Assembly (NCBI GenBank): GCA_019912885.1
Contig: JAIOHV010000229.1
Span: 3,846-67,845 of the forward strand
From: a bacterium
Lineage (GTDB): Bacteria > Lernaellota > Lernaellaia > JACKCT01
Length of the DNA: 64,000 bases
Direction: 5' to 3'
Shown here: piece by piece, positions 1 through 64,000 of the stretch
How the letters are laid out: each line of letters begins with the position of its first letter
How positions within the stretch are numbered: position 1 is the stretch's first letter
The notes under the pieces: model-generated
Told to the model about the DNA's origin: nothing
Databases searched by the model: none
Seen by the model: only the letters and a program-made list of their open reading frames with translations
Translations under genes and position numbers: made by a program

Positions 1-623
1 GGTGTGTGTTCGTGGATGCGCTCCGCGCCGTGGCGCATCTCCTTCATGGTCTGAATCGCGACGACCGTGTCGTACTTCGCCGCGAGATCGACGACGAAAT
101 CCAGATGCTCGACGTTGTATTTGGTCACCGTGCACGCGAGCGCGAAGGGGATCTTTTCGCGATACGCCGCCTCAAGGCCGGCCATCGTTTTTTCAAACCG
201 GTCCACGCCGCCTTCGACGCGGGCGTGGATCTCGCGCGGGCCGTGCACGCTCACCTTCAGCAAATCGATCCGGTGCAGGTCGTCGATGCGCTTTTCGATG
301 AACGTCCCGGTGGTGTTCATGCTGACCTGAAGACCGAGCGCTTTCGCCTTTCGAACAATCGTCCCGATGTCGTCGCGGATGAGCGGTTCGCCGCCCGACA
401 GCGAAAGGTGGATGCCGCCGATTTCCACGACCTGCTCCAGGCGCGGAAGGATGAAATCAAGCGGCACGAGCCCGGCGGGAAGTGTGTGCAGATGGCAAAA
501 GACGCACTCGGCGTCGCATGCGTTGAGAAGCTGCCAGCGCACCGCGATCGGCCGTTTGCGTTTCAGGAATTTCACCTGGGCAAAACGCGAGGCGGCTTGG
601 GCTTTTTGGCGCATTCTCAACAT
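1..623 (-). CDS. Radical SAM / SPASM-type enzyme, partial (3' end beyond window start)
   Basis: Minus-strand translation from ATG (cat at 621-623) reads MLRMRQKAQAASRFAQVKFLKRKRPIAVRWQLLNACDAECVFCHLH...SLSGGEPLIRDD..., with the CxxxCxxC 4Fe-4S motif about 30 aa from the N-terminus and a GGEP SAM motif. The ORF runs off the window start, so it is absent from the ORF track (no in-window stop). The plus-strand ORF 6..1112 is its antisense shadow. Paralogous in architecture to 12240..13280 and 10880..12001. Confidence 0.7.
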   Translation of the reverse strand, partial: MLRMRQKAQAASRFAQVKFLKRKRPIAVRWQLLNACDAECVFCHLHTLPAGLVPLDFILPRLEQVVEIGGIHLSLSGGEPLIRDDIGTIVRKAKALGLQVSMNTTGTFIEKRIDDLHRIDLLKVSVHGPREIHARVEGGVDRFEKTMAGLEAAYREKIPFALACTVTKYNVEHLDFVVDLAAKYDTVVAIQTMKEMRHGAERIHEHT

Positions 624-954
624 GATGGACTCGCGGGCTGGGCCAATCGGACAAATCAACCCCCGGGGGGCCGCGCGCCGAGACGGATCGTATTGGCGAC
701 CTCCCATTTTACGGAATATCGACCGGATAACAAACGACGTCAGGCGACTTGCGAATACCTGAGGAAACTCAACCGCAACGCGGAGACTTTCGCATGGCGC
801 GCTTCCGGCGTAACGCGGCTTACACATCGCGATTCTCGACCGCACAAACGGACTCGGGTAAAATGGTTTTTTGGTGCTCGAACCGAATTCGCGAGCCGAG
901 CCGATGGCGATGCGCGAAGGGCGTGCGCCGTGGGAGTCGAGGCATGGTGCGCCC

Positions 955-2376
955 ATGAAGATTTTGCTGGTCAATCCGCCGCGTTGGGACGCGCACCGCA
1001 TGGCGAAAAAGGTGCACGCGCCGCTGAATCTTCTGTACCTCGGCACGGCCCTGAAAAACGAAGGTCACGAGGTCGAGGTTCTGGACGCCAACGCGGCGGA
1101 CATGACGCTTGACCAAACCGTGGACGCGGCGGTCGCGGCCAAGGCGGGGCTGATCGGTTTTCCGCTGTTCTCGGACATTCTGCATCAAACGACGCGGCTC
1201 ATCCGCGCGACGCGCAAACGAATGCCCGCAACGCCGATCGTGCTCGGCGGCATCCACGTCACCGCCGATCCGCGCCACAACGCCGAAACGATTCCCGAGG
1301 CCGACTACTTCATCACCGGGTACGCCGAGCAGAGCCTCGCGCTGCTCGCCCGCGCGCTCGAGACGCACGCGCCACTCGACACGATCCCCTCGCTGACCTG
1401 GCGCGCGCCCGACGGCCTCCGGACCAATCCCGACAGCACGACGCGGATCGATATCAACGCGATCCCCATCCCCGACCGCTCGCTTGTCCGCGCGTACACG
1501 GAAAAAAACGCTTATTATCAGGTGCTGAACGCCAAACCGTTCGACACGATCGTCACGGGGCGCGGTTGCCCGTTCGTGTGCGGCTTTTGCTACAACGCCA
1601 TTCGCCCGCGCACGATGACCCGTTCGCCCGATAGCGTCATGGAGGAGCTCGTCTATCTCCATCAACGCGGCGTGCGTTTCGTGGATGTCGACGACGACCA
1701 CTTCACCTTTGATCGGCCCCGGGCGATGGAAATTTTCCGGCGCCTTACGCGCGAGAAGATGGATCTGTCGCTTTTCATCAAGGCGCGGCCGAACAACGTC
1801 GACGAGGAACTCATCCTCGCCGCGCGCGGCGCCGGCGTGTCGATCATCAGCTACGGCGTCGAATCCGGTTCGCAACGGCTGCTGGACGCCATGCACAAGG
1901 AAACCAACGTCGAGGACAACGCGCGGGTGATCGCGATGTCTCAGGCGGCAGGTCTGCAGGTGCACACGGGGTACCTCATCGGCTATCCGGGTGAGACGCC
2001 GGAAACGATCGAGGAGACCATCCGATTCGCGCGGCGAACGAAGCCCGACGCCGTTTCGCTTCAGATCCTCAAGCCCTATCTCGGCACCGAGGTTTACGAG
2101 CAGGCCAAGGCCAACGGCACCCTCGTCGGATCCTGGGATCCCAACGTGCCCGACTGGCCGTGGGTGCGCCTGCCGTGGACCGAGTCGCGCGACGATCTCG
2201 TCCGGTACGGCAAGAAATTCTACCGGAAGTCGTATTTGCGCGGCCGCAACGCCGTGCGTTATCCGGCGCGGATGATCAAGAACGCCAACATGCGCATGTT
2301 CCAGTACGCCGTGCAGACACTCGACGACATCCTGCGCCCGACACCCAAGGTCATTCCCGGCCGCGCCGCCGACTGA
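955..2376 (+). CDS. B12-binding (class B) radical SAM enzyme
   Basis: The N-terminal Rossmann-like B12-binding domain reads MKILLVNPP...LGTALKNEGHEVEVLD...IVLGGIHVT. It is followed by a radical-SAM core with GRGCPFVCGFC (CxxxCxxC). ATG at 955 is preceded by GGAG. The track ORF 871..2376 gives an alternative upstream start. Confidence 0.8.
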   Translation: MKILLVNPPRWDAHRMAKKVHAPLNLLYLGTALKNEGHEVEVLDANAADMTLDQTVDAAVAAKAGLIGFPLFSDILHQTTRLIRATRKRMPATPIVLGGIHVTADPRHNAETIPEADYFITGYAEQSLALLARALETHAPLDTIPSLTWRAPDGLRTNPDSTTRIDINAIPIPDRSLVRAYTEKNAYYQVLNAKPFDTIVTGRGCPFVCGFCYNAIRPRTMTRSPDSVMEELVYLHQRGVRFVDVDDDHFTFDRPRAMEIFRRLTREKMDLSLFIKARPNNVDEELILAARGAGVSIISYGVESGSQRLLDAMHKETNVEDNARVIAMSQAAGLQVHTGYLIGYPGETPETIEETIRFARRTKPDAVSLQILKPYLGTEVYEQAKANGTLVGSWDPNVPDWPWVRLPWTESRDDLVRYGKKFYRKSYLRGRNAVRYPARMIKNANMRMFQYAVQTLDDILRPTPKVIPGRAAD

Positions 2377-2380
2377 TCCG

Positions 2381-3406
2381 TCACGATGCGTTCGCGCCGA
2401 TCCGATCCGCGTTCGCCGCGTCGGCCACCGGCGCGAACAATCCCATTCGAAGAGCGCCCGGCAAGAAAAGCATCGAAAGGAACACGGGCAGAAGCCGCAT
2501 CGAAAACGATACGATGAGCCCGCCGGCGAGCGCCGCGGCTTCGCTTCCGAACGACGCGAAAAACGCCACCGTCGCGGCCTCGCGCGTTCCCAGGCCCAGG
2601 AACGTGATGGGCAGTTTCGCGGATAACATCACGAGCGGCGCGCGCCAAAGCAGGTCACCAAGCGGCACGGATATCCCCGCGGCGCCCAGACACATGCCGA
2701 TCGCCAACAGATCGACTAATTGAAGCACGCAGCCGGCCGCGATCAGCGTGAGCCGATGCGATAGCCCGATGTCGGTGAATCCGGCGACGAGGTTAGCGAA
2801 CAGATCGCCCACGCGCTCGTTTCTCGCGCGCACCCACGCGACCGGGTGACGCATCCACGGAAGGACAAACGGGACCGACGCAATGCCTGCGCTCAAAAAC
2901 GCCGGTATCCAATACCCGGCCGCGCCGGTGATCCACAATCCGAGCGCGAGATACACCCAAATCGTGTAAAAATTGATGAAATGATACATCGCCATCGAAC
3001 CCGCGCCGCGCGCGAACGGCAGGCCGTAATGCCTAAGCAGGTAATGGGGTCCGACGACAAACGAGCCGGCTTTCATCGGCAAAATCACGCGCAAGCACAA
3101 CACGCCGAGCCATAAACGGTAGATCTCGGCAATCGGTGGGCGCGCGCCGAGCCACACCACGATGCGTTGCCAGAAAAACGGGGTGCCGCCGAAGATGACA
3201 AGAAGATGCAACACGATCGCGGCGGCGATATAGGCGGGACGCGCGTTGGAGAGTGCGTCAATCAACGCCTCCCAGCCGCCCAGGTGAATGAGCACCGCGA
3301 AGATGAGCGCCATCAGAATCAGCGACACGAAAAGGCTCGCCGCCTTTCGCTTCCGAACGCCGCGCCCGAATTCCACCAGGAATTTCGTTCGATCCGCCGC
3401 CGGCAT
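2381..3406 (-). CDS. UPF0104 / lysyl-PG-synthase-TM-like 'flippase-like' polytopic membrane protein (copy A)
   Basis: Translation is highly hydrophobic and multi-TM with the ...TFLGLGTREAA... motif typical of the MprF flippase-domain family (PF03706-like). ATG (cat 3404-3406) is preceded by GGGAGG. About 78% nucleotide identical to 13336..14361. Confidence 0.7.
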   Translation of the reverse strand: MPAADRTKFLVEFGRGVRKRKAASLFVSLILMALIFAVLIHLGGWEALIDALSNARPAYIAAAIVLHLLVIFGGTPFFWQRIVVWLGARPPIAEIYRLWLGVLCLRVILPMKAGSFVVGPHYLLRHYGLPFARGAGSMAMYHFINFYTIWVYLALGLWITGAAGYWIPAFLSAGIASVPFVLPWMRHPVAWVRARNERVGDLFANLVAGFTDIGLSHRLTLIAAGCVLQLVDLLAIGMCLGAAGISVPLGDLLWRAPLVMLSAKLPITFLGLGTREAATVAFFASFGSEAAALAGGLIVSFSMRLLPVFLSMLFLPGALRMGLFAPVADAANADRIGANAS

Positions 3407-3525
3407 GTTCCTCCCGCGCGTGACTATCGCGCCCGTCCCCAGTCCAGGCAAGCGCCTCGTTGATACCGTCCCGGGTTGATCCCTCGCCGGCCGCAGCGTG
3501 GACGCGCACGTCTCGTCAGGGGAGA

Positions 3526-3720
3526 ATGGTCGGGGGAGTCGAATACGCCGTGCCAACCGTTCCGCGCGACCGCATCATCATGATCCCGACATACAACGAG
3601 TCGGCGACTATTCGCCCGCTCGTCGACCGGATCATCGAAGCCGATCCTCGTTCGGACATCCTGGTCATCGACGATGCGTCGCCGGACCACACCGCCGACA
3701 TCGTGCGGGCGTTTGGGCAC
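3526..3720 (+). pseudogene. N-terminal remnant of a GT2 (dolichyl/polyprenyl-phosphate sugar synthase, Dpm1-like) glycosyltransferase
   Basis: Translation MVGGVEYAVPTVPRDRIIMIPTYNESATIRPLVDRIIEADPRSDILVIDDASPDHTADIVRAF is a canonical GT-A N-terminus (PTYNE ... DDxSxD). Sense is lost after about 65 aa. The reading frame then runs into the 3' end of the convergent gene 3887..5548, and no continuation appears in other frames. Confidence 0.5.
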
Positions 3721-3886
3721 ATTCCATCCCTACCTGGCCGTCGAGGCGCTCGCAAAACTGCACAAACTGCGCGCGGGTTAATCCCGCGAGCGAAGCGAAC
3801 GCTCCGTCGCGGCCTCGTGCCAAGCGTTTGCCGGACGACGACACGCCAGGCGCAAGCACCGGACTTCCCCGGACGCGCGGAAGGGA

Positions 3887-5548
3887 TCAAATCGTCCCGC
3901 GCGCTTCTTCGAGCAGCTCGTCCACCTGGATCTCGAAAAATCCGTAGGTCGTCGTCGTAAACACGCGGCCGCTCTTCGGAAGCACGAGGATCGCATAGTT
4001 GCGCGGGCCGACGTTGACCGTCGCAAGCACGCGCTTGTCTTTCCACGAGACGACGTGGAACTCGCCGTTGAAATAGTTGCCGATGTAGAGCAGATCGCGC
4101 CGCGCGTCCGCGGCGACCAGATGCAGGCCGATGCCGATTTTCATCGAGCCGGTCACCGTCAGTGTCGCCGGATCGATCCCGTATAGCCGCCCGGTCAGCG
4201 GATTGACAAGAAACAGGTCGCCCGTGGCAGGCTCGGTCTCGAGCCCAAAACCAAACGGCCACATGAGCGTCCGGCGGATTTCGAGCGTGTCGTTGTCAAG
4301 TTCCGCGACGCCGGGCGGGATCCAGTCAACCTGCGTGTAGAAGTGCCCCGTCTTCGGCGACTTCACCACCACGTCGGCGCTGGGATTCGGGACGCCCATC
4401 AAGATGCGTCGCGGCTGGATCTGCCAGATCGTCAACTCATGCGGAAGAGGGCGCCAGGCCAATTCGTCCGAAGGCGTTTCGTAAAAGACGATCATCCGGT
4501 TTCTTTCGTGCTCGATAACGATCTTTTGAACGTCGCGGTGCGCCGGGTACTCGCGATAAAGTTGCCCGGCGTCGTCCGGGCAGACGCAATTGCGATCGCG
4601 GGATTGCGAGATGACCTCGCATGCGAATTCGACCGGATGCTCGAACGCCTTGGCAGGAATGCGCAAAAGGGTTCGGAAGCCGACGTTGCCCACCCAGAGC
4701 GTTTCCGACGCCGTGTCGTAGGTGATCGCCTCGGTCCGAGTCGGCAGCGGCAACGCGTCGAATCGGCCGGTCGTCAATTCGTAGCGGAAAAGACTGCTGT
4801 ACGGGTGCGGCCGTGAAGCGGGAAACGCGGACATGACGTCCGCAGCGTAGATGTAACGCTCTTCCGGATCGGCCGTCAGGTAGTACAGAAAGTGCGGCGG
4901 ATTTTCGATTGGGTATTCGCCGACGGGAAAATGCGGACACGACCCGGCGGGATCCGGTCCATGCGCGCGCGCCGGTCTGCCATAGGCATACGTCGCAAGG
5001 GGAACCACGCCCCGTTGATCGAGCGTTTTCTCATACGCGCTCTCATCCAGAGGCCGCTCGAAATCGACCCACCGGTAGGCATACGTGGCTATCGCAAGAA
5101 AGAAAATGAACGGATAGATCGCCGGAATGTTTCGACGCCGGGCGAGCAACGCCGACACGGCGACCGCCACGGCCACAAGCCATGGCACAATCGGCTGAAC
5201 GAGCGATTGAAAGACGATGAGAACGGAAAATATCGGAAACGCGATCGCGACGAGCAGCGTCCACGCCGCGATGCGCGTGTAGCGGGCCGCGCGATACCAG
5301 GCGCGCCGATCGGCATTTCGTTCCACGCGTCCCGCCGCGACCACGGCGCAAAACAATAGCGGCGGAATAAAGAGGATGCCCCATGAAATGGCTTGCTGCG
5401 GGATCCTTTGGCTGATGGCGAAAAAGTCGGGCGTGACGATTTTTGTGAGATGGTGGGCGTAGGCATAAAACGATAGTGCGAGAAATAACGCGAACGCCGC
5501 GCCGCGTCGCATCTTCGCCGCCACCGCCCTGGCCCGATGACTTGTCAT
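3887..5548 (-). CDS. Membrane-anchored protein with C-terminal beta-propeller-like domain (hypothetical)
   Basis: The N-terminal 200 aa is multi-TM. The C-terminal region carries repeated strand-like motifs (...LYIGNYFNGEFHVVSWKDKRVLATVNVGPRNYAILVL...) reminiscent of YVTN/NHL propellers. The start overlaps the upstream DegT stop (ATGA), implying operon coupling. Confidence 0.6.
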   Translation of the reverse strand: MTSHRARAVAAKMRRGAAFALFLALSFYAYAHHLTKIVTPDFFAISQRIPQQAISWGILFIPPLLFCAVVAAGRVERNADRRAWYRAARYTRIAAWTLLVAIAFPIFSVLIVFQSLVQPIVPWLVAVAVAVSALLARRRNIPAIYPFIFFLAIATYAYRWVDFERPLDESAYEKTLDQRGVVPLATYAYGRPARAHGPDPAGSCPHFPVGEYPIENPPHFLYYLTADPEERYIYAADVMSAFPASRPHPYSSLFRYELTTGRFDALPLPTRTEAITYDTASETLWVGNVGFRTLLRIPAKAFEHPVEFACEVISQSRDRNCVCPDDAGQLYREYPAHRDVQKIVIEHERNRMIVFYETPSDELAWRPLPHELTIWQIQPRRILMGVPNPSADVVVKSPKTGHFYTQVDWIPPGVAELDNDTLEIRRTLMWPFGFGLETEPATGDLFLVNPLTGRLYGIDPATLTVTGSMKIGIGLHLVAADARRDLLYIGNYFNGEFHVVSWKDKRVLATVNVGPRNYAILVLPKSGRVFTTTTYGFFEIQVDELLEEARGTI

Positions 5549-6747
5549 CGGCCGCGCACCGGGAAAATTTCTTGCATCGCGGCGGTGAGGCGATCAAACC
5601 TGCGATCGTTCAATCCGCCATAGAGCGGCAGCAATACCGCGCGCGCGTGGACGTTAGCGGCCACCGGGCAATCGGACGCGCCCAGCGCGGCGGCACCGTC
5701 ATCCGCCACCTCGCCGCCGATGCCGATATCCAGTCCCCGGCGCATCGCCAGACGGCGCAAGTCGGCGGGCGGTATCTCGGACAACGCAACGAAATTGTAG
5801 AAAGCCGGCTCACCGGCAAGATCGCGCCGCTGCGCGACAAGGCCCGCCGGAAGCCCCGCCGCGAGGGCGTCGAATCGGGCGTTCAAGGCGGCGTTTCGCG
5901 GATCGAGATCGCGTAAGCGCGCGATTCCCAGCCGCGCCTGAAAAACGCTGAAGGCGACTTTGCGACGAATCCGGTCGTGGCTGCCGCGATAGGCGCGTTC
6001 GAATCGCGCCGCCATCAAGGGCGAAAAAAGAACGCGCGCCGCGAGTCCATAGATCGGGCTGCGAATCACGCCCTCCTCGATCCACGCCAGCAAAGCCTTT
6101 TTCAATGCCGGCCATTCCGTTACCGGGCGCTCGTCGATCTCCCGCGCGATGTCCGCGCCCCTTCCCGCATCCTTCACGACCACGATGCCGCCGCCGTAGG
6201 TGGGCAGCGCCTTGTTCACCTCCAGGCTGAAAAACGAGGCCGCGCCGAACGTGCCGACCTTGCGCCCATTCACCGTGGCGCCAAGGGCGTGCGCGCAGTC
6301 CTCGACGACCGAAAGCCCTCGCTCGTCGGCGAGCGCGCAAAGCGCTTCGATATCGCACGGCGCACCGAACAAGTGCGTCGCGAGGACGGCGCGCGTCGCG
6401 GGCGTGATGCGCGCCCTGACGCTTTCGACATCGATATTGAATCCCACCGGTTCGATATCCGCCGCGACCGGGCGCAACCCGTGCGCCTGCATGAGCGGCA
6501 GCAATTCGCCAAGCGTGTAAGCGGGCACGATGACCTCGTCGCCCGGCCGAAGACCGACGGCCTTGAAGGCGAGCATCATCGCATCGCGGCCGCTTGCGAC
6601 GGCCCGGGCGAATTCGCATCCGAGGTATTCGCGAAACCCCGCCTCGAACGCGCGCACGTCGTCACGCCCGCGCGCGTCTCCCGCGAGCGATCGGCACCAG
6701 AACGAGACGTCACGAAATCGAAAGGACAGGCGTCGCCGCGGAATCAT
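5545..6747 (-). CDS. DegT/DnrJ/EryC1/StrS-family PLP-dependent sugar aminotransferase (copy A)
   Basis: Translation MIPRRRLSF...GDEVIVPAYTLGELLP...HLFGAPCDIEALCALADERGLSVVEDCAHALGA...FFSLEVNKALP has the fold-type-I aspartate aminotransferase-like signature of this family. It is about 50% identical to the paralog at 14448..15683. The track ORF extends to 6810. Confidence 0.8.
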   Translation of the reverse strand: MIPRRRLSFRFRDVSFWCRSLAGDARGRDDVRAFEAGFREYLGCEFARAVASGRDAMMLAFKAVGLRPGDEVIVPAYTLGELLPLMQAHGLRPVAADIEPVGFNIDVESVRARITPATRAVLATHLFGAPCDIEALCALADERGLSVVEDCAHALGATVNGRKVGTFGAASFFSLEVNKALPTYGGGIVVVKDAGRGADIAREIDERPVTEWPALKKALLAWIEEGVIRSPIYGLAARVLFSPLMAARFERAYRGSHDRIRRKVAFSVFQARLGIARLRDLDPRNAALNARFDALAAGLPAGLVAQRRDLAGEPAFYNFVALSEIPPADLRRLAMRRGLDIGIGGEVADDGAAALGASDCPVAANVHARAVLLPLYGGLNDRRFDRLTAAMQEIFPVRGR

Positions 6748-6754
6748 CGCGCGC

Positions 6755-9133
6755 TCAATCCTGTCGCCGCGCCCGCCGCCCGCCGAACGCGAGAAGCGCG
6801 ACGATGCCAAGACCCATGGCGCTCACGGCGAGGCCGCGACGAAACGATCGCGGTACATACGCGACGCGTATTTCGTTATCACCCGGACCGACGGGGATGG
6901 CGCGAAACGCCCCCTGCGCGCGGCAAATCGGCGCGGACTGTCCGTTGACCGTCGCCTCCCAGCGCGAATCCCAAACGTCGGTCAACAGAACGAATCCCGG
7001 CGACGGCGCGTCAACGCGCATGTCAACGCTTGTTGAAACGTGGTTCGTGATGTTCACAATGAATTGCGCACCCGAGCCTGTCATTGTCTCCGGCGGCGCC
7101 TGGACGGGTTCGGGGCAAACCAACACAAGGGATCGGCGCGGATCGAAGGACTTGGCATCCAATTGCCCCGCCGCCGCCTGGTCGTCCGGCTCAATCCGCG
7201 CGCCGGAGAAAAACGTCGCGCGCGGCAGCGCGTTATCGTTTCGATACAGATAAACGCCGTCACGCCGCACGAACGTGTAACCCGGCGCATCGATCGGCGT
7301 GCGCGACAAAATGTATTTGATATTCAACATATCGACCCAAGGGCTCCGCAAGCTGTCGCGGGACCGCAATTCACGCACGCGGATGTTCCATATCTGGTTG
7401 ACGTACGAGCCCTTCTCGATGCGATCCCACACCGCCGCGTAGGAATCGATGATCACAGACAAGTAACCCGCGGCGTCGGCCAAATTGTATCCCATCCCCG
7501 TGTCGGGGGGGAAGATGTTCGAGTAGCGTCCCGGCGGATCGGGGTCGAATCGCGCGAAGCGGAAAACGCTCGTATCCGCGCGCATGGCGTCCGTGATCGG
7601 CGTCGGCGGAAAGATGTCGCCCGGCGGATTGTCCGGAACAACGGGCAAACCCGAACGAAGGATGTTGGCGGCGACAAAGATCAGGATGACGAACGGGAGG
7701 ACGCGGGAGTCCGGATGTCGCGCGCGGGCCATCAGCAGGACAAGCGCGACCGCCGTCGCGACCGCGCCAAAGGCCAGCGGCCGGTCGATCTCAATGCCCT
7801 GACCGGGCATCGGACGAACGGCGTCGATGTAGATCGCGACGGCTGCGATCAAACCGGCCGCGATGAGAACCCTGCCCATCGCCTTTTTGCGCTGCCGGGG
7901 CGTCGGGGCACCGATCTCGTCGAACCCCGCCGCGCCCAGGATGACGATCGCCGCCAACGGGATGAGAAGAAGGCCGCGCGACAGCGCGACGGACTTTAGA
8001 AGCGGCGTGTGCAAATACGGCCAAGCCAAGGGTGTGCCCAACGCGACGAGGAGCATGACAAGCCCGAACAACGCGATCGCCAGATGGCGCGGGCGACGCC
8101 GCGCGGCAAGACCCGCGGCGGCCAGGAGAACGATCGTCGAGCCGGTGTAGGCTAACGTCTGATGCGACCAGAAATCCGGATACGTAGACATGCTCAACGG
8201 TTTTACGGCGCCGAAACCCGGAAAAATCGCGCCGGCAACATCGACCCAGGGAATGTGGTCGCGAATCAACAAGGCCGCCGGCTCTTCGTAGTCCGTTCGG
8301 CTGAGAAAACCCATGGTCGGCAGGATTTGCGCCGCGCCGATGGCGGCGGCGAGCGAGGCCGCGACCCCGGCCCAGCCGATCGCCCTCGCCCGCGCGATGC
8401 CCGCGCGTTTTTCGAGAAGATCGATCAGAAAAAACACGCCCCAGGTCAAAAAAACGATCACGCCGGTTTTGAGATTGCCCGCCAGCATGATCGCCGAAAA
8501 TCCAAGCGTGAGCGCCGCGGCACGGCGCGCGTCGGGGCGTTCGACAAGCCGGCGCCCCAACAATAGCGTGACGGGCAGCCACGCGATGGTGTGATGCATG
8601 GGTGGGTCGAAAATGGTCTCCAGCATGAATCCGCCGTAGGCGAAAACAACGGCCCCTAGAATCGATGCCGTGACCGATCGGCCAAACGCGCGCAGCAACA
8701 AAAAAAAGCCGAACCCGGCGATGAACGCGTGTGCAAACGCGAGAATCGCCAGTGTCTGATCCATCGGCAGGATCAGATAAAGGGCGTTCGGCGGATAGAG
8801 AAGTCCTTGTTCATTGATTCCGTGAAGAGGCGTTCCCCCGAGCACGAGTGGATTCCAGTGCGGAAAACGCCCATGCCGCACCTCCTGGATCGCGTAGCTT
8901 TGCCAGGAGAGATAAAAGTCGAGAACGTCGGTCAGGTCAGGACTTTGAAGGCTGTTGACGTCGTCGATCGATTCCCCCGCCCAGGGATACGCGACGCCAA
9001 GGTTGTCGGTCGGGACCAGGGAGGTCACGCGCAACGCGCCCAAACCAAAGAGCACGGCGCCAACAATGAAAATCGCCGCCGCGCCCACGAGCCGCGCCCG
9101 TGCGGCGGCCGCGCGCGGCAGCGGCATGTTCAT
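6755..9133 (-). CDS. YfhO-like large polytopic membrane protein (putative GT-C glycosyltransferase)
   Basis: It is 792 aa with more than 12 predicted TM helices, followed by a C-terminal extracytoplasmic domain. The overall architecture and the N-terminal loop match the YfhO family, which includes glycolipid/teichoic-acid glycosylating GT-C enzymes. Confidence 0.65.
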   Translation of the reverse strand: MNMPLPRAAAARARLVGAAAIFIVGAVLFGLGALRVTSLVPTDNLGVAYPWAGESIDDVNSLQSPDLTDVLDFYLSWQSYAIQEVRHGRFPHWNPLVLGGTPLHGINEQGLLYPPNALYLILPMDQTLAILAFAHAFIAGFGFFLLLRAFGRSVTASILGAVVFAYGGFMLETIFDPPMHHTIAWLPVTLLLGRRLVERPDARRAAALTLGFSAIMLAGNLKTGVIVFLTWGVFFLIDLLEKRAGIARARAIGWAGVAASLAAAIGAAQILPTMGFLSRTDYEEPAALLIRDHIPWVDVAGAIFPGFGAVKPLSMSTYPDFWSHQTLAYTGSTIVLLAAAGLAARRRPRHLAIALFGLVMLLVALGTPLAWPYLHTPLLKSVALSRGLLLIPLAAIVILGAAGFDEIGAPTPRQRKKAMGRVLIAAGLIAAVAIYIDAVRPMPGQGIEIDRPLAFGAVATAVALVLLMARARHPDSRVLPFVILIFVAANILRSGLPVVPDNPPGDIFPPTPITDAMRADTSVFRFARFDPDPPGRYSNIFPPDTGMGYNLADAAGYLSVIIDSYAAVWDRIEKGSYVNQIWNIRVRELRSRDSLRSPWVDMLNIKYILSRTPIDAPGYTFVRRDGVYLYRNDNALPRATFFSGARIEPDDQAAAGQLDAKSFDPRRSLVLVCPEPVQAPPETMTGSGAQFIVNITNHVSTSVDMRVDAPSPGFVLLTDVWDSRWEATVNGQSAPICRAQGAFRAIPVGPGDNEIRVAYVPRSFRRGLAVSAMGLGIVALLAFGGRRARRQD

Positions 9134-9317
9134 TGCGATGCCGCCGGCGTCGCCGTTAACCGGCGCGCGCGCCGCCGCGGGTGAGGCAACGGGAGTGTCG
9201 GCGGTTCAGGAAATTTGCGTATCGCGACGGCGGTCAGGACGACCGCGCCGGCTACAGGAACGATTGCGGCGGCCGGAGATCCCGCGGGCAAGACTGCCCG
9301 GCGGGGCGAACGCGAAT

Positions 9318-10808
9318 TCATGACGACAGTTGGGGGGGGACACGCATTTCGCGCAACGGGACGCCCGCATCGGTATCGTCTGGGCGAATCGAAGCCGCGG
9401 ACACGGCGTACGAAAGCGCGTGCCCGGCGATCTCAATCGCCCGGGACGGATTGCGCTTCATCCACGCCAACCACTGGCCGCCGTGTGCGCGCAGATATCG
9501 GCTCGACAGGTAGTAGCGCCGATAAAAGCGGCGCCGCAGCCGGGCGATCGTCACGTCGGACATCGCGCTCAGATTGCCGCGCGGCCGATCGACGTGGCGC
9601 ATGTCGGTATCACCGGGGCGGTCGGCCGCGAGCGCGGTGTCCGGATACGGCGTGCAAAACGACATCTGCGCGACCAGGGGATTGAGCGCGCACGCGAGCG
9701 CCTCGGTCTTTTGGAAATCTTCGCGTGTCTCGCCGGGCGCGCCGATCATGAATGTGTAGCGGTTTCGGAAGCCGAACCGGTCGAGCATCGCGGCGCGTTG
9801 CCGGATATCGGCGACCGTCGTCTTTTTATTCAGCCGTTCGAGGATCGCGTCGCTGCCGGACTCGACGCCGCACGTCATCCCCACGCACCCCGCCGCCTTC
9901 ATCGCGGCGGCAAGTTCCTCGTCCAGGTGGTCAAGCCGCGTCTGAACGATCCACGGCACGCCCAGGCGCCTTTTCCCAAGCTGGCGGCACACTTCCAGCG
10001 CCCACCGGCGATGACCGGTGAAGATCTCGTCCTCGATCGAAATCACGTTGCGGCGAGCCTCCCGAACCTGATATTCCATTTCGGCGACGAGGCGCTCGGG
10101 TTCGCACGCGCGGAAAGCCAGGTGAGCACTCTGCCGCGCCATCGACGAGCAGAACGCGCAGTCATAAAAACAGCCGCGCGTCGCGAGGATGAATCCCCAG
10201 CGGGCCCTTTCACCGATCGCAAGCGGAAACGAATATTTGTGGAAGCGGTCCGTCGCCAGAAGACGCGCGGGGACAAACGGCAGATCGTCCGTGCGGGCTA
10301 GCGGCGCCGCCCCGGTCGACCGCATTCGATGGCCGTCGCGAAGGATCAACCCTACCGGCGGCGCGCCGGCGCGGCGGGCGCTCCACCACGAAACAAGCGA
10401 TCCTGCCGTCGGCTCCGGATCGCCGCCGATGACGGCATCGGCGCCCGCATCGAGCACGTCGCCCGGATGCGCCTCGGCATACGAGCCGAACGCGGCAACC
10501 ATCGACCCCACATCGCGCGCGGCGTCGATGACGCGGCGCATCGCCGGCATGCGGCCAAACGGGATCTCCACGAACACGGCGTCCGGCCGATCCGCGAGGT
10601 CCGGAGTCGCGCCGGGCGCGATCACGGCAAGCTGGGCGCCAAACCCGAGCCGCCCGAGCATGGCGCCCGAGAGCGCGGCGGAAAACGGCAGCACACGATC
10701 GCGCGGATGCGGCCCGTTTTCCTCCGCGGTGCGGATGAACAGCGCACGAGGCGCGCCGGGCCGACCGTCGGAGATGGGGAGACGATTTGTGTTATCCGCG
10801 CGCGCCAA
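9318..10808 (-). CDS. B12-binding (class B) radical SAM enzyme (second copy)
   Basis: The N-terminal B12-binding-like region (...LAVIAPGATPD...VIGGDPEPT...) is followed by ATRGCFYDCAFCS (CxxxCxxC) and a rSAM core (GVESGSDAILERLNKK). The true start may be internal to the listed ORF. Confidence 0.75.
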   Translation of the reverse strand: MARADNTNRLPISDGRPGAPRALFIRTAEENGPHPRDRVLPFSAALSGAMLGRLGFGAQLAVIAPGATPDLADRPDAVFVEIPFGRMPAMRRVIDAARDVGSMVAAFGSYAEAHPGDVLDAGADAVIGGDPEPTAGSLVSWWSARRAGAPPVGLILRDGHRMRSTGAAPLARTDDLPFVPARLLATDRFHKYSFPLAIGERARWGFILATRGCFYDCAFCSSMARQSAHLAFRACEPERLVAEMEYQVREARRNVISIEDEIFTGHRRWALEVCRQLGKRRLGVPWIVQTRLDHLDEELAAAMKAAGCVGMTCGVESGSDAILERLNKKTTVADIRQRAAMLDRFGFRNRYTFMIGAPGETREDFQKTEALACALNPLVAQMSFCTPYPDTALAADRPGDTDMRHVDRPRGNLSAMSDVTIARLRRRFYRRYYLSSRYLRAHGGQWLAWMKRNPSRAIEIAGHALSYAVSAASIRPDDTDAGVPLREMRVPPQLSS

Positions 10809-10879
10809 CCGTTCCCATCTCCTGTGATGATGTACCGCTCATGATACGCGACCCGCGCCGCGCGGCAAAGGGCCGCAAT

Positions 10880-12001
10880 TTACGCCCCGCGCAGCAGATG
10901 CGCCCTCGCCTGACGGTACGTTTCGATCGGATGCGCGGCGAGATACGGCAGATGAAAACGGATCGCCGGTTCGGTGATACCGATATCCCAGCACGGCTGC
11001 GTGCAGCCGCGCACGATCTCGCATTGCGCGCGATAGTCCGCGCCGGCCACAATCTCCTCGAGCGGCGCCTGTCGAATATTGCCGGCGGGCCGTTCGTTGT
11101 AACAAGCCTTCACATCACCGTTCGGTTCGACGATGACAAACAGAAAGCCCGCCACGCACGGCACGGCGCGTCCGGGCCTGTACGCGTCGTCGATGCGGCG
11201 CACGAAAAGCGGCGAGTTCGCGTGTATGCCCCGCGCGTTCAGATCGTCGACGATCCGCGCCAGCGTCGCCTTGGCTGTCTCCCATTCGTCGTCGGTGGGC
11301 AACAGATTGTCGAACGCCGCGCGGTCCATGTGCCGTTGCTGCAACGCGGTGTGTACGGGCGTGAACTGGATTTTCTGCACCCCGAGCCCGACGAGAAACG
11401 CGGCGAGCTCGTCGAGCACCGCGATGTTGTCGCGCATCACGGTCACGTTGACGCCGACCGGCACCGGCGCGGGCCGCGAGCGAAACGCGCGGATCGCGCG
11501 AACGACTTTGGGTAGGCCGTCCACGCCACGAATCGCCTTGTAGCCTTCGGGTTTGTGGTGATCGCACGAGACGTACACCATCGAAAGACCCGCGTCGGCG
11601 AGCGACGCCGCGCGCGCGTCGTCAATGTTCATTCCGTGCGTGTTCAGGTGGATGGAAAGGCCCGCGCCGGAAAAGGCCGCGATGATCGTTTCGAGGTCGT
11701 GCCGAAGCGTCGGCTCGCCGCCGCCGATCGAGACGACGCGCGTCCCGAGCGCGGCAAGCGACGGAATCATCGACAACACCTCGCCTGTCGACAAATCGTC
11801 CGGCCCGCCGTTGGCCAACCGCCAGAATTCGCAGCTTCGGCATGCGGAGTTGCAGCGGTGCGTGATGTCGAAATACACGATCGGAAGGCGCGTCGGCGCG
11901 CCGCGTCCGTATCGCGCGCGAAGCACGCCGGCAAACGGCGCCGCGAGCGACGCCGCGAAACGCAGTTCTTTAATAAAGCGATTCGACGCACGGTTTGTCA
12001 T
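10880..12001 (-). CDS. Radical SAM enzyme with C-terminal SPASM domain
   Basis: The rSAM motif is ITHRCNSACRSCEFW and the SAM motif is IGGGEP. The C-terminal Cys cluster is CVAGF...GDVKAC...CEIVRGCTQPCW (SPASM/twitch pattern). Confidence 0.8.
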   Translation of the reverse strand: MTNRASNRFIKELRFAASLAAPFAGVLRARYGRGAPTRLPIVYFDITHRCNSACRSCEFWRLANGGPDDLSTGEVLSMIPSLAALGTRVVSIGGGEPTLRHDLETIIAAFSGAGLSIHLNTHGMNIDDARAASLADAGLSMVYVSCDHHKPEGYKAIRGVDGLPKVVRAIRAFRSRPAPVPVGVNVTVMRDNIAVLDELAAFLVGLGVQKIQFTPVHTALQQRHMDRAAFDNLLPTDDEWETAKATLARIVDDLNARGIHANSPLFVRRIDDAYRPGRAVPCVAGFLFVIVEPNGDVKACYNERPAGNIRQAPLEEIVAGADYRAQCEIVRGCTQPCWDIGITEPAIRFHLPYLAAHPIETYRQARAHLLRGA

Positions 12002-12239
12002 CCGGTGAATTGTCGCATACGGGGCGCCCGCGCGCGACCGACGCCATGCGCCGCGGAATTTTTCCGCGCGGACCCGCCGGCGCGATGGGAGTCTCGCGAA
12101 TACCGGCGTTCCCTCGACCCCAACCCCGGCATCGGGTAAAGTCGAGCGTCAGGTCCGATGGGATATGGCGCGCCGGGCAAAGGTTCGAAGAACGCATGAA
12201 TGACGAGCGGAAATTTCGCGCGCGAGGGGAGATCGCTTC

Positions 12240-13280
12240 ATGAGGGCGATTCATTTCGTGCGTGCGTTTCGGGCGGCTCTCCGATTGCGTATTCGGGGAG
12301 AAAAGACGCCTCTCGCGGCGAGTTGGCCGCTGTCGCATCGGTGCAACCTTCGATGCTCGTACTGCCAGATTTGGGACAAACTCGGTTACGAACTCGATCT
12401 GGAACAAGGCAAGAAACTCATCGACGACCTGGCCGCGGCCGGAACCATCTGGCTCTCATTTTCCGGCGGCGAACCCATGTTGCGCAAGGAGGTGGGCGCC
12501 TTCATCGACTACGCCACCGAGCGCGGCATGGAGACGAGTATCAGCACCAACGGCCGCCAGATCGATTCGCGCTGGCACGAGATCCGCCGCGTCGGCCGTG
12601 TCAAGATCAGCCTCGACGGACCCGAAGACGTCCACGACGGCGTTCGCGGCGCGGGCTCCCACGCGGTGGCGATGCGCGCGGCCGAAACCTGTCTCGAGCA
12701 CGGCATCCCGATCAAGTTTTCCGCGGTGCTCGGCAATCACAATCTCGAGGCGATCGACTACCTGATTGACGTGTCGCGCCAATTCCAAACGCAGGTGATG
12801 TTTCAGCCGACGACGCTCGCCAAGCTGCGCGACTTCGAGCCCAATCCCGTCTGCCCCGATATCGAGGGATACCGGCGAGTTGTCGACGATCTGATCGCGC
12901 GAAAGAAGAAGGGCTGCCGTCAGATCGCGAACACGCTCGATGGGCTGCGTCACATCCGCAAGTGGCCGGAATCGACCGCCGTGGAATGCTGGGCCGGCCT
13001 TTTGTCGCTGGCCCTGGAGCCTGACGGCACGATCACCTCCTGCACGCGCGGCCCGCTTGAGAAAAGGCAGCGCATCGCGCGGGACGGATCGTTTCCGAAG
13101 GCGTTCGCGCAGCTACACGTTCCGGACTGCCAGCAATGCTGGGACAGCGGCATGCTGGACCTGAACCACGCGTTGTCGTTTAGGGCGCGCACCGCCTTGG
13201 CGCTGGTGGCGAGATTCTATCGGCGGCCGCGCCGGCAAATCGAACGCGTGCATCTGGTAAAATCGACCGCCCCCCGCTGA
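12240..13280 (+). CDS. Radical SAM enzyme with C-terminal SPASM domain
   Basis: Motifs SHRCNLRCSYCQIW, FSGGEP and the C-terminal VECW...SCTRG...CQQCWDSG are present. It is divergent from the minus-strand operon and adjacent to UPF0104 copy B. Confidence 0.8.
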   Translation: MRAIHFVRAFRAALRLRIRGEKTPLAASWPLSHRCNLRCSYCQIWDKLGYELDLEQGKKLIDDLAAAGTIWLSFSGGEPMLRKEVGAFIDYATERGMETSISTNGRQIDSRWHEIRRVGRVKISLDGPEDVHDGVRGAGSHAVAMRAAETCLEHGIPIKFSAVLGNHNLEAIDYLIDVSRQFQTQVMFQPTTLAKLRDFEPNPVCPDIEGYRRVVDDLIARKKKGCRQIANTLDGLRHIRKWPESTAVECWAGLLSLALEPDGTITSCTRGPLEKRQRIARDGSFPKAFAQLHVPDCQQCWDSGMLDLNHALSFRARTALALVARFYRRPRRQIERVHLVKSTAPR

Positions 13281-13335
13281 CGTCGCGGATCGGCACGCAC
13301 GGCGCGAACCGCGACCCCGTTTTCGCGCAGGATCC

Positions 13336-14361
13336 TCACGAACCCTTCGCGCGGGTTCGATCCATTCCGGATGCGTCGTCCGCCGTCGTGAACAGCCCCA
13401 TGCGAAGGGCGGACGGCAGAAAAAACAACGATACGAATACGGGAAGCAGGCTCATCGAAAATGACATGATGAGCCCGCCCGCGAGGGCCGTGACCTCGCT
13501 GCCGAACGGCGCGAAAAAAGCCACCATCGCCGCCTCGCGCGTCCCCAGCCCCATGAAAGTGATCGGCAGATTCGCCACCAGGAACACGAGCGGCGCACGC
13601 CAGAGCAACTCGGCGATCGGTACACCCACGCCCGCGGCGTCAAGGCACATGCCGATCGCAAACAGATCGACCAACTGAAGCGCACAGCCGGCCAAGACCA
13701 ACCAAAGGCGATTCGAAAGGCCGAGGTCGGTGAACCCGCCGACGAGATTGGCGAACAGGTCGCCGGCGCGCCCGTTTTTCGCGCGCACCCACGCCACCGG
13801 GTGGCGCATCCACGGCAGCGCGAACGGCACGGCGAGAACAACCGCGAGGCCGGCCGCCGGCAGCACCCGGCCCGCCGTGCCGGTAAGGAGAAGCCCAAGC
13901 GCGAGATACACCCAGATCGTGTAGAAGTTGATGAAGTGGTACAGCGCCATCGAACCCGCGCCGCGCGCGAAAGGCAGGCCGTAGTGCACGCGAAGATAAT
14001 TCGGCCCGATGACAAACGACCCCGCCTTCATGGGCAGGATCGCGCGCAGGCATAGCACGCCAAGCCACAGGCGGTAGATCTCGACGAGCGGCGGGCGCGC
14101 GCCAAGCCACACGACGATTCGATGCCAGAAAAGCGGAGCCCCAACGAAGATGACCACGAAGTGCAGCGCGATCGCCGCGGCGATGGAGGCGGAATTCGCC
14201 TCGGAAAGTGTCCGGCGCAGGTCGTCCCAGCCGCCAACGCGAACGAGCGCCGCGAAGATGAGCGCCATGAGCACGATCGCCGCCGCCGCGCGCCAGAGCC
14301 GTCGCCGGCGAAAGCCGTGTCCGATCGCGGACAAGACGGTCTTTCGTTCGACAGGCTTCAT
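13336..14361 (-). CDS. UPF0104 / LPG-synthase-TM-like flippase-like membrane protein (copy B)
   Basis: It is about 75-80% identical at protein and nucleotide level to 2381..3406, with the same GLGTREAA motif. ATG is at 14359-14361. Confidence 0.75.
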   Translation of the reverse strand: MKPVERKTVLSAIGHGFRRRRLWRAAAAIVLMALIFAALVRVGGWDDLRRTLSEANSASIAAAIALHFVVIFVGAPLFWHRIVVWLGARPPLVEIYRLWLGVLCLRAILPMKAGSFVIGPNYLRVHYGLPFARGAGSMALYHFINFYTIWVYLALGLLLTGTAGRVLPAAGLAVVLAVPFALPWMRHPVAWVRAKNGRAGDLFANLVGGFTDLGLSNRLWLVLAGCALQLVDLFAIGMCLDAAGVGVPIAELLWRAPLVFLVANLPITFMGLGTREAAMVAFFAPFGSEVTALAGGLIMSFSMSLLPVFVSLFFLPSALRMGLFTTADDASGMDRTRAKGS

Positions 14362-14447
14362 GCGTCTTCATCCATGGGGATTATTCCGCCGCCATTACGA
14401 CCTGTGCGGCTTGTGTAGGCAAGAGCCGCCAAGTTACCTTGCGCGCC

Positions 14448-15683
14448 ATGATCCCCCGCCGCCGCACCACCACCTACCCGGGCATGACGCGACGGATCAT
14501 CTCCGCATATCTCAATGGCGAGGCCGTCGCCGGCGCGGCATCGGCCGAGTTCGAACGGCGCCTGGCCGCGATCGCGGGCACGCGCCACGGTATCGTCGTG
14601 TCGTCCGGCCGCTTCGGGCTGCAACTGATTCTGCGAAACATCGGCCTTGCGCCCGGCGCGGAGGTGATCGTGCCGGCGTACACGCTCACCGAGTTGCCGC
14701 ACGTCGTGCGGGATGCGGGATATACGCCGGTGCTGGCCGACATCGAAGCGCACAGCCTTAACGTCGGCCCGGAGCAGATCGCGAAAAAGATCACCGAACG
14801 CACGAGCGTGATCCTCCTGACGCACATGACCGGCGAGCCGGGCGACGTGGACGGCATTTTGCGCCTCGCGGCCGAGCGCGGACTCCTTGTGATCGAGGAC
14901 AACGCGCACGGCATCGGGGTGACGTTGCCCGACGGGCGACCGCTCGGCTCGCTCGGACGCGCGTCGTTTGTCTCGCTAGCCACGCGCAAGGTGGTCAACA
15001 CCTTCGCGGGCGGCGCCATTCTTACCAACGACGATGCCCTTGCCGCCAAAATTCGCGAGGCCGTCGCGTCCCTGCCGGTCACGCACAAAAAGCTTCTGAT
15101 CCGCGTCGTCACCTGTTCACTTGAAATATCGAGCCTCGGCCGTATTTTCGCGCCGATGACCGTCCGTCTTTTGCATTCTCCCCGGTTCAACAAGATGATG
15201 GTCGGGCTCTACCGTGCGATGCACCGCCGCGGGCGGGAGACGGAGTTCGGATACGCCAACCTGCAGGCGCTTCTCGGGCTGGACCAGTTCGATGTCCTTT
15301 CCGCGACCATTGCGCGGCGGCGAGCCGTCGCGAAGACCATCATTGACGGTCTAATGGAATCGCCGGACTTCGACCGCGAATACCTCGCCGCGCTGCGCGT
15401 ACGCGCGTTCGGATCCGGCGCGATCACGCACAACTTTTTTGAGCTGATCGTCATGGCGCACAATCCGTCCGCGCTGGCCGGGAAGTTGCTCAGGCACGGC
15501 GTGGATGTCGGTACGGGCGACGATGTTTGCGAGGATCTACCGCGCTTGTACGGCGCCGGCGGCGACTTCCCCAATCTGCGCCACGCCCTTGCCCACGCCG
15601 TGCAGCTACCGATCTGGTCGACGATGACCGAGCGCGAGGCGCGCGTCGTGGTGGCGCGGATTCTCGCGGCGGCGCACGACTGA
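14448..15683 (+). CDS. DegT/DnrJ/EryC1/StrS-family PLP-dependent aminotransferase (copy B)
   Basis: Translation MIPRRRTTTYPG...GAEVIVPAYTLTELPHV...LLTHMTGEPGDVDGILRLAAERGLLVIEDNAHGIG is a clear family match. An alternative start lies at 14439. Confidence 0.8.
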   Translation: MIPRRRTTTYPGMTRRIISAYLNGEAVAGAASAEFERRLAAIAGTRHGIVVSSGRFGLQLILRNIGLAPGAEVIVPAYTLTELPHVVRDAGYTPVLADIEAHSLNVGPEQIAKKITERTSVILLTHMTGEPGDVDGILRLAAERGLLVIEDNAHGIGVTLPDGRPLGSLGRASFVSLATRKVVNTFAGGAILTNDDALAAKIREAVASLPVTHKKLLIRVVTCSLEISSLGRIFAPMTVRLLHSPRFNKMMVGLYRAMHRRGRETEFGYANLQALLGLDQFDVLSATIARRRAVAKTIIDGLMESPDFDREYLAALRVRAFGSGAITHNFFELIVMAHNPSALAGKLLRHGVDVGTGDDVCEDLPRLYGAGGDFPNLRHALAHAVQLPIWSTMTEREARVVVARILAAAHD

Positions 15684-15849
15684 GGTCGCCGGGCTGTTTC
15701 CACGCGGCGTTTCGTGTCGCCTTGCGTCAATGCCGATGTGCGCCGACCGCTCGACGCACCGTTTTCGCGCGAGCCGTTTTTTTTGCATTACGACCCCACC
15801 TGACGCATGCCCGCCGGAACATCCGCTTGCATTGGACAAAGGAGACCTT

Positions 15850-16692
15850 ATGCAGGCGTTTCGATTTTACGAAGTCTCGGTGACGGGGATCGCGGGGGAT
15901 ATCCGGGGGCAATTCGCCGAGGCCAGCGGCTCGCTGCAACCTGTCGCGCACGCCGGCGACGCGCCGCTTATCGACGAATGGATCGTCAACGACGACGTCA
16001 GCGGCGCGGCGATTCGCCTGGCGATTCGCGGCGAGGCCGGCGCGCGCCGCCTCGCGCCGATCGGTATCGATCCCGCGCATCGGCTGACGCGGCTCTATGG
16101 TGCGCTCGCGTATTTTCGCGCGGGGATGATCGCGCGCGGCCTGGAGAAGGTGCACTCGTTTCGCTACGCCGACAATCTCGACATGGAGATCGCGGCCGGT
16201 GTCCTGTCCGCGGATGAGCGCATGAACGCCTTCGCCGAGGCGTTTCTCGGGCCGTGGTCGCCGATCGACGTCGCCTTTCTTTCGCCGCTGCGCGCGATCG
16301 CGGGCATCGACGCGCACGCCGACCCGGACGACATCCGCCGCGTGCTTCGCGACTGGTACGCGCGCGCCGAGGCGTGGTCCACGCGCGTCGCGGGTTTTTC
16401 GTATCACGGCGGCGCGTTCATCCGCGAGGAGTGCGGCGTGGAGAAAACCATCCTCGCCAAAGGCGACGAATGCCGCCTGTTCCGCGAGCCGTACAACCCC
16501 GTCGACCCGAACGCGATCGGCATCATGCACGTGTCCGGCCGCAAACTCGGCTACGTGCGCAAGACCATCGCCGCGCTCGTCGCGCCGCTCATGGATCTCG
16601 GCGTGGTGTATCGCGCGAAAGTGGGCGCGTTCCTGTCGAACGAGTTCGATCCGCCGGAGCGCGTTTACGTGTCGGTGGAGCGCGTGGGGTGA
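15850..16692 (+). CDS. Hypothetical protein with C-terminal HIRAN domain
   Basis: The AAGGAG RBS sits 6 nt before ATG 15850. The C-terminal ...VAGFSYHGG...GDECRLFREPYNPVDPNAIGIMHVSGRKLGYVRKTIAALVAPLMDLG matches the HIRAN consensus (NPxDxNAI ... GyV). The N-terminal about 190 aa is unassigned. Confidence 0.65.
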   Translation: MQAFRFYEVSVTGIAGDIRGQFAEASGSLQPVAHAGDAPLIDEWIVNDDVSGAAIRLAIRGEAGARRLAPIGIDPAHRLTRLYGALAYFRAGMIARGLEKVHSFRYADNLDMEIAAGVLSADERMNAFAEAFLGPWSPIDVAFLSPLRAIAGIDAHADPDDIRRVLRDWYARAEAWSTRVAGFSYHGGAFIREECGVEKTILAKGDECRLFREPYNPVDPNAIGIMHVSGRKLGYVRKTIAALVAPLMDLGVVYRAKVGAFLSNEFDPPERVYVSVERVG

Positions 16693-17693
16693 AGCGCACC
16701 GCCGTATTTCGCGGCGATCGCCGCGGCGGTACGCCGCACGTCGTCCGCCAGTTCCGGCGGTGCAAGAACGCGCACGCGGTCCGTGTAGGAGAGCACCCAC
16801 CACACGACCTCGCGCAGGCCGCCGACGGTCATCGCGACATCCACGGTGCCGTCCACGTTTCTCGTGTTCGACTGCGTGGGGTGGAAAAGGATTTCCTCGG
16901 CGTAGTGCGCGACATCGGCGTCGAAACGCACGCGCACCTCGACCGGCTTGCCGTGATAGATGCCGAAATTGCGATCGACCTTCGCCGCGAGCGAAAACCC
17001 GTCCGGCAGATCGAAGCGGTCGTCCGTGATCGCGGCCGATTGAACGCGGCGCACGGAGAAGATCGTCAGATCGTCGTGCTGGGCGGAGTACGCGGCAAGA
17101 TACAGAATCTGCCGGTGCACCACGATGCCGCACGGCCGGATGGAATATTCGCGCGGCGCTTCCCACGCGGGATTGAAATACGTCATGCGGCAGACGCGGT
17201 GCGCGAGGATCGCACGGTTCAGCGTGGAGATGATCTCTTTTTTCTCGCGGTAGAGGGCGCGCTGGTGATGGATCGGCGCGAAGTGATCCTCGATGTCCAC
17301 GAGACGCGCGACGACGTGCGGCGGGAGCGTCGAGGAGATTTTCTGGCGCAGGCGATCCATGCCGTCCTTGTACGGCGTACCCTCGAAGAAATCGAAAAGG
17401 CCCGACGCGAGCCACGCGGCGATAAGCTCGTCGTGATCGAGCGGAAACGGCGGCATGTCCGGCGCGGGCCCGATCACGCTCCAATACTTGACCGCGCCCT
17501 CCTGATGAATGACGCCGAGCGGAAATCCCGCCGCGCCAAGCGCCTCCAGATCGCGCTCGATCGTCCGCCGCGCGACGCCGTGCTCCTCGACAAGCTCCGC
17601 GACGGTCACGCCGACCTTCCGGTGCGCGGCGAGCTTCATAAGGATATTCCACTGGCGCACAAGCTGTTCGTTTCGGCCGATGTGGTCGGGCAT
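16665..17693 (-). CDS. WYL-domain transcriptional regulator (wHTH-WYL-WCX architecture)
   Basis: The N-terminal HTH is ...LVRQWNILMKLAAHRKVGVTVAELVEEHGVARRTIERDLEAL (DeoR/HTH_11-like). The central WYL-like region is ...ILAHRVCRMTYFNPAWEAPREYSIRPCGIVVHRQILYLAAYS... It is convergent with the HIRAN gene (28 bp 3' overlap) and divergent from 17822 gene. Confidence 0.75.
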   Translation of the reverse strand: MPDHIGRNEQLVRQWNILMKLAAHRKVGVTVAELVEEHGVARRTIERDLEALGAAGFPLGVIHQEGAVKYWSVIGPAPDMPPFPLDHDELIAAWLASGLFDFFEGTPYKDGMDRLRQKISSTLPPHVVARLVDIEDHFAPIHHQRALYREKKEIISTLNRAILAHRVCRMTYFNPAWEAPREYSIRPCGIVVHRQILYLAAYSAQHDDLTIFSVRRVQSAAITDDRFDLPDGFSLAAKVDRNFGIYHGKPVEVRVRFDADVAHYAEEILFHPTQSNTRNVDGTVDVAMTVGGLREVVWWVLSYTDRVRVLAPPELADDVRRTAAAIAAKYGGALHPTRSTDT

Positions 17694-17821
17694 GGGGACG
17701 CTCTCTTTCGAATCGCGAAATCATGCGAAAATGCTGTTTATGGTTGACGCCGAATTGAGCCTACGTTTTTATAGCGGATCGTGTCGTACATTAAAAGTCC
17801 TTAGAAACAACGGAGAACGAA

Positions 17822-18826
17822 GTGCCTTTATACAACAGACATTTGTCGAACCCGGCTTTTGAATACCTCTTAAGCAGCGATGGCGCGGACCTTCTGAAAC
17901 TTTTGCTGTCACCCGGCGTCAAAACGACAAATGCCGGGATACGCGTCCCTATCGACGTCCAGTTCCGACGGGGCGATTTTATCCAACTGTACGCCGGAAC
18001 CGCGTGCGTTCTGCGGTTGCAGTGGAACGGGACGACGTTTCAGTCAATACCGAAAAGTGTCCACAACTTCATCCGTTTGCGCGAAAACACAGTCACTGCG
18101 ATTGTGGAAAATTGGGAGCACCATCGAGACTCGGTTGAAATTAATGAACCGAGGTTCTTATTAAATGAATCGACGTGGCAAGCTGCCCTCGCTTTTCGCT
18201 TCGGACGGAATTTCAAAAAAGGCGATCCATTTTGTGTCATTGACGCCCAAATGAGGATGGAAACGCTTGCAGACAGCCGTGAACTAGAAATTGTCCAAGA
18301 AAGTTATAGGCCGATTCGCCAATCACTATGCGAATTGCCGGTAATTCGTTTGCCAAAGGAGTTTGCGTCCGGCAGTTTCTGGGATCAAATCGACATTCTC
18401 GGAATAAACGGTGATGGCAAGATCATCGTTGTCGAAATTAAGGTCGGGACCAGCGCGCGTGGCGTCTATTCGGGGCCGATTCAAGCGGGAGGCTATACCG
18501 AGCTCTTGACGGAATTTAAAGGCGACCTAGTTGCCGGCGTCCGTCCCCTGATCGAACAAAAAAAGCAACTTGGCCTACTACCCGCAAGTGCTCCGGATTT
18601 TAACCCGTCTGGCGACTTCGAAATTGCACCGATTCTGGCTGTCGGTGAACCGAATTGGCGCTCGTCGATGTGGAAAACGCTTGGAATCGTTCTGTCTGAA
18701 TGCCTCGAAAAAAAGTCGGAGACTTTTAAGGATTTTCGAATTTGTACATTCGACGATGTCGATTTCGACAAACAGTCAATGCGACCGGAACAAATCGCAC
18801 GGCTAAATCTGCCTTGGTATTTCTAA
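17822..18826 (+). CDS. PD-(D/E)xK-like (restriction-endonuclease-fold) protein, horizontally acquired
   Basis: It has a GTG start with GGAGA upstream. GC is markedly lower than its surroundings. The C-terminal half contains ...FWDQIDILGINGDGKIIVVEIKVG..., i.e. a D-(x13)-ExK catalytic triad pattern of PD-(D/E)xK nucleases. The remaining domains are unassigned. Confidence 0.55.
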   Translation: MPLYNRHLSNPAFEYLLSSDGADLLKLLLSPGVKTTNAGIRVPIDVQFRRGDFIQLYAGTACVLRLQWNGTTFQSIPKSVHNFIRLRENTVTAIVENWEHHRDSVEINEPRFLLNESTWQAALAFRFGRNFKKGDPFCVIDAQMRMETLADSRELEIVQESYRPIRQSLCELPVIRLPKEFASGSFWDQIDILGINGDGKIIVVEIKVGTSARGVYSGPIQAGGYTELLTEFKGDLVAGVRPLIEQKKQLGLLPASAPDFNPSGDFEIAPILAVGEPNWRSSMWKTLGIVLSECLEKKSETFKDFRICTFDDVDFDKQSMRPEQIARLNLPWYF

Positions 18827-20064
18827 CCATCCACCGCGCCGCCCATCAGGTCGGCGGCAACTGCGTCGAGATCGAATACGACGGGCACCGTTTGTTGCTC
18901 GACGCGGGGAGTTCACTGGACGCGGACGAACATGCGGACGACATCCCGCCGACGCTCGACCGGAAGCGCCCGATCGACGGGCTCGTCATTTCGCATCCGC
19001 ATCTCGATCACTACGGCCTGCTCGATCGCCTTCCCGCCGATTGGCCGGTGTGGTCCGGCGCGCCGACCGAAATTCTCATGCGCCTCACGGCTTCCATCGG
19101 CCGCAAACGATATCGGCAGTCGTTTCGCCACTACCGAAGCGGCAAGGCGTTTCGCGTTGGGCCGTTCAAGGTCACGCCCTTTCTCGTCGACCATTCCGCC
19201 TTCGACGCGCACATGCTCCTCGTCGAGGCCGGCGGCCGGCGCATCTTTTACTCCGGCGATTTCCGGCGCACCGGACGCAAAAGCCTGTTGACGGAACGCC
19301 TCATGCGAAAGCCGCCGCGCGACGTGGACGTGTTGTTGCTCGAAGGAACGACGCTCGGCCGCACCGGCGATTTTCCGACGGAGACGGACATCGAGCAGCG
19401 TCTCGTCGATCTGCTGAAAGACACGAAGGGGCGGATTTTCGTGACGTGGTCGGCGCAGAACATCGACCGCACCGTGACGCTCTACCGTGCCTGCAAGAGG
19501 GCTCGCCGAACGCTTGTTCTCGACGTCTATGCCGCCGGCGTTCTCGATCGCCTGGCGACCGATTCTAGCAAGATTCCGAGGCTCGGCTGGCCCTGTTTGC
19601 AGGTCGTCGTCACGAAATCCATTGCGCGCATGTACAAGGATCGGGCGCGCGTGAACGACGCGGCATTCGTGGATCGCTGCGCGACATCCGGCTTTGCGTT
19701 TGGCGCCGACAAACTCGAATCCCGCGCGCGAAACGTCATCATGCTCCGCCCGTCGCTTTGGAAGGACTACGCGCGCAAAGGCGTCACGCTGACACCGCAT
19801 GACGGCTGGGTATTTTCGATGTGGTCCGGCTACGAAAAGAAAACCGATTACGCGGAATTGCGGACCGCTTTCGAGTCCGCCGGTGCGCGCCTTGAACGCA
19901 TCCACACAAGCGGCCATGCCGCGCCGGACGACCTCGTCGCGTTTGCCGACGCTGTCGCCCCGCGACATCTCGTGCCGATCCACGGCTTTGACTGGGATCA
20001 ACACCTGCACCGCTTCAAAAACGTGAAGCGCTTGCGCGACGGCGAGCGATTCGCGATCGTTTAG
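18814..20064 (+). CDS. Metallo-beta-lactamase fold nuclease of the beta-CASP type (RNase J/Artemis-like)
   Basis: The MBL motif ISHPHLDHYG (HxHxDH) and the beta-CASP C-terminal signature RIHTSGHAAPDDL...PRHLVPIHG are both present. The start is uncertain (TTG 18814 or nearby). It overlaps the stop of the upstream gene. Confidence 0.75.
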   Translation: MVFLTIHRAAHQVGGNCVEIEYDGHRLLLDAGSSLDADEHADDIPPTLDRKRPIDGLVISHPHLDHYGLLDRLPADWPVWSGAPTEILMRLTASIGRKRYRQSFRHYRSGKAFRVGPFKVTPFLVDHSAFDAHMLLVEAGGRRIFYSGDFRRTGRKSLLTERLMRKPPRDVDVLLLEGTTLGRTGDFPTETDIEQRLVDLLKDTKGRIFVTWSAQNIDRTVTLYRACKRARRTLVLDVYAAGVLDRLATDSSKIPRLGWPCLQVVVTKSIARMYKDRARVNDAAFVDRCATSGFAFGADKLESRARNVIMLRPSLWKDYARKGVTLTPHDGWVFSMWSGYEKKTDYAELRTAFESAGARLERIHTSGHAAPDDLVAFADAVAPRHLVPIHGFDWDQHLHRFKNVKRLRDGERFAIV

Positions 20065-20320
20065 ACGCGCCTCTCATCATCGCGCCGCGAACCCGAAACC
20101 TCCCCGGCCCTGACCCTCCTTCGCGCCGCCTGCCGTGCGGGCCGAACATTTCAATCGAGCGGGTCAAAAGCAGCGTCCGCGGCCCGTCAACGTCCGCCGG
20201 CAACGCGGCCGCCGATCGTGATTTCCTTGTAAGTGGCGTGTAAGTGCGGGCGCCTACTCTCGCGTGGAACCGTAGAGCTCGACACCCCGAGCCGCACGGC
20301 CAAAGGGAGGGCCGCCCGCG

Positions 20321-21160
20321 ATGAGCCATCCGTTTTCTCTACGTCGAACACGGCTTTCGATCGCCGCCGCACTCGCGGTTTTTGCCGTCGCGATCCCGGA
20401 CGCCGGCGCCGCGACCGGCGAGCAGAATTTCACCAATTACTGCTTCGCGTGCCACACGATCGGCGGCGGCAAGCGCGTCGGCCCGGATTTGAAGGGCGTC
20501 ACCGAGCGCCGCTCCCACGAGTGGCTCGTCAAGTTCGTCGCGTCGTCGCAGTCGGTCGTCAAGAGTGGCGACCCGGACGCCGTCGCGCTGTTCGAGGAAT
20601 ACAAGATCGAAATGCCGGACGCGCCATACACCGCGGACGAGATCAAGGAGATCCTCGCCTACATCGCCACCGGCCCGACGACGCAGGCCTTCGTGCCGCT
20701 GCGGGCCACGACGCCCCAAGACATCGAGCGGGGCCGGGCGCTGTTTCAGGGCCACACGCGCCTTGCCCAAGGCGGTCCCGCGTGCAACTCGTGCCATCAC
20801 GTGAAAAACGACGCGGTGATCGGCGGCGGCATCCTGGCCAAGGATCTCACGGAGGTGTTCGCGCGCATGGGCGCGCCGGGCATCAACGCGATTTTGGGCA
20901 AGCCGCCGTTTCCGGTCATGGAGGAAGCGTACCGGAACAGGCCGCTTTCCGAAGACGAGGTATTCGCCCTGGTCGCCTTTCTGGAAGACGCCAACCGGCA
21001 GCAGGCGTTTCAGCAGCCCAACGACTACGGATTCAAGCTGTTCTACAGCGGCTCGGCCGGGTTCGTGCTGCTCCTCGGGATCTACGGGATCATCGGGCGC
21101 AAGCGGAAAAAGCTCTCGGTGAACCACAAGATCTTTGACCGCCAGACCAAAAGCCAATGA
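20321..21160 (+). CDS. narC: Diheme c-type cytochrome, NarC-like, with signal peptide and C-terminal TM anchor
   Basis: There are two CxxCH motifs (CFACH, CNSCH), an N-terminal signal peptide and a C-terminal hydrophobic helix. It lies directly upstream of narG, as in the Thermus thermophilus narCGHJIK1K2 operon. The GGGAGGG SD sits before the ATG. Confidence 0.75.
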
Positions 21161-21224
21161 CCGGGAACCGCGCGAACGAAGCGATGACGCCGCCGCCACG
21201 GACAAGAACGAGGAAGGGAAAACC

Positions 21225-24842
<3,618 letters not shown>

Positions 24843-24856
24843 ACAGGGGCACAAAA

Positions 24857-26407
<1,551 letters not shown>

Positions 26408-26409
26408 AT

Positions 26410-27102
26410 ATGTCCCTGGCGCATTACGACTCTCTTGCGGGCCTGGTTGCCTATCCCGGTCCCGGATTCGAGGCCGAACTTTCACGGGCGATCGCGCTTC
26501 ATTCCGAGCTTCACCCGGGCACGGCGCGGGAAATCGAGGCGTTTCGCGAGCAACTGCCTCTCGACGACCTTGTCGCGTTGCGGGAACTGCACACGCGGAC
26601 CTTCGACGTTCAGCCCATCACCACGCTCGACATCGGTTACACGCTCTTTGGCGAGGATTACAAGCGGGGAGCGCTCCTTGCGAATCTGAGCGCGGAACAC
26701 ACGCGCGCGGGCAACGACTGCGGCGCGGAGCTCGCCGACCATCTGCCGAACGTGCTGCGCCTGCTGCCGAAAATGGCGGACGCCGCGCTGCGCGAGGAGT
26801 TTGTCCGCCTTTTGCTCGCGCCCGCGTTGCGGGAAATGATTCGCGACTTCGAGCCGTCGCGTCTCGCCAAAAAAGAGGATCTGTATCGAAAGCACCACAA
26901 GACCATCATCGCCGTCGCGACGGGGCCGGCCCGCACCGCGTGGCGCCACGCGCTCGAGGCGATATTCGAGCGGCTGCGCGCGGATTTCGCGTTGGACGAC
27001 GGCTTTTCGGACGACATGGCTTCCCGGTTTGCCGGCGCGCTTGGCACCGAACTGGCCATCGAGGACGGCGGAACCTGCGTCAACAACGGGAGAGGTGCGT
27101 GA
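26410..27102 (+). CDS. narJ: Nitrate reductase molybdenum-cofactor assembly chaperone
   Basis: The protein is 230 aa (MSLAHYDSLAGLVAYPGPGFEAELSRAIALHSE...) and lies in the canonical position between narH and narI. Confidence 0.8.
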   Translation: MSLAHYDSLAGLVAYPGPGFEAELSRAIALHSELHPGTAREIEAFREQLPLDDLVALRELHTRTFDVQPITTLDIGYTLFGEDYKRGALLANLSAEHTRAGNDCGAELADHLPNVLRLLPKMADAALREEFVRLLLAPALREMIRDFEPSRLAKKEDLYRKHHKTIIAVATGPARTAWRHALEAIFERLRADFALDDGFSDDMASRFAGALGTELAIEDGGTCVNNGRGA

Positions 27103-27830
27103 TGAATTTGCCGAACGCGTTTCTGTTCGCGGGGCTGCCCTACGCGGCGGCGCTGATCTTTCTCTACGGAACGATTCAGCGGTACCGCTCGAAGGGTTTC
27201 AAGGTCACCTCGCTTTCGTCGCAGTTCCTGGAGGGGAACGCGCTGTTTTGGGGCACCCTGCCCTTTCACATCGGAATCCTCGTAGTCTTCTGCGGTCACC
27301 TGACGGCCTTTCTCATCCCGCGCGGACTTTTGCTCTGGAACAGCCACCCGGTGCGCCTGATCGTATTGCAGGTCTGCGCGTTCGCGTTCGGCCTGAGCGT
27401 CGCGGTGGGTTTGCTTGGTTTGATTTATCGCCGGCTGACCAACCGGCGGGTGCGGATGGTGACGACGCGAATGGACGTTGCCATCGAGGTTCTTCTGCTG
27501 GCGCAGGTGATCCTCGGCCTGTGGATCGCGCTCGGATATCGCTGGGGTTCGTCCTGGTTCGCCTCGGATCTCACGCCGTATCTCCGATCGCTGTTTGCCC
27601 TCAATCCGAACATCTCGGCCGTGAGCGCGATGCCCGTCGTGGTCAAACTTCACATCACCGGCGCGTGGCTCATCCTGGCGATCTTCCCGTTTACGCGCCT
27701 TGTGCACATCCTGGTGGCCCCCCTGCACTACATCGCCCGGCCGTACCAGCGCGTGATCTGGAACTGGGACCGCAAGGCCGTGCGGGATCCGGCCACGCCC
27801 TGGAGCCGGGTGCGCCCCCGGAACAACTGA
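27102..27830 (+). CDS. narI: Respiratory nitrate reductase gamma subunit (cytochrome b)
   Basis: Translation MNLPNAFLFAGLPYAAALIFLYGTIQRYRSKGFKVTSLSSQFLEGNALFWGTLPFHIGIL... shows the five-TM NarI pattern with heme-ligand histidines. Its ATGA overlaps the narJ stop. Confidence 0.85.
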   Translation: MNLPNAFLFAGLPYAAALIFLYGTIQRYRSKGFKVTSLSSQFLEGNALFWGTLPFHIGILVVFCGHLTAFLIPRGLLLWNSHPVRLIVLQVCAFAFGLSVAVGLLGLIYRRLTNRRVRMVTTRMDVAIEVLLLAQVILGLWIALGYRWGSSWFASDLTPYLRSLFALNPNISAVSAMPVVVKLHITGAWLILAIFPFTRLVHILVAPLHYIARPYQRVIWNWDRKAVRDPATPWSRVRPRNN

Positions 27831-27905
27831 GCCGGGAAAGCAAATGCGCGCGCACGAACATCGTAAGGTCCGTACCCTCCGGTTTGCCGGATAGGGAGTC
27901 CGATC

Positions 27906-29414
27906 GTGGAAGAACGAGCGACGGCGACCTCGCACAAGGTGCTGGCCCTTAACACGCTCGCGTTTGCGGTCTGCTTCGCGGCCTGGATGCTCAACGGCGT
28001 CCTGGTGACGTTCCTGTCGATCAACCAGGTCTTCCCGTGGGGTCCGGTCGAGATCGGCTGGCTGATGGGAATTCCGGTGTTGACCGGATCGGTCCTCCGG
28101 CTCCCCGGCGGCATCCTGACCGACCGGTACGGCGGCAAGCCGGTGTTCGGCGCGTTGCTGCTGCTGAGCGCCGTGCCGATGTTTCTGCTGTCGCGGGCCG
28201 ACGGTTTCCAGGCGTTCGCGCTTTGCAGCTTCGGTTTCGGGCTGACGGGCGTCGGCTTTTCCGTCGGAATCGCGTTCACATCGGTCTGGTATCCGAAAAA
28301 GTTCCAGGGGACGGCGCTCGGAATCTTCGGGGCCGGAAACGCGGGGGCCGCGGCAACAACGCTACTGGCGCCGACGCTCTTGAACAGGTTCACCGACAAC
28401 GGCGCAAACCTCGACGGCTGGCGGCAGCTCCCGATCGTTTACGCGGCGACGCTCGTGGCGATGGGGCTGATCTTCCTCATCTTCACCACAAACAAGAAAC
28501 CGGCCAGCTCGGTCAAGACGCTTGGCGCGATGCTATCGCCGCTTCGGAGCGCCCGCGTCTGGCGTTTCGGGCTTTATTATTTTCTGGTCTTCGGATGTTT
28601 TGTCGCCTTTTCGCAGTGGCTCGTCCCGTATTTCGTGAATGCCTACTACCTGCCGCTTGGCGTGGCCGGGTTGTTTGCGTCCCTGTTCAGCTTCCCGTCG
28701 GGCGTGATCCGCGCGGCGGGGGGATGGATGTCCGACAAGTGGGGCGCCCGCCGGGTGATGTATTGGGTCCTCACGGCGTCGTGCCTTATCAGCTTTGCCG
28801 TGACGATTCCGCGCATGGAGATTCTCTCCCCGGGCAAGGGGATCATGGCCACGCGCCCGGGCACGGTCACCGCGGTATCCGGGCAAAGCCTCAGCGTGGA
28901 CGGCCTGATCTATCCGTTGATCGAGAAGCCGACCGCGTTTGCCGACCTGGAATCGGGAATCCTCGTTTTTCCGAGGAAGGAAGTCTGGCAGGAACCCGCC
29001 GTCGCCGTCGGCCAGACCGTCAATCGCCGGGAGCTGCTCGCGAAGGGCGTCACCCGGATCTTTTTCCAGGCCAACGTCTGGATCTTCGCGGGACTGGTGA
29101 TGCTGCTGGGCGCCGTTTGGGGCATCGGGAAGGCGGCCGTGTACAAATACATTCCGGACTATTTTCCCGACGAGGTCGGCGTCGTCGGCGGCATGGTCGG
29201 GGTGCTCGGCGGCCTTGGCGGTTTTTTCTGCCCGATCATCTTTGGATATCTGCTTGAAGGCACGGGACTCTGGACGAGCTGCTGGATGTTCATGTTCGTT
29301 CTGTCCCTGACGTGCCTGGTCTGGATGATGCGGACCGTGCGCCGGCTCGACGCGAAAGCCGCCCCGCGCACGTACCGGCACCTCGAACACCAAACAGACG
29401 CGGGAATGGCATGA
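27906..29414 (+). CDS. narK: Nitrate/nitrite transporter, MFS (NarK-type), copy 1 with about 75-aa soluble insertion
   Basis: It is 12-TM MFS with NarK-type G-rich motifs. An extra hydrophilic segment (SPGKGIMATRPGTVTAVSGQSLSVDG...VNRRELLAKG) is absent from the second copy. Confidence 0.8.
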   Translation: MEERATATSHKVLALNTLAFAVCFAAWMLNGVLVTFLSINQVFPWGPVEIGWLMGIPVLTGSVLRLPGGILTDRYGGKPVFGALLLLSAVPMFLLSRADGFQAFALCSFGFGLTGVGFSVGIAFTSVWYPKKFQGTALGIFGAGNAGAAATTLLAPTLLNRFTDNGANLDGWRQLPIVYAATLVAMGLIFLIFTTNKKPASSVKTLGAMLSPLRSARVWRFGLYYFLVFGCFVAFSQWLVPYFVNAYYLPLGVAGLFASLFSFPSGVIRAAGGWMSDKWGARRVMYWVLTASCLISFAVTIPRMEILSPGKGIMATRPGTVTAVSGQSLSVDGLIYPLIEKPTAFADLESGILVFPRKEVWQEPAVAVGQTVNRRELLAKGVTRIFFQANVWIFAGLVMLLGAVWGIGKAAVYKYIPDYFPDEVGVVGGMVGVLGGLGGFFCPIIFGYLLEGTGLWTSCWMFMFVLSLTCLVWMMRTVRRLDAKAAPRTYRHLEHQTDAGMA

Positions 29415-30799
29415 GCTCGGCCGCAAAAACGCAATCCGGCCGCGACACCGTCGCGAACGGCGGCATCGGGGGGTGGCTTTCCACGTGGGAGCCGGAGAAC
29501 GCGGCGTTCTGGCGGGAGACGGGCAGCCGAATCGCCTGGCGAACGCTGACCCTCACGACGGCGACGCTGGTTCTTTCGTTCGCCACCTGGTTCGTGATGA
29601 GCGTGCTTGTCGTGCGCCTGCCGGCCATCGGCTTCAAGTTCGACACGATGCAGCTCTTCTGGCTCGCGGCCATGCCCGGACTCGCCGGCGGAACGCTGCG
29701 GGTCATTCACACATTCCTGATTCCCATTTTCGGCACGCGCCTCGTCATCGGGGTCGCCACGCTGCTCAAGATCATCCCCTGCCTCGGCCTGGGGCTTGCG
29801 GTCCTTACCCCGACGACCCCCTTCTGGGTCTTCATGGTGCTTGCGCTCCTCGCCGGGATGGGCGGGGGTGATTTTTCATCCTACATGCCAAGCACCAGCC
29901 TCTTTTTCCCCAAACGCCTTCAGGGCGCGGCGCTCGGCATTCAGGCGGGCATCGGCAATTTCGGCGTGAGCCTGGCTCAATTCGTAAGCCCGTGGATCAT
30001 CGGCTTCGCGGCGTTCGGCGCGATCGCGGGCGGCGCGCAGGTTTTCACGAAGGGCGAGGTCACAAAACCGATCTGGCTGCAAAACGCCGTGTTTGGGTAT
30101 ATCCCGCTGCTTGTCGTCGTGGGAGGGCTATGCCTGTTCCTGCTTCGATCGGTGCCTGTGAAGGCGTCGTTTCGAGAACAACTCGATATCTTCAAGAACC
30201 GGCACACCTGGTTTTGCACCGCGACGTACGTGATGACGTTCGGATCGTTTTCGGGATTCGCCGCCGCTTTCCCGCTGATGATCACGACGATCTACGGCGT
30301 CTTCCCGGACGCGCCGGATCCGTTGAAGTTCGCCTTTCTCGGACCTCTGGTCGGTTCGGCCACGCGCGTCCTTTTCGGATTTGTCGCGGACCGGACCGGC
30401 GGCGCCATTCTCACGCACATCGCCGGCCTGGCGATGACCGCCATTTGCGCGATCATCGTTTTTTTCGGCTTGCTGACCCCCGTCTCGGTCGATCAATTCC
30501 CTTACTTCGTCGCCTGCATGCTTGGCCTGTTCTTTTTCGCCGGGATCGGGAACGCCTCCACCTTCCGCCAGTACCCCATCGTCTTTGCGCACTCACCCCG
30601 GCAAGGCGCCCAGGTGCTCGGCTGGACGGGAGCCGTCGCCGCTTATGGACCGTTCGTCTTCTCGACCCTGGTCGGCGCGTCCATTACCCGAACCGGCTCC
30701 GCGGCGCCCTTCTTCGTTGCGGTCGCGGTCTTCTATCTCGTCGCGGTCGGAATCAATTGGTGGTTCTACACGCGCAAAGGCTGCGAGCATCCTTCGTAG
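29411..30799 (+). CDS. narK: Nitrate/nitrite transporter, MFS (NarK-type), copy 2
   Basis: Translation MSSAAKTQSG... is a 12-TM MFS protein. Its ATGA overlaps the narK1 stop. The arrangement matches tandem narK1/narK2 of Thermus-type operons. Confidence 0.8.
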   Translation: MSSAAKTQSGRDTVANGGIGGWLSTWEPENAAFWRETGSRIAWRTLTLTTATLVLSFATWFVMSVLVVRLPAIGFKFDTMQLFWLAAMPGLAGGTLRVIHTFLIPIFGTRLVIGVATLLKIIPCLGLGLAVLTPTTPFWVFMVLALLAGMGGGDFSSYMPSTSLFFPKRLQGAALGIQAGIGNFGVSLAQFVSPWIIGFAAFGAIAGGAQVFTKGEVTKPIWLQNAVFGYIPLLVVVGGLCLFLLRSVPVKASFREQLDIFKNRHTWFCTATYVMTFGSFSGFAAAFPLMITTIYGVFPDAPDPLKFAFLGPLVGSATRVLFGFVADRTGGAILTHIAGLAMTAICAIIVFFGLLTPVSVDQFPYFVACMLGLFFFAGIGNASTFRQYPIVFAHSPRQGAQVLGWTGAVAAYGPFVFSTLVGASITRTGSAAPFFVAVAVFYLVAVGINWWFYTRKGCEHPS

Positions 30800-30980
30800 C
30801 GCGCGCGGACCGGCCGGGCATCGCTTTCGCGTTGATCGCGACCCGCCATTCGGGCTATGATGTGGCGTAGCTTACGGGCATGACGCCGCGCCCCCGACGT
30901 CCGAAAAACCCGCCGGCGATCGGTATCCGGTCGATGGGGCGTTTTGCGTTGTTTTACCCAAGGTCCGCCGAGGTGAGACG

Positions 30981-32744
30981 ATGTTCTCGGGCTGGCCCAT
31001 CATCGAGGGCACCGATCGCGAGTCGAGCGACGCCGTTTACGGCTGGCTCGTCCGACTTCGCTGGATCGCGCTGCTCGGCGTGGCGCTCGTCCTTTTGCTG
31101 GCGGGGCCGGTCCTTTCGATGCTCCCGGCCGGCGTGGCCGGTGGACTCTGGGCGACGGCGGCGGCGCTCGCGGCCTACAACGCGATGCTGGTCGTCATGG
31201 GGCCGCGCCGGGACCGGTTATGGTTGACGCACTTTGCCGTGCAGATCACGGTGGACTGCGTGGCGCTCGCCACCTTCGTGCATCTGGCCGGCGGCCCGGA
31301 AAATCCCTTCCTTCCGCTTTTCGTGCTCCACGTCGTCACCGCGGGTATTGTCATGTCGAGCCGCGGCGCGCTGTTTACGCTCGGCCTCGCCATCGCTATT
31401 GTTTCAACGATCATTCTTGGGGAAGGCAGCGGCCTCATCCCCCACCATTGCCTGCGCGGCCCGGGCGCGGCGTGTAGCACCGGAATTCTCGACCTGCGTG
31501 CGATCGCCCAGCTCGGCGGCCTCGTGCTCTCTCTTGTCGGCGCATCCCTTTTCACGCGTTTCCTGGCGGCAAGGCTGCGCGCCGGCCAACGGCGTTTGCT
31601 TTCCACCGTCACGGAACTTACCGCCGAGAGACAACGGCTGGCGGACACGCGAGCGGCGATCGAAACCGAGCGCTCCCGGTTGCAGGCGATCATCGACTGC
31701 ATGGACGACGCGGTGACCTTTCTGGGACCCGGCGGCATTCCGCTGTTCAGCAACCGCAAGGCGCGGGATCTCTGGCGTAACGGCGCGCCGCCGGGAGGCT
31801 ACGAATCCCGCGGCGTTTTGCCTCATAACGGCGGCGCCCGCGCCGCCTCGCGCGCCCGGACCTCGTTCGAGCAGGGAGGCCGCGCGTTTGACGCGATCCG
31901 TTCGCCGGTGCGCGGCGCAAAGGGAGCGAACCTTGGAACGGTGTTGGTCGTGCGCGACGTGACCGACCGCCTCGCGATGGACAAGCGCCACATGCACGAG
32001 GAGCGGATGAACGTCGTGGGCAAGCTCGCCGCGACGATCGCTCACGAAATCAACAACCCGATCGGGGTCTTGTGTTTGTATAGCCAGCATGCGCTGGCCC
32101 ACCTGTCGCGGGACAACCCCGTCTACAAGAATCTCGAGACGATCCGCCGCAACGCCGAGGATTGCCGCACGATCATCGGGAACCTTCTGAAGCTGGCCCG
32201 TTCGCCGAAGCCGGAGCGCCGGCGGGTTGACCTGCGGCGGTTGTGCCGCGAGGTGGTCGAGTTCGTCGAGCCGCTGGCGCTGCGTCATGGTATTGCAATC
32301 TCGGGCGGGATTCACGCGAGCGACGTGCCGATCTGGGCGCAAGCCGACGCAAGCATGTTGCATCAGGCGCTGCTCAATCTGGCGGTGAACGCCATCGAAG
32401 CCGGCGGCGCGGGCGACGAGGTCTCGATCGGCGCTTACGAAACGCAGGACGGCCTATCGCCCGCGCAGGCCATCGAGGTCCGCGACACTGGCGCGGGGAT
32501 TGCCGCCGGCGATCTCGAACGGATCTTCCAGCCGTTTTTCACGACGAAACAGACGGGGACCGGGCTTGGACTTTCCGTTGCCGACAACATCGTCAAGGGC
32601 CACGACGGCCGGATCGATGTGGAGAACGCGCCGGGTAGGGGAACGGTCTTTCGCATCGTCCTGCCTGACCCCGCGCGGGACGACATGCCGCCGGACCCGC
32701 CCCGCTTGGGCGGGGAAACCTTTTTCGCGGCGGGCCGGGCATGA
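30981..32744 (+). CDS. Membrane sensor histidine kinase (multi-TM N-terminus, PAS, HisKA, HATPase_c)
   Basis: The H-box is LAATIAHEINNPIGV. The N/G boxes are LLNLAVNAIEAGG...VRDTGAGI...GTGLGLSV. The N-terminal about 190 aa is hydrophobic. Confidence 0.8.
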   Translation: MFSGWPIIEGTDRESSDAVYGWLVRLRWIALLGVALVLLLAGPVLSMLPAGVAGGLWATAAALAAYNAMLVVMGPRRDRLWLTHFAVQITVDCVALATFVHLAGGPENPFLPLFVLHVVTAGIVMSSRGALFTLGLAIAIVSTIILGEGSGLIPHHCLRGPGAACSTGILDLRAIAQLGGLVLSLVGASLFTRFLAARLRAGQRRLLSTVTELTAERQRLADTRAAIETERSRLQAIIDCMDDAVTFLGPGGIPLFSNRKARDLWRNGAPPGGYESRGVLPHNGGARAASRARTSFEQGGRAFDAIRSPVRGAKGANLGTVLVVRDVTDRLAMDKRHMHEERMNVVGKLAATIAHEINNPIGVLCLYSQHALAHLSRDNPVYKNLETIRRNAEDCRTIIGNLLKLARSPKPERRRVDLRRLCREVVEFVEPLALRHGIAISGGIHASDVPIWAQADASMLHQALLNLAVNAIEAGGAGDEVSIGAYETQDGLSPAQAIEVRDTGAGIAAGDLERIFQPFFTTKQTGTGLGLSVADNIVKGHDGRIDVENAPGRGTVFRIVLPDPARDDMPPDPPRLGGETFFAAGRA

Positions 32745-34939
32745 CAGGCGCGCGCATTCTCGTCGTGGACGATAATCGCGACCTGGCGAACGGAATCGCC
32801 ATGGTGCTCGGCGAAGCCGGGCTCAAAGCCCACGTCGCGTATTCCGCCCCAAGCGCGCTTGAGCTCCTGGAAGCCGGCGAATTCGAACTGGTGTTGAGCG
32901 ATATCCGCATGCCTTCCATGAGCGGCCTCGATTTGCTCAAGGACATCCGCGCGCGCTGGCCGTTGACGAAGGTCGTCCTGATCACGGCCTACGGCGCCAT
33001 CGACACGGCCGTCGATGCGATGAAAGGCGGGGCGTGCGACTATCTGACCAAACCTTTCGACAACGACGCGCTCGTGGACGTCGTGCGGCGCGCCCTCGCA
33101 AGCGGCGTCGCCTCCGGCGGCACCGACACGGCCTCCGTCGTCGGCGACGTCGCGGCGGCCATTTCCGCCGAGGATCTCTTGCCCAGTTTAAGAAGCGCGC
33201 TTGCGGTGCTTCTCGAAGCCACCGGCGCGGACGATGGTGAGATATTCCTGTGCGAACCCGAAGGAAGGGATCCGCTGCTCGCCGCGTGGGCGGGACCGGA
33301 CGCCATCGCGCTTGCGGATCGAACGCGCTTCGAACCCGGCGTCGGCTATCCGGGTATCGTCGTGGCGACGGGCAAACCGTTGTCCACCAAGGGCGGACTG
33401 GCGGACGATTCGCGATATCTAAGGCGGCGCGTCGTCGATGCCGGTATACGTTCGTTTGTGGCCGTTCCCCTTCCCGACACACACGGAGCCCTGGGCTCGA
33501 TCCACCTGATGTCCCGGCGCCATGATTTTCCGACCGAACACGTGCTCGAGTTGCTGACGCGTGCCGCTTCGCCCGTCAGCAATGTGGTGCGCGCCGGACT
33601 CGCGGCATTGCGTCAGTCGGTCGACCGCGTTTGCGGCGACACCGACGAATCGACCGGCCCGCCGCTTCGCGTCCTTCTTGAATCCATGAGGCAGGTCGCG
33701 GGCGCCCGCAATGGATCGCTGTTTCTGATCGATCCGCGCACCGGATACCCGGACCGTGTCGTGTCCACCGGCCCGGCATCGCTGTCGTGCGGACACGCCG
33801 CGGAGAACTCCTGGATGGGCTGCCCTTCCATCCTGGCCGCGCACGGGTTCGTCGCGGACTCCAGCCGCCGTACCTGGCCCGACCGCTGCCGGTGCGGACT
33901 GCCGCGGCGTGCGGCGACGCCTTGTTGTCTTCCGCTCGTCGCGGGAGGGCACGTTTACGGCGTCGTCTTTCTTGATTTCGGAAGGGATGGAGCCGAAAAC
34001 GCGATCGGCCGGCTCGTGCCGCTTTTGACGATGGCGCACCAGACCGCCGTCAGGCTGCAATCGCATCGCGCGGGGCACACGCCGACCGTGGAAAGTAACG
34101 GTTTCGCCGCCGGCGCCGCGGCGCACCCGACGCCGGGGCTCGAGTTACGTTGCCTTGGTTCCTTTACTCTTGCCCTTGGGGGCCGGCCGGTGCCGGCCGA
34201 GGCCTTTTCGCGAAGCAAGGCGCTCGCGTTGCTCAAGTTCCTTGCCTTAAAGGCCGGCACGCCGCAGCACCGCGACGTGCTCATCGAACACCTGTGGCCC
34301 GAGGTCAACCCCCGGCACGGGATCAACCGGCTGTATGGCGTCATCCACGACCTTCGCTCGGTGATCGAGCCGCGCCGGGCCCGGCAGGAATGGCTCTACG
34401 TCGTCAATCGGGGCGAATTTTATTATCTCAATCTGGATGCGCCGATCGACCTTGATCTCGTCCGTTTTCGCAAGTTGTCGTCGCGGGGGCTTCGGGCCGG
34501 TTTCGCGGCGACCGCGGACGTCATCGACGACCTCGAACGGGCCGTGGAGCTTTACCGGGGCGATCTGTTCGAGGACGATCCGTTTTCCTCCTGGTGCGAG
34601 GCGGAACGGCAGAAACTGAAGGAAACGCACGCGAACATGCTCGATCGGCTCGCGCGGCTTCACGCAAAACGGGGCGCGCCGGAAAAAGCGCTCGAATGCC
34701 TGCGCCTCGCGCGGCATTCGTCACCGTTTTGCGAGAACCTTTTGCAGGCGCAAATGCGTCTGCTTTCCGAATTGGGGCGACCCGCGGAAGCGATGGCGTG
34801 CTATCAGGATTACCGGCGGCTGCTGATGGACGATCTCGATGCCGAACCCACCGAGGATATCCGGATTCTCTATCGGCGCCTGATGAGAACGACGCAGGAA
34901 CAGGCGAACCGGCAAGGGCGACCCGCGTCCCGGCCATGA
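32741..34939 (+). CDS. Response regulator with REC + 2x GAF + C-terminal SARP (wHTH + BTAD) domains
   Basis: The REC domain reads ILVVDDNRDLANG...LSDIRMPSMSGLDLLKDIR...KPFD. Two GAF-like regions follow. The C-terminus (LRCLGSFTLALGGRPV...SKALALLKFLAL...LIEHLWPE) is a SARP-type winged helix followed by TPR-like BTAD. Its ATGA overlaps the kinase stop. Confidence 0.75.
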   Translation: MTGARILVVDDNRDLANGIAMVLGEAGLKAHVAYSAPSALELLEAGEFELVLSDIRMPSMSGLDLLKDIRARWPLTKVVLITAYGAIDTAVDAMKGGACDYLTKPFDNDALVDVVRRALASGVASGGTDTASVVGDVAAAISAEDLLPSLRSALAVLLEATGADDGEIFLCEPEGRDPLLAAWAGPDAIALADRTRFEPGVGYPGIVVATGKPLSTKGGLADDSRYLRRRVVDAGIRSFVAVPLPDTHGALGSIHLMSRRHDFPTEHVLELLTRAASPVSNVVRAGLAALRQSVDRVCGDTDESTGPPLRVLLESMRQVAGARNGSLFLIDPRTGYPDRVVSTGPASLSCGHAAENSWMGCPSILAAHGFVADSSRRTWPDRCRCGLPRRAATPCCLPLVAGGHVYGVVFLDFGRDGAENAIGRLVPLLTMAHQTAVRLQSHRAGHTPTVESNGFAAGAAAHPTPGLELRCLGSFTLALGGRPVPAEAFSRSKALALLKFLALKAGTPQHRDVLIEHLWPEVNPRHGINRLYGVIHDLRSVIEPRRARQEWLYVVNRGEFYYLNLDAPIDLDLVRFRKLSSRGLRAGFAATADVIDDLERAVELYRGDLFEDDPFSSWCEAERQKLKETHANMLDRLARLHAKRGAPEKALECLRLARHSSPFCENLLQAQMRLLSELGRPAEAMACYQDYRRLLMDDLDAEPTEDIRILYRRLMRTTQEQANRQGRPASRP

Positions 34940-34968
34940 CCGCGACGTCCCGCTAACGCGAACACCAT

Positions 34969-35238
34969 TTACGGCGTGCCCGATCCGCTTTCCTCGCGGG
35001 CGTCTTCGTCCGCTTCCATGGCCCCGCGCAGGTAGGTGAACGAACCGACGAGCCACACGAGCGTGCCAAGGCCGAGGAAAGCGAGCGTGCCCCGCGCGAA
35101 CGGGACGGCGTTCCGGAACAGGATGTCGCCGATATCGGTATCCATCCCGCCGGCAAAGCAGGCCGCGCAGTAGAGAATCACGCCCACGACCGTCATGACG
35201 AAGCCGGCGAAAATCATCCGCTTACCAGTTTTTTGCAT
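34969..35238 (-). CDS. Small membrane protein (89 aa, two TM helices), hypothetical
   Basis: It is the tail of track ORF 34969..35643, running MQKTGKRMIFAGFVMTVVGVILYCAACFAGG...FLGLGTLVWLVGSF... followed by an acidic C-terminus. There is no clear SD. Confidence 0.4.
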   Translation of the reverse strand: MQKTGKRMIFAGFVMTVVGVILYCAACFAGGMDTDIGDILFRNAVPFARGTLAFLGLGTLVWLVGSFTYLRGAMEADEDAREESGSGTP

Positions 35239-35360
35239 GGATTCCGCGCGCGCGGCCGTCGAAGGGAGCGCGGGCGATCGGGATTCCGAATCGGGGATCT
35301 CGCGAACGAAGGCGCCCGCGGCATGCCGGTTCAGAATTCGGGAAGACAACGGGGTCGTGC

Positions 35361-36548
35361 TCATGGCGAACCTCCAAGTGACGACGAACGGGTGCCCGGG
35401 CGGCCGGTCGCCGCGAGAGCGGCAAACGGCGATCCGGTGGAAAGCGGGCGCCTCAGATCGCTCCATGCGGAAAGGAGCAGATAAAGAAAGCGGTTCACCA
35501 GACCAAAGAAGGTGAACAGCCAGGCGATGATGGCAAGGATAACGAAGGATCGGGATATCCAGGCGAGAAACGGCAACTCGAAGGTCTCGACGAGACGAAA
35601 GGTGCAGACGCTGTACATCCCGAGCGGAAAGACCATTCCCCAATACAACGGGTCATACGTGAAGGCCACCTTGCGCACGACGTGCCGCCAGATGCCGAGA
35701 ACGATCAGCATCGGAATCCACCAGGTCGCCGTCGCCCAATAGAGAATCGTGAACCCTTTGACGAACGGGCGGATCGACTCCATGAACGGCGAATCGCCCG
35801 AAACCGCGACGAGTGCCGTGCCGGCAAGCGTCGAGATGGCGACCGCGCCCATGTTGATCCAATACGGCGGCATGAGGTCGGCCGGGGAAAACCGGAGAAA
35901 CGTATAACGATAGAAGATCAGCGAGATCATCCAGATGTAGAGCATCCCGCCGCATAGCCAAAAGGAGGTCAGAAAAAACAAGGTCGCGTCCCGATTGCCC
36001 GAATGCCCGGGAAGGACAAGGCACCCCAGGACGGCGACGGACTGCGTTGCCACGACCGCGACAAGCCAACCGCCGTTGATGCCTTCGGCCAGCGACGGTT
36101 TCACCTCCCGAACGCTGAGCGCGACAAAGACCGTGTAGGTACAAATCACCCAGAGCAACAGGCCGGCAATCCACAGCGCAAAGCCGATCGCCAGGGAATG
36201 CCGCACAAGGACAAACTGGGATCCCAGCACGCACGTCGCGGCCACCATCGTGAAGAATCCGGGACTCCGCTGATGGCAGCTCCAGTCGGCGAGGAACGTC
36301 TCGCGAAACCAGAGCGCCCGGGCCATCGTGGCAAGCCAGATCGCGCCATACGCGAAAATGTTGACCCAGAACAGGAACGCCGACAGATCGCGCAAGCCGA
36401 GCAGATGGCACGCGATGCAGACGATCCCCGTCGCCATCGACATCGCGAAATACGCCGGGTGAAACGTCGCCACCCCCTCGCCGAGGAAGCGGCGCGCGCG
36501 TCCCGATGCCGGGAACGATGCCCGGCTCTCCACGTCCAATCCCATCAT
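35361..36548 (-). CDS. TDT-family (TehA/Mae1/SLAC1-like) anion transporter
   Basis: It is a 10-TM protein of about 395 aa with conserved aromatic-rich helices (…FFTMVAATCVLGSQFVL… …FVILAIIAWLF…) characteristic of the tellurite-resistance/dicarboxylate transporter family. Confidence 0.6.
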   Translation of the reverse strand: MMGLDVESRASFPASGRARRFLGEGVATFHPAYFAMSMATGIVCIACHLLGLRDLSAFLFWVNIFAYGAIWLATMARALWFRETFLADWSCHQRSPGFFTMVAATCVLGSQFVLVRHSLAIGFALWIAGLLLWVICTYTVFVALSVREVKPSLAEGINGGWLVAVVATQSVAVLGCLVLPGHSGNRDATLFFLTSFWLCGGMLYIWMISLIFYRYTFLRFSPADLMPPYWINMGAVAISTLAGTALVAVSGDSPFMESIRPFVKGFTILYWATATWWIPMLIVLGIWRHVVRKVAFTYDPLYWGMVFPLGMYSVCTFRLVETFELPFLAWISRSFVILAIIAWLFTFFGLVNRFLYLLLSAWSDLRRPLSTGSPFAALAATGRPGTRSSSLGGSP

Positions 36549-36650
36549 GCAGGAAATTATGAGCTCGGTCCCGTTGCGCCGGGAATCGGGCTTCGTCCGA
36601 TCGCGGCGTAGGAAGGCGGGAAGGCGCCGGTCGGCGTTTGTCCTACAATT

Positions 36651-37283
36651 TCAACCGACAAGACCGTTGCGCACGGCGTACTGGATGATTTCGGCGTTGG
36701 AAGCGAGCGACATCTTTTCGAGGATGCGTGTCCGGTACGTACTCACGGTTTTGACGCTGAGTTGGAGTCGTTCGGCGATCTCCGACACGGATTTGGCCGA
36801 CGCCAACAGCAGAAAGACCTCGAGCTCGCGGCCGGAAAGGGTTTCGTGCGGCATCTCGCCGGGCTTTTTGGCCAGGTGATCGGCAAGCTGTTCCGCGAGT
36901 GTTTCCGAGAGATAGCGCCGTCCCTTGCGGACGGTTCGAATGGCCTTGAACAGCTCCGTATCCGCGGCTTGCTCTTTTGTGAGGTAGGCGGAGGCGCCGC
37001 CGGCGAGCGCGCGGACGACAAACTGCCGCTCGCTGTACATCGACAACACGATCACCGGCAGGCTCGGCCGCGCTTCCTTGATTTGCGGCAACGCGGCCAG
37101 GCCGTTTTCGGCCCCGAGCGCGACATCCAGGATCACGACATCCCACGGCGCCGACCTCACCTTCCGGAGCAATTCCGCGCACGTCGTCGCTTCCCCGATC
37201 GTGACGCCCGGAAACTCCAGCTCGAGGATCCGGCTCAACCCGGATCGCACGATCGCGTGGTCATCGGCGATGAGAATCTTCAT
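36651..37283 (-). CDS. NarL/FixJ-family response regulator (REC + LuxR-type HTH)
   Basis: Translation MKILIADDHAIVRSGL...VVILDVALGAENGL...LSGRELEVFLLLASAKSVSEIAERLQLSVKTVSTYRTRILEKM is a family match. Its ATGA overlaps the upstream kinase. Confidence 0.85.
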   Translation of the reverse strand: MKILIADDHAIVRSGLSRILELEFPGVTIGEATTCAELLRKVRSAPWDVVILDVALGAENGLAALPQIKEARPSLPVIVLSMYSERQFVVRALAGGASAYLTKEQAADTELFKAIRTVRKGRRYLSETLAEQLADHLAKKPGEMPHETLSGRELEVFLLLASAKSVSEIAERLQLSVKTVSTYRTRILEKMSLASNAEIIQYAVRNGLVG

Positions 37284-39157
37284 GGTCCGCCATCCGGACC
37301 CGCCGCGCCATCCGGCGCTATCGGCGCCTCCCGGGGCACTTCAACCTCGATCGTCGTGCCTTCTCCGGGCCGTCCCCGCACGGCGAACGAGCCGCCGAGA
37401 AGGTGGACACGCTCGCGCATGCCCAGGATGCCGAGCGACTGGGGCCCTTCGGCGTCCGCGGGCTCGATGCCCTTGCCGTTATCGTGAATCGTAAGCGCAA
37501 GAGTCGCTTCGTTGCCCATAAGGTCAACGCTCACTTCGGTTGCGTCGGCATGTCGGATGACGTTCGTCAAGGCTTCCTGCACGATCCGGAACACGGTGGT
37601 CGATACCAGCCCGTCGATGGGCTCCGAAACATTGCCGACATTGAGAATGATCGCAAGACCGGAGTTGGCCTCGCGATCGCGCACAAGCCAATCGACGGCC
37701 GCGGCAAGCCCCAGCCGATCAAGCACCGGGGGACGCAGTTCCGATGAAATCCGCCGGACGGAATCGATGGCGCGGTTGATCTGCTCGCCCATCTTGACGA
37801 TCGCCTCATCGCCGGCCAACGAGTCCGGCCGGCGCGAGCACACGCGGCAGACGGTCGAAAGTTCCATCTTCAGGCCGGTCAGAATCTGGCCAAGTTCGTC
37901 ATGAAGTTCGCGCGCGATCCGGCTTGCTTCTTCGTCGCGCGCCGCCTGGAGTCGATGAGAAAGGGCGCGAAGCCGCCCCTGGGCTTCGTGAGCCTCCTTT
38001 TGCCGGGTGGCCAAGGCGTCGGCCATGGCGCTGAACGAAACGGCAAGCTCCCGCAACTCCCCGTGACTTCCGGGCAACGGAGCCCGCGCCGAGAGGTCGC
38101 CGGCGCCGAACCGTCGCACCGCCCTCGTCAGCGCGCGCAAGACACGCAGCACGGAGAACTCAGCCGCGAAAATCGCCGAGGCAATCGCGAAAATCGTCAC
38201 CAGGATGAGTCCCACCAAGGTGCGGTAGAAGGCGTGATTCGCCGTCCCTTGCACGCGTTCGTACGGCAAGCCGGCGACGACGAAGATACCGGGGATGCCT
38301 TCCATCGGCGTCGCCACAAAAAATCGCGACATCGCGTCGGGACCGATATCGATGACGGCTCCGTGCGGGCGGCCCAACGCCTGGGCGAGGGCGGGATTGG
38401 GTTGCTGTTGCTCGGCGGCGAGAAGGCCCGTATCCGCACCCGAACGCGCGAGCACGTGCCCGTCGCGGTCCGTGATCAGCAGCGAGTAGTCCGCCGGCAG
38501 ATTCGCCTGCTCGGCCAGTTGATCGAGCCAGCCGAGTTCCACCGCCACGAACGCAACGGCGCAAGGCGCTTGATCCGGGCCGCGAATCGCATGGGCCAGG
38601 TGCAGGACGGGTCGGTCGACGAAGCCGACGACATACGTCCCCGTCTCGACCTCGATTGAGCCGAGTGCGCGCTCGAAGGCGACGTTCGTCTTCAGGCTCG
38701 AATGCCGGATGTCCGCCGCGCTGCACACAACCTCGCCGTCCGGATCGGCAACGCCGATATTCGCGAACTGGGGAAATCCGTTGAGAAGCGCGGGTAGGTA
38801 TTCCGGACAGACCGGCGCCGCCACCGGCGGCCCGCCTTCGCACGCGAGCACGTCGCCGAGGCGACGAAGGAGGTTGCGGCCGCCGTTGAGCTGATGGGCG
38901 TGTTCGCGCGACGCCAGGTTTCCGAGATGGCGCGCCTCGGTTTCCATGCGTTCCAGAGCCGCCACGCGCTCCCGGGCCGCCGCAAGAAAAATGAACAGGA
39001 CCGCCGGTACGGTCGCGAAGCCGATGAGCAATATCAGGCGGCCGCGTAGGGTAAGGAAGACTTTGACGAACCGCCGCGTCGTCGATAGCTGTTTTCCGCT
39101 GACCTCGCGGTTTTCCATCGGCTCACGGGACGCGCCAGGCCGGCGCGGCGCGGTCAT
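37280..39157 (-). CDS. NarX/NarQ-class sensor histidine kinase (TM-periplasmic domain-TM-HAMP-HisKA_3-HATPase)
   Basis: The H-box is RIARELHDELGQILTGLKMEL (HisKA_3). The ATPase boxes are QEALTNVIRHA...HDNGKGI. Two TM segments flank an about 280-aa periplasmic domain. Confidence 0.8.
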   Translation of the reverse strand: MTAPRRPGASREPMENREVSGKQLSTTRRFVKVFLTLRGRLILLIGFATVPAVLFIFLAAARERVAALERMETEARHLGNLASREHAHQLNGGRNLLRRLGDVLACEGGPPVAAPVCPEYLPALLNGFPQFANIGVADPDGEVVCSAADIRHSSLKTNVAFERALGSIEVETGTYVVGFVDRPVLHLAHAIRGPDQAPCAVAFVAVELGWLDQLAEQANLPADYSLLITDRDGHVLARSGADTGLLAAEQQQPNPALAQALGRPHGAVIDIGPDAMSRFFVATPMEGIPGIFVVAGLPYERVQGTANHAFYRTLVGLILVTIFAIASAIFAAEFSVLRVLRALTRAVRRFGAGDLSARAPLPGSHGELRELAVSFSAMADALATRQKEAHEAQGRLRALSHRLQAARDEEASRIARELHDELGQILTGLKMELSTVCRVCSRRPDSLAGDEAIVKMGEQINRAIDSVRRISSELRPPVLDRLGLAAAVDWLVRDREANSGLAIILNVGNVSEPIDGLVSTTVFRIVQEALTNVIRHADATEVSVDLMGNEATLALTIHDNGKGIEPADAEGPQSLGILGMRERVHLLGGSFAVRGRPGEGTTIEVEVPREAPIAPDGAAGPDGGP

Positions 39158-39571
39158 ACGGGTTCTTCCTCCATCGCATGATCGAGTATGGCCGTCGCGT
39201 GGATCGTCGTTGTGTCATAACACGGGTATCCCGGTGCGCGGCAGGTCCAGGACAGTAGCGCGATACGTATCAGGCATTGACGTCCGTACGGGAGCCGGTG
39301 TCAAGGGAGGCGGGATGCGTCTTAAAGTCGCGGAAGCTGTGCACGATCGGCATCGCTCGCAATACAACTCGACGGCACGCTCCGGGTTGCGGAGGTTTCG
39401 GGCGGCGGGCGAAACGAGGAGATGCCACGGCTCGGCGAAACCCGGTTCCCGGTAGTCGACGACATCGGCGCCGCCCTTATGCCGGCCGCGATTCTAGGTA
39501 GCCGGTAACCCGGCCACCGAAAAGCCCACTGGGACCTGATCCTTGTGCACCAGGTGTGCACCACGACACGG

Positions 39572-39608
39572 AAAAACGAATCCCCGGGGGAATTTCCCCG
39601 GGGATTCA
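39572..39608 (-). terminator. Intrinsic terminator downstream of tRNA-Asp
   Basis: A GC-rich dyad (gaatcccccggggg aattt ccccggggattc) is followed on the minus strand by a U-run (A5 at 39572-39576 on plus). Confidence 0.6.
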
Positions 39609-39623
39609 AGGACTTTGGTCGAT

Positions 39624-39697
<74 letters not shown>

Positions 39698-39915
39698 ATC
39701 AAGGCGCACGGCGGGCCGCGTGCCAAGGCGCGTATTGTAGATAGAGCCGCGCCGGTGTCAAGCAAATCCGCACCGATTCAAGGCGGGAATGACATGGGCT
39801 TTTCCCCGGGCATGTTTCGCCGCGCGTCGGGTTCGTCTCGCGGCGCGAGACGCGACGACGTTTCGCTCTTAGTCGAACGTTGCGTGTGTCGCGCGCGTTT
39901 TCTACGATCCGCGCC

Positions 39916-42051
39916 ATGTTCGACAAAATTTTTCGCGGATGGGTTTGGCGCGCGGCGATCGCGATTGCGTGCGCTTTGATTCTCACCGTAATAGCCGGCG
40001 CGGCAATCGAGCGCGCGGTCGCCGAGGACGACAAGGGCGATTCGCCCCCCTCGTCCGAAGCGACCCCGACGCCGACGCCCACCCCTTCACCCGCTGCGTC
40101 ACCCGCGCCGGCGGCGGAATCGACGCCGGCGCCCGATGCGACGCCGGTGGACGCAGAGGCCACGCCGGCCAAACCTCCCGACGATGGTCTGCCGCCGATC
40201 GAGGCGTATCTGAACATCCGCCGCGCGGTGGGGCCGACGTGGTCGCCCGACGGGCAGAGCCTCGTGTACCTCTCGAACGATACGGGCACCTATCAGGCGT
40301 GGAAGATCGCCGCGGACGGCGGAGAGCCCGTGCGTTTGACGCAGTTTGAAAACACGATCGGCTTCGTGGAATACCTGCCGAACGCGCGCCGCATCTTGTT
40401 CGGCATGGACGAAGGCGGCAACGAGCGCACGCAGATCTACATCATGAACGACGACGGCATGGACGTCGTTCGCCTGACCTCCGACGAAAACGTCATCCAC
40501 ACGCTCGGCGCGGTGGATCGCGACGGCAAGCGCATTGCCTACGCGAGCAACGCGCGCGACCAGCGCTACTTCGACGTGTACGTCATGGATCTCGCCACGC
40601 GCCAATCGCGCCTCGTGCTGCAGCAGGATGCGTACAACGAGGCAGCCGCGTTTTCGCCCGACGGAAAATTCGTCGTCGTGTCGACGTGGGAGTCGAACTT
40701 CAACAACAACCTCACGCTCGTCGAGATGCCGTCGCTCGCCGATCAGCTCCTGACTCCGCACTCCGGATGGGCGACGTACACCGACATCGCGTGGCCGCCG
40801 GGAGCGGACGCGTTCTATCTTATATCCAACCTCGGGCAGGATTGGTCGAAGGTCGCAACGCTCGAACCAAAGGAGCGCGAGCTCGCCTACAAGGGCACGG
40901 GCAAGTGGGATGCGCAGACGCTGGCGATCTCGCGCGACGGCTCGCGCCTCGCGTACACACTGAACGTCAATGGCCAATCGACGCTGGCGCTTGTCGATCT
41001 CAAGCAGGGCAAGCCGCTGCCCGTACCGGCGATCGAGGAGGGCATCATCGGCGGGCTCGAGTTTTCGCCGGACAGCAACAAGCTCGCGTTTCACTTCAGC
41101 TCTCCCACGCGAACGCACAACGTCTGGATCGCGGACCTGGCCGCGAACACCGCGGCGCCGCTGACCGACGCGAGCCTCGCGGGGATCGACCCGGCAACGT
41201 TCGTTTCCCCGCGCCAAGTTCGCTATCGCGGCCACGACGACCTTGTGATCCCGGCGTTCCTCTACGTTCCGCCCGGCGAGAGCGACGGCCCGCGCGGTGT
41301 CGTCGTGTACGCGCACGGCGGACCGGAGGCGCAGGAGCGGCCGGATTTTTCGGGGCTATTTCAATATCTGCTCTCGCGCGGCATCGCGATCTTCGCGCCG
41401 AACGTTCGCGGCAGCACGGGGTACGGCAAGACCTACGAACATCTGGACGACAAGCGCCTGCGCCGCAATTCCTTGCGCGACTACGCGGCGGGGGTGGAAT
41501 TTCTGAAATCGGCTGGCGGGTTCGACGCGGAAAAAATCGGCATCTTCGGCGGCAGCTACGGCGGATACGTCGTGCTGGGGAGTCTTGCGGAATATCCCGA
41601 GTTATTCGCGTGCGGGGTTTCGGTTGTCGGGATTTCGAACTTCGTCACGTTCCTGGAGAACACCGGCGCATGGCGGCGAACGATCCGCGAGGCGGAATAC
41701 GGGACGCTCGCCGAGGACCGCGAGTTCCTGGAATCGATCAGCCCGACAAACCAGGTCGATACCATGCGCGCGCCGCTCATGGTCATCCAGGGCGCGAACG
41801 ATCCGCGCGTGCCGGCGAGCGAATCCGATCAGATGGTCGCCGCGCTGCGCGAGCGCGGGCGGGAAGTGTCCTATCTCCTCTATCCCGACGAGGGGCATGG
41901 CCTCGCCAAGCTGAAAAATCGCCTGGACGCTTACCCGAAGGTCGCGGATTTTCTACGGAAATGCGTCGCGGACCCGGCTGGAGCTCTGAAAACGGAATCG
42001 GATGTAGAAAAATCGTCGAATTCCGCCCCGGATGCGTCCACCCTGCCCTGA
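39916..42051 (+). CDS. S9-family serine peptidase (prolyl oligopeptidase / dipeptidyl-aminopeptidase-like; beta-propeller + alpha/beta hydrolase)
   Basis: An N-terminal TM/signal segment is followed by a Pro/Thr-rich linker, a propeller region and a C-terminal hydrolase domain with the nucleophile motif GGSYGGY and a ...DEGHG... His box. An alternative TTG start lies at 39880. Confidence 0.85.
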   Translation: MFDKIFRGWVWRAAIAIACALILTVIAGAAIERAVAEDDKGDSPPSSEATPTPTPTPSPAASPAPAAESTPAPDATPVDAEATPAKPPDDGLPPIEAYLNIRRAVGPTWSPDGQSLVYLSNDTGTYQAWKIAADGGEPVRLTQFENTIGFVEYLPNARRILFGMDEGGNERTQIYIMNDDGMDVVRLTSDENVIHTLGAVDRDGKRIAYASNARDQRYFDVYVMDLATRQSRLVLQQDAYNEAAAFSPDGKFVVVSTWESNFNNNLTLVEMPSLADQLLTPHSGWATYTDIAWPPGADAFYLISNLGQDWSKVATLEPKERELAYKGTGKWDAQTLAISRDGSRLAYTLNVNGQSTLALVDLKQGKPLPVPAIEEGIIGGLEFSPDSNKLAFHFSSPTRTHNVWIADLAANTAAPLTDASLAGIDPATFVSPRQVRYRGHDDLVIPAFLYVPPGESDGPRGVVVYAHGGPEAQERPDFSGLFQYLLSRGIAIFAPNVRGSTGYGKTYEHLDDKRLRRNSLRDYAAGVEFLKSAGGFDAEKIGIFGGSYGGYVVLGSLAEYPELFACGVSVVGISNFVTFLENTGAWRRTIREAEYGTLAEDREFLESISPTNQVDTMRAPLMVIQGANDPRVPASESDQMVAALRERGREVSYLLYPDEGHGLAKLKNRLDAYPKVADFLRKCVADPAGALKTESDVEKSSNSAPDASTLP

Positions 42052-42129
42052 TGTGCGGTCAAAAAACGGCTGTGATTTTGGTTAGATAGCTCATATTGCT
42101 AAATAGGACCATTGTGGTACAAATAAGCC

Positions 42130-42263
42130 AAGTCCAGTGGCTCCTTGAAAAAGGAGTCACGGACCCTTCCCTCCTTTGGACGTGTTGAATCGAAGTCCCT
42201 CCTTCTGAAAGACACGACCCAAGGTGACATCGCCAGGCCCCGGAAAACCGGGGCCCTTTTTTT
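42130..42263 (+). ncRNA. Candidate small RNA (about 135 nt) ending in an intrinsic terminator
   Basis: The region is AT-richer and non-coding. A putative sigma70-like promoter is present (TTGCTA ... TACAAA near 42096-42130). Internal hairpin ggctccttgaaaaaggagtc and C/U-rich stretches are present (cccttccctccttt, gtccctccttctg). It ends in the terminator at 42236-42263. Confidence 0.3.
42236..42263 (+). terminator. Rho-independent terminator
   Basis: The hairpin ggccccgg-aaaa-ccggggcc is followed by T7 (42257-42263). Confidence 0.7.
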
Positions 42264-42403
42264 GGGATTTTTCGGGATTTCGACGAAATCTTCGAGGCGA
42301 TACCGTCGATGCGTGCCAGGAATCGAAACCGCCAACGCGCCCACAAAAGCAAACCCCGCAAACTTTCGTTCACGGGGTCGCTTTCTGCCGACGGGCCGTT
42401 TTA

Positions 42404-42474
42404 AGTCATGCCCAGGACCGGGCTATACAGCCTTCGCTGCAGTGAGCCACAGGACGCAGCATGTAACGCTTCAT
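42404..42474 (-). CDS. Small ORF (22 aa, MKRYMLRPVAHCSEGCIARSWA) with strong Shine-Dalgarno
   Basis: On the minus strand, AGGAGGAAAGCACC-ATG gives a canonical SD with 8-nt spacing. The peptide has two Cys and no homology call is possible. Confidence 0.3.
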
Positions 42475-42774
42475 GGTGCTTTCCTCCTGTATTTGCGGCG
42501 TTGATCGCCGCAAGGCAATTTCAAGCAATTTAAGGACGCGTGTGGTCAATGTCAACCGATCCCGCCCGGTGCAAGGCGCGTTTCGCGCGGCCATCCGCGG
42601 CCGACCAAACACCGCGCCTCACGAGTTTTATCGTGTCAAATCGCGTAAAAATTTGCCGTCAGGGGGTTCACGGCCTGGCACGCGGCGGCGGCGTCTAGGA
42701 ACGCGGCGCTTGTTTGGATATGATTGCTTCTCGTTTCTCCCGGAACTACGCAAGCATGTGTAAGGAATATCACG

Positions 42775-44622
42775 ATGTTTCGCTGCGCCCCTGCCATTCT
42801 CGTCCTGTTTTTGCTGTTCGCCGCCCCGTTTGCCGCCGGCTGTTCCTGCGGCGACGATGACACCGGCGACGACGACCTGGGCGATGACGACACCGGCGAC
42901 GACGACATGGACGACGACGATACCGACGACGACGACGTGGACGAAGACATGGACGATGACGACGCCGTTGACGACGATTCGGCCGACGATGACACCGATC
43001 CTCTCGATCGGGGAGGCCTGATCCCCGGCCCCGCCGATCCCGGTCACGATGCGGCGCTGGAGCTTTTGGCGGCGCGCTACGCGCAGCAGTTCCACGGGTT
43101 CATGACCGTACCGTTCGGCATGTCTCTCGAGGCCTATATCTCGGATCCGGACATGCGTGCCGAGATCGACGACTGGCTCGAAAACTCCGACCTCGACGAG
43201 ACGTTCGAGGAATATTCCGGCATCCACCCGTTCGACAACGCCGACGCCTACGGCGAGCACGGCGACCTCGGCATGTTCGGCGGCATGGCGTCAATCGGCG
43301 ACGTGTTCCGCTATGCGCTCGCGCGCGACCGCGGCGAGACGTTCGAGATCCCGATCGCCGAGTTGCGCCAGAACGTCATCGAGCTGATGGACGCGCTGCA
43401 CGTGTGCGTCGAGATCACGGGAGAGCCGGGCGTGGTGGTGCGCGGCATCCGCAAGATCGCCGAACCCGGACCGTTGCAGACGACCGAGCCGCTGTTCGAT
43501 ATCAACGGCGATCCGTATCCGCCGAACAAGGACGACAACGTCTGGCGCGAGGACAATTCCGGCGCGCATCCCGACTTCATCTGGGAAGACAACACGAGCA
43601 AGGACCAGCTCGACGGGTACATCTTCTCGATGGGCGCGGTGTGGGACATCGTCGCGGACGATCCCGATATTCCGCAGGCGAAAAAGGACGCGCTTATCGC
43701 CGACGCGGCGGCCATCGGCGACATGCTGATGGAGGTCGCGCCGGAGACGGGGCTGGATCTGTCGATTCGCGACGCGGACGGCCGCCTGACGCAATTCCAC
43801 GATATTCACCCACGCGACATGGGCTCGTTCGTCATCCCCGAATTTCTCGGCGTCGGCAACGGCTTCAACGCGCTGATGGCGCTTGGCATCGTCAAGACGA
43901 TCGCGTTCATCACGGGCGAGGAGCGGTTCAGGGATTTCTTCGCGGAGATGATCGAGGATCGCGGGTTCCTTGACTACGTGGACCAGACGGTCTTTCTGAC
44001 CAACAACGGACCGCTGACGAACTGGTCGAACGTCAACATGATGTTCGTGGCGATTTATCCGCTGCTGCGCTACGAGGCCGATCGCGATTTGCGCGCGTAT
44101 TGGCAAAAGGTGATGGCCGACGATCTGTGGGGCAGCCGCTTTTCGGACTGGGCCGTGTCCAACTCGCATCAGGCGTTTTTCGGCTTGATCTGGGCGTCGT
44201 TCAAAAACGGGGCGACGGACGACGCGGAGGCCGATACAGCCGCGTACGATCTCGCGGGCTTCAAGACGCCGCCGTACTGGCACGCGCCCAAAATCGTGAA
44301 CTGCGACGATGACGAGCTGGCCGCGGGCGAGTGCCTGGCGATCGACGGCACCACGATCATCACGCTTGCGGGTTACACGGATACGCACGGCGTCTTCCAT
44401 GCGTATCCCACGCACACCGGCGATCCGATTTCAACGGACCCGCTGCCGCGCACGATCCGGCCGCCGAGTAACTTCGACTGGCGTTCGCCGCCGTATGACG
44501 TCAACGGCGGCGGCGGCGTGCGCCTGAATCCCGGCGGCGATTTCCACGGCGCATATTGGCTTGGCCGGTTTATGCGACGCTCGAACGACACCGCGATCAA
44601 CGTCTCGCCGCGGGCGTGGTGA
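42775..44622 (+). CDS. Lipoprotein with N-terminal poly-Asp linker and large unassigned C-terminal domain
   Basis: Translation MFRCAPAILVLFLLFAAPFAAGC|SCGDDDTGDDDLGDDDTGDDDMDDDDTDDDDVDEDMDDDDAVDDDSADDDTD... shows a lipobox (FAAGC) followed by about 55 aa that is more than 70% Asp. The remaining 540 aa is unassigned (possibly alpha-helical hydrolase-like). Confidence 0.7.
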   Translation: MFRCAPAILVLFLLFAAPFAAGCSCGDDDTGDDDLGDDDTGDDDMDDDDTDDDDVDEDMDDDDAVDDDSADDDTDPLDRGGLIPGPADPGHDAALELLAARYAQQFHGFMTVPFGMSLEAYISDPDMRAEIDDWLENSDLDETFEEYSGIHPFDNADAYGEHGDLGMFGGMASIGDVFRYALARDRGETFEIPIAELRQNVIELMDALHVCVEITGEPGVVVRGIRKIAEPGPLQTTEPLFDINGDPYPPNKDDNVWREDNSGAHPDFIWEDNTSKDQLDGYIFSMGAVWDIVADDPDIPQAKKDALIADAAAIGDMLMEVAPETGLDLSIRDADGRLTQFHDIHPRDMGSFVIPEFLGVGNGFNALMALGIVKTIAFITGEERFRDFFAEMIEDRGFLDYVDQTVFLTNNGPLTNWSNVNMMFVAIYPLLRYEADRDLRAYWQKVMADDLWGSRFSDWAVSNSHQAFFGLIWASFKNGATDDAEADTAAYDLAGFKTPPYWHAPKIVNCDDDELAAGECLAIDGTTIITLAGYTDTHGVFHAYPTHTGDPISTDPLPRTIRPPSNFDWRSPPYDVNGGGGVRLNPGGDFHGAYWLGRFMRRSNDTAINVSPRAW

Positions 44623-46271
44623 AAAACGCGCGCGAGGACGCGGCTTTCGCGCCGAAAACGCGCGCGGTCGTCGCGATCGCCGTCGTGCTCGGCGCGGTGG
44701 CGATGGCGCATCTGGTCGAGCGCGCGATCAACCGAAAATACAACGGCGACGAGTTGCAGCACGCGCACGCGGTGTATCGCGTCGCACAAGGTGATCTACC
44801 GTTCCGCGATTTTTTCGAGCACCACCCGCCCGCGCTTTACTACGCGTCCGTTCCGCTCTACGAAATTTTCGCGCGCGATCCGCGCACGATGACGGCGCTG
44901 CGTTTCCTGATGCTCGCGTGCGTCGCCGCGACATTCGCCGCGCTGTTTGCGACGGCGTATCGCACCACGCAATCCGTCGCGCTCGCCGGCGTCGCGGGCA
45001 TCGCCTTTTTGTGGTGCACGGTCGTGCTCGACAAGGGCATCGAGTTTCGCCCCGACGGTCCGGCGACCGCGCTCATCGCGTGGGCGATTTATTTTCAGGC
45101 GACGAGCGGCGACACGCGACGGCGCTCGATCGTCGCGGCGCTTTTCTGGGGCCTGGCGCTGACGTTCACGCCCAAAGCCCTGTTCGCGTTTGCCGGCGCG
45201 ACGCTGTTTGAGATCGCGCGGAACGCCTTTGGTAGACGCAATGATGCGTCCGTACCCGCTCCCTTATCCTTCGCTTCCGCTCAGGACAAGCTCACGCGGT
45301 TTCAAACGCGAGAGATAGCGGTCTGGTTTGTCGCGGCCGCCGTTCCCGCGCTGCCGTGGGCGGTCGGTTACGCGCTCGCCGAGCCGCGGTCGATCCCCGA
45401 CCCGTGGTACGCGCCCGAGTTCGTGCGGGCGCTGCCCGGCGCGCTGCCCGCGATGGTCGATCGCCTGATCTTCTGGAACGCGAACTGGGCCAACACGTTC
45501 AGCCCGTTCGCGACGTTCGCGGACGTAGCGCGCGAAAATGCGGCGCTGGTTTTGTTTTCGATACTCGGCGTCGCGCTCGCGTTGCGCACCTTTGCGCAAA
45601 CTCGCGTCGCCGGTCCGCCGCTGCTATTCGCGCTCGTGCTCGCGTGCGGCGGCGCGGGGGCGTTCGCCGTGCACGTTCCCTACGCGCAATACTGGCTGTT
45701 GCTCGTCCCCGCGGCGGCGCTCGCCGCGACGCACGCCATCCACATTCTCGTGACGCGAGCGAATCTCGCCTTCATCGCCCGGGCGTACGGCATCCCCGAT
45801 CCGCCGGACGATCTTGAGTCCGCCTCCCCACGGATCGCGCAAGGACGACGGGGGACGGGGCTATTGGTCGGCGCGGCGCTGATCACGTCGCTCGGCATGG
45901 GCACGCTGGCGCGTCCGCTGCAAGGCCCGGCGGAATCGAACGCGAATCAGCGCGCGGCGATTTCGTTTTTTGTGAACGAGGTCGATCCGGCGTGGCCGGT
46001 GATGGGCGCGTGGACGGGCTGGGCCGCGTTCAATCCCACCGCGTCGTACTACCACTTCCTGCATCTGGAGGTGCGCAAGATGTTGCCGTTGCCGGTGCAA
46101 CGGGACGGCGGGCTCGCGGCGCTATCGCGCGCCAGGCTCGTGATCCGCGACGAGGAATTCGATCGGCTGCCGCGCGAAGTGATCGAAACGCTCGAACGCG
46201 ACTTCGTGCCGTTCACCGGGCCGATCTGGGCGTCACGGGACGTCGTTTCAAGGAAGAGACTGGAAGGCTGA
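44619..46271 (+). CDS. Polytopic membrane protein, GT-C/PMT_2-like (putative glycosyl- or mannosyltransferase)
   Basis: More than 10 TM helices are present. The first extracytoplasmic loop carries ...YNGDELQHAHAVYRVAQGDLPFRDFFEHHPPALYY..., a DE-containing motif typical of the ArnT/PMT GT-C superfamily. A GTG start overlaps the upstream stop (GTGA). Confidence 0.55.
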   Translation: MKNAREDAAFAPKTRAVVAIAVVLGAVAMAHLVERAINRKYNGDELQHAHAVYRVAQGDLPFRDFFEHHPPALYYASVPLYEIFARDPRTMTALRFLMLACVAATFAALFATAYRTTQSVALAGVAGIAFLWCTVVLDKGIEFRPDGPATALIAWAIYFQATSGDTRRRSIVAALFWGLALTFTPKALFAFAGATLFEIARNAFGRRNDASVPAPLSFASAQDKLTRFQTREIAVWFVAAAVPALPWAVGYALAEPRSIPDPWYAPEFVRALPGALPAMVDRLIFWNANWANTFSPFATFADVARENAALVLFSILGVALALRTFAQTRVAGPPLLFALVLACGGAGAFAVHVPYAQYWLLLVPAAALAATHAIHILVTRANLAFIARAYGIPDPPDDLESASPRIAQGRRGTGLLVGAALITSLGMGTLARPLQGPAESNANQRAAISFFVNEVDPAWPVMGAWTGWAAFNPTASYYHFLHLEVRKMLPLPVQRDGGLAALSRARLVIRDEEFDRLPREVIETLERDFVPFTGPIWASRDVVSRKRLEG

Positions 46272-46362
46272 AAGGCTGGAAGTCTGAAAGGTCATCTCGG
46301 GCCTGCGGTAGGCTTTATCGTCGATCTCTCTCCGCGCACTCCGCGCCTGGGCGTGAACCCTG

Positions 46363-48915
46363 TCAGCACGCGCAGCCGCTGTCGTGTTCGTCCACATCGT
46401 CGGGTTCGAGGTCCGGCGCGATGTCCTGGCCGTCATCGTCCGTGTCGTCGTCGTCATCGCTGCCGCGATCGAATGGCGGGGGGTCGGATACCGCGTCGCT
46501 CTTTGGCGTCGCCGTGATCGCGATATCGCGGAAGGCGTAGCCGCTTGCGTCACGCGCCACGACAATGCCGTGATACGTGCCCGCGTGCGCCGGCGTGAAC
46601 GATAGCACGCCGCCGAAAACGTCCGCGCCGGGCATGCCGTAAACGTCGACCCGCGCGGCGCTCGACGCCTGGTATCGATACGTGGCGCCGACCTCCACAA
46701 ACGCGCGTTCGGGCGCGCCGATCGCCGGCGCGACGAATTCGGTGGCTTCCGGCAGGCGGTCGATCAAAAAGAAGCGCAGCAAATCGACGACGAACAGGCT
46801 GAGCTGGTAGCGGTCGCCGATGGCCAGGCCCGCGAACAGGTTCGACACGTCGAGCAGCGCCGGGTCGGGCGCGCCGGCCAGGTGCGTTCCGTACCACGCG
46901 AGCAGGTACAGAAGCTGATAGCCCTCGTGCGTGAGCCGGTCGGCGGGATACCACAGATCATCCACAAGCGACGGGTCGAGCGCCGAATGGTGCAGGCGAT
47001 TTTGCGCCGTCGCCATTGATGCCGCGTACGCGACAAGATCGCCGCCCGCCGCGATCGTCGAGTTCGGGTCGCCCGCGGACACCGCTTGTTTGAACGCCGC
47101 GACGTGCGCCTCCATGACGCCGTTCGATGGAAACGCCACGCCGCGCACGCCCGAACCGCCGTTGCCGTCGAACGCGAGCGCGAGGAATTGCAGAAGCTGT
47201 TCGTCGAACGCATGCGCGCCTTCCATCCCGGCGGCGCGCGCTCGCGCGAGGTTCGTGTCGTAGCCGTCCGGATCGCGCAGATTGTCCGCGTAGCTCGGCA
47301 CGATGAGGCGATCGGCCGCGCCGAGGATCATGGGGTTCGCGACCAGGCCGCCGATCGCGTCCACGAGATCCGGCGCGCGGCCGGTGAGCGGCCGCAGGTA
47401 CACCTTGGCGACGAAGGCATCGCCGCCATCGGTGGCATGCTCGTTGTCCCAGATGACCACCTCGCGCCCGACGCGCGCGTTTACGTCGGCGAGGTCCGCG
47501 GCGGCAAGCGTCTGGCTGAACGTTTCCGTGCCGGTCCACATCACGCCGATGTCCGGGTGCAGGGCGAAAAGCGTATCGAGATAATCGTCGCCGCCCGCCC
47601 AGCTCTCCTGGCGGTTTGTCGAATACACCGTCGGCACGACGAGCATCGCAACGCGCTCGCCGGCCATGTCCGAAAGCGTCAGCCGCAGCCAGTTCGCGAG
47701 GTCGGTGTGCTTTGCGCCAAGCGCGCCGTCGACCGGCTCGGCCAGGTCGAACTCGATGTCGTCGAGCAGCAGCGTGAAATGGCGAAAGCCCGCGTCGACG
47801 AACGGCGCGAGCTTGCCGATGAGCGTCGCGCGCTCGGCCTCGTCTTCCATCGCCATGTCTTTGCCGGGGCTGATGCCGAACGAAAACGTGACGCCGACGC
47901 GCTCGCCCAGCCGGTGCAGTTCCGCGAAACGCGCGATGTCCTCGTCCGGATACGGTGTGCGCCACTCGTCGCGATGCAGCGGATCGTTTTTCGGGCCGTA
48001 GATGTAGAGCCCAAGCCCCGCGCGTCCGAGCAGGCGCATCATCGCGCGGCGCTCGGAGTGCGTCCACGGCGTGCCGTAAAAGCCCTCGACGACGCCACTT
48101 TGCGCGAAAACCGGCTCGATGCGCCACGGGATCTCCACGCGCGTCGTGCGGCTTTCCGTTCCGTCGGCGCGCAGTGTCACGATGACGGCTTCCGCGTTCG
48201 CGAAATCCGGCAGCGGGCCGTCCCACGTCTCGCGCGCGGGAAATTCGTCGATGAGATTTTCCGGCGTCGGCGCGTCGCCGAAATCCGTGTAATGAACGCG
48301 CACGATCTGCGGCGCGTTCGCGCTATCGGCAAGCGTGAAGGCGAGATGCAGCGCGCCGTCCGTTTCGGTGACGACGACGCTTCGCGCCGAGGCGGGCGGC
48401 ACGCCAAGCTCACGCGCGAACACGCGCAGCCTCACGAGCGCGGCGGGGCCGGCGTCGTACATCGTCAGCGTGACGCACCTGGCAACCTTGCCGGCGCCAA
48501 AAACGATGTCGTCATTCGGCGCGACGATGACCTCGTCGTTCGCGAGCGCGCCGCAATACGAAAACGCTCGCGCCTGGATGCCGCCGCCCGGCGGAGGGTT
48601 CCAGTCCATCTCCACGCGATCGGGCACGAAGCCGTCCGGCAGGAGCGGCGCGAAATCAAGCGTCAGCGTGACGCGCCCCTGGCGAGCGGGCTTCCACGAC
48701 GTGTCGCCGCGCTCGTCGCGGATGGTGTACGCCGCGTCCTCGCGCTCGTTCGGCCAGAAGCCGAGGAAGGTTTCGTGCGTGCGGTCGGCGACGATGCGGG
48801 CGTAAGGCGCCAGGTCGATCGGTTCCGATGACGCGGGCGTCGCCGCAAGAAGCATCGCGAACAACGCGGCGACAACACCCGTCGCGCTTCGCAAATTCAG
48901 CAACCGCATCCGCAT
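46363..48915 (-). CDS. Secreted GH84-family beta-N-acetylglucosaminidase-like (O-GlcNAcase-type) protein with C-terminal poly-Asp tail ending GCAC
   Basis: The signal peptide is MRMRLLNLRSATGVVAALFAMLLAATPASS. The catalytic-domain hallmark is SGVVEGFYGTPWTHSERRAMMRLLGRAGLGLYIYGPKND. The C-terminus reads ...DRGSDDDDDTDDDGQDIAPDLEPDDVDEHDSGCAC*. Confidence 0.75.
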   Translation of the reverse strand: MRMRLLNLRSATGVVAALFAMLLAATPASSEPIDLAPYARIVADRTHETFLGFWPNEREDAAYTIRDERGDTSWKPARQGRVTLTLDFAPLLPDGFVPDRVEMDWNPPPGGGIQARAFSYCGALANDEVIVAPNDDIVFGAGKVARCVTLTMYDAGPAALVRLRVFARELGVPPASARSVVVTETDGALHLAFTLADSANAPQIVRVHYTDFGDAPTPENLIDEFPARETWDGPLPDFANAEAVIVTLRADGTESRTTRVEIPWRIEPVFAQSGVVEGFYGTPWTHSERRAMMRLLGRAGLGLYIYGPKNDPLHRDEWRTPYPDEDIARFAELHRLGERVGVTFSFGISPGKDMAMEDEAERATLIGKLAPFVDAGFRHFTLLLDDIEFDLAEPVDGALGAKHTDLANWLRLTLSDMAGERVAMLVVPTVYSTNRQESWAGGDDYLDTLFALHPDIGVMWTGTETFSQTLAAADLADVNARVGREVVIWDNEHATDGGDAFVAKVYLRPLTGRAPDLVDAIGGLVANPMILGAADRLIVPSYADNLRDPDGYDTNLARARAAGMEGAHAFDEQLLQFLALAFDGNGGSGVRGVAFPSNGVMEAHVAAFKQAVSAGDPNSTIAAGGDLVAYAASMATAQNRLHHSALDPSLVDDLWYPADRLTHEGYQLLYLLAWYGTHLAGAPDPALLDVSNLFAGLAIGDRYQLSLFVVDLLRFFLIDRLPEATEFVAPAIGAPERAFVEVGATYRYQASSAARVDVYGMPGADVFGGVLSFTPAHAGTYHGIVVARDASGYAFRDIAITATPKSDAVSDPPPFDRGSDDDDDTDDDGQDIAPDLEPDDVDEHDSGCAC

Positions 48916-51110
48916 CCTCCGTCATCGTCGTCGTCATCGTCATTCCAACAATCGGGACAGCCATCCCAAGCGTAGTCGTCATCGTCTGCGTTCCCGCTAT
49001 CGTCGTCGCCCATGTCATCATCAGTCGTATCGTCATCCACGTCGTCATCCGGCGGCATCGGCCCCAGGCCGCCGAACGCGCGGTAGGGTGCGTACGCCGC
49101 GGCGAGCGCATTGGCCGCGGGCTTCCACGTCGTGCGATCCATGTGGATGAGGCCCATCGACTGAAGGGGCGTGGCAAAAAATTCCGGCAGGCCATTTTTC
49201 GTAAACCAGTTGAACGCCGTCCACCAGCTCGTGCCCGCGAGGATTCCATCGGGGTTCACCTCGCCCTCCTCGGTCAACGCGGCGATCTCGGCAAACGCCA
49301 CCCACGTGTCGTCGAAGACATCCTTCTGCTTTTGCGCCTCGGAGTCGTCGGCCTCCGACCAGTAGCCGAACTCGGTCGCCACCATCGGCACGTCGGGGAA
49401 ACGCGCCTGGTGTTCGGCGACGAACGCCAGCGTGTCGGCGTACGGATCGTCGTCGTAGAAAACGCCGTAGTACATCGTCCATCCGGCGAGATCGAGATCG
49501 TTCACCGTTGCCGCGAGGATCTGCCAGCCCAGGTCCGCGGCCGGCGACTGGCTGACGATGCGGCCATCGTCGTACGCCGCGTGATCGTCGATGAGCGACG
49601 CGTTGTAGTCGCGGATCTGCGGCGTGAACACGAATGGGCACTCGTTCATCGTACCCCACACGAGGATCGACGGGCGCGAAAGGCCCATGAACACCATCTC
49701 GCGGAACATCTGTTGCGGCACGCGGCGATACGTCTGATAGCCCCAGTTCCAGCCCATCATCCAGTACACCGGCAGCTCGGTCCAAACCGCCAGGCCCATG
49801 CGATCGGTGAGCAGGTACGTGTACGGATGATTGGGGTAGTGGCCCGTGCGCAGGAAGATCGCGTTGAGATCGAGGATGACGTCGAGGTCGTCGCGGATGC
49901 GTTCAAACGTCGCGGTGCGGCCGGTGTCCGGCCACTCCTCGTGCCGCGCCACGCCGGGGAAAAACGCGACGCGATCGTTCACGAACATCTTGCCCTCGCG
50001 CGCGTCCACGGTACGCACGCCGAACTGGTTGTGGCGTTCGTCGGCGAGCGCGCCGTCGATCTCGAGCGTCGAACGCAGCACATAAAGATTCGGTTCGTTC
50101 GGGGTCCATAGCGCGACATCCTCGATTCGCGGAACCAGATGCACGACGCGGACGCCACCCGGTGGAATCGTCACGAATGTCGCGGCGCCGCCCGACAACA
50201 CCGCCGCCTCGCCCGCGATCGCCGAAGCGCGCGGATCGCCAAGCCATGCGCCGCCTGTGCGATCGGCGATGAGCGCCTCGATGCCCACCCGCGCATCGAC
50301 GGCGTTGGCGCCGCTATTCGCGACGACGATGCGCACGTCGATCAAACCGCGCCGGCCGACCGGCCGCACGTCGGCACGGACGATGTGAACGGCGGGCAGC
50401 GATTCGAGGTAGATGTCTTGCAACACGCCCGTATAGCTCCACCAGTCCATCAGAAACCACGCGGGGATGGCGTCCTGGCGCGCGCCGGGAAACGGCTTGT
50501 CGATGCGGATCGCAAATACGATCTGCTCGCCCGGCACGACGTGCGGTGTCACGTCGAACGCGAACGGCAGATCGCCGCCTTCGTGCACGCCGGCCCATTC
50601 TCCGTTCACCCACAGATCCGTGATGTAGTTCGCGCCCAGGCACACGAGACGCACCACCTCGTCGAAGTCCGCGGGCACGTCGATCGCGCGGCGATACCAA
50701 ACACCGCCGTGGTAGCCCTCGGGGATGCCGGACTCGTCTCCCGCGAGATCGCCCTCGTGGCCCGGTAGTTCGCGCGTCGCCCACGCGGAGTCGTCGTAGT
50801 CCGATTCGAATCGGCCGGCTGCTTCGGCTTCGAGCGCGGCGATACCGTCCGCGTCGCGCGCGCCGAACGAGATGTCATGATCCAGATCGACGCGCTCGCG
50901 TTTCCACGTACCGGAAAGGTCGAGCGTATCGTGATCCTGCGGATCGAAATCGGGCAGCGGCACGCCCGATTGAAACGGCACGGGGAAGCCGTCGATCCAT
51001 TCGATGGAAAACGTCGGCGCCAGGTCGCCTGGCGCGCTCGCAAGGGCCGGCGCGGGAAGGCCGACCGCAAGCCATAACGTCGCCATCACACGCGCCCGAA
51101 TGCATTTCAT
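48897..51110 (-). CDS. Secreted GH2-family glycoside hydrolase with C-terminal poly-Asp/Cys tail (…GGCGCGC)
   Basis: The signal peptide is MKCIRARVMATLWLAVGLPAPALA. GH2 features are NEPNLYVLRSTLEIDG... and the acid/base motif VWGTMNECP, with TIM-barrel region ...RTGHYPNHPYTYLLTDRMGLAVWTELP. The C-terminus reads ...DDDVDDDTTDDDMGDDDSGNADDDDYAWDGCPDCWNDDDDDDDGGCGCGC*. The track ORF extends to 51134. Confidence 0.75.
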   Translation of the reverse strand: MKCIRARVMATLWLAVGLPAPALASAPGDLAPTFSIEWIDGFPVPFQSGVPLPDFDPQDHDTLDLSGTWKRERVDLDHDISFGARDADGIAALEAEAAGRFESDYDDSAWATRELPGHEGDLAGDESGIPEGYHGGVWYRRAIDVPADFDEVVRLVCLGANYITDLWVNGEWAGVHEGGDLPFAFDVTPHVVPGEQIVFAIRIDKPFPGARQDAIPAWFLMDWWSYTGVLQDIYLESLPAVHIVRADVRPVGRRGLIDVRIVVANSGANAVDARVGIEALIADRTGGAWLGDPRASAIAGEAAVLSGGAATFVTIPPGGVRVVHLVPRIEDVALWTPNEPNLYVLRSTLEIDGALADERHNQFGVRTVDAREGKMFVNDRVAFFPGVARHEEWPDTGRTATFERIRDDLDVILDLNAIFLRTGHYPNHPYTYLLTDRMGLAVWTELPVYWMMGWNWGYQTYRRVPQQMFREMVFMGLSRPSILVWGTMNECPFVFTPQIRDYNASLIDDHAAYDDGRIVSQSPAADLGWQILAATVNDLDLAGWTMYYGVFYDDDPYADTLAFVAEHQARFPDVPMVATEFGYWSEADDSEAQKQKDVFDDTWVAFAEIAALTEEGEVNPDGILAGTSWWTAFNWFTKNGLPEFFATPLQSMGLIHMDRTTWKPAANALAAAYAPYRAFGGLGPMPPDDDVDDDTTDDDMGDDDSGNADDDDYAWDGCPDCWNDDDDDDDGGCGCGC

Positions 51111-51134
51111 GGCCGGCATGATATCAGACTCCAA

Positions 51135-53114
51135 CTATTTGGAAGCACCGAGAAGCGCGAGATTCTCGCGGGCGGGCGCGAAGTTCGGATCGACCCAGAT
51201 CGCGTGCTCGAACGCCTTGCGCGCCCCGGCCGGATCGCCGGTGCGAAGGCGCGCGACGCCGAGATTCGTCCAGGTCGAGGCGTCCCACGCCCCGTAGATC
51301 ACCGCGCGCTCCAGGTGCGCGCGCCCCGCGCCGACGTTATCCGCCTCGAGCGCGAACAGCCCAAGCAGCGCGTGGCAGCTTCCGTTTTTTTCGTCGGTAT
51401 CGACGCACGCCCTCGCCGCCTCGATCGAGGCTTCGCGCGCGCCGGCCTGCCGCGCGACCGTGGCGAGCATGAACAGGTTGTGCGTGTCGGCAACGTCGGC
51501 CACGGCGCGGCGCGCCTCGGAAAGCGCTTGCACGAGCGTGGCCTCGCCGGCGCCGCGAAGGCCATACATCGGCTCCCACGGTTTGAGCGTGCGAAACGCG
51601 CGCTCGCTCAGATCGGCGGTGGCCGGTTCGACGTGCGCCAGCACGATCGCGCGCCGGTCGATCCACACAAGCTCCCAGTGCGGCGCGTCGACGATCTCGC
51701 GCTCGATCGCCATCAGGGGCTTGGGTTCGTATGGGCCCTTGTTCGCCAAAAGCGCGACAGGGATGCCTTTGGCGGCCAGCCACTCTGGAAACTTTTCGCG
51801 CGGCAACAATTCGAATAGGTGCCGCTGCGCCTCGAATCGGGTGTCCCAAAACGCCGACAGGCGCGGCCAGGCGCGCCACTCGACGTACCCGCCGAACGCG
51901 ATGTCGTTGTACAGGCGCAGGTCGGCGGCCTCGCGTTCGAGAAATGTCACCGCGTCGCAAGGCAGGCGCGAGCAATCGATCCCCGCGCCCCATGCCGGCA
52001 GCGTGCGATGGGCGTGCACGAACCCCGCGGCGAGCACGGCGGCCGACAACACCGGCACGAGTCGCTGGCGCGAGATACGCTCGACGATACCCGCGAACGG
52101 CCGGTCCGCGAGAACCTCGAAATAAAGCGGCACGGCGACGACGGCGAAATCGCCGACGAAACGCACCGTCTTTAACGCCACCAGGCCGAAAACCCAAAAC
52201 GCGGCAAGCGAAAACCACCGGCCGCGCCGGATCGCGAACGGCGTCGCGATCGCGCCGGCCGCGAGCATCCCGAAGAATTCCGGATGCAGCGCGAAACTCG
52301 TGGCGACCTCCTCATCCGTCGCGACGAGCTTGTTGTACTGCGTGAGGTTGTACCAGAGCCGCGCGTAGTTGAAGCCCGGATGCATCGTCGAAAACACCGA
52401 AACGACCGCGACGAGCAGAAACGTGCCGAGAAGCACGCGCGTTTTCATCGTGAGCGCCCGCGCGCGTCCATCCGCGATCGCCGAGATCGCGAACGCGAGC
52501 CCCGAAAGAAAAACCCCAAGCGCGACGAGCGGATGGCTGTTCGCCCACACCGCGCCCAACAGCGGCAACGCCGCGAAGACGCGGAAGTCGGCATCCTTTT
52601 GGCGCATCGCGCGCACGAGAAAAAACATGAACGCCGCGAGCATCAGGTACGTAATCATGAAGGGGCGGATCTGGAGCCGAAACCGGATGACCAAAAACGA
52701 CGCGACGAGAATCGGCGCGACGATCGCCGGCGCCAGGCCAACGGACCGCCCAAGCCGCCAGAGGAACGCGTAGATGCCGACAAAGACAAGCGACTGAAAA
52801 AGGATGAGGCCGGTAACGTTGACGGAATCCAGGCGCGAGAGGCCATAAAGCACGATCTCGATCAACCAGTCGTGATGCTTGATGACGCGGCCGTCGTTCG
52901 TGTGCGTCACGACGCTGGGGAACGCCAGCTCGCCGCGCTCGAGAATCTGCTCGCCCGTCTTGACGTGCCAGAACAGGTCGTAATCGTGCACCTTCAGGAA
53001 CGTGACGAACAAAAGCGCGCCGAAAAAAATCGCGGCGAGATATTCGGACGAAAGGCGCACGGTCGCGGGCGCGCGCGCCACGTCGCCGGTTGCGTTGGGA
53101 GGTTGAGCGTTCAT
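51135..53114 (-). CDS. Polytopic membrane protein with C-terminal TPR repeats (TMTC/PMT-like GT-C candidate)
   Basis: About 11 TM helices in the N-terminal 400 aa are followed by TPR-like repeats (...AGRAHLERAVIYGAWDASTWTNLGVARLRTGDPAGARKAFEHAIWVDPNFAPARENLALL). The start is ATG (cat 53112-53114). Confidence 0.6.
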   Translation of the reverse strand: MNAQPPNATGDVARAPATVRLSSEYLAAIFFGALLFVTFLKVHDYDLFWHVKTGEQILERGELAFPSVVTHTNDGRVIKHHDWLIEIVLYGLSRLDSVNVTGLILFQSLVFVGIYAFLWRLGRSVGLAPAIVAPILVASFLVIRFRLQIRPFMITYLMLAAFMFFLVRAMRQKDADFRVFAALPLLGAVWANSHPLVALGVFLSGLAFAISAIADGRARALTMKTRVLLGTFLLVAVVSVFSTMHPGFNYARLWYNLTQYNKLVATDEEVATSFALHPEFFGMLAAGAIATPFAIRRGRWFSLAAFWVFGLVALKTVRFVGDFAVVAVPLYFEVLADRPFAGIVERISRQRLVPVLSAAVLAAGFVHAHRTLPAWGAGIDCSRLPCDAVTFLEREAADLRLYNDIAFGGYVEWRAWPRLSAFWDTRFEAQRHLFELLPREKFPEWLAAKGIPVALLANKGPYEPKPLMAIEREIVDAPHWELVWIDRRAIVLAHVEPATADLSERAFRTLKPWEPMYGLRGAGEATLVQALSEARRAVADVADTHNLFMLATVARQAGAREASIEAARACVDTDEKNGSCHALLGLFALEADNVGAGRAHLERAVIYGAWDASTWTNLGVARLRTGDPAGARKAFEHAIWVDPNFAPARENLALLGASK

Positions 53115-53151
53115 GCGTTTGAAACGGCGCCAAGTGTAGTAGGCTCGGCTC

Positions 53152-53904
53152 GTGCGCATCAAGGTCGATTTGCACAACCACACGAATTTCAGCTTCGACG
53201 GCGAGATGAACCCGCGCCGCTTTGTCGAGGTCTACACACGCCTTGGATTCGGCGCGGTGGCGGTGACCGATCACAACACGCGCCTTGGCGCGCTGGCGGT
53301 CGCCGAGCTCGATCCGCCGTTTCGCGTCATCGTTTCGTGCGAGGTAAAATCGCGCGAGGGCGAGATCATCGGACTGTTTCTCGACCGCGACATCCCCCGG
53401 GGGCTGTCCGCGATCGACACCGCGAAGGCGATCCACGACGCGGGCGGGCTGACGCTTTTGCCGCACCCGATGATCGATGTGGTGCCGACGCGCATCGATC
53501 CGCGCGTGCTGCCCGCGGTGCTCGAACACATCGACATCATCGAGTGCGTCAACGCGCGTAACGCCGATCCCGCGTTTGACCGCGACGCGGCGCTTGTCGC
53601 GAACGCTTACGGCAAGGCGCGCGGCGCGGGGTCGGACGCACATGCGATAAGCGGCGCGGGCACGGGATACGTGCTGATGGAGCCGTTTGACGGACCGGCG
53701 GATTTTCTCGAAAAGCTCCATCGCGGCACGATCGTCGCGCGCAAGCGCGAGGCCATGGCGCGCTCGCTTGTCAACTTCGCTTACGGCAACACGCTCGGGC
53801 AGATCCGCGTCGGGCGGATGATCCGCGCGCACAGGCGCGGCGTGCCGCTACGTCGCCTTTGGGATCGGCGCGCCCCGCTCGGCGACAAGACGCCGGGCGT
53901 TTGA
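53152..53904 (+). CDS. PHP-domain metal-dependent phosphoesterase
   Basis: Translation VRIKVDLHNHTNFSFDGEM...VAVTDHNT...LLPHP carries the PHP His motifs. It has a GTG start and its 3' end overlaps the convergent RluA gene, so the true stop may be earlier. Confidence 0.65.
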   Translation: MRIKVDLHNHTNFSFDGEMNPRRFVEVYTRLGFGAVAVTDHNTRLGALAVAELDPPFRVIVSCEVKSREGEIIGLFLDRDIPRGLSAIDTAKAIHDAGGLTLLPHPMIDVVPTRIDPRVLPAVLEHIDIIECVNARNADPAFDRDAALVANAYGKARGAGSDAHAISGAGTGYVLMEPFDGPADFLEKLHRGTIVARKREAMARSLVNFAYGNTLGQIRVGRMIRAHRRGVPLRRLWDRRAPLGDKTPGV

Positions 53905-54606
53905 GGCCAGATCCCCGAACCGTTCGGTCCAGAAATCGGGCGGCGGCGCGGCGACGCGCACCTCGCGCCCGCCGACCGGATGGCCGAACGCGACGATCGC
54001 CGCATGAAGCGCGATCGCTCCGCCAAGCCCGCCGGGGCCGCCGTATTTCGTATCGCCGACAATCGGCGCACCGATGTGCGCGAGCTGCGCGCGAATCTGG
54101 TGGCTGCGTCCGGTGCCAAGGCGGACGGCGACAAGCGTCCGCGCGCCGTGCGTCGCGATGGTTTCGTAACGCAGTGTCGCTTCCTTCGCGCCGGGCTCGT
54201 TTGCGCCGACGACGCGGCTGACGTTCGTGAGGCGATCTTTCTTGAGGTAGTGCGTCAACGCCCCCTCGCCCGGCGAACCCGCGACAACGGCAAGGTAGAT
54301 CTTCTCGACCCACCCCTCGCGAAACGCGGCCGACAGGCGCGCGGCGGCTTTGCCCGTTTTGGCGACGACCACGAGCCCCGACGCGGGTCTGTCGATGCGA
54401 TGCACCGCTGTCGCGTAGACGTTGCCCGGCTTGTCGTAGGTACGTTTCAGGTAGTCGCGCGCGAAATCAACGAGGCACGCGTCGCCGGTGCGATCGCCCT
54501 GCACCGGCAGGCCGGGCGGTTTGTCGAAAACGATAACGTGGTTGTCTTCGTATGCGACGCGCGGCTCGCCGAACGACGCGCCGTGCGTTCGACCGGGGCG
54601 CATCAA
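53848..54606 (-). CDS. Pseudouridine synthase, RluA family
   Basis: Motifs AVHRIDRPASGLVVVAK (catalytic Asp) and GRSHQIRAQLAHIGAPIVGDTKYG are present. Confidence 0.8.
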   Translation of the reverse strand: MMRPGRTHGASFGEPRVAYEDNHVIVFDKPPGLPVQGDRTGDACLVDFARDYLKRTYDKPGNVYATAVHRIDRPASGLVVVAKTGKAAARLSAAFREGWVEKIYLAVVAGSPGEGALTHYLKKDRLTNVSRVVGANEPGAKEATLRYETIATHGARTLVAVRLGTGRSHQIRAQLAHIGAPIVGDTKYGGPGGLGGAIALHAAIVAFGHPVGGREVRVAAPPPDFWTERFGDLASNARRLVAERGAPIPKAT

Positions 54607-55964
54607 TACGGGGGCGGCGGCGGCAGCAGCGCGTGCAACAGATTCACGAAGCCGCGCAGGTCGTCGCGGAATCCCGTCGGCGTGGAGTCCTCAAACCAGC
54701 CCGCCAGATCGATCGTGACGTTCGGCAGGATCGCCGGCATTCCGAGCGACGACAGCACGCCGTTGACGTAAGCCAGCGGGAACGGCGTATCGACGCCGGG
54801 CTGCGTGTCGTCGCCCGTGCGGTCGAGGAGGCTATCGGCGAGGCCCTTGAACATCACCTCGAACGCGAGCGCGGATCCCATGCCCGCCTCGTCGAGTTCG
54901 CCGAAGAACGGGATATCGAAATGGTCGAACGCATCGAACACGAAATTTCCGTTGACGTCGATGTACCGGATGATGTCGCCGGCTTGATCGTCGGTCTCCG
55001 AGCGTACGATGTCGAACGTGTCGCCCGCGTTGCGAAAGCCAAGGCCAAGCTCGATCTGCGACAACTCAAAGGCGGCCTGCCCGTCCGTGTCGCGCGTCAG
55101 GAAGTCGGGGAACGCGGGGTCGTTGAGGATTTCGTAGAGGATATCGACCACGATGGAGATGATTTCGCCGACGTCGTAGCTGCCCCAGTTGATCTCCGCG
55201 AGGCCGAAAATGTAGGACAAGTCGAGATCGAAATCGAGCACGGTGATAAGGCGGATGAGCCCGCCGAATCCGCCGGTGAAGCCCATGACCGCGGCGATCT
55301 CGGATTGATCCCAGTCGTCGCCGCCGGGCGAGACGACCGTTTCGAAGTCGAAGATGATCGGCATTTCGGCCAGCTCGAACGAGAGGCACTCCGCTTCCTG
55401 AAGCTGCGGGCCGAGCTGAAAAACGTCCTCGGTGAACTGAAGGACCAGCCCGTCGAACGCCGCGTCCAGAACCGCGTCGATCACCGATTGCAGACTGTCG
55501 GACGCGGCTTTGGTCGGCGGCTCGTGGAAGCCCATGAACGAGTTGATGTACGTGACGATCACGTCGATCGTGGAGGCTTCCATGAGGAAGCCGGCGAGCA
55601 CCAGACCGTAGGCCGCGTCCGCGTCGGAGGAGTCGTCCGCGAGCGCCTGAACGAACTCGGCGTGCGCAAGACCCGCCGCCCCTGCTTCGAGGTACGTGAT
55701 GCCAAGCAGGGTGTGCTCGTTCGTGGACGGCGCCGGTTCCTCGCAGCCCGCATCGTCATCCGCGTCGTCGTCGTTGGCGTCGTCGTCGAAATCGTCGTCC
55801 ATGTCGAAATCGTCGTCCGCGTCGTCGTCGCCTTGCGTATCGTCATCGGCGTCGTCATCGCCGGAGGAGGAATCGTCGTCGTCGTCATCGCCGCACGAGC
55901 AGCCGGCGGCGAAAGCGAACGCGAATACCACGAGAAACACGAAGACGAAGCGAGACGATTTCAT
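54603..55964 (-). CDS. Lipoprotein with N-terminal poly-Asp linker (paralogous N-terminus to 42775 gene), acidic unassigned domain
   Basis: Translation MKSSRFVFVFLVVFAFAFAAGC|SCGDDDDDDSSSGDDDADDDTQGDDDADDDFDMDDDFDDDANDDDADDDAGC... has the same lipobox plus SCGDDD junction as the 42775 gene. The GGGAGGGG SD sits before the ATG (cat 55962-55964). The track ORF extends to 56114. Confidence 0.7.
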   Translation of the reverse strand: MKSSRFVFVFLVVFAFAFAAGCSCGDDDDDDSSSGDDDADDDTQGDDDADDDFDMDDDFDDDANDDDADDDAGCEEPAPSTNEHTLLGITYLEAGAAGLAHAEFVQALADDSSDADAAYGLVLAGFLMEASTIDVIVTYINSFMGFHEPPTKAASDSLQSVIDAVLDAAFDGLVLQFTEDVFQLGPQLQEAECLSFELAEMPIIFDFETVVSPGGDDWDQSEIAAVMGFTGGFGGLIRLITVLDFDLDLSYIFGLAEINWGSYDVGEIISIVVDILYEILNDPAFPDFLTRDTDGQAAFELSQIELGLGFRNAGDTFDIVRSETDDQAGDIIRYIDVNGNFVFDAFDHFDIPFFGELDEAGMGSALAFEVMFKGLADSLLDRTGDDTQPGVDTPFPLAYVNGVLSSLGMPAILPNVTIDLAGWFEDSTPTGFRDDLRGFVNLLHALLPPPPPY

Positions 55965-56109
55965 GGACCCCTCCCGGATGCGCGCCATGGTGGCAAATTC
56001 GCGCACGCCTGACAACGCAAACGCGGCGGCCGGGTAGCCGCCGCGTTTTGGATTTCGGATTCTCGATCGCGGAATTCGGACCGCGGACCCAACAGCGCCC
56101 GCGCGGTTT

Positions 56110-56183
56110 GTCACCCTGAGCGAAGCGAAGGGCCTACAATCGTGCCGGCGCGGGGCGAGATCCTTCGCTTCGCTCAGGATGAC
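56110..56183. repeat. Long imperfect inverted repeat (23-nt arms, about 28-nt spacer)
   Basis: The arms gtcaccctgagcgaagcgaaggg ... tccttcgcttcgctcaggatgac match 21/23 on reverse-complement. It is a candidate terminator or structured element between two minus-strand genes. Confidence 0.6.
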
Positions 56184-56197
56184 AGCCCCCTACGAAT

Positions 56198-56295
56198 GGC
56201 CGACCGCTGATAGCCGATCGCCGATGACCGATCGCTGACGGCCGATCGCTGATGGCCGATCTCCGTTGGCCGATCGCTGATGGCCGACCGCTGAA
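56198..56295. repeat. Tandem repeat, about 7 copies of a 14-bp unit (GGCCGATCGCTGAT consensus)
   Basis: Units ggccgaccgctgat / agccgatcgccgat / gaccgatcgctgac / ggccgatcgctgat / ggccgatctccgtt / ggccgatcgctgat / ggccgaccgctgaa are intergenic. Confidence 0.8.
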
Positions 56296-56302
56296 CGCTG
56301 GC

Positions 56303-57223
56303 CTAGCTCCCGCAGCAGCCGCCCGTGACCTGTCCCTCGGGCCAGCCGGCGCCTTCCTCTTCCTCTTCGGTACCGATGTTCGGATCGAGGTCCGACTCGT
56401 CGTCGTCATCGGTGAGGTCGGGGGTATCGTCTTCGTCCTCCTCCGAGAGGCAGGATTTGGTCGCCTCGTCGCAGATCGTGCCTTCCGCGCAGGGGTTGCC
56501 GGAATGCGCGCAATCCTGGTCCTTGAAGGAGCACGACTCCTCGCCGTTGCAGAACAGGCCGTCGTCCTCGCAAAGGGGCGCCTCGCCCTCGACGCAATGA
56601 TAGTTCACGCACGTTTCGGCGCCCGTGCACCAGTCGTGGTCGTCGCAGTGCTCATCGATGACGCATTCCTGGATGGCGTCGGTGGAGATGTCGTCGATCA
56701 GCCAGTTGTTGCCGGTGCCGGAAACCATGACGTACGCCATGCCCGGCGCTTCCACGCGCAGCGTGTCGAGCCGGCCGGTGCCGAGGTTGTCATAAATCCC
56801 GACTTCCTGATCGAGCACCGTCCCCAACTCGTCGTAGGCGGTCAGCGTGATGCCGGAACTGACGGAGTAGCCAAGCTCGAAATACGTCGCATAGGACTGC
56901 GTGAAGCTAATGACGCCGTTGCCCTGATCGGTGCCGAGCCACGCGAAGAAATTGCCGTTCGAAAAGAACTGCGTCGGGATGGGATAGAGGTCGGTGACCG
57001 CGCCGTTGGGATAGCTGCCGTTGTAGTCGTTGGTGCGCCAGTCGCCGTAGAGCCAGTCGTAGCCGGCGGTGTTCGTGAACTGCAAGCCCGTGATCGTGCT
57101 GAAGATCTTGCCGCCGTCCCAGCCGTTTTCGAAATCGATGAATCCGGCGTTTGCCGGCAGCGCGGCGATTAGGCCCGCGCAAAGGGCAAGCAAAGCCAGC
57201 CCGAAAATCAAAAGGCGTTTCAT
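56303..57223 (-). CDS. Secreted Cys-rich protein with C-terminal acidic tail ending GGCCGS
   Basis: The signal peptide is MKRLLIFGLALLALCAGLIAALPANA (SD AAGGACAGGA). The N-terminal domain is Gly/Asn/Tyr-rich. The C-terminal third has more than 20 Cys (CxxxC spacing, EGF/knottin-like). The tail reads ...EEDEDDTPDLTDDDDESDLDPNIGTEEEEEGAGWPEGQVTGGCCGS*. Confidence 0.7.
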   Translation of the reverse strand: MKRLLIFGLALLALCAGLIAALPANAGFIDFENGWDGGKIFSTITGLQFTNTAGYDWLYGDWRTNDYNGSYPNGAVTDLYPIPTQFFSNGNFFAWLGTDQGNGVISFTQSYATYFELGYSVSSGITLTAYDELGTVLDQEVGIYDNLGTGRLDTLRVEAPGMAYVMVSGTGNNWLIDDISTDAIQECVIDEHCDDHDWCTGAETCVNYHCVEGEAPLCEDDGLFCNGEESCSFKDQDCAHSGNPCAEGTICDEATKSCLSEEDEDDTPDLTDDDDESDLDPNIGTEEEEEGAGWPEGQVTGGCCGS

Positions 57224-57413
57224 GTTCCTGTCCTTCCGGCCCCGTAGGCTACAATAGCGTGACAGCATAGCCGGAAACCGATCCCAAAAGCCACCGTGCG
57301 AACGGATTTGCGTCAGGCGATCGTCACGAGACGGAGGACGGATGAGCCGCGGCGATCAGAGCGGCGAACAGAGCCGCGAACATGAGTGATCGGCCGCCCC
57401 GTTTTTGCCGTGA

Positions 57414-57511
57414 GCCGGCGATCGGAACGAATAGGTGACTGTCCCCATTTTCCCCCATTTTCCCCATTTTCCATCGTGGCCGGCGATCGGAAAGAATAGG
57501 TGACTGTCCCC
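57414..57511. repeat. Two direct copies of a 33-bp repeat (gccggcgatcggaMMgaataggtgactgtcccc) separated by an (attttcccc)n mini-tandem
   Basis: The copies lie at 57414-57446 and 57479-57511. A 17-bp inverted partner (ggggacagtcacctatt) lies at 58694-58710. Confidence 0.75.
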
Positions 57512-57518
57512 TTTTTCC

Positions 57519-57654
57519 CGGATCGATGGCAAGCGCTTCGTCCGCGCTTTTCGCGTCGTTTCGCACCACCACGACGTCCGCGCCCAGCGTCCCGAGCGCC
57601 TGCACGAGGTTGTAGGTAAACGAGTCGTAGTTGTCGATCACCAGAACGCGCATC
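57519..57654 (-). pseudogene. 5' fragment of trpG/pabA-type class-I glutamine amidotransferase (about 45 codons)
   Basis: Translation [47 protein letters not shown] matches the N-terminus of anthranilate/aminodeoxychorismate synthase component II. The frame turns to nonsense exactly at the 33-bp repeat copy (57511/57519). Confidence 0.6.
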
Positions 57655-57991
57655 GAAAAGCCCCTCGCTCCGCGCCGCCTGCCCCAAGCAACCGAAGGCG
57701 TCCGGCGCGGCGTCCGAATCGGACACGCGGTATGCCTAAAACGAAACGCACGGGGCCGCAAGGGCGCAGCGCGCCGGCCGCGGCGACCCCGCTCGCGGTC
57801 GGCGACTCGCACCGCGGGCGCGGGGGGTTCTCTCCGATCGAGTAAGCGGATAGAATGCGTCAAATTTGCAAGGGGGAATGTGAGCGTGGTACGCGAATTA
57901 ACAGCGGAGCGAGGCCCAGCACCACTAGGCCAAGGTCAGTTTTTTGCGCGGAATGGGGAATCTAGCAGGCACCTGTCACGGTTTTTTTACG

Positions 57992-58666
57992 ATGAATAAA
58001 TTAATTTTGGCAGCAATTTGCCTTGTAGCTGGCGGCTGCGAACTATATCATCCGGCACCGCAGATCAAGCCAGAAGACCGGACCGCGAAAGCTGAGTCGG
58101 CAATAAATTCAATTGATAATAACATTGAACAAATGAAAGCTCAGAACAGAGATAAGCTTGACATCTTGTCCTATAAATGCGAAATGGATTCTTATATATA
58201 CAATAATTACCATCTTCGATATGACTTTACGGCGTGCCACGAATTAAAGCTACAAAAAGAACGCGATCTAAAATCACTACAACGGGAGCAATATCGAAAA
58301 AGAATAGGGACAGACGATAGCGAGGAAAATCCCGAAAAAGCACTAAAATATTTTTGCCACAATTTTGAACAATTGCTGCTTGCAGAAATCAAGCTATATG
58401 GATCCATGGAAGATACCAAAAAAATTATGCCGCTATCAAAGCACCTACAGAATCAGCGCAATATCACTGAATTTCAAGCGCAAAGAAATGTCTACGTCAA
58501 AGCAACACGGGGATCGCTTGCGAAATATTATAAACTTGGCGGAACTATTAATATTAAAAAAGAATTCGAGAAAGGGCAAGATGGCATAACGCTGGCGTGT
58601 CCAACTATTTCTCCGCATATATTCGGATATATTAGCAGATATAACTTAATGCTAAAGTTCAAATAA
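57992..58666 (+). CDS. Foreign low-GC lipoprotein (hypothetical)
   Basis: Translation MNKLILAAICLVAGGC|ELYHPAPQ... has a lipobox. The protein is about 225 aa and K/N/Y/E-rich. Local GC drops sharply (roughly 35-40%) between about 57840 and 58690, unlike the flanks. Confidence 0.65.
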   Translation: MNKLILAAICLVAGGCELYHPAPQIKPEDRTAKAESAINSIDNNIEQMKAQNRDKLDILSYKCEMDSYIYNNYHLRYDFTACHELKLQKERDLKSLQREQYRKRIGTDDSEENPEKALKYFCHNFEQLLLAEIKLYGSMEDTKKIMPLSKHLQNQRNITEFQAQRNVYVKATRGSLAKYYKLGGTINIKKEFEKGQDGITLACPTISPHIFGYISRYNLMLKFK

Positions 58667-58693
58667 TTTAAGGCAAAAAAAACGGAAAAAAAC

Positions 58694-58710
58694 GGGGACA
58701 GTCACCTATT
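58694..58710. repeat. Inverted copy of the 17-bp core (ggggacagtcacctatt) of the 57414/57479 repeats
   Basis: It is an exact reverse-complement of aataggtgactgtcccc and lies at the right edge of the low-GC insert. Confidence 0.7.
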
Positions 58711-58860
58711 TTCCCCCTCTTTAATCGTGCAATTGTTGTCCAAAAAGAATGGCGAGACGTCGTCGTGGCGGGTTGTCTTTGTCTTTCGTTTGCGACTTGC
58801 TTCATAAACGTGTCTCCCGGACCTTAAAAAGGGCGTCTCCGCTTCGGCGTTCCTGGCCGG

Positions 58861-59190
58861 TCATCCCGCCTCCACGCTCGCCGAATCCTCGATCACGAGA
58901 TCGAGACGCAGGTCGTTCGTGTGCGCCTCCCGCGGATTCCACGTGCCCGCGCCGTCCGTTGGATTGAACGGGCCGTTCGCGTCGTCGTCGTTCGTCTCGT
59001 TCCAGTCTTCCGGCTGCACATTCACCTCGGCGTTTTCGCCCGTGCACGTTATACCACGCATCGTTACGTTGCCGGTATAGGGCGCCGTCGTGTTCTTTTT
59101 CCGGTGGATCGTTGTCACGTCCGCGACCGGGCCGGTGATGAGGTCGACGCCCGCCTCAGAATGGGCGGCGTCTGCGCGTGAAGCGATCAT
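58861..59190 (-). CDS. Small hypothetical protein (109 aa), translationally coupled to upstream membrane protein gene
   Basis: Only the tail of track ORF 58861..60222 looks genuine: MIASRADAAHSEAGVDLITGPVADVTTIHRKKNTTAPYTGNVTMRGITCTG... Its ATG overlaps the stop of 59187..61106 (ATGA). The upstream part of that ORF is an Arg-rich out-of-frame shadow. Confidence 0.4.
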   Translation of the reverse strand: MIASRADAAHSEAGVDLITGPVADVTTIHRKKNTTAPYTGNVTMRGITCTGENAEVNVQPEDWNETNDDDANGPFNPTDGAGTWNPREAHTNDLRLDLVIEDSASVEAG

Positions 59191-61106
59191 GGTGCATCGT
59201 CCGCGGTTGCCAGCGGAGTTGGTTTCGGCCCGCAGATTCCCGCCGGGTCCGGAATGTTTCGGTTTTCGAGCACGTAGAAATGGCCCACCGTGGCGGCTTG
59301 TTTGAAGTTTTCGTACAGAAAGCGGCGCACGATGGGCGCGGCGTTCGCGAGGCGCCGGGCGTCGCCCTCGATGGAATCGTCGATGTAGGCCACGACGCGC
59401 GGCGGATTTTGGCGAAGGCGCTCGATGACGCGGTCCTGGCTCTCGACGCTGTCGGCATAAAAGACGAGCGACGGATAGCCCGTCGGGTCGCGCCGGCCGG
59501 AAAGGAAATAGAGCAGCGGTTGATTGGTCGGCGCGAACAGGCGATCGCATTCGCCGCCGAGCGCGTTGATCTCGGTGAGCAGGTCGCGCAATTCGATGGC
59601 CTCGTGCTCGAACAGGCGCAGCGTGTCGCGCCCGATGCGCACCGACCTCGCGCGTGCGAAGCGGTTCGAGACGGCGCCGGTGTAGGGATCGGCCGGGTGG
59701 TGCGTGACCGCGGCCGCAAACGGCAGGACCGACGCGAAAACGAGCGCCGCCACAAGGCTGGTCGAAAGCGGCCAGCGGGGATTTGGCGCCAGATGATCGC
59801 GCAGCGCCTGAAGGACGATGGCCGAAAGCAGCACGGCAAACGGCGCGGCCTGCAGCGCGTGGGAGATGTCGGGCTTGACGCGGATCGGGTGCGCCGCGGC
59901 GAGGCACACAAGCGCGACGACGGCGTGGCCGGCGAGGCGGGCGCGGGTGTATTTCGAAGCAGGTGAGGACACCTGCGGTCCCGGGGAGGAGCCCGTCGAC
60001 CCGGCGAGATCGCGTGGTTTTTGGGGGTTGGTTGGCCCGGCGGTTTTTTCTTTCGAAGAAGGCCGGACGCCTGCGCTCCCGGAGGACAACGTCGCATTCG
60101 AAGCGGGCGGGACGCCTGCGCTCCCAGCGAAAAGCAGGTGCGCGGCCATCGCGGCGAGAGCGACGATCGGCCACCACAGCAGCAGCGCATCCAGGCGGCG
60201 CGGGCCGGTGACGGCGGTCCACGGCGCGGGCATGCGCGGCTCCTCAATGGCGAGATTCTTTTGCACCTCGTCGGCGAATTGCGCGAGCGCCGGGGATATC
60301 GTGCCGGTCGCCGCGTGGAAAGCGATCGGCAGCGCGAAGGCGAGCGCCAGGGACGCCAGCGCGCCGATGAAGGCGTATTTCGCGAGTGCGTGTTCACCTC
60401 GCCGACGCACGAGCCACGAGGCGAGCATCGCGCCCCCGGCGGCCGCCGCGCCGATATCCAGGCGCAAGAGCGTCGCGCCGAAGACCACGGCGGCAAGCAC
60501 GAGGGCGCCGCGCCGCGCGGGCGACGTGACGAATCCGTGTCCGGCCAGCGCGGCGGCGAGCATGCCGAGCACCCAGAACGCCTTGTGCGCGGGTCCGGGA
60601 GCGAGCAGAAACGCGACGGGCGGCGCAAGCGCAAAAAGCGGCGACACGGCGCGCAGCGCCAGCCGATGCAGCGCGATCGTCGCCGCCGCCTGGACGCCGA
60701 TCCAGATCAGGTGCAGCGCGGTCAACGATACGCCCGTGACCGACAACAACGCCGCGAGCGCGTAATAACGGACCAGGCCGTAGGAGTTGATGGCGAAATC
60801 GCGCGCGGGGATCTCGCCGCGCAAGATGCGTTCGACGTAGTAGAGGACCTCGCCTTCGTCGAACCACACGAGTCCGCGGTTGAGCACCAAAAGACGCAGG
60901 ACGACGCACCCGGCGGCAAGCGCGCCGGTGACGTGCCACGTGCCGGCCGCCCGCGCGATCGAACCGGCGCTCGCGGTCACCGCGCCCGGCTCCTCAGGTT
61001 TTTCCGGATTGTTCCGTTCATTCGGATATTCCCAATCATAGCGCGCCAAGACGCCGACCGTCAGGCTCCCGGCCGCGTCCCGGACAATAATCCCAGGGCA
61101 TGCCAA
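59187..61106 (-). CDS. Polytopic membrane protein, possible GT-C-like (DUF2029/PMT-like) with Ser/Pro-rich internal linker
   Basis: More than 10 TM helices are present. The first loop reads ...LVWFDEGEVLYYVERILRGEIPARDF (a DE motif). An internal low-complexity linker is encoded by a 27-bp imperfect direct repeat (60055-60081, 60100-60126). The C-terminal soluble domain is unassigned. Confidence 0.55.
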   Translation of the reverse strand: MACPGIIVRDAAGSLTVGVLARYDWEYPNERNNPEKPEEPGAVTASAGSIARAAGTWHVTGALAAGCVVLRLLVLNRGLVWFDEGEVLYYVERILRGEIPARDFAINSYGLVRYYALAALLSVTGVSLTALHLIWIGVQAAATIALHRLALRAVSPLFALAPPVAFLLAPGPAHKAFWVLGMLAAALAGHGFVTSPARRGALVLAAVVFGATLLRLDIGAAAAGGAMLASWLVRRRGEHALAKYAFIGALASLALAFALPIAFHAATGTISPALAQFADEVQKNLAIEEPRMPAPWTAVTGPRRLDALLLWWPIVALAAMAAHLLFAGSAGVPPASNATLSSGSAGVRPSSKEKTAGPTNPQKPRDLAGSTGSSPGPQVSSPASKYTRARLAGHAVVALVCLAAAHPIRVKPDISHALQAAPFAVLLSAIVLQALRDHLAPNPRWPLSTSLVAALVFASVLPFAAAVTHHPADPYTGAVSNRFARARSVRIGRDTLRLFEHEAIELRDLLTEINALGGECDRLFAPTNQPLLYFLSGRRDPTGYPSLVFYADSVESQDRVIERLRQNPPRVVAYIDDSIEGDARRLANAAPIVRRFLYENFKQAATVGHFYVLENRNIPDPAGICGPKPTPLATADDAP

Positions 61107-61206
61107 CGTCGGCTTTTCTGGCCGGATTCTCGCGTCTGCCGCCTTTTCGGCATGCCGATCGGCGCCTTGAACCGGCGCCGCAAACGCGTCCCGCGGGACA
61201 AAACGT

Positions 61207-63195
61207 TTGTCATTGGCGGGAGAATTCGCTTATCGTCGGCCCGTTCTCTTTGGTGGTGGCGATTACTTGTCGCGAATTTTTTCGAGCCGTTTCTCCCTTT
61301 TTGCCGGCGTGGTCGTCGTGGCCGTCGTCACGATTGCGGCGATCCTGGCGATCCGCAATTACCGCCCGCCGGGACCGGAATTCGTCCGGGGCACGGTCGA
61401 GGTTTTACCGAAAACCGTCCGCGTCGGTTCACGCGTCACCTGGACGATCGACGTGCGTCTCGACAAGCCCCTCCTCGAGGACGGCCGCGTGGTCGTTCGA
61501 TTTCCCCACTACTACTTCGGCGCCCAGACCCCGCGCGAGCTTTACCAGGCCGAGAATCCGGAAGAGCCCGGTTATGTGACGGCGTCGCTGGGGAAGACCC
61601 CCCTGCCCGTTTTTATCGAGTCCACCGAATTTGCGCGCCGCGCGGTGGTGGTCACCGCGCCGAAGGAGGGCATTCCCGCCGGCCGCTCGATCCGGTTTGT
61701 CATCAACGATATCGAGGCGCCCCGCGTGGTTCGGGATGACTTCTCCTTTCGCGTGTTGGCCGATACGGATGCCGACGATTACCACGGCATCATCAGTACC
61801 GTCAGCAAGGTCCGTGTTCGCGCGGCCGAGCCCGAGCGCCTTGCGTGCGTCGCGGATACGTTTGTCCCGCGCGACGCCGTGCCGGCGGTGGGATGCCGGC
61901 TCGAAGACCTTTGGGGCAATCCCGCGGGCAAGATCGACGAATTGACCATCCTGAGCCGCAGCCATCCGGAAACGGCGGGAACGATCAAGACGATCGCGAA
62001 ACCGAAGACCGAAACCGCGACCATCCGGATTCCGATCGCGAAGGCGCCGGATCCCGGCGTGTGGCGGCATTTCGTCAGCGCGCGCTCTGGCGACATCGAT
62101 TTTCAGGCGCGGCCTAATCCGACGTTCGTTTCCGACAATCCCGCCGCGCGCCGCGTCGTGTGGGGCGATATTCACGGGCACAGCGCGCTCGACGACGGGG
62201 TCGGCAGCCCGGAAAACTACTATCGGTACGCGCGCGACGTGTCCTTTCTCGATGTTGCGTCGCTGACGACGCACGATTGGCAACTGGAGCCCGGAGAATG
62301 GACGAAACAACTCGCGGCGACGCGGCGGTTCCACGAGCCGGGTCGCTTCGTGACGGTCGACGGAGTCGAGATCAATTGGCGCGGCCACGAGATCGCGTAC
62401 TTTTTCGACGCGAAACGCGCCGAAAACGTGCCGGTGGGCCGCGAAGGCGGCGCGCACACGATGTGGGAAGAGGACTACGCCGGCATGGCTACGAGCGAAA
62501 TGATGGTAAGTTACGAAAAAATGCTCGAGTTCTACGGCATGGATAACCTGGTCACGGCGGCACACTCGACGCTGGCCGCGGGGATGGGAACCGAGACGCT
62601 GCGGCCCAGCCTGCCGGCGGAGTTGGCGATCGAGGTTTACTCCGCGCACGGCAATAACATGTGCCGGGAATGCCCGCTGGCGCCCGCGTCCACCCCATTC
62701 GCGATTTCGGTGCATGACGCGCTCGACGCCGGAATGCGCGTGGCATTCATCGCGGCGGGCGATTCGCACGACGGGCGGCCGGGCAACACGCAATTTTCCG
62801 CATCGCCGGGCGGACTGACCGCTTTCGCGGTCGACACCGTCGACGCGCGCGGCGTGTACGAGGCGATGCGCGATCGGCGCACCTACGCCACGAGCGGCTG
62901 CCGCGTACACCTCGAGTTCACTTTGAACAAACAGCCGATGGGCAGCGTCGTCGCGATGGCCGCCCGAATGCCGCGCGTTCTGCGCTTCCGGATGGTGTCG
63001 AACGACGCGAAAACGGAGATCGCGCTCGTCCGCAATGGCGAAACCGTGGTAACGGTCGACGAATACATGCCGGGCACGCGATGGACATTCACGGATCGGA
63101 ACGAGGGCGACGCGTGGTATTACGTTCGCGCCAGGGCAAATAACGGAACCTGCCACGTCTGGACAAGCCCGATCTGGCTTGAGGAGGCATCGTAG
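61207..63195 (+). CDS. DUF3604-like putative metal-dependent hydrolase with N-terminal TM anchor
   Basis: An N-terminal TM (FAGVVVVAVVTIAAILAI) is followed by ...RVVWGDIHGHSALDDGVGSPENYY... and later His/Asp-rich segments (...AAGDSHDGRP...), resembling the PHP-like DUF3604 family. Confidence 0.55.
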   Translation: MSLAGEFAYRRPVLFGGGDYLSRIFSSRFSLFAGVVVVAVVTIAAILAIRNYRPPGPEFVRGTVEVLPKTVRVGSRVTWTIDVRLDKPLLEDGRVVVRFPHYYFGAQTPRELYQAENPEEPGYVTASLGKTPLPVFIESTEFARRAVVVTAPKEGIPAGRSIRFVINDIEAPRVVRDDFSFRVLADTDADDYHGIISTVSKVRVRAAEPERLACVADTFVPRDAVPAVGCRLEDLWGNPAGKIDELTILSRSHPETAGTIKTIAKPKTETATIRIPIAKAPDPGVWRHFVSARSGDIDFQARPNPTFVSDNPAARRVVWGDIHGHSALDDGVGSPENYYRYARDVSFLDVASLTTHDWQLEPGEWTKQLAATRRFHEPGRFVTVDGVEINWRGHEIAYFFDAKRAENVPVGREGGAHTMWEEDYAGMATSEMMVSYEKMLEFYGMDNLVTAAHSTLAAGMGTETLRPSLPAELAIEVYSAHGNNMCRECPLAPASTPFAISVHDALDAGMRVAFIAAGDSHDGRPGNTQFSASPGGLTAFAVDTVDARGVYEAMRDRRTYATSGCRVHLEFTLNKQPMGSVVAMAARMPRVLRFRMVSNDAKTEIALVRNGETVVTVDEYMPGTRWTFTDRNEGDAWYYVRARANNGTCHVWTSPIWLEEAS

Positions 63196-63199
63196 CCTG

Positions 63200-64000
63200 T
63201 CAGATTCGCGGAAAAATTCCTTCCAGTTCGTCCTTGCGCTCGCGGTTCATCAGGAGGCGCGCCTCCTCGAACAGGTCGGCGTCTTCGTACAACACGCGAT
63301 AAACGGCCGCGCTGATCGGCATGTCCACGCCATGTTTTTGCGCGAGCTGATAAACCGGCCGCGCGGTCACGTAGCCCTCGGCGACGGCGGCCTGGCCCGC
63401 GACGATATCCGCCGCGCGCTCGCCCGCCGCGATGCGTTTGCCGAGCGTGCGGTTTCGCGACAGCTCACCCGTGCAGGTAAGGATGAGATCGCCGACGCCC
63501 GCGAGGCCAAGGAAGGTCAGCGGATTCGCGCCAAGCGCGACGCCCATGCGCGTCATCTCCGCGAGGCCCCGTGTCATCAGCGCCGCGACGGCGGAGGCGC
63601 CCATACCGAGGCCGTCGCACACGCCGCACGCGATCGCGAGAACGTTTTTCAGCGAGCCGCCTAGCTCGACGCCCGCGATATCGTCGGAGGTGTATACGCG
63701 AAAAAGCGCGGAGTGCAGTACCGCCTGCACCTCGCGCGCGACGCCGATATCCCGCGCGGCGAGCGCCACGTCCGCGGGCTTGCCGCGCGCGACCTCCTTG
63801 GCGAACGAGGGACCGGAAAGGAAAGTCAGCCGTCCGCGGTGATCGGGCAGTTCGTCCTCGAGCACCTCGTGCATGAATTTCAGCGTCTCGTTCTCGATGC
63901 CCTTGGCGGTCGAGACGATCGAAACACCCGCCGGCAGGTGATCGCGCGCGGCGCGCGCCACCTTGCGCATGTGCGCCGACGGCACGGCAAGAATCACGAG
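63200..64000 (-). CDS. gpsA: NAD(P)H-dependent glycerol-3-phosphate dehydrogenase, partial (5' end beyond window)
   Basis: The C-terminal 265 aa visible carries ...GGSLKNVLAIACGVCDGLGMG...GLAGVGDLILTCTGELSRNRTLG..., which is classic GpsA. The ORF runs off the window end. Confidence 0.85.
   Translation of the reverse strand, partial: LVILAVPSAHMRKVARAARDHLPAGVSIVSTAKGIENETLKFMHEVLEDELPDHRGRLTFLSGPSFAKEVARGKPADVALAARDIGVAREVQAVLHSALFRVYTSDDIAGVELGGSLKNVLAIACGVCDGLGMGASAVAALMTRGLAEMTRMGVALGANPLTFLGLAGVGDLILTCTGELSRNRTLGKRIAAGERAADIVAGQAAVAEGYVTARPVYQLAQKHGVDMPISAAVYRVLYEDADLFEEARLLMNRERKDELEGIFPRI

Follow-up and report, generated by a model that had tools for sequence, protein, structure and literature searches.

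Acidic C-terminal tails that look like a MYXO-CTERM signal without its membrane helix in a Lernaellota-like bacterium

Introduction

Classical bacterial lipoproteins are recognized by a lipobox, [LVI][ASTVI][GAS]C, and are processed by Lgt, LspA and Lnt. Disordered N-terminal tethers are known among them, as is an acidic lipoprotein export signal in Bacteroidota. In eukaryotes, proteins are prenylated at C-terminal boxes, i.e. CaaX or the -CXC and -CC ends of Rab proteins; Rce1 of this pathway is a relative of myxosortase. We know of no bacterial periplasmic equivalent of these boxes. To our knowledge, the prokaryotic C-terminal sorting signals (LPXTG, PEP-, PGF-, GlyGly- and MYXO-CTERM and Cys-type relatives) all possess a membrane helix, by which the substrate is kept at the membrane, and a basic tail, both of which are taken off by a dedicated enzyme. 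For MYXO-CTERM the published signature is GCGC, with one invariant Cys and often a second (PMC11980579). According to the current model, the Cys is lipidated, as proposed, and the protein is then cleaved just after the Cys (PMC11980579).

Here we analyzed a DNA window of 64 kb from an uncultured bacterium (the window denotes this whole stretch), in which five genes for exported proteins with extreme Asp-rich segments had been predicted from the sequence. For three of them, an undescribed C-terminal anchoring, lipidation or processing signal had been considered possible. These tails look like an undescribed version of MYXO-CTERM that lacks the membrane helix. The literature on MYXO-CTERM, the GCGC motif, Lernaellota/FEN-1099, Asp-rich lipoprotein linkers and C-terminal Cys lipidation contained no account of such tails, and they are absent from the paper that describes Lernaellota.

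Results

All five predicted genes were found in place by ORF calls and translation of the 64-kb window. Their features and those of two membrane protein neighbours are as follows.

42775..44622, + strand: P1, lipoprotein of 615 aa, no named family (ORF and translation)
42775..42843, + strand: P1 signal peptide with lipobox F-A-A-G-C, Cys23 being the predicted lipid-modified residue (sequence read)
42844..42999, + strand: P1 N-terminal tether, S-C-G and (D3-4 x)n, 52 aa (translation, Asp-run scan)
44556..46271, + strand: neighbouring multi-pass membrane protein, originally predicted to be a GT-C protein (no Pfam or PDB match)
46363..48915, - strand: GH84 beta-N-acetylglucosaminidase with type-I signal peptide (PF07555, E = 6e-68)
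46366..46461, - strand: GH84 acidic C-terminal tail, 32 aa, S-G-C-A-C then TGA (translation)
48897..51134, - strand: GH2 glycosidase with type-I signal peptide (PF02836, PF02837, PF00703)
48900..49055, - strand: GH2 poly-Asp C-terminal tail, 52 aa, D7-G-G-C-G-C-G-C then TGA (translation)
51135..53183, - strand: neighbouring multi-pass membrane protein with C-terminal TPR repeats (weak TPR matches only)
54603..55964, - strand: P8, second lipoprotein, 453 aa (ORF and translation)
55746..55901, - strand: P8 lipobox Cys22 (F-A-A-G-C) and tether S-C-G-D6...(DDDx)n, 51 aa (translation, Asp-run scan)
56303..57223, - strand: P9, Cys-rich secreted protein of 306 aa with type-I signal peptide (ORF and translation)
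56306..56443, - strand: P9 Asp/Glu-rich C-terminal tail, 46 aa, W-P-E-G-Q-V-T-G-G-C-C-G-S then TAG (translation)

Translation thus confirmed five Asp-rich exoprotein genes, two with FAAGC-SCG tethers and three with acidic Cys/Gly tails. P1 starts with MFRCAPAILVLFLLFAAPFAAGC/SCG (lipobox context ...LFAAPFAAGC), continues with 49 aa of (D3-4 x)n and enters its globular domain at ...LIPGPADPGHD. The P8 junction reads ...FAFAFAAGC/SCGDDDDDD... and is followed by a linker of about 51 aa. Signal peptide, hydrophobic region and lipobox of both proteins fit the lipobox rule, with equivalents in orthologs. By their lipobox, P1 and P8 are predicted to be ordinary lipoproteins processed by Lgt and LspA. 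Pfam and NCBIfam searches gave no match for P1 and no significant family match for P8. GH84, GH2 and P9 each have an N-terminal Sec signal peptide, as called by a heuristic. GH84 begins with MRMRLLNLRSATGVVAALFAMLLAATPASS and ends in ...SDDDDDTDDDGQDIAPDLEPDDVDEHDSGCAC, GH2 ends in ...DGCPDCWNDDDDDDDGGCGCGC and P9 in ...EEEEEGAGWPEGQVTGGCCGS. In the database gene call GH2 starts at 51119 instead of 51134. The protein is identical to P0001 / K8I61_20465, and P9 to P0168 / K8I61_20490. A contig search with the GH2 protein yielded only a 3.5-kb copy and no added context.

A six-frame scan of the whole 64 kb confined Asp-rich runs to these five ORFs. Two or more Cys within the last 8 residues occurred in exactly three of 36 likely genes, GH84, GH2 and P9, against 0.14 expected from the Cys frequency of 1.2% in the window. 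The same three alone have at least 19 Asp/Glu among the last 45 residues; all other window proteins have 10 or fewer. The GH2 stop codon TGA lies within the start region of the adjacent GH84 gene. Downstream (3') of GH84 about 90 nt of non-coding DNA precede a convergent gene, and the TAG of P9 is followed by a 14-bp tandem repeat. Read-through or a frameshift into a hidden helix was dismissed: in no downstream frame of the three tails was a membrane helix or any hydrophobic segment encountered.

Orthologs in each of the three families (38-66% identity) keep the Cys tail at the extreme C-terminus. About 30 GH2 orthologs (42-57% identity) finish in polyD and GCGC or close variants. Nine GH84 orthologs (38-51%) finish in SCGC, GGCGC, GCGCG, CCGF, CCAD or GCGI, and P9 orthologs (40-66%) carry (L)WP[EK]G[KEQ]V[TS]GGC[CG]G?C? 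at the extreme C-terminus. In none of the GH84, GH2 and P9 orthologs does the tail run on into a membrane helix. The original prediction had staked its case on a conserved Cys motif and on the lack of a following helix in homologs, and this is what the orthologs displayed. Some ortholog variants have one to three residues past the last Cys (CCGLL, CGCTF, GCGW).

Family members exchange anchors. In the GH84 family the nine orthologs with a signal peptide and tail are accompanied by about 16 that have an N-terminal lipobox but lack the tail; no ortholog combines the two. In the P1 family all Lernaellota-type members have a lipobox and a polyD linker. Myxococcota-type members have a plain signal peptide and a C-terminal linker-GCGC-helix-RRR, and match the MYXO-CTERM model TIGR03901 with 29.6 and 23.7 bits (cut-off 20). 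In Ignavibacteria-type GH2 homologs a T9SS CTD (PF18962, residues 694-769) occupies the position of the tail. The C-terminal tail, as had been suspected, behaves as if it took the place of a lipid anchor: signal-peptide proteins carry it, and it is exchanged for a lipobox, MYXO-CTERM or a T9SS domain. The homologs with a T9SS CTD at the tail position could also mean that the tail is a signal which a processing peptidase or an outer-membrane translocon (T2SS-like or of another type) recognizes, and that it is cut off to leave a free mature protein. The residues past the last Cys in CCGLL, CGCTF and GCGW recall trimmed CaaX boxes and would fit. We consider this improbable because the tail is disordered and of low complexity, unlike folded CTDs, and because exchange with lipoboxes and MYXO-CTERM indicates anchoring, not release. 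Anchoring would not preclude recognition by a secretion system; MYXO-CTERM proteins themselves depend on the T2SS (PMC11980579).

How widespread are these tails? A total of 185,579 species genomes was scanned for D4..GCGC-stop, which gave at least 120 matches. Among the matches listed, 97 loci are in 10 related MAGs. Two of these are named FEN-1099 (Ca. Lernaellota), and the assignment of the other eight and of the window genome to this lineage is based on shared orthologs and the shared tag, not on phylogeny. The 97 listed loci hold at least 113 in-frame ORFs which end in (DDDx)n-D6-8-[SGN]-GCGC-stop. The 23 other listed matches, from other taxa, are due to chance: they are out of frame, have TGG ends or are tiny ORFs. 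In the listed related loci 108 of 132 acidic tails finish in GCGC. The remaining 24 ORFs with a D-rich C-terminus lack GCGC, and 21 of them have a Cys among the last four residues. GCGC is encoded by freely changing synonymous codons for both Gly and Cys, and each of the three stop codons occurs after it. Therefore, selection acts on the peptide, and an element at the DNA level was ruled out.

Neutral low-complexity expansion, by which slippage in GAC repeats would have produced functionless acidic tails, has in its favour that TRF detected periodic 15/30-nt GAC repeats in the tether DNA and that the linkers range widely in length, from 12 to 224 aa. However, the terminal Cys motif is kept across deep orthologs despite synonymous codon turnover, and the tails are limited to signal-peptide proteins and complement other anchors. 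We regard neutral expansion as hardly credible. The restriction to exported proteins is evident from 84 type-I signal peptides in 96 complete tagged ORFs, called by a heuristic and not by SignalP; about two have a plausible lipobox. The cargo comprises PKD, Kelch propellers, S8, M14, M28 and C25 peptidases, BNR and TIG, i.e. the usual cargo of surface-sorting tags.

In several families the tail ends with a single Cys (GGCA, SGCA, GMCA). This bears on the question whether the terminal C-x-C forms a disulfide tether that holds the enzymes together or joins them to a matrix or to a partner in the surface layer or outer membrane, without any lipid. Two close Cys at a flexible, exposed terminus of Sec-exported proteins would be suited for this purpose, and the P9 family itself is Cys-rich. 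Yet one Cys suffices in those families, and the extreme C-terminal position, the identity with the MYXO-CTERM signature and the alternation with lipoboxes would be left unexplained. Further, many Lernaellota are described as anaerobes (PMC9324843). A disulfide tether is thus unlikely, though less so than removal of the tail.

We then compared the tails with MYXO-CTERM. The signature motif with Cys is present in GH2 (GGCGCGC), GH84 (SGCAC) and P9 (GGCCGS). The MYXO-CTERM helix is absent; in the window genes, the orthologs and the at least 113 related ORFs the stop codon follows the last Cys directly or one to two residues on. An Arg cluster, which is present in the Myxococcota P1 homologs as a control, is lacking in the tails, and neither helix nor Arg cluster follows GCGC in any of the at least 113 ORFs. 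NCBIfam searches gave no MYXO-CTERM match for the whole proteins at E ≤ 0.1 or for the tails alone at E ≤ 10; the Myxococcota P1 homologs with the above bit scores were the positive controls for the TIGR03901 tail search. As the controls worked, and neither whole proteins (Pfam and NCBIfam) nor tails (NCBIfam) matched, curated sorting domains were rejected; this includes PF18962, for which the window proteins had no Pfam match. The tails had been predicted to differ from MYXO-CTERM. This is correct as far as helix, Arg cluster and the unmatched HMM are concerned. It does not extend to the motif itself: GCGC is the MYXO-CTERM signature, and the Myxococcota homologs of P1 carry MYXO-CTERM. A related protein, L120 753-1922, carries a tripartite Cys tag.

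The spacers at both ends are alike. Median length is 48.5 aa for N-terminal and 46 aa for C-terminal spacers, with Asp fractions of 0.51 and 0.57, respectively. The modal Asp run is 3 in both kinds, the fillers are T, A, G, V and S, and K or R are almost absent. The longest Asp run adjoins the Cys in N- and C-terminal spacers alike, although the set of C-terminal tails was picked by a pattern requiring D4 near GCGC, which in part predetermines how long their Asp run at the Cys is. The original prediction viewed the C-terminal motif as a mirror image of the lipoprotein junction C-S-C-G. Spacer composition and the arrangement of the Asp runs are indeed mirrored. The junction is not: the second Cys of C-S-C-G exists in three of three proteins of this genome, while relatives mostly have C-G-Dn, C-S-G-Dn or C-Dn. 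A CSCG mirror as a general feature was dropped and is restricted to this genome.

Poly-Asp is known to bind Ca2+ and minerals. With an Asp content of 0.5-0.6 and hardly any basic residues the tail might serve as a non-covalent docking device on LPS, EPS or particles, the poly-Asp binding Ca2+/Mg2+ or mineral and the Cys pair soft metals. The probability of this is low, comparable to that of tail removal. Ordinary lipoproteins, in which an anchor is already there, have the same spacer after their lipidated Cys, and what is conserved is the terminal GCGC and not charge alone. Binding of cations by the spacer would, as a secondary property, agree with the anchoring explanation favoured below.

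A Pfam scan identified no CPBP, Lgt or sortase among most of the window genes, and lgt and lspA are absent from the window. About 1 Mb of related loci, scanned crudely by regex and TM count, showed no CPBP motifs. The window genes also include radical-SAM/DegT/LPG-synthase, narGHI, MFS transporters and two-component systems (Pfam). Originally, the five genes and the membrane proteins of GT-C and TPR type were assumed to be a dedicated locus for surface-glycan remodelling or display. GH84 and GH2 are adjacent with a 19-nt overlap, in one other genome P1 and GH2 orthologs are close to each other, and a further genome has a P1 ortholog near a weak PMT_2 match. However, synteny is loose. The tag is genome-wide and not locus-specific, being found on more than 100 unrelated proteins of many families across whole related genomes. 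The membrane neighbours had no Pfam or PDB sequence match to a GT-C fold or family (PMT_2, PMT etc.), and the one at 44556..46271 is not conserved beside P1 orthologs; an AF2 single-sequence model of it (pLDDT 42) was too poor for a structure search. Moreover, a PHP phosphoesterase and an RluA pseudouridine synthase sit inside the region (Pfam). The display locus was abandoned as very improbable.

Discussion

We propose that the five genes represent two forms of one lineage-wide tether, a poly-Asp spacer of about 50 residues adjoining an anchoring Cys. We assign this a probability of roughly 55%. The same estimate applies to the view that the C-terminal form is a helix-less, 'pre-cleaved' MYXO-CTERM-like anchoring tag with a terminal Cys that is probably modified. 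In the N-terminal form, signal peptide and lipobox would be processed such that the Cys becomes the lipidated first residue, with the poly-Asp spacer next. In the C-terminal form, the protein would be exported by a cleavable signal peptide and would end with the spacer and G-C-G-C-COOH (variants C-C-G, C-A-C, G-C-A). The helix and the Arg cluster, i.e. the part which myxosortase cuts off, would not be encoded at all; hence, the tail would equal what MYXO-CTERM processing is expected to leave. In the periplasm, a covalent modification, most likely a lipid, may then be added to the terminal Cys or to both Cys. The tagged protein would be held on the membrane or the cell surface and the charged spacer would keep the enzyme off it.

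Chemical modification, the modifying enzyme and the final location of the tagged proteins are what we infer; lipidation of the Cys is a model even for MYXO-CTERM itself (PMC11980579). Canonical Lgt is an unlikely modifier because the D-D-G before the Cys does not resemble a lipobox. Against an anchoring tag speaks that a soluble periplasmic tail without a helix would need another way to meet a membrane enzyme. More tentatively, and with somewhat less than even odds, we suggest that Lernaellota-like bacteria have exported proteins, probably a hundred or more per genome, with a helix-less anchoring signal, the terminal Cys of which would be lipidated or covalently attached by an enzyme that acts on soluble substrates.

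In this little-studied candidate phylum the same Cys signature stands alone at the protein end, and the proteins that bear it are numerous, diverse and of surface type. Should the terminal Cys be modified, this would be a new route of protein attachment to the bacterial envelope. The Cys-modifying enzyme of MYXO-CTERM, a question left by the 2025 myxosortase paper, would gain a cleavage-free natural substrate. Also, the myxosortase cleavage site would be predicted, with mature MYXO-CTERM proteins ending at the second Cys. If the helix-less reading is true, Cys modification would need neither a helix nor myxosortase. Such a tail would be the first among prokaryotic C-terminal sorting or anchoring signals to break the rule of motif, helix and basic cluster, and a bacterial extracytoplasmic counterpart of the eukaryotic -CXC lipid boxes. 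A poly-Asp spacer at an N- or C-terminal Cys is a simple, portable stand-off design which may interest protein-display engineers. At present tagged proteins are annotated as 'hypothetical' or as plain hydrolases, and a likely surface location is missed.

Comparison with known systems

The T9SS CTD, PEP-CTERM, GlyGly-CTERM, LPXTG and JDVT-, Synerg- and CGP-CTERM share with the tails the position, the kind of cargo and the many copies per genome. The T9SS CTD (PF18962) is a folded domain of about 75 aa, whereas the tails are disordered and of low complexity. PEP-, GlyGly-, JDVT-, Synerg- and CGP-CTERM and LPXTG are tripartite, with motif, helix and basic cluster, and never end at the motif. With classical lipoproteins, P1 and P8 have in common a standard signal peptide and lipobox and an acidic stretch right after the +1 Cys. 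They differ by about 50 aa of (DDDx)n instead of a few acidic residues and, in this genome, by a second Cys at +3 (C-S-C-G); the C-terminal form is without a counterpart in the Lgt/LspA/Lnt pathway. Eukaryotic prenylation boxes are similar in having one or two Cys at, or one to four residues from, the C-terminus, with -CXC and -CC(X) ends, and the CCGLL and CGCTF variants recall CaaX. There, however, cytosolic proteins are modified by cytosolic prenyltransferases, whereas the tailed proteins are Sec-exported.

Among the closest known systems is MYXO-CTERM of Myxococcota (TIGR03901 / TIGR03382, myxosortase MrtX). It shares G-C-G-C, a disordered linker before it, Sec-exported surface enzymes and adhesins as cargo and dozens of copies per genome. 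By contrast, the linker here is nearly pure poly-Asp, the host is FEN-1099/Lernaellota-like and not of Myxococcota, and the tails stop right after the second Cys. As helix and Arg cluster are missing, an intramembrane protease would have nothing to cut off. Judged by its sequence, the tail is best described as a MYXO-CTERM signal cut off after the second Cys.

Poly-Asp proteins and their Cys endings in the window

The region 42.7-57.3 kb comprises nine genes (G+C of the window 64%):

42775-44622, +, P1, lipoprotein of an unnamed family
44556-46271, +, multi-pass membrane protein
46363-48915, -, GH84 N-acetylglucosaminidase
48897-51134, -, GH2 glycosidase
51135-53183, -, membrane protein with TPR repeats
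53152-53904, +, PHP phosphoesterase
53848-54606, -, RluA pseudouridine synthase
54603-55964, -, P8, second lipoprotein
56303-57223, -, P9, Cys-rich secreted protein

The N-termini of P1 and P8 read ...FAAGC-SCG and run on into (D3-4 x)n for about 50 residues. At the C-terminus GH84 ends with ...DEHDSGCAC, GH2 with ...D7GGCGCGC and P9 with ...WPEGQVTGGCCGS; an acidic stretch 30-50 residues long precedes each ending. A six-frame scan of the 64 kb confined Asp-rich runs to the ORFs of P1, GH84, GH2, P8 and P9. Among 36 likely genes at least 19 Asp/Glu within the last 45 residues were present only in GH84, GH2 and P9; the same three have at least two Cys in the last 8 residues (0.14 genes expected). 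A membrane helix accessible by read-through or frameshift was sought downstream of the three tails and none was found. The original prediction, five exported Asp-rich proteins of which three have Cys endings and no following TM helix, was borne out as written.

Tethers of another kind are present. A S9 prolyl-oligopeptidase-type protein (39880-42051, +) has an N-terminal membrane anchor and, in place of poly-Asp, a Pro/Thr/Ala-rich linker (TPTPTPTPSPAASPAPAA); poly-Asp is therefore not the only type of tether in the genome. Between the P9 stop and the region upstream of the P8 gene, a 14-bp unit (ATGGCCGATCGCTG) is tandemly repeated about seven times (56196-56294; alternatively a 42-bp unit x2.3). 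A low-G+C island at 57900-59100 (0.55 vs 0.64 for the window) may be foreign DNA. It contains an ORF with a lipoprotein-like start (...LVAGGC; 57944-58666) and without a family match.

Conservation of the tails

About 30 GH2 orthologs (42-57% identity) from many metagenomes have the poly-Asp linker and the GCGC ending, with occasional variants (CCG, CCGLL, CGGLL, ACGC, GCGW). P9 orthologs (40-66% identity) carry an acidic linker and (L)WP[EK]G[KEQ]V[TS]GGC[CG]G?C? at the C-terminus. Nine GH84 representatives (38-51% identity) end with SCGC, GGCGC, GCGCG, CCGF, CCAD or GCGI. Loss of the motif in orthologs and continuation into a helix had been named as findings that would speak against the prediction; neither was seen in GH2, P9 or GH84. 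In P9 orthologs (P0169-P0207) the segment (L)W-P-[EK]-G-[KEQ]-V-[TS]-G-G, absent from other tagged families, directly precedes the terminal Cys cluster. In some P9-family members two hydrophobic residues (TF, TL, LF, VF) follow a final CGC, an ending reminiscent of a CaaX box.

The tag is lineage-wide

A back-translated pattern, D4-(0-4 residues)-GCGC-stop, was searched in one genome per species (185,579 species) and matched at least 120 loci. Of the matches listed, 97 loci come from ten assemblies, two of which, named FEN-1099 (FR-FEN-1099-1, HK-STAS-FEN-2), are from the candidate phylum Lernaellota. The other 23 loci among the matches listed were rejected: they are single matches in 23 unrelated taxa, out of frame, TGG-ended or in ORFs of a few residues. 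At least 113 in-frame ORFs from the ten assemblies end with (DDDx)n...D6-8-[S/G/N]-GCGC. Their linkers are about 50 residues long in the median and range from 12 to 224. At these listed loci, 24 more ORFs have a D-rich C-terminus and an ending other than GCGC; 21 of them have a Cys within the last four residues (GGCA, CCGC, ACGC, GCAC, GCCG etc.). Orthologs from the window's genome (locus tags K8I61_...) and the MAGs of the ten assemblies are 52-64% identical, and we infer, not from a phylogeny, that this genome probably belongs to the same lineage as the tagged MAGs. The tag is lineage-wide.

Within the GCGC motif Gly and Cys codons interchange freely among synonyms, and the stops TGA, TAA and TAG are all used. 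Because of this variation selection acts on the peptide and not on the DNA. Neutral repeat expansion as the origin of the tails is extremely improbable.

By a heuristic, not SignalP, a type-I signal peptide is clear in 84 of 96 complete tagged ORFs and a plausible lipobox is present in only about two. The tagged proteins have Sec-type signal peptides and a disordered spacer of extreme acidity; their Cys motif keeps a fixed position at the free C-terminus. That the tail is a removable export signal is distinctly unlikely. The domains are PKD, Kelch propellers, subtilases, M14, M28 and C25 peptidases, BNR/sortilin, TIG and purple acid phosphatase, i.e. the usual cargo of cell-surface sorting tags. 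A 65-aa ORF in MAG FR-FEN-1099-1 (L097, minus strand) consists only of a lipobox signal peptide (VIIAC), poly-Asp and a terminal GGGCGC. This mini-protein would have an anchoring Cys at either end and the spacer alone between them.

N- and C-terminal spacers compared

N-terminal spacers (n = 40) have a median length of 48.5 aa, an Asp fraction of 0.51 and a median Asp run nearest to the Cys of 5; for C-terminal spacers (n = 133), a set partly biased because the search pattern required D4 near GCGC, the values are 46 aa, 0.57 and 6. In both sets the modal Asp run is three, the fillers are T, A, G, V and S, and Lys plus Arg account for less than 0.6%. For internal Asp runs the median is 3. Mostly the Asp run is a few residues away from the Cys, with a modal gap of 3 at the N-terminus and 1 at the C-terminus. 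N- and C-terminal spacers are the same thing. The claim that both ends are mirror images accordingly held for the spacer, i.e. matching composition and an Asp run near the Cys, and failed for the second Cys of C-S-C-G, which is not general. C-S-C-G is present in all three such proteins known from the window's genome (P1, P8 and the paralog K8I61_00385); in relatives the junctions are mostly C-G-Dn, C-S-G-Dn or C-Dn.

Anchor exchange within protein families

The nine tail-bearing GH84 orthologs are signal-peptide proteins. An N-terminal lipobox, without a tail, was found in P0237 (51% identity) and in some 15 proteins of the adjoining clade; none of the GH84 orthologs compared had both. In GH2 homologs of Ignavibacteria and Melioribacteraceae a T9SS C-terminal domain (residues 694-769) directly follows the catalytic domains, the position of the tail in the window GH2. 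In the P1 family lipobox-poly-Asp alternates with MYXO-CTERM, the myxobacterial signal of a GCGC motif, a membrane helix and an Arg cluster. Lernaellota-type P1 orthologs (52-64% identity) all have the N-terminal lipobox and poly-Asp without a C-terminal extension. Myxococcota homologs, at 38-46% identity and including one with the label Sandaracinaceae, combine a plain signal peptide and no poly-Asp with a C-terminus of ...GCGC, helix and RRR, which the MYXO-CTERM model TIGR03901 scored with 29.6 and 23.7 bits (cut-off 20). Lipid anchors and other surface anchors take the place of the Cys motif in these families, and no other argument speaks as strongly as this complementarity for the view that the tail does an anchor's job.

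Proposed mechanism

We propose that a covalent modification, most likely a lipid, would be added to the terminal Cys or to both Cys once the protein has been exported. The modifying enzyme need not cut because a helix is not encoded. The modified protein would stay on the membrane or cell surface, with the charged spacer as an extended stand-off which may bind Ca2+ or Mg2+. For this mechanism as a whole, viewed from sequence comparisons, we estimate a probability of roughly 0.55. Its main weak point is that no candidate modifying enzyme was found among the window genes; a soluble tail must also meet a membrane enzyme without a helix. With Cys residues at the very end, a disulfide tether is conceivable, yet unlikely. 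That the acidic tail binds cations or mineral without any covalent anchor is quite improbable.

A dedicated surface-glycan remodelling or display system at this locus had also been suggested. It is not supported: the tag is spread across whole genomes and dozens of protein families, and the 571-aa membrane protein (44556-46271) is not conserved beside P1 orthologs. Neighborhoods of P1 in relatives displayed only loose P1-GH2 and P1-PMT_2 (weak match) associations. Nor was the GT-C identity of the neighboring membrane proteins supported (no Pfam or PDB match; AF2 single-sequence model with pLDDT 42). A locus-specific glycan system is therefore very unlikely. That five tagged genes lie together seems to reflect a clustering of glycan-active proteins destined for export rather than a dedicated machine.

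Elsewhere in the window the genes have no relation to the tagged ones (radical-SAM/DegT/LPG-synthase genes, narGHI, MFS transporters, two-component systems). Radical-SAM/B12, DegT aminotransferase and LPG-synthase-TM genes cluster at 0.8-15.7 kb, in what resembles a locus for the modification of envelope glycolipids or aminosugars. The cluster includes a YfhO-like membrane protein (6755-9205, -) with a terminal hydrophobic helix and RRARRQD, without a Cys motif. A respiratory nitrate reductase cluster (21123-27830, +; narG-like molybdopterin, narH-like Fe-S and narI gamma subunits) is preceded by a cytochrome c gene and followed by two MFS transporter genes and a sensor kinase/response regulator pair.

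Relation to MYXO-CTERM

The myxosortase MrtX cuts off the MYXO-CTERM helix (Guo, Haft and Wall, mBio 2025, PMC11980579). In the model proposed by its authors, an unidentified enzyme lipidates the Cys before the cut is made directly behind this residue (PMC11980579). The curated models for such signals did not match the tails, neither in searches with whole proteins nor with the tails alone at E <= 10. The literature consulted and NCBIfam release 20.0 describe no sorting or anchoring signal which ends at the Cys signature and no poly-Asp tethers. One secreted, glycosidase-like protein of MAG CTOTU18531 (L120, 753-1922, -) has the full tripartite Cys tag, ...GGSGGCGGELTGAPDADLLVMMLPAMMGLALLRRKK; no NCBIfam model matched it. 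Helix-bearing Cys tags are thus also present in the lineage, rare in this sample, and a sorting protease may exist there. The tails share the identical GCGC signature with MYXO-CTERM; however, their genes stop right after it and the helix is not encoded. The tail would thus be a MYXO-CTERM-like, helix-less variant; should its terminal Cys be confirmed as modified, it could turn out to represent a separate mechanism.

Follow-up and report, generated by a model that had tools for sequence, protein, structure and literature searches.

Introduction

The closest described systems to the locus analyzed here are the TIRtrons with their TIRYT transposases (Di Nocera et al. 2013, PMC3733652), which are the HUH/Y1 transposases also classified as TnpAY1 subclass 2.1 (Quentin et al. 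2018, PMC6006769) and as RAYT group 1 (Bertels et al. 2017, PMC5581495). The repeat tips of TIRYT elements follow the consensus GGGGWSAS (PMC3733652, PMC6006769). Subclass 2.1 TnpAY1 proteins of approximately 238 aa carry NHVH, W[EQ], Y[IV]..NP and SS motifs (PMC6006769, Table 1), and a C-terminal helix-turn-helix (HTH) extension is listed for TIRYT as Bac_DnaA_C, HTH_23 or HTH_28. Also relevant for comparison are REP/REPIN repeats with their RAYTs (E. coli and Pseudomonas type), bacterial MITEs (Correia/NEMIS, RUP, ERIC and similar) and small acquired ORFan islets. We know of no biochemical demonstration of TIRYT transposition; TIRYT enzymes presumably mobilize the repeat units described below.

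Results

The locus lies in a 64-kb stretch of DNA which was analyzed as a whole and is referred to here as the window. It was originally predicted to be an insert bounded by two direct 33-bp repeats and a 17-bp inverted partner, with a lipoprotein gene as cargo and a truncated trpG/pabA gene beside it. The features discussed below are as follows, TIR denoting terminal inverted repeat.

57414-57454, plus strand: TIR unit copy 1; core at 57430-57446, outer (CCCC) tip rightward
57442-57478, plus strand: tip-proximal motif CCCCATTTT, reiterated approximately three times; separates copies 1 and 2
57479-57519, plus strand: TIR unit copy 2; core at 57495-57511, outer edge adjoining the trpG stub
57519-57653, minus strand: trpG/pabA 5' fragment of 45 codons, class I glutamine amidotransferase (Pfam GATase, tblastn)
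57654-57929, no strand: GC-rich (0.6-0.8) stretch from the trpG start to the islet, no recognisable coding or RNA function
57930-58790, no strand: AT-rich islet, GC 0.28-0.47; edges approximate, to about 50 bp
57992-58666, plus strand: orphan predicted lipoprotein gene, 224 aa (MBZ0274424.1, K8I61_20500)
58683-58716, minus strand: TIR unit copy 3, solo; core at 58694-58710, outer (GGGG) tip leftward

The 17-mer core, AATAGGTGACTGTCCCC, was present at the three sites given above, twice on the plus strand and once on the minus strand, confirming the two direct repeats and their inverted partner. No further copies with up to three mismatches were found in the 64 kb (chance expectation 0.06), and an nhmmer profile search of the window returned the same three copies and nothing more. 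The direct repeats proved to be longer than the predicted 33 bp, being 41 nt at 95% identity, and pairing with the inverted copy 3 extends over 22-32 nt. Copy 1 comprises an inner flank, GCCGGCGATCGGAACG (57414-57429), the core and a ATTTTCCC tail; the repeated unit starts at a palindromic GCCGGC, and the GC-rich inner flank of the left cluster reads GCCGGCGATCGGAAMG. Copies 1 and 2 are two tandem units with a 65-bp period at the trpG breakpoint, and copy 3 is located within the AT-rich islet, 28 nt past the lipoprotein stop codon. Reiterations of 8-10 nt similar to those between copies 1 and 2 were observed outside the tips at many related loci. No inverted partner arm was found within 140 nt of any of the three window copies, single-unit folding of these copies was no better than that of shuffled sequences (z = -0.8 to +1.0), and tblastn of the 64-kb window detected no Y1 transposase, in agreement with the original prediction. 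Without partner arm, predicted fold or nearby transposase the window units are inert. A degenerate sequence at 57950-57980, just before the lipoprotein start, was considered as a fourth copy and rejected, its score of 23.5 being no better than the background maximum of 24.0 elsewhere in the window.

An exact pattern scan for the core identified at least 120 stretches in at least 55 genome assemblies labelled as many phyla. Among the matches listed, 11 loci (from 10 assemblies) encode a 222-255-aa Y1 (IS200-like, RAYT-type) transposase, and at all 11 of these the core flanks the transposase gene as terminal inverted repeats, with the GGGG-first (L) arm on the upstream side, its start 50-121 nt from the start codon, and the AATAGG-first (R) arm at -5 to +57 nt from the gene end, up to two mismatches being present in the arms. 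The 11 transposases scored 39-52 bits with Pfam Y1_Tnp (cutoff 23), and their best NCBIfam model was REP_Tyr_transpos with a top score of 73.7, just below the cutoff of 80. All 11 have NH[VI]H, WQ and WSS motifs, and 10 also have Y[VI]E.NP; the related transposases have a conserved basic tail (...LGRRLRPLPxGRPRK), and no C-terminal HTH was detected in them by Pfam even at E <= 10. As regards arrangement, 107 of the 157 arms among the matches listed are in L-spacer-R dimers, with 48 singlets and 7 direct tandems, and the GGGG tips point outward both in these 107 dimers and in 11/11 transposase-bearing loci. Strong folding was seen for the dimers (z = -8.6 and -12), which in these other genomes probably behave as non-autonomous derivatives. 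The terminal inverted repeat consensus is A-AATAGGTGACTGTCCCC-ATTTT(CC), approximately 23-26 nt, of which the 23-nt unit A-AATAGGTGACTGTCCCC-ATTTT is near-invariant across MAGs labelled as Planctomycetota, Hydrogenedentota, Sumerlaeota, Nitrospirota, Acidobacteriota, Armatimonadota, Verrucomicrobiota and Gammaproteobacteria, whilst the transposases themselves are just 50-62% identical. This indicates either strong constraint on the recognition site or frequent horizontal spread. A literature search by repeat sequence gave no match and the family was recognised through its transposase. Six matches to the 17-mer in viral contigs were judged, without a formal expectation, to be at about chance level. 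The attribution of the repeats to a mobile REP- or MITE-like family was therefore borne out, as these sequences serve as terminal inverted repeats for Y1 transposases of the TIRYT/RAYT type. On sequence grounds, each of the three window copies is a lone end unit, without a transposase, from an element family of the TIRtron type.

A number of properties are held in common with TIRtrons/TIRYT. The outer tip in all three window copies, GGGGACAG, matches GGGGWSAS; related loci, though not the window, show inverted repeats flanking a Y1 transposase at a fixed distance; the related transposases are approximately 225-255 aa with NHVH, WQ, Y..NP and SS motifs; and copies are found singly, as dimers or in groups, in moderate numbers and with a wide, patchy taxonomic spread. 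However, the window contains three solo units and no transposase, the related transposases lack the Pfam C-terminal HTH, and the near-invariant 23-nt unit exceeds the published 8-nt consensus. REP/REPIN systems are similar in that their short repeats are non-coding and associated with a one-gene Y1 transposase locus, that inverted doublets form hairpins, that the location is mostly intergenic and that singlets are remnants. They differ in that classical REP units are 20-40-bp imperfect palindromes with a GTAG tag, whereas a single unit here is not a palindrome and its inner end reads ATAG, family copy numbers are in the tens rather than the hundreds, hairpin doublets occur in other genomes but not among the three window copies, and the transposases fall just under the REP_Tyr_transpos cutoff. 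The dimers elsewhere, which are non-coding, approximately 50-130 bp with 17-25-bp inverted ends and a strong hairpin, probably behave like bacterial MITEs, whereas the 1.3-kb interval in the window has inward tips, no target duplication, and both a pseudogene and a coding gene within it.

The trpG/pabA gene is, as predicted, cut to 45 codons exactly at the repeat. Its ATG is at 57653 and the last homologous codon is Pro45 at 57519-57521; the stub corresponds to positions 1-36 of the 190 in the Pfam GATase profile and, by tblastn, to residues 2-46 of E. coli PabA (E = 1e-11). The N-terminal IDNYDSFT region is retained and the catalytic Cys-His-Glu region is absent, identifying the stub by homology as a pseudogene of the glutamine amidotransferase family. 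A repeat unique to this locus together with an intact amidotransferase gene nearby had been named as grounds for abandoning the original prediction; instead the core is widespread, as described above, and the rest of trpG/pabA was not found in any frame of the window. The conserved block of the repeat family extends to +21 to +24 relative to the start of the core and trpG homology runs from +24/+25 of copy 2, such that the homology ends within 3 nt of the outer edge of this copy, as at an insertion junction. The stub lies within the repeat-bounded interval and not, as had been stated, beside it, although its truncation at the repeat was correctly described. Its GC3 of 0.844 is host-like (neighbouring genes 0.79-0.85). 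No other trp or pab genes are present in the neighbourhood, so the stub may not be native.

The islet, in which GC drops to 0.28-0.45, is the sole strong composition dip in the window, which has a GC of 0.64. The approximately 850 bp of AT-rich DNA predicted between the repeats is present as an islet of approximately 860 bp, but it is not confined by them: it forms the right two thirds of the repeat-bounded interval and extends approximately 80 bp beyond the right repeat, with neither edge (~57930, ~58790) on a repeat core. The orphan gene was correctly recognised as compositionally foreign, with a GC3 of 0.369 against 0.79-0.85 in its neighbours. Its ORF is real, as it lies in a 244-codon open frame, compared with a longest frame of 199 codons in 2000 shuffles. 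The lipobox, MNKLILAAICLVAGG followed by Cys at residue 16, fits a PROSITE PS51257-type pattern (Cys within the first 35 residues) and the product is a predicted lipoprotein. No homologues were found in 5.8e9 proteins or in 1.84e9 HMMER representatives, no Pfam match was above cutoff (DUF5101, 17.5 bits versus 27), and there was no match in PHROG, PADLOC or PDB; an AlphaFold2 single-sequence model (pLDDT 51) was too poor for a fold search. Viral, plasmid and phage data contained no match to the islet or its protein, Rfam gave none in 56000-59300, and neither a terminator nor a plus-strand promoter consensus was found near the gene. The orphan gene looks like a recent import from a foreign low-GC source. 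It is similar to the gene of a small acquired ORFan islet in the sharp GC/GC3 contrast with the host, in being a single homologue-less gene with a secreted/lipoprotein-type product, and in its non-essential intergenic site beside mobile-element remnants, but unlike in that no integrase, tRNA or att-like site is present here.

The outer tips of the left copies (57446/57511) and of the right copy (58694) face each other across the interval, so that the 1.2 kb between the repeats lies outside both elements, the opposite of a cargo element. No target-site duplication was found at 57414/58710, the flanks (...gccgtga/GCCGGC and CCTATT/ttccccc) having no common direct repeat. No second copy of the 57414-58710 unit was found, its gene being unique in public protein data, and sibling copies sharing the inner flanks were found neither among the 120 loci listed nor in two metagenome scans. 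The GC drop beside family copies elsewhere did not exceed 0.18 in any of 122 listed, compared with 0.27 at this locus, indicating that AT-rich cargo is not a family property. The proposal of a single insert with its own terminal repeats and lipoprotein cargo is not supported, given the inward tips, the host-like stub inside, and the lack of both a duplication and a second copy. The junctions are supported by two independent per-run assemblies, since a single 2917-nt SRR15662000 contig covers 56300-59216 at 100% identity across all of them and an SRR15662001 contig covers 57659-59480, also at 100% identity, spanning the right junction. The left neighbour has 56 homologues (best 66% identity) in unrelated contexts with no GATase nearby, no homologues of the right neighbour were found, and no orthologous locus was found in a related genome. 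All three repeat copies fall within 1.3 kb of the 64 kb, beside the sole strong AT-rich islet, and the chance of such co-location is approximately 0.04 for two independent random events, or approximately 0.25 if insertion occurs only in non-coding DNA. There may thus be some causal link between the repeat copies and the islet.

Discussion

We favour, with a probability of roughly one half (0.52), the reading that solo ends from an already described element family lie here beside a pseudogene and a separately acquired islet, and that the repeats delimit no mobile unit. An element would have inserted into, or come to abut, trpG/pabA at codon 45/46, and a later deletion would have taken out the remaining half of the element along with three quarters of trpG at its 3' end, leaving a dead stub. 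In a separate event approximately 0.86 kb of low-GC foreign DNA would have been acquired, bringing in the orphan lipoprotein gene and, immediately 3' of it, the initial ~100 bp of a further element from this family. The interval between the flanking genes K8I61_20490 and K8I61_20510 (57227-58860) would then be dispensable DNA that accumulates such scars. We infer how and in what order the insertion, deletion and acquisition took place, and presume that an intact ancestral trpG once occupied this position.

Alternatively, approximately 57227-58860 could have been imported en bloc as an already scrambled foreign mosaic, stub and both repeat clusters included, with trpG never resident. Such an import would fit the lack of any other trp/pab gene in the neighbourhood, the presence of all three family copies of the 64 kb in one interval and the flanking genes without syntenic relatives. 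However, the stub matches the host in GC3 (0.84) and the orphan gene does not (0.37), two compositions that would still require at least two donors, or a donor and host DNA, and homologous DNA was not found in plasmids or phages; we regard this origin as rather unlikely. The coincidence of the trpG breakpoint with a repeat edge, the two tandem units with their 65-bp period at that point and the palindromic GCCGGC at the unit start, which could be the centre of a lost hairpin, are consistent with homologous or transposase-catalysed recombination between TIR units having deleted the 3' part of trpG and joined the pieces. E. coli REP-type repeats are established rearrangement substrates, and a REP-mediated deletion is possible. 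Nevertheless, inverting the segment between the inverted copies leaves trpG unrestored, as nothing trpG-like lies beyond 58710, the islet boundaries are not at repeat cores, the candidate degenerate copy at 57950-57980 is at background score, and no siblings with matching inner flanks turned up, making this explanation unlikely. Inversion between the inverted repeats was also considered as the cause of the truncation and was rejected, there being no trpG sequence past either repeat.

Inverted copies of a bona fide transposon end do bracket a segment with a foreign gene inside it, as in a discrete MITE-like or composite element (57414-58710) that carried the lipoprotein gene and destroyed trpG on insertion. 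This model is largely refuted by tip orientation, the tips pointing inward, the reverse of 11/11 transposase-bearing elements and of the 107 dimers listed. It is also at odds with the position of the stub inside the segment rather than outside, the heterogeneous composition of the segment, the lack of a target-site duplication, the uniqueness of unit and gene in public data and the listed family copies elsewhere without AT-rich cargo, and is very unlikely. A highly improbable reading is an 'inside-out' composite, in which a Y1 transposase would cut single-stranded DNA at two separate elements with facing TIRYT-type ends and move the ordinary DNA between them. If true, this would explain why the trpG stub, host-like in composition, and the low-GC orphan gene travel together between two half-elements; joining of the segment ends would re-form a complete L-spacer-R dimer, and the elements would serve to spread small orphan genes among genomes that differ widely in GC content. 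An assembly chimera, with reads of a low-GC organism joined to a GC-rich genome at common repeats, might be suspected from the occurrence of the core in many organisms and from the SRR15662001 contigs, which break at 57420 and 57659. Against this, one SRR15662000 contig covers all junctions at 100% identity, with a contig of the second run over the right junction, and neither AT/GC boundary is on a repeat core. Furthermore, the conserved core and tail amount to only 23-26 nt, and copies 1 and 2 share exact stretches of at most 18 nt; repeats of this length would not mislead an assembly graph at usual k-mer sizes (k = 31 in the Logan assembly, we assume). A chimera is therefore exceedingly improbable.

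On the favoured reading of solo element ends, a pseudogene and a separately acquired islet, the locus changes from a possible transposase-less cargo element to remnants of a known family with a pseudogene and an acquired ORFan, and we advise against treating it any further as a candidate for a new mobile element. The 23-nt unit provides a sharp marker for TIRYT elements. The repeats also encode spurious peptides (...GDSHLF..., ...GTVTYF..., ...GQSPI...), which are recognisable and can be masked in MAG annotation.

Repeat copies in the window face one another

Scanning of the 64-kb window located the terminal inverted repeat (TIR) core at three sites, two direct and one inverted 17-bp partner, as originally predicted:

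57430-57446, + strand, TIR core AATAGGTGACTGTCCCC, copy 1
57495-57511, + strand, TIR core AATAGGTGACTGTCCCC, copy 2
58694-58710, - strand, TIR core AATAGGTGACTGTCCCC, copy 3

No fourth copy of AATAGGTGACTGTCCCC was found in the window at ≤3 mismatches (chance expectation 0.06), and a profile search of the window returned the same three copies and none further. The direct repeats, previously described as 33 bp, are present and extend to 41 nt (57414-57454 and 57479-57519) at 95% identity; each opens with a palindromic GCCGGC, and the inverted copy 3 pairs with copies 1 and 2 over 22-32 nt. In copies 1 and 2 the tip faces right, toward a 45-codon trpG/pabA fragment (the stub), whilst in copy 3 it faces left, toward the lipoprotein gene. 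Element interiors therefore lie left of 57430 and right of 58710, and no partner arm was found on the interior sides of the copies. As the tips face one another, the intervening 1.2 kb represents flanking DNA of both elements, a geometry opposite to that expected for repeats as insert ends. The central picture of the original prediction, a repeat-bounded insert at 57414-58710 carrying the lipoprotein gene as cargo, is thus contradicted, whereas the repeat family, the transposase absence and the foreign gene that it proposed are borne out. It is very improbable that such inward-facing ends can mobilise the DNA lying between them.

An 8-10-nt motif with a tail-like start is often reiterated 2-4 times immediately outside the TIR tip, as at 57442-57478 in the window. 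Tip-adjacent reiterations (for example CCCCATTTT, ATTATCC, GTTTACTCC and ATTTACGTCC) are also seen at L006, L007, L013, L041, L080, L094, L095 and others among the core-carrying loci fetched from other assemblies. They could have been left by successive rounds of insertion and excision or by slippage, or could serve as additional binding sites.

Two per-run assemblies independent of the MAG, one covering 56300-59216 and the other 57659-59480, were 100% identical to the window, indicating that the junctions were not made by MAG assembly. Per-run contigs from SRR15662001 stop at 57420 and 57659, flanking the repeat cluster and stub, and SRR15662000 assembles through both positions without break; either low coverage here or heterogeneity among strains could explain the contig ends.

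The repeat is linked to Y1 transposases in other genomes

When one genome per species was scanned for exact matches to AATAGGTGACTGTCCCCNTT, at least 120 stretches in at least 55 assemblies were returned. The matches listed were MAGs throughout, including some megabase-scale long-read contigs and one closed chromosome, labelled Planctomycetota (many), Hydrogenedentota, Sumerlaeota, Nitrospirota, Acidobacteriota, Armatimonadota, Verrucomicrobiota, Fischerbacteria and Gammaproteobacteria. Two loci, L100 (JAFCEM010000086.1, Aenigmatarchaeota bin) and L034 (Nealsonbacteria bin), are short contigs with bacterial-type transposase remnants or GC-rich flanks; their DPANN/CPR labels probably reflect mis-binning and do not show that the family extends to these lineages.

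Several ORFs terminate inside the motif (…AAT AGG TGA or …AA TAG) with a common C-terminus, …LGRRLRPLPxGRPRK, and encode Y1 transposases (Pfam Y1_Tnp 39-52 bits vs a cutoff of 23); the top NCBIfam model, 'REP-associated tyrosine transposase', scored 73.7 bits, slightly below its cutoff of 80. There were 11 full-length genes, from ten assemblies, among the matches listed. In all 11, the arm GGGGACAGTCACCTATT begins 50-121 nt (mostly 50-60) before the start codon and the arm AATAGGTGACTGTCCCC lies at -5 to +57 nt from the gene end with ≤2 mismatches. The products are 222-255 aa, contain NH[VI]H, WQ and WSS (11/11) and Y[VI]E.NP (10/11), and are 50-62% identical between lineages (median 57%). A Pfam search of these transposases for the C-terminal HTH domain described for their closest known class gave no match even at E ≤ 10. 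Consistent with the prediction, the 64-kb window encodes no Y1 transposase. The transposase stop codon falls within the downstream TIR at L003, L060, L117, L022 and others, and the opposite strand of the repeat is stop-free in all frames and gives rise to spurious peptides (GDSHLF, GTVTYF, GQSPI) that recur among called ORFs.

Among 157 evaluable arms in the matches listed, 107 had a reverse-complement arm 2-111 nt upstream, with dimer spacer modes of 12 and 41-47 nt; there were also 48 singlets and 7 direct tandems. Dimers form very stable hairpins (z = -8.6 and -12). Flanking of transposases at 11/11 loci and dimers elsewhere agree with the REP/MITE-like nature first suggested. Partner arms define a conserved DNA unit of ~23-26 nt, A-AATAGGTGACTGTCCCC-ATTTT(CC). 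In partner arms from L003-L122 the 23-nt unit is near-invariant across many phylum labels (mostly 0.9-1.0 per position, weaker at the outer tip and tail), a striking contrast with transposases only 50-62% identical, even allowing for inflation of overall conservation by exact-match retrieval.

This arrangement is the TIRtron of Di Nocera et al. (2013; PMC3733652), in which RAYT-like Y1 transposases (TIRYTs) lie between terminal inverted repeats and not GTAG-tagged REPs. Many TIRYT-flanking repeats share the tip motif GGGGWSAS, and in some genomes TIRtron repeats form moderately abundant families, single, dimeric or grouped (PMC3733652). The window tip GGGGACAG satisfies GGGGWSAS. TIRtrons and dimers have the GGGG/CCCC end outermost; in the window these tips point inward. 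The window unit differs from a classical REP in being non-palindromic, without a predicted fold as a single unit, and in having ATAG in place of GTAG. Most TIRYTs belong to TnpAY1 subclass 2.1 (Quentin et al. 2018; PMC6006769), characterized by NHVH, W[EQ], Y[IV]..NP and SS; its members have a median length of 238 aa and are distributed widely but patchily. The transposases of the related loci fit the subclass signature. Subclass 2.1 corresponds to RAYT group 1 (Bertels et al. 2017; PMC5581495), which is more widely distributed than any other RAYT group and has moderately repeated flanking 16-mers. A literature search by repeat sequence found no paper containing it. The window feature is of a known kind, comprising solo TIRYT/TIRtron ends, a pseudogene and an ORFan islet.

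The trpG/pabA stub and the AT-rich islet

The minus-strand ORF from 57653 matches positions 1-36 of 190 of the Pfam GATase profile and aligns to E. coli PabA residues 2-46, supporting the proposed truncation after 45 codons where the repeat starts: Pro45 occupies 57519-57521 and the frame then enters the repeat. The remaining TrpG/PabA coding sequence was sought in every frame of the window and not found. No trp or pab gene lies near the stub, whose GC3 of 0.844 is host-like. Homology to trpG starts at +24/+25 of copy 2, ≤3 nt from where family-wide repeat conservation fades, so that by sequence the boundary looks like a true element/target junction. No orthologous locus, where the prediction proposed to look for an intact trpG/pabA, was found in searchable data: left-neighbour homologues are non-syntenic, and for the right neighbour there are none. 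Two metagenome scans for siblings with identical inner flanks returned nothing.

Across ~57930-58790, GC drops from 0.64 to 0.28-0.47, the sole strong composition dip within the window. Neither islet boundary coincides with a repeat core, and copy 3 plus ~80 bp on its interior side is AT-rich like the gene within the islet:

57992-58666, + strand, orphan gene for a predicted lipoprotein (K8I61_20500), within a 244-codon open frame, assessed by shuffle test

In 2000 shuffles of the islet the longest open frame was 199 codons vs the 244 observed. The N-terminus carries a lipobox, MNKLILAAICLVAGG|C, and the product is a predicted lipoprotein, in agreement with the AT-rich lipoprotein gene first described. 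The gene is foreign, as originally proposed, with a GC3 of 0.369 vs 0.79-0.85 in four neighbouring genes. Its 224-aa product (MBZ0274424.1, 'hypothetical protein K8I61_20500 [bacterium]') matched only itself among 5.8 billion clustered proteins and in a full HMMER pass of 1.84 billion representatives; its 90% cluster holds one extra member, a start-site variant that is longer and derives from the same two runs. There was no Pfam match above cutoff and no PHROG, PADLOC or PDB match, and searches of viral contigs, plasmids and phages gave nothing related. An AlphaFold2 model made without alignment was mostly helical and unreliable (pLDDT 51). A GC drop >0.18 adjoins 0/122 family copies in other genomes (0.27 at the window copy), indicating that AT-rich cargo is no habit of the family. 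A weaker AT-rich dip, 0.15-0.18 under the window mean, occurs at ~17950-18500.

Proposed history of the locus

A dimer or a full TIRtron of the TIRYT type may have ended up within trpG/pabA at codon 45/46, after which its inner half and the remainder of trpG/pabA would have been deleted; the GCCGGC at the direct-repeat start is only suggestive of the centre of a former hairpin. Partial duplication of the surviving end would then have produced the 65-bp period, comparable to the 7 tandems elsewhere among the matches listed. Independently, ~0.86 kb of low-GC DNA would have been gained, comprising the orphan gene and, downstream of it, the initial portion of another element of this family. The 1.63-kb gap between two genes that holds both proposed scars presumably tolerates insertions.

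The weakest point of this history is the presence of all three copies together, with a chance probability of ~0.04 if two placements are random across the window, or ~0.25 if only non-coding DNA is considered. Two rivals are kept alive for this reason: acquisition of the entire interval as a mosaic, and repeat-mediated recombination.

Genes near the proposed scars include those for a pseudouridine synthase, GpsA and a glycosidase, together with others for secreted or membrane proteins that lack annotation. The left neighbour (56303-57226, - strand) encodes a secreted protein that has a Cys-rich region and ends in an acidic tail; the protein's family, essentially without Pfam domains, has 56 metagenome homologues and occurs in unrelated genomic contexts. 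The stop of the left-neighbour gene is overlapped by a tandem array at 56184-56309 of ~8 copies of the 14-bp unit GGCCGATCGCTGAT and variants, which occupies the downstream space and shares a CGATCG/CCGATCGC theme with the left TIR inner flank GCCGGCGATCGG. At 56109-56184, a 23-bp inverted repeat (TGTCACCCTGAGCGAAGCGAAGG ... CCTTCGCTTCGCTCAGGATGACA; 96% complementary, 30-nt loop), single-copy in the window and not found in 120 fetched loci, may represent a terminator or another repeat family.
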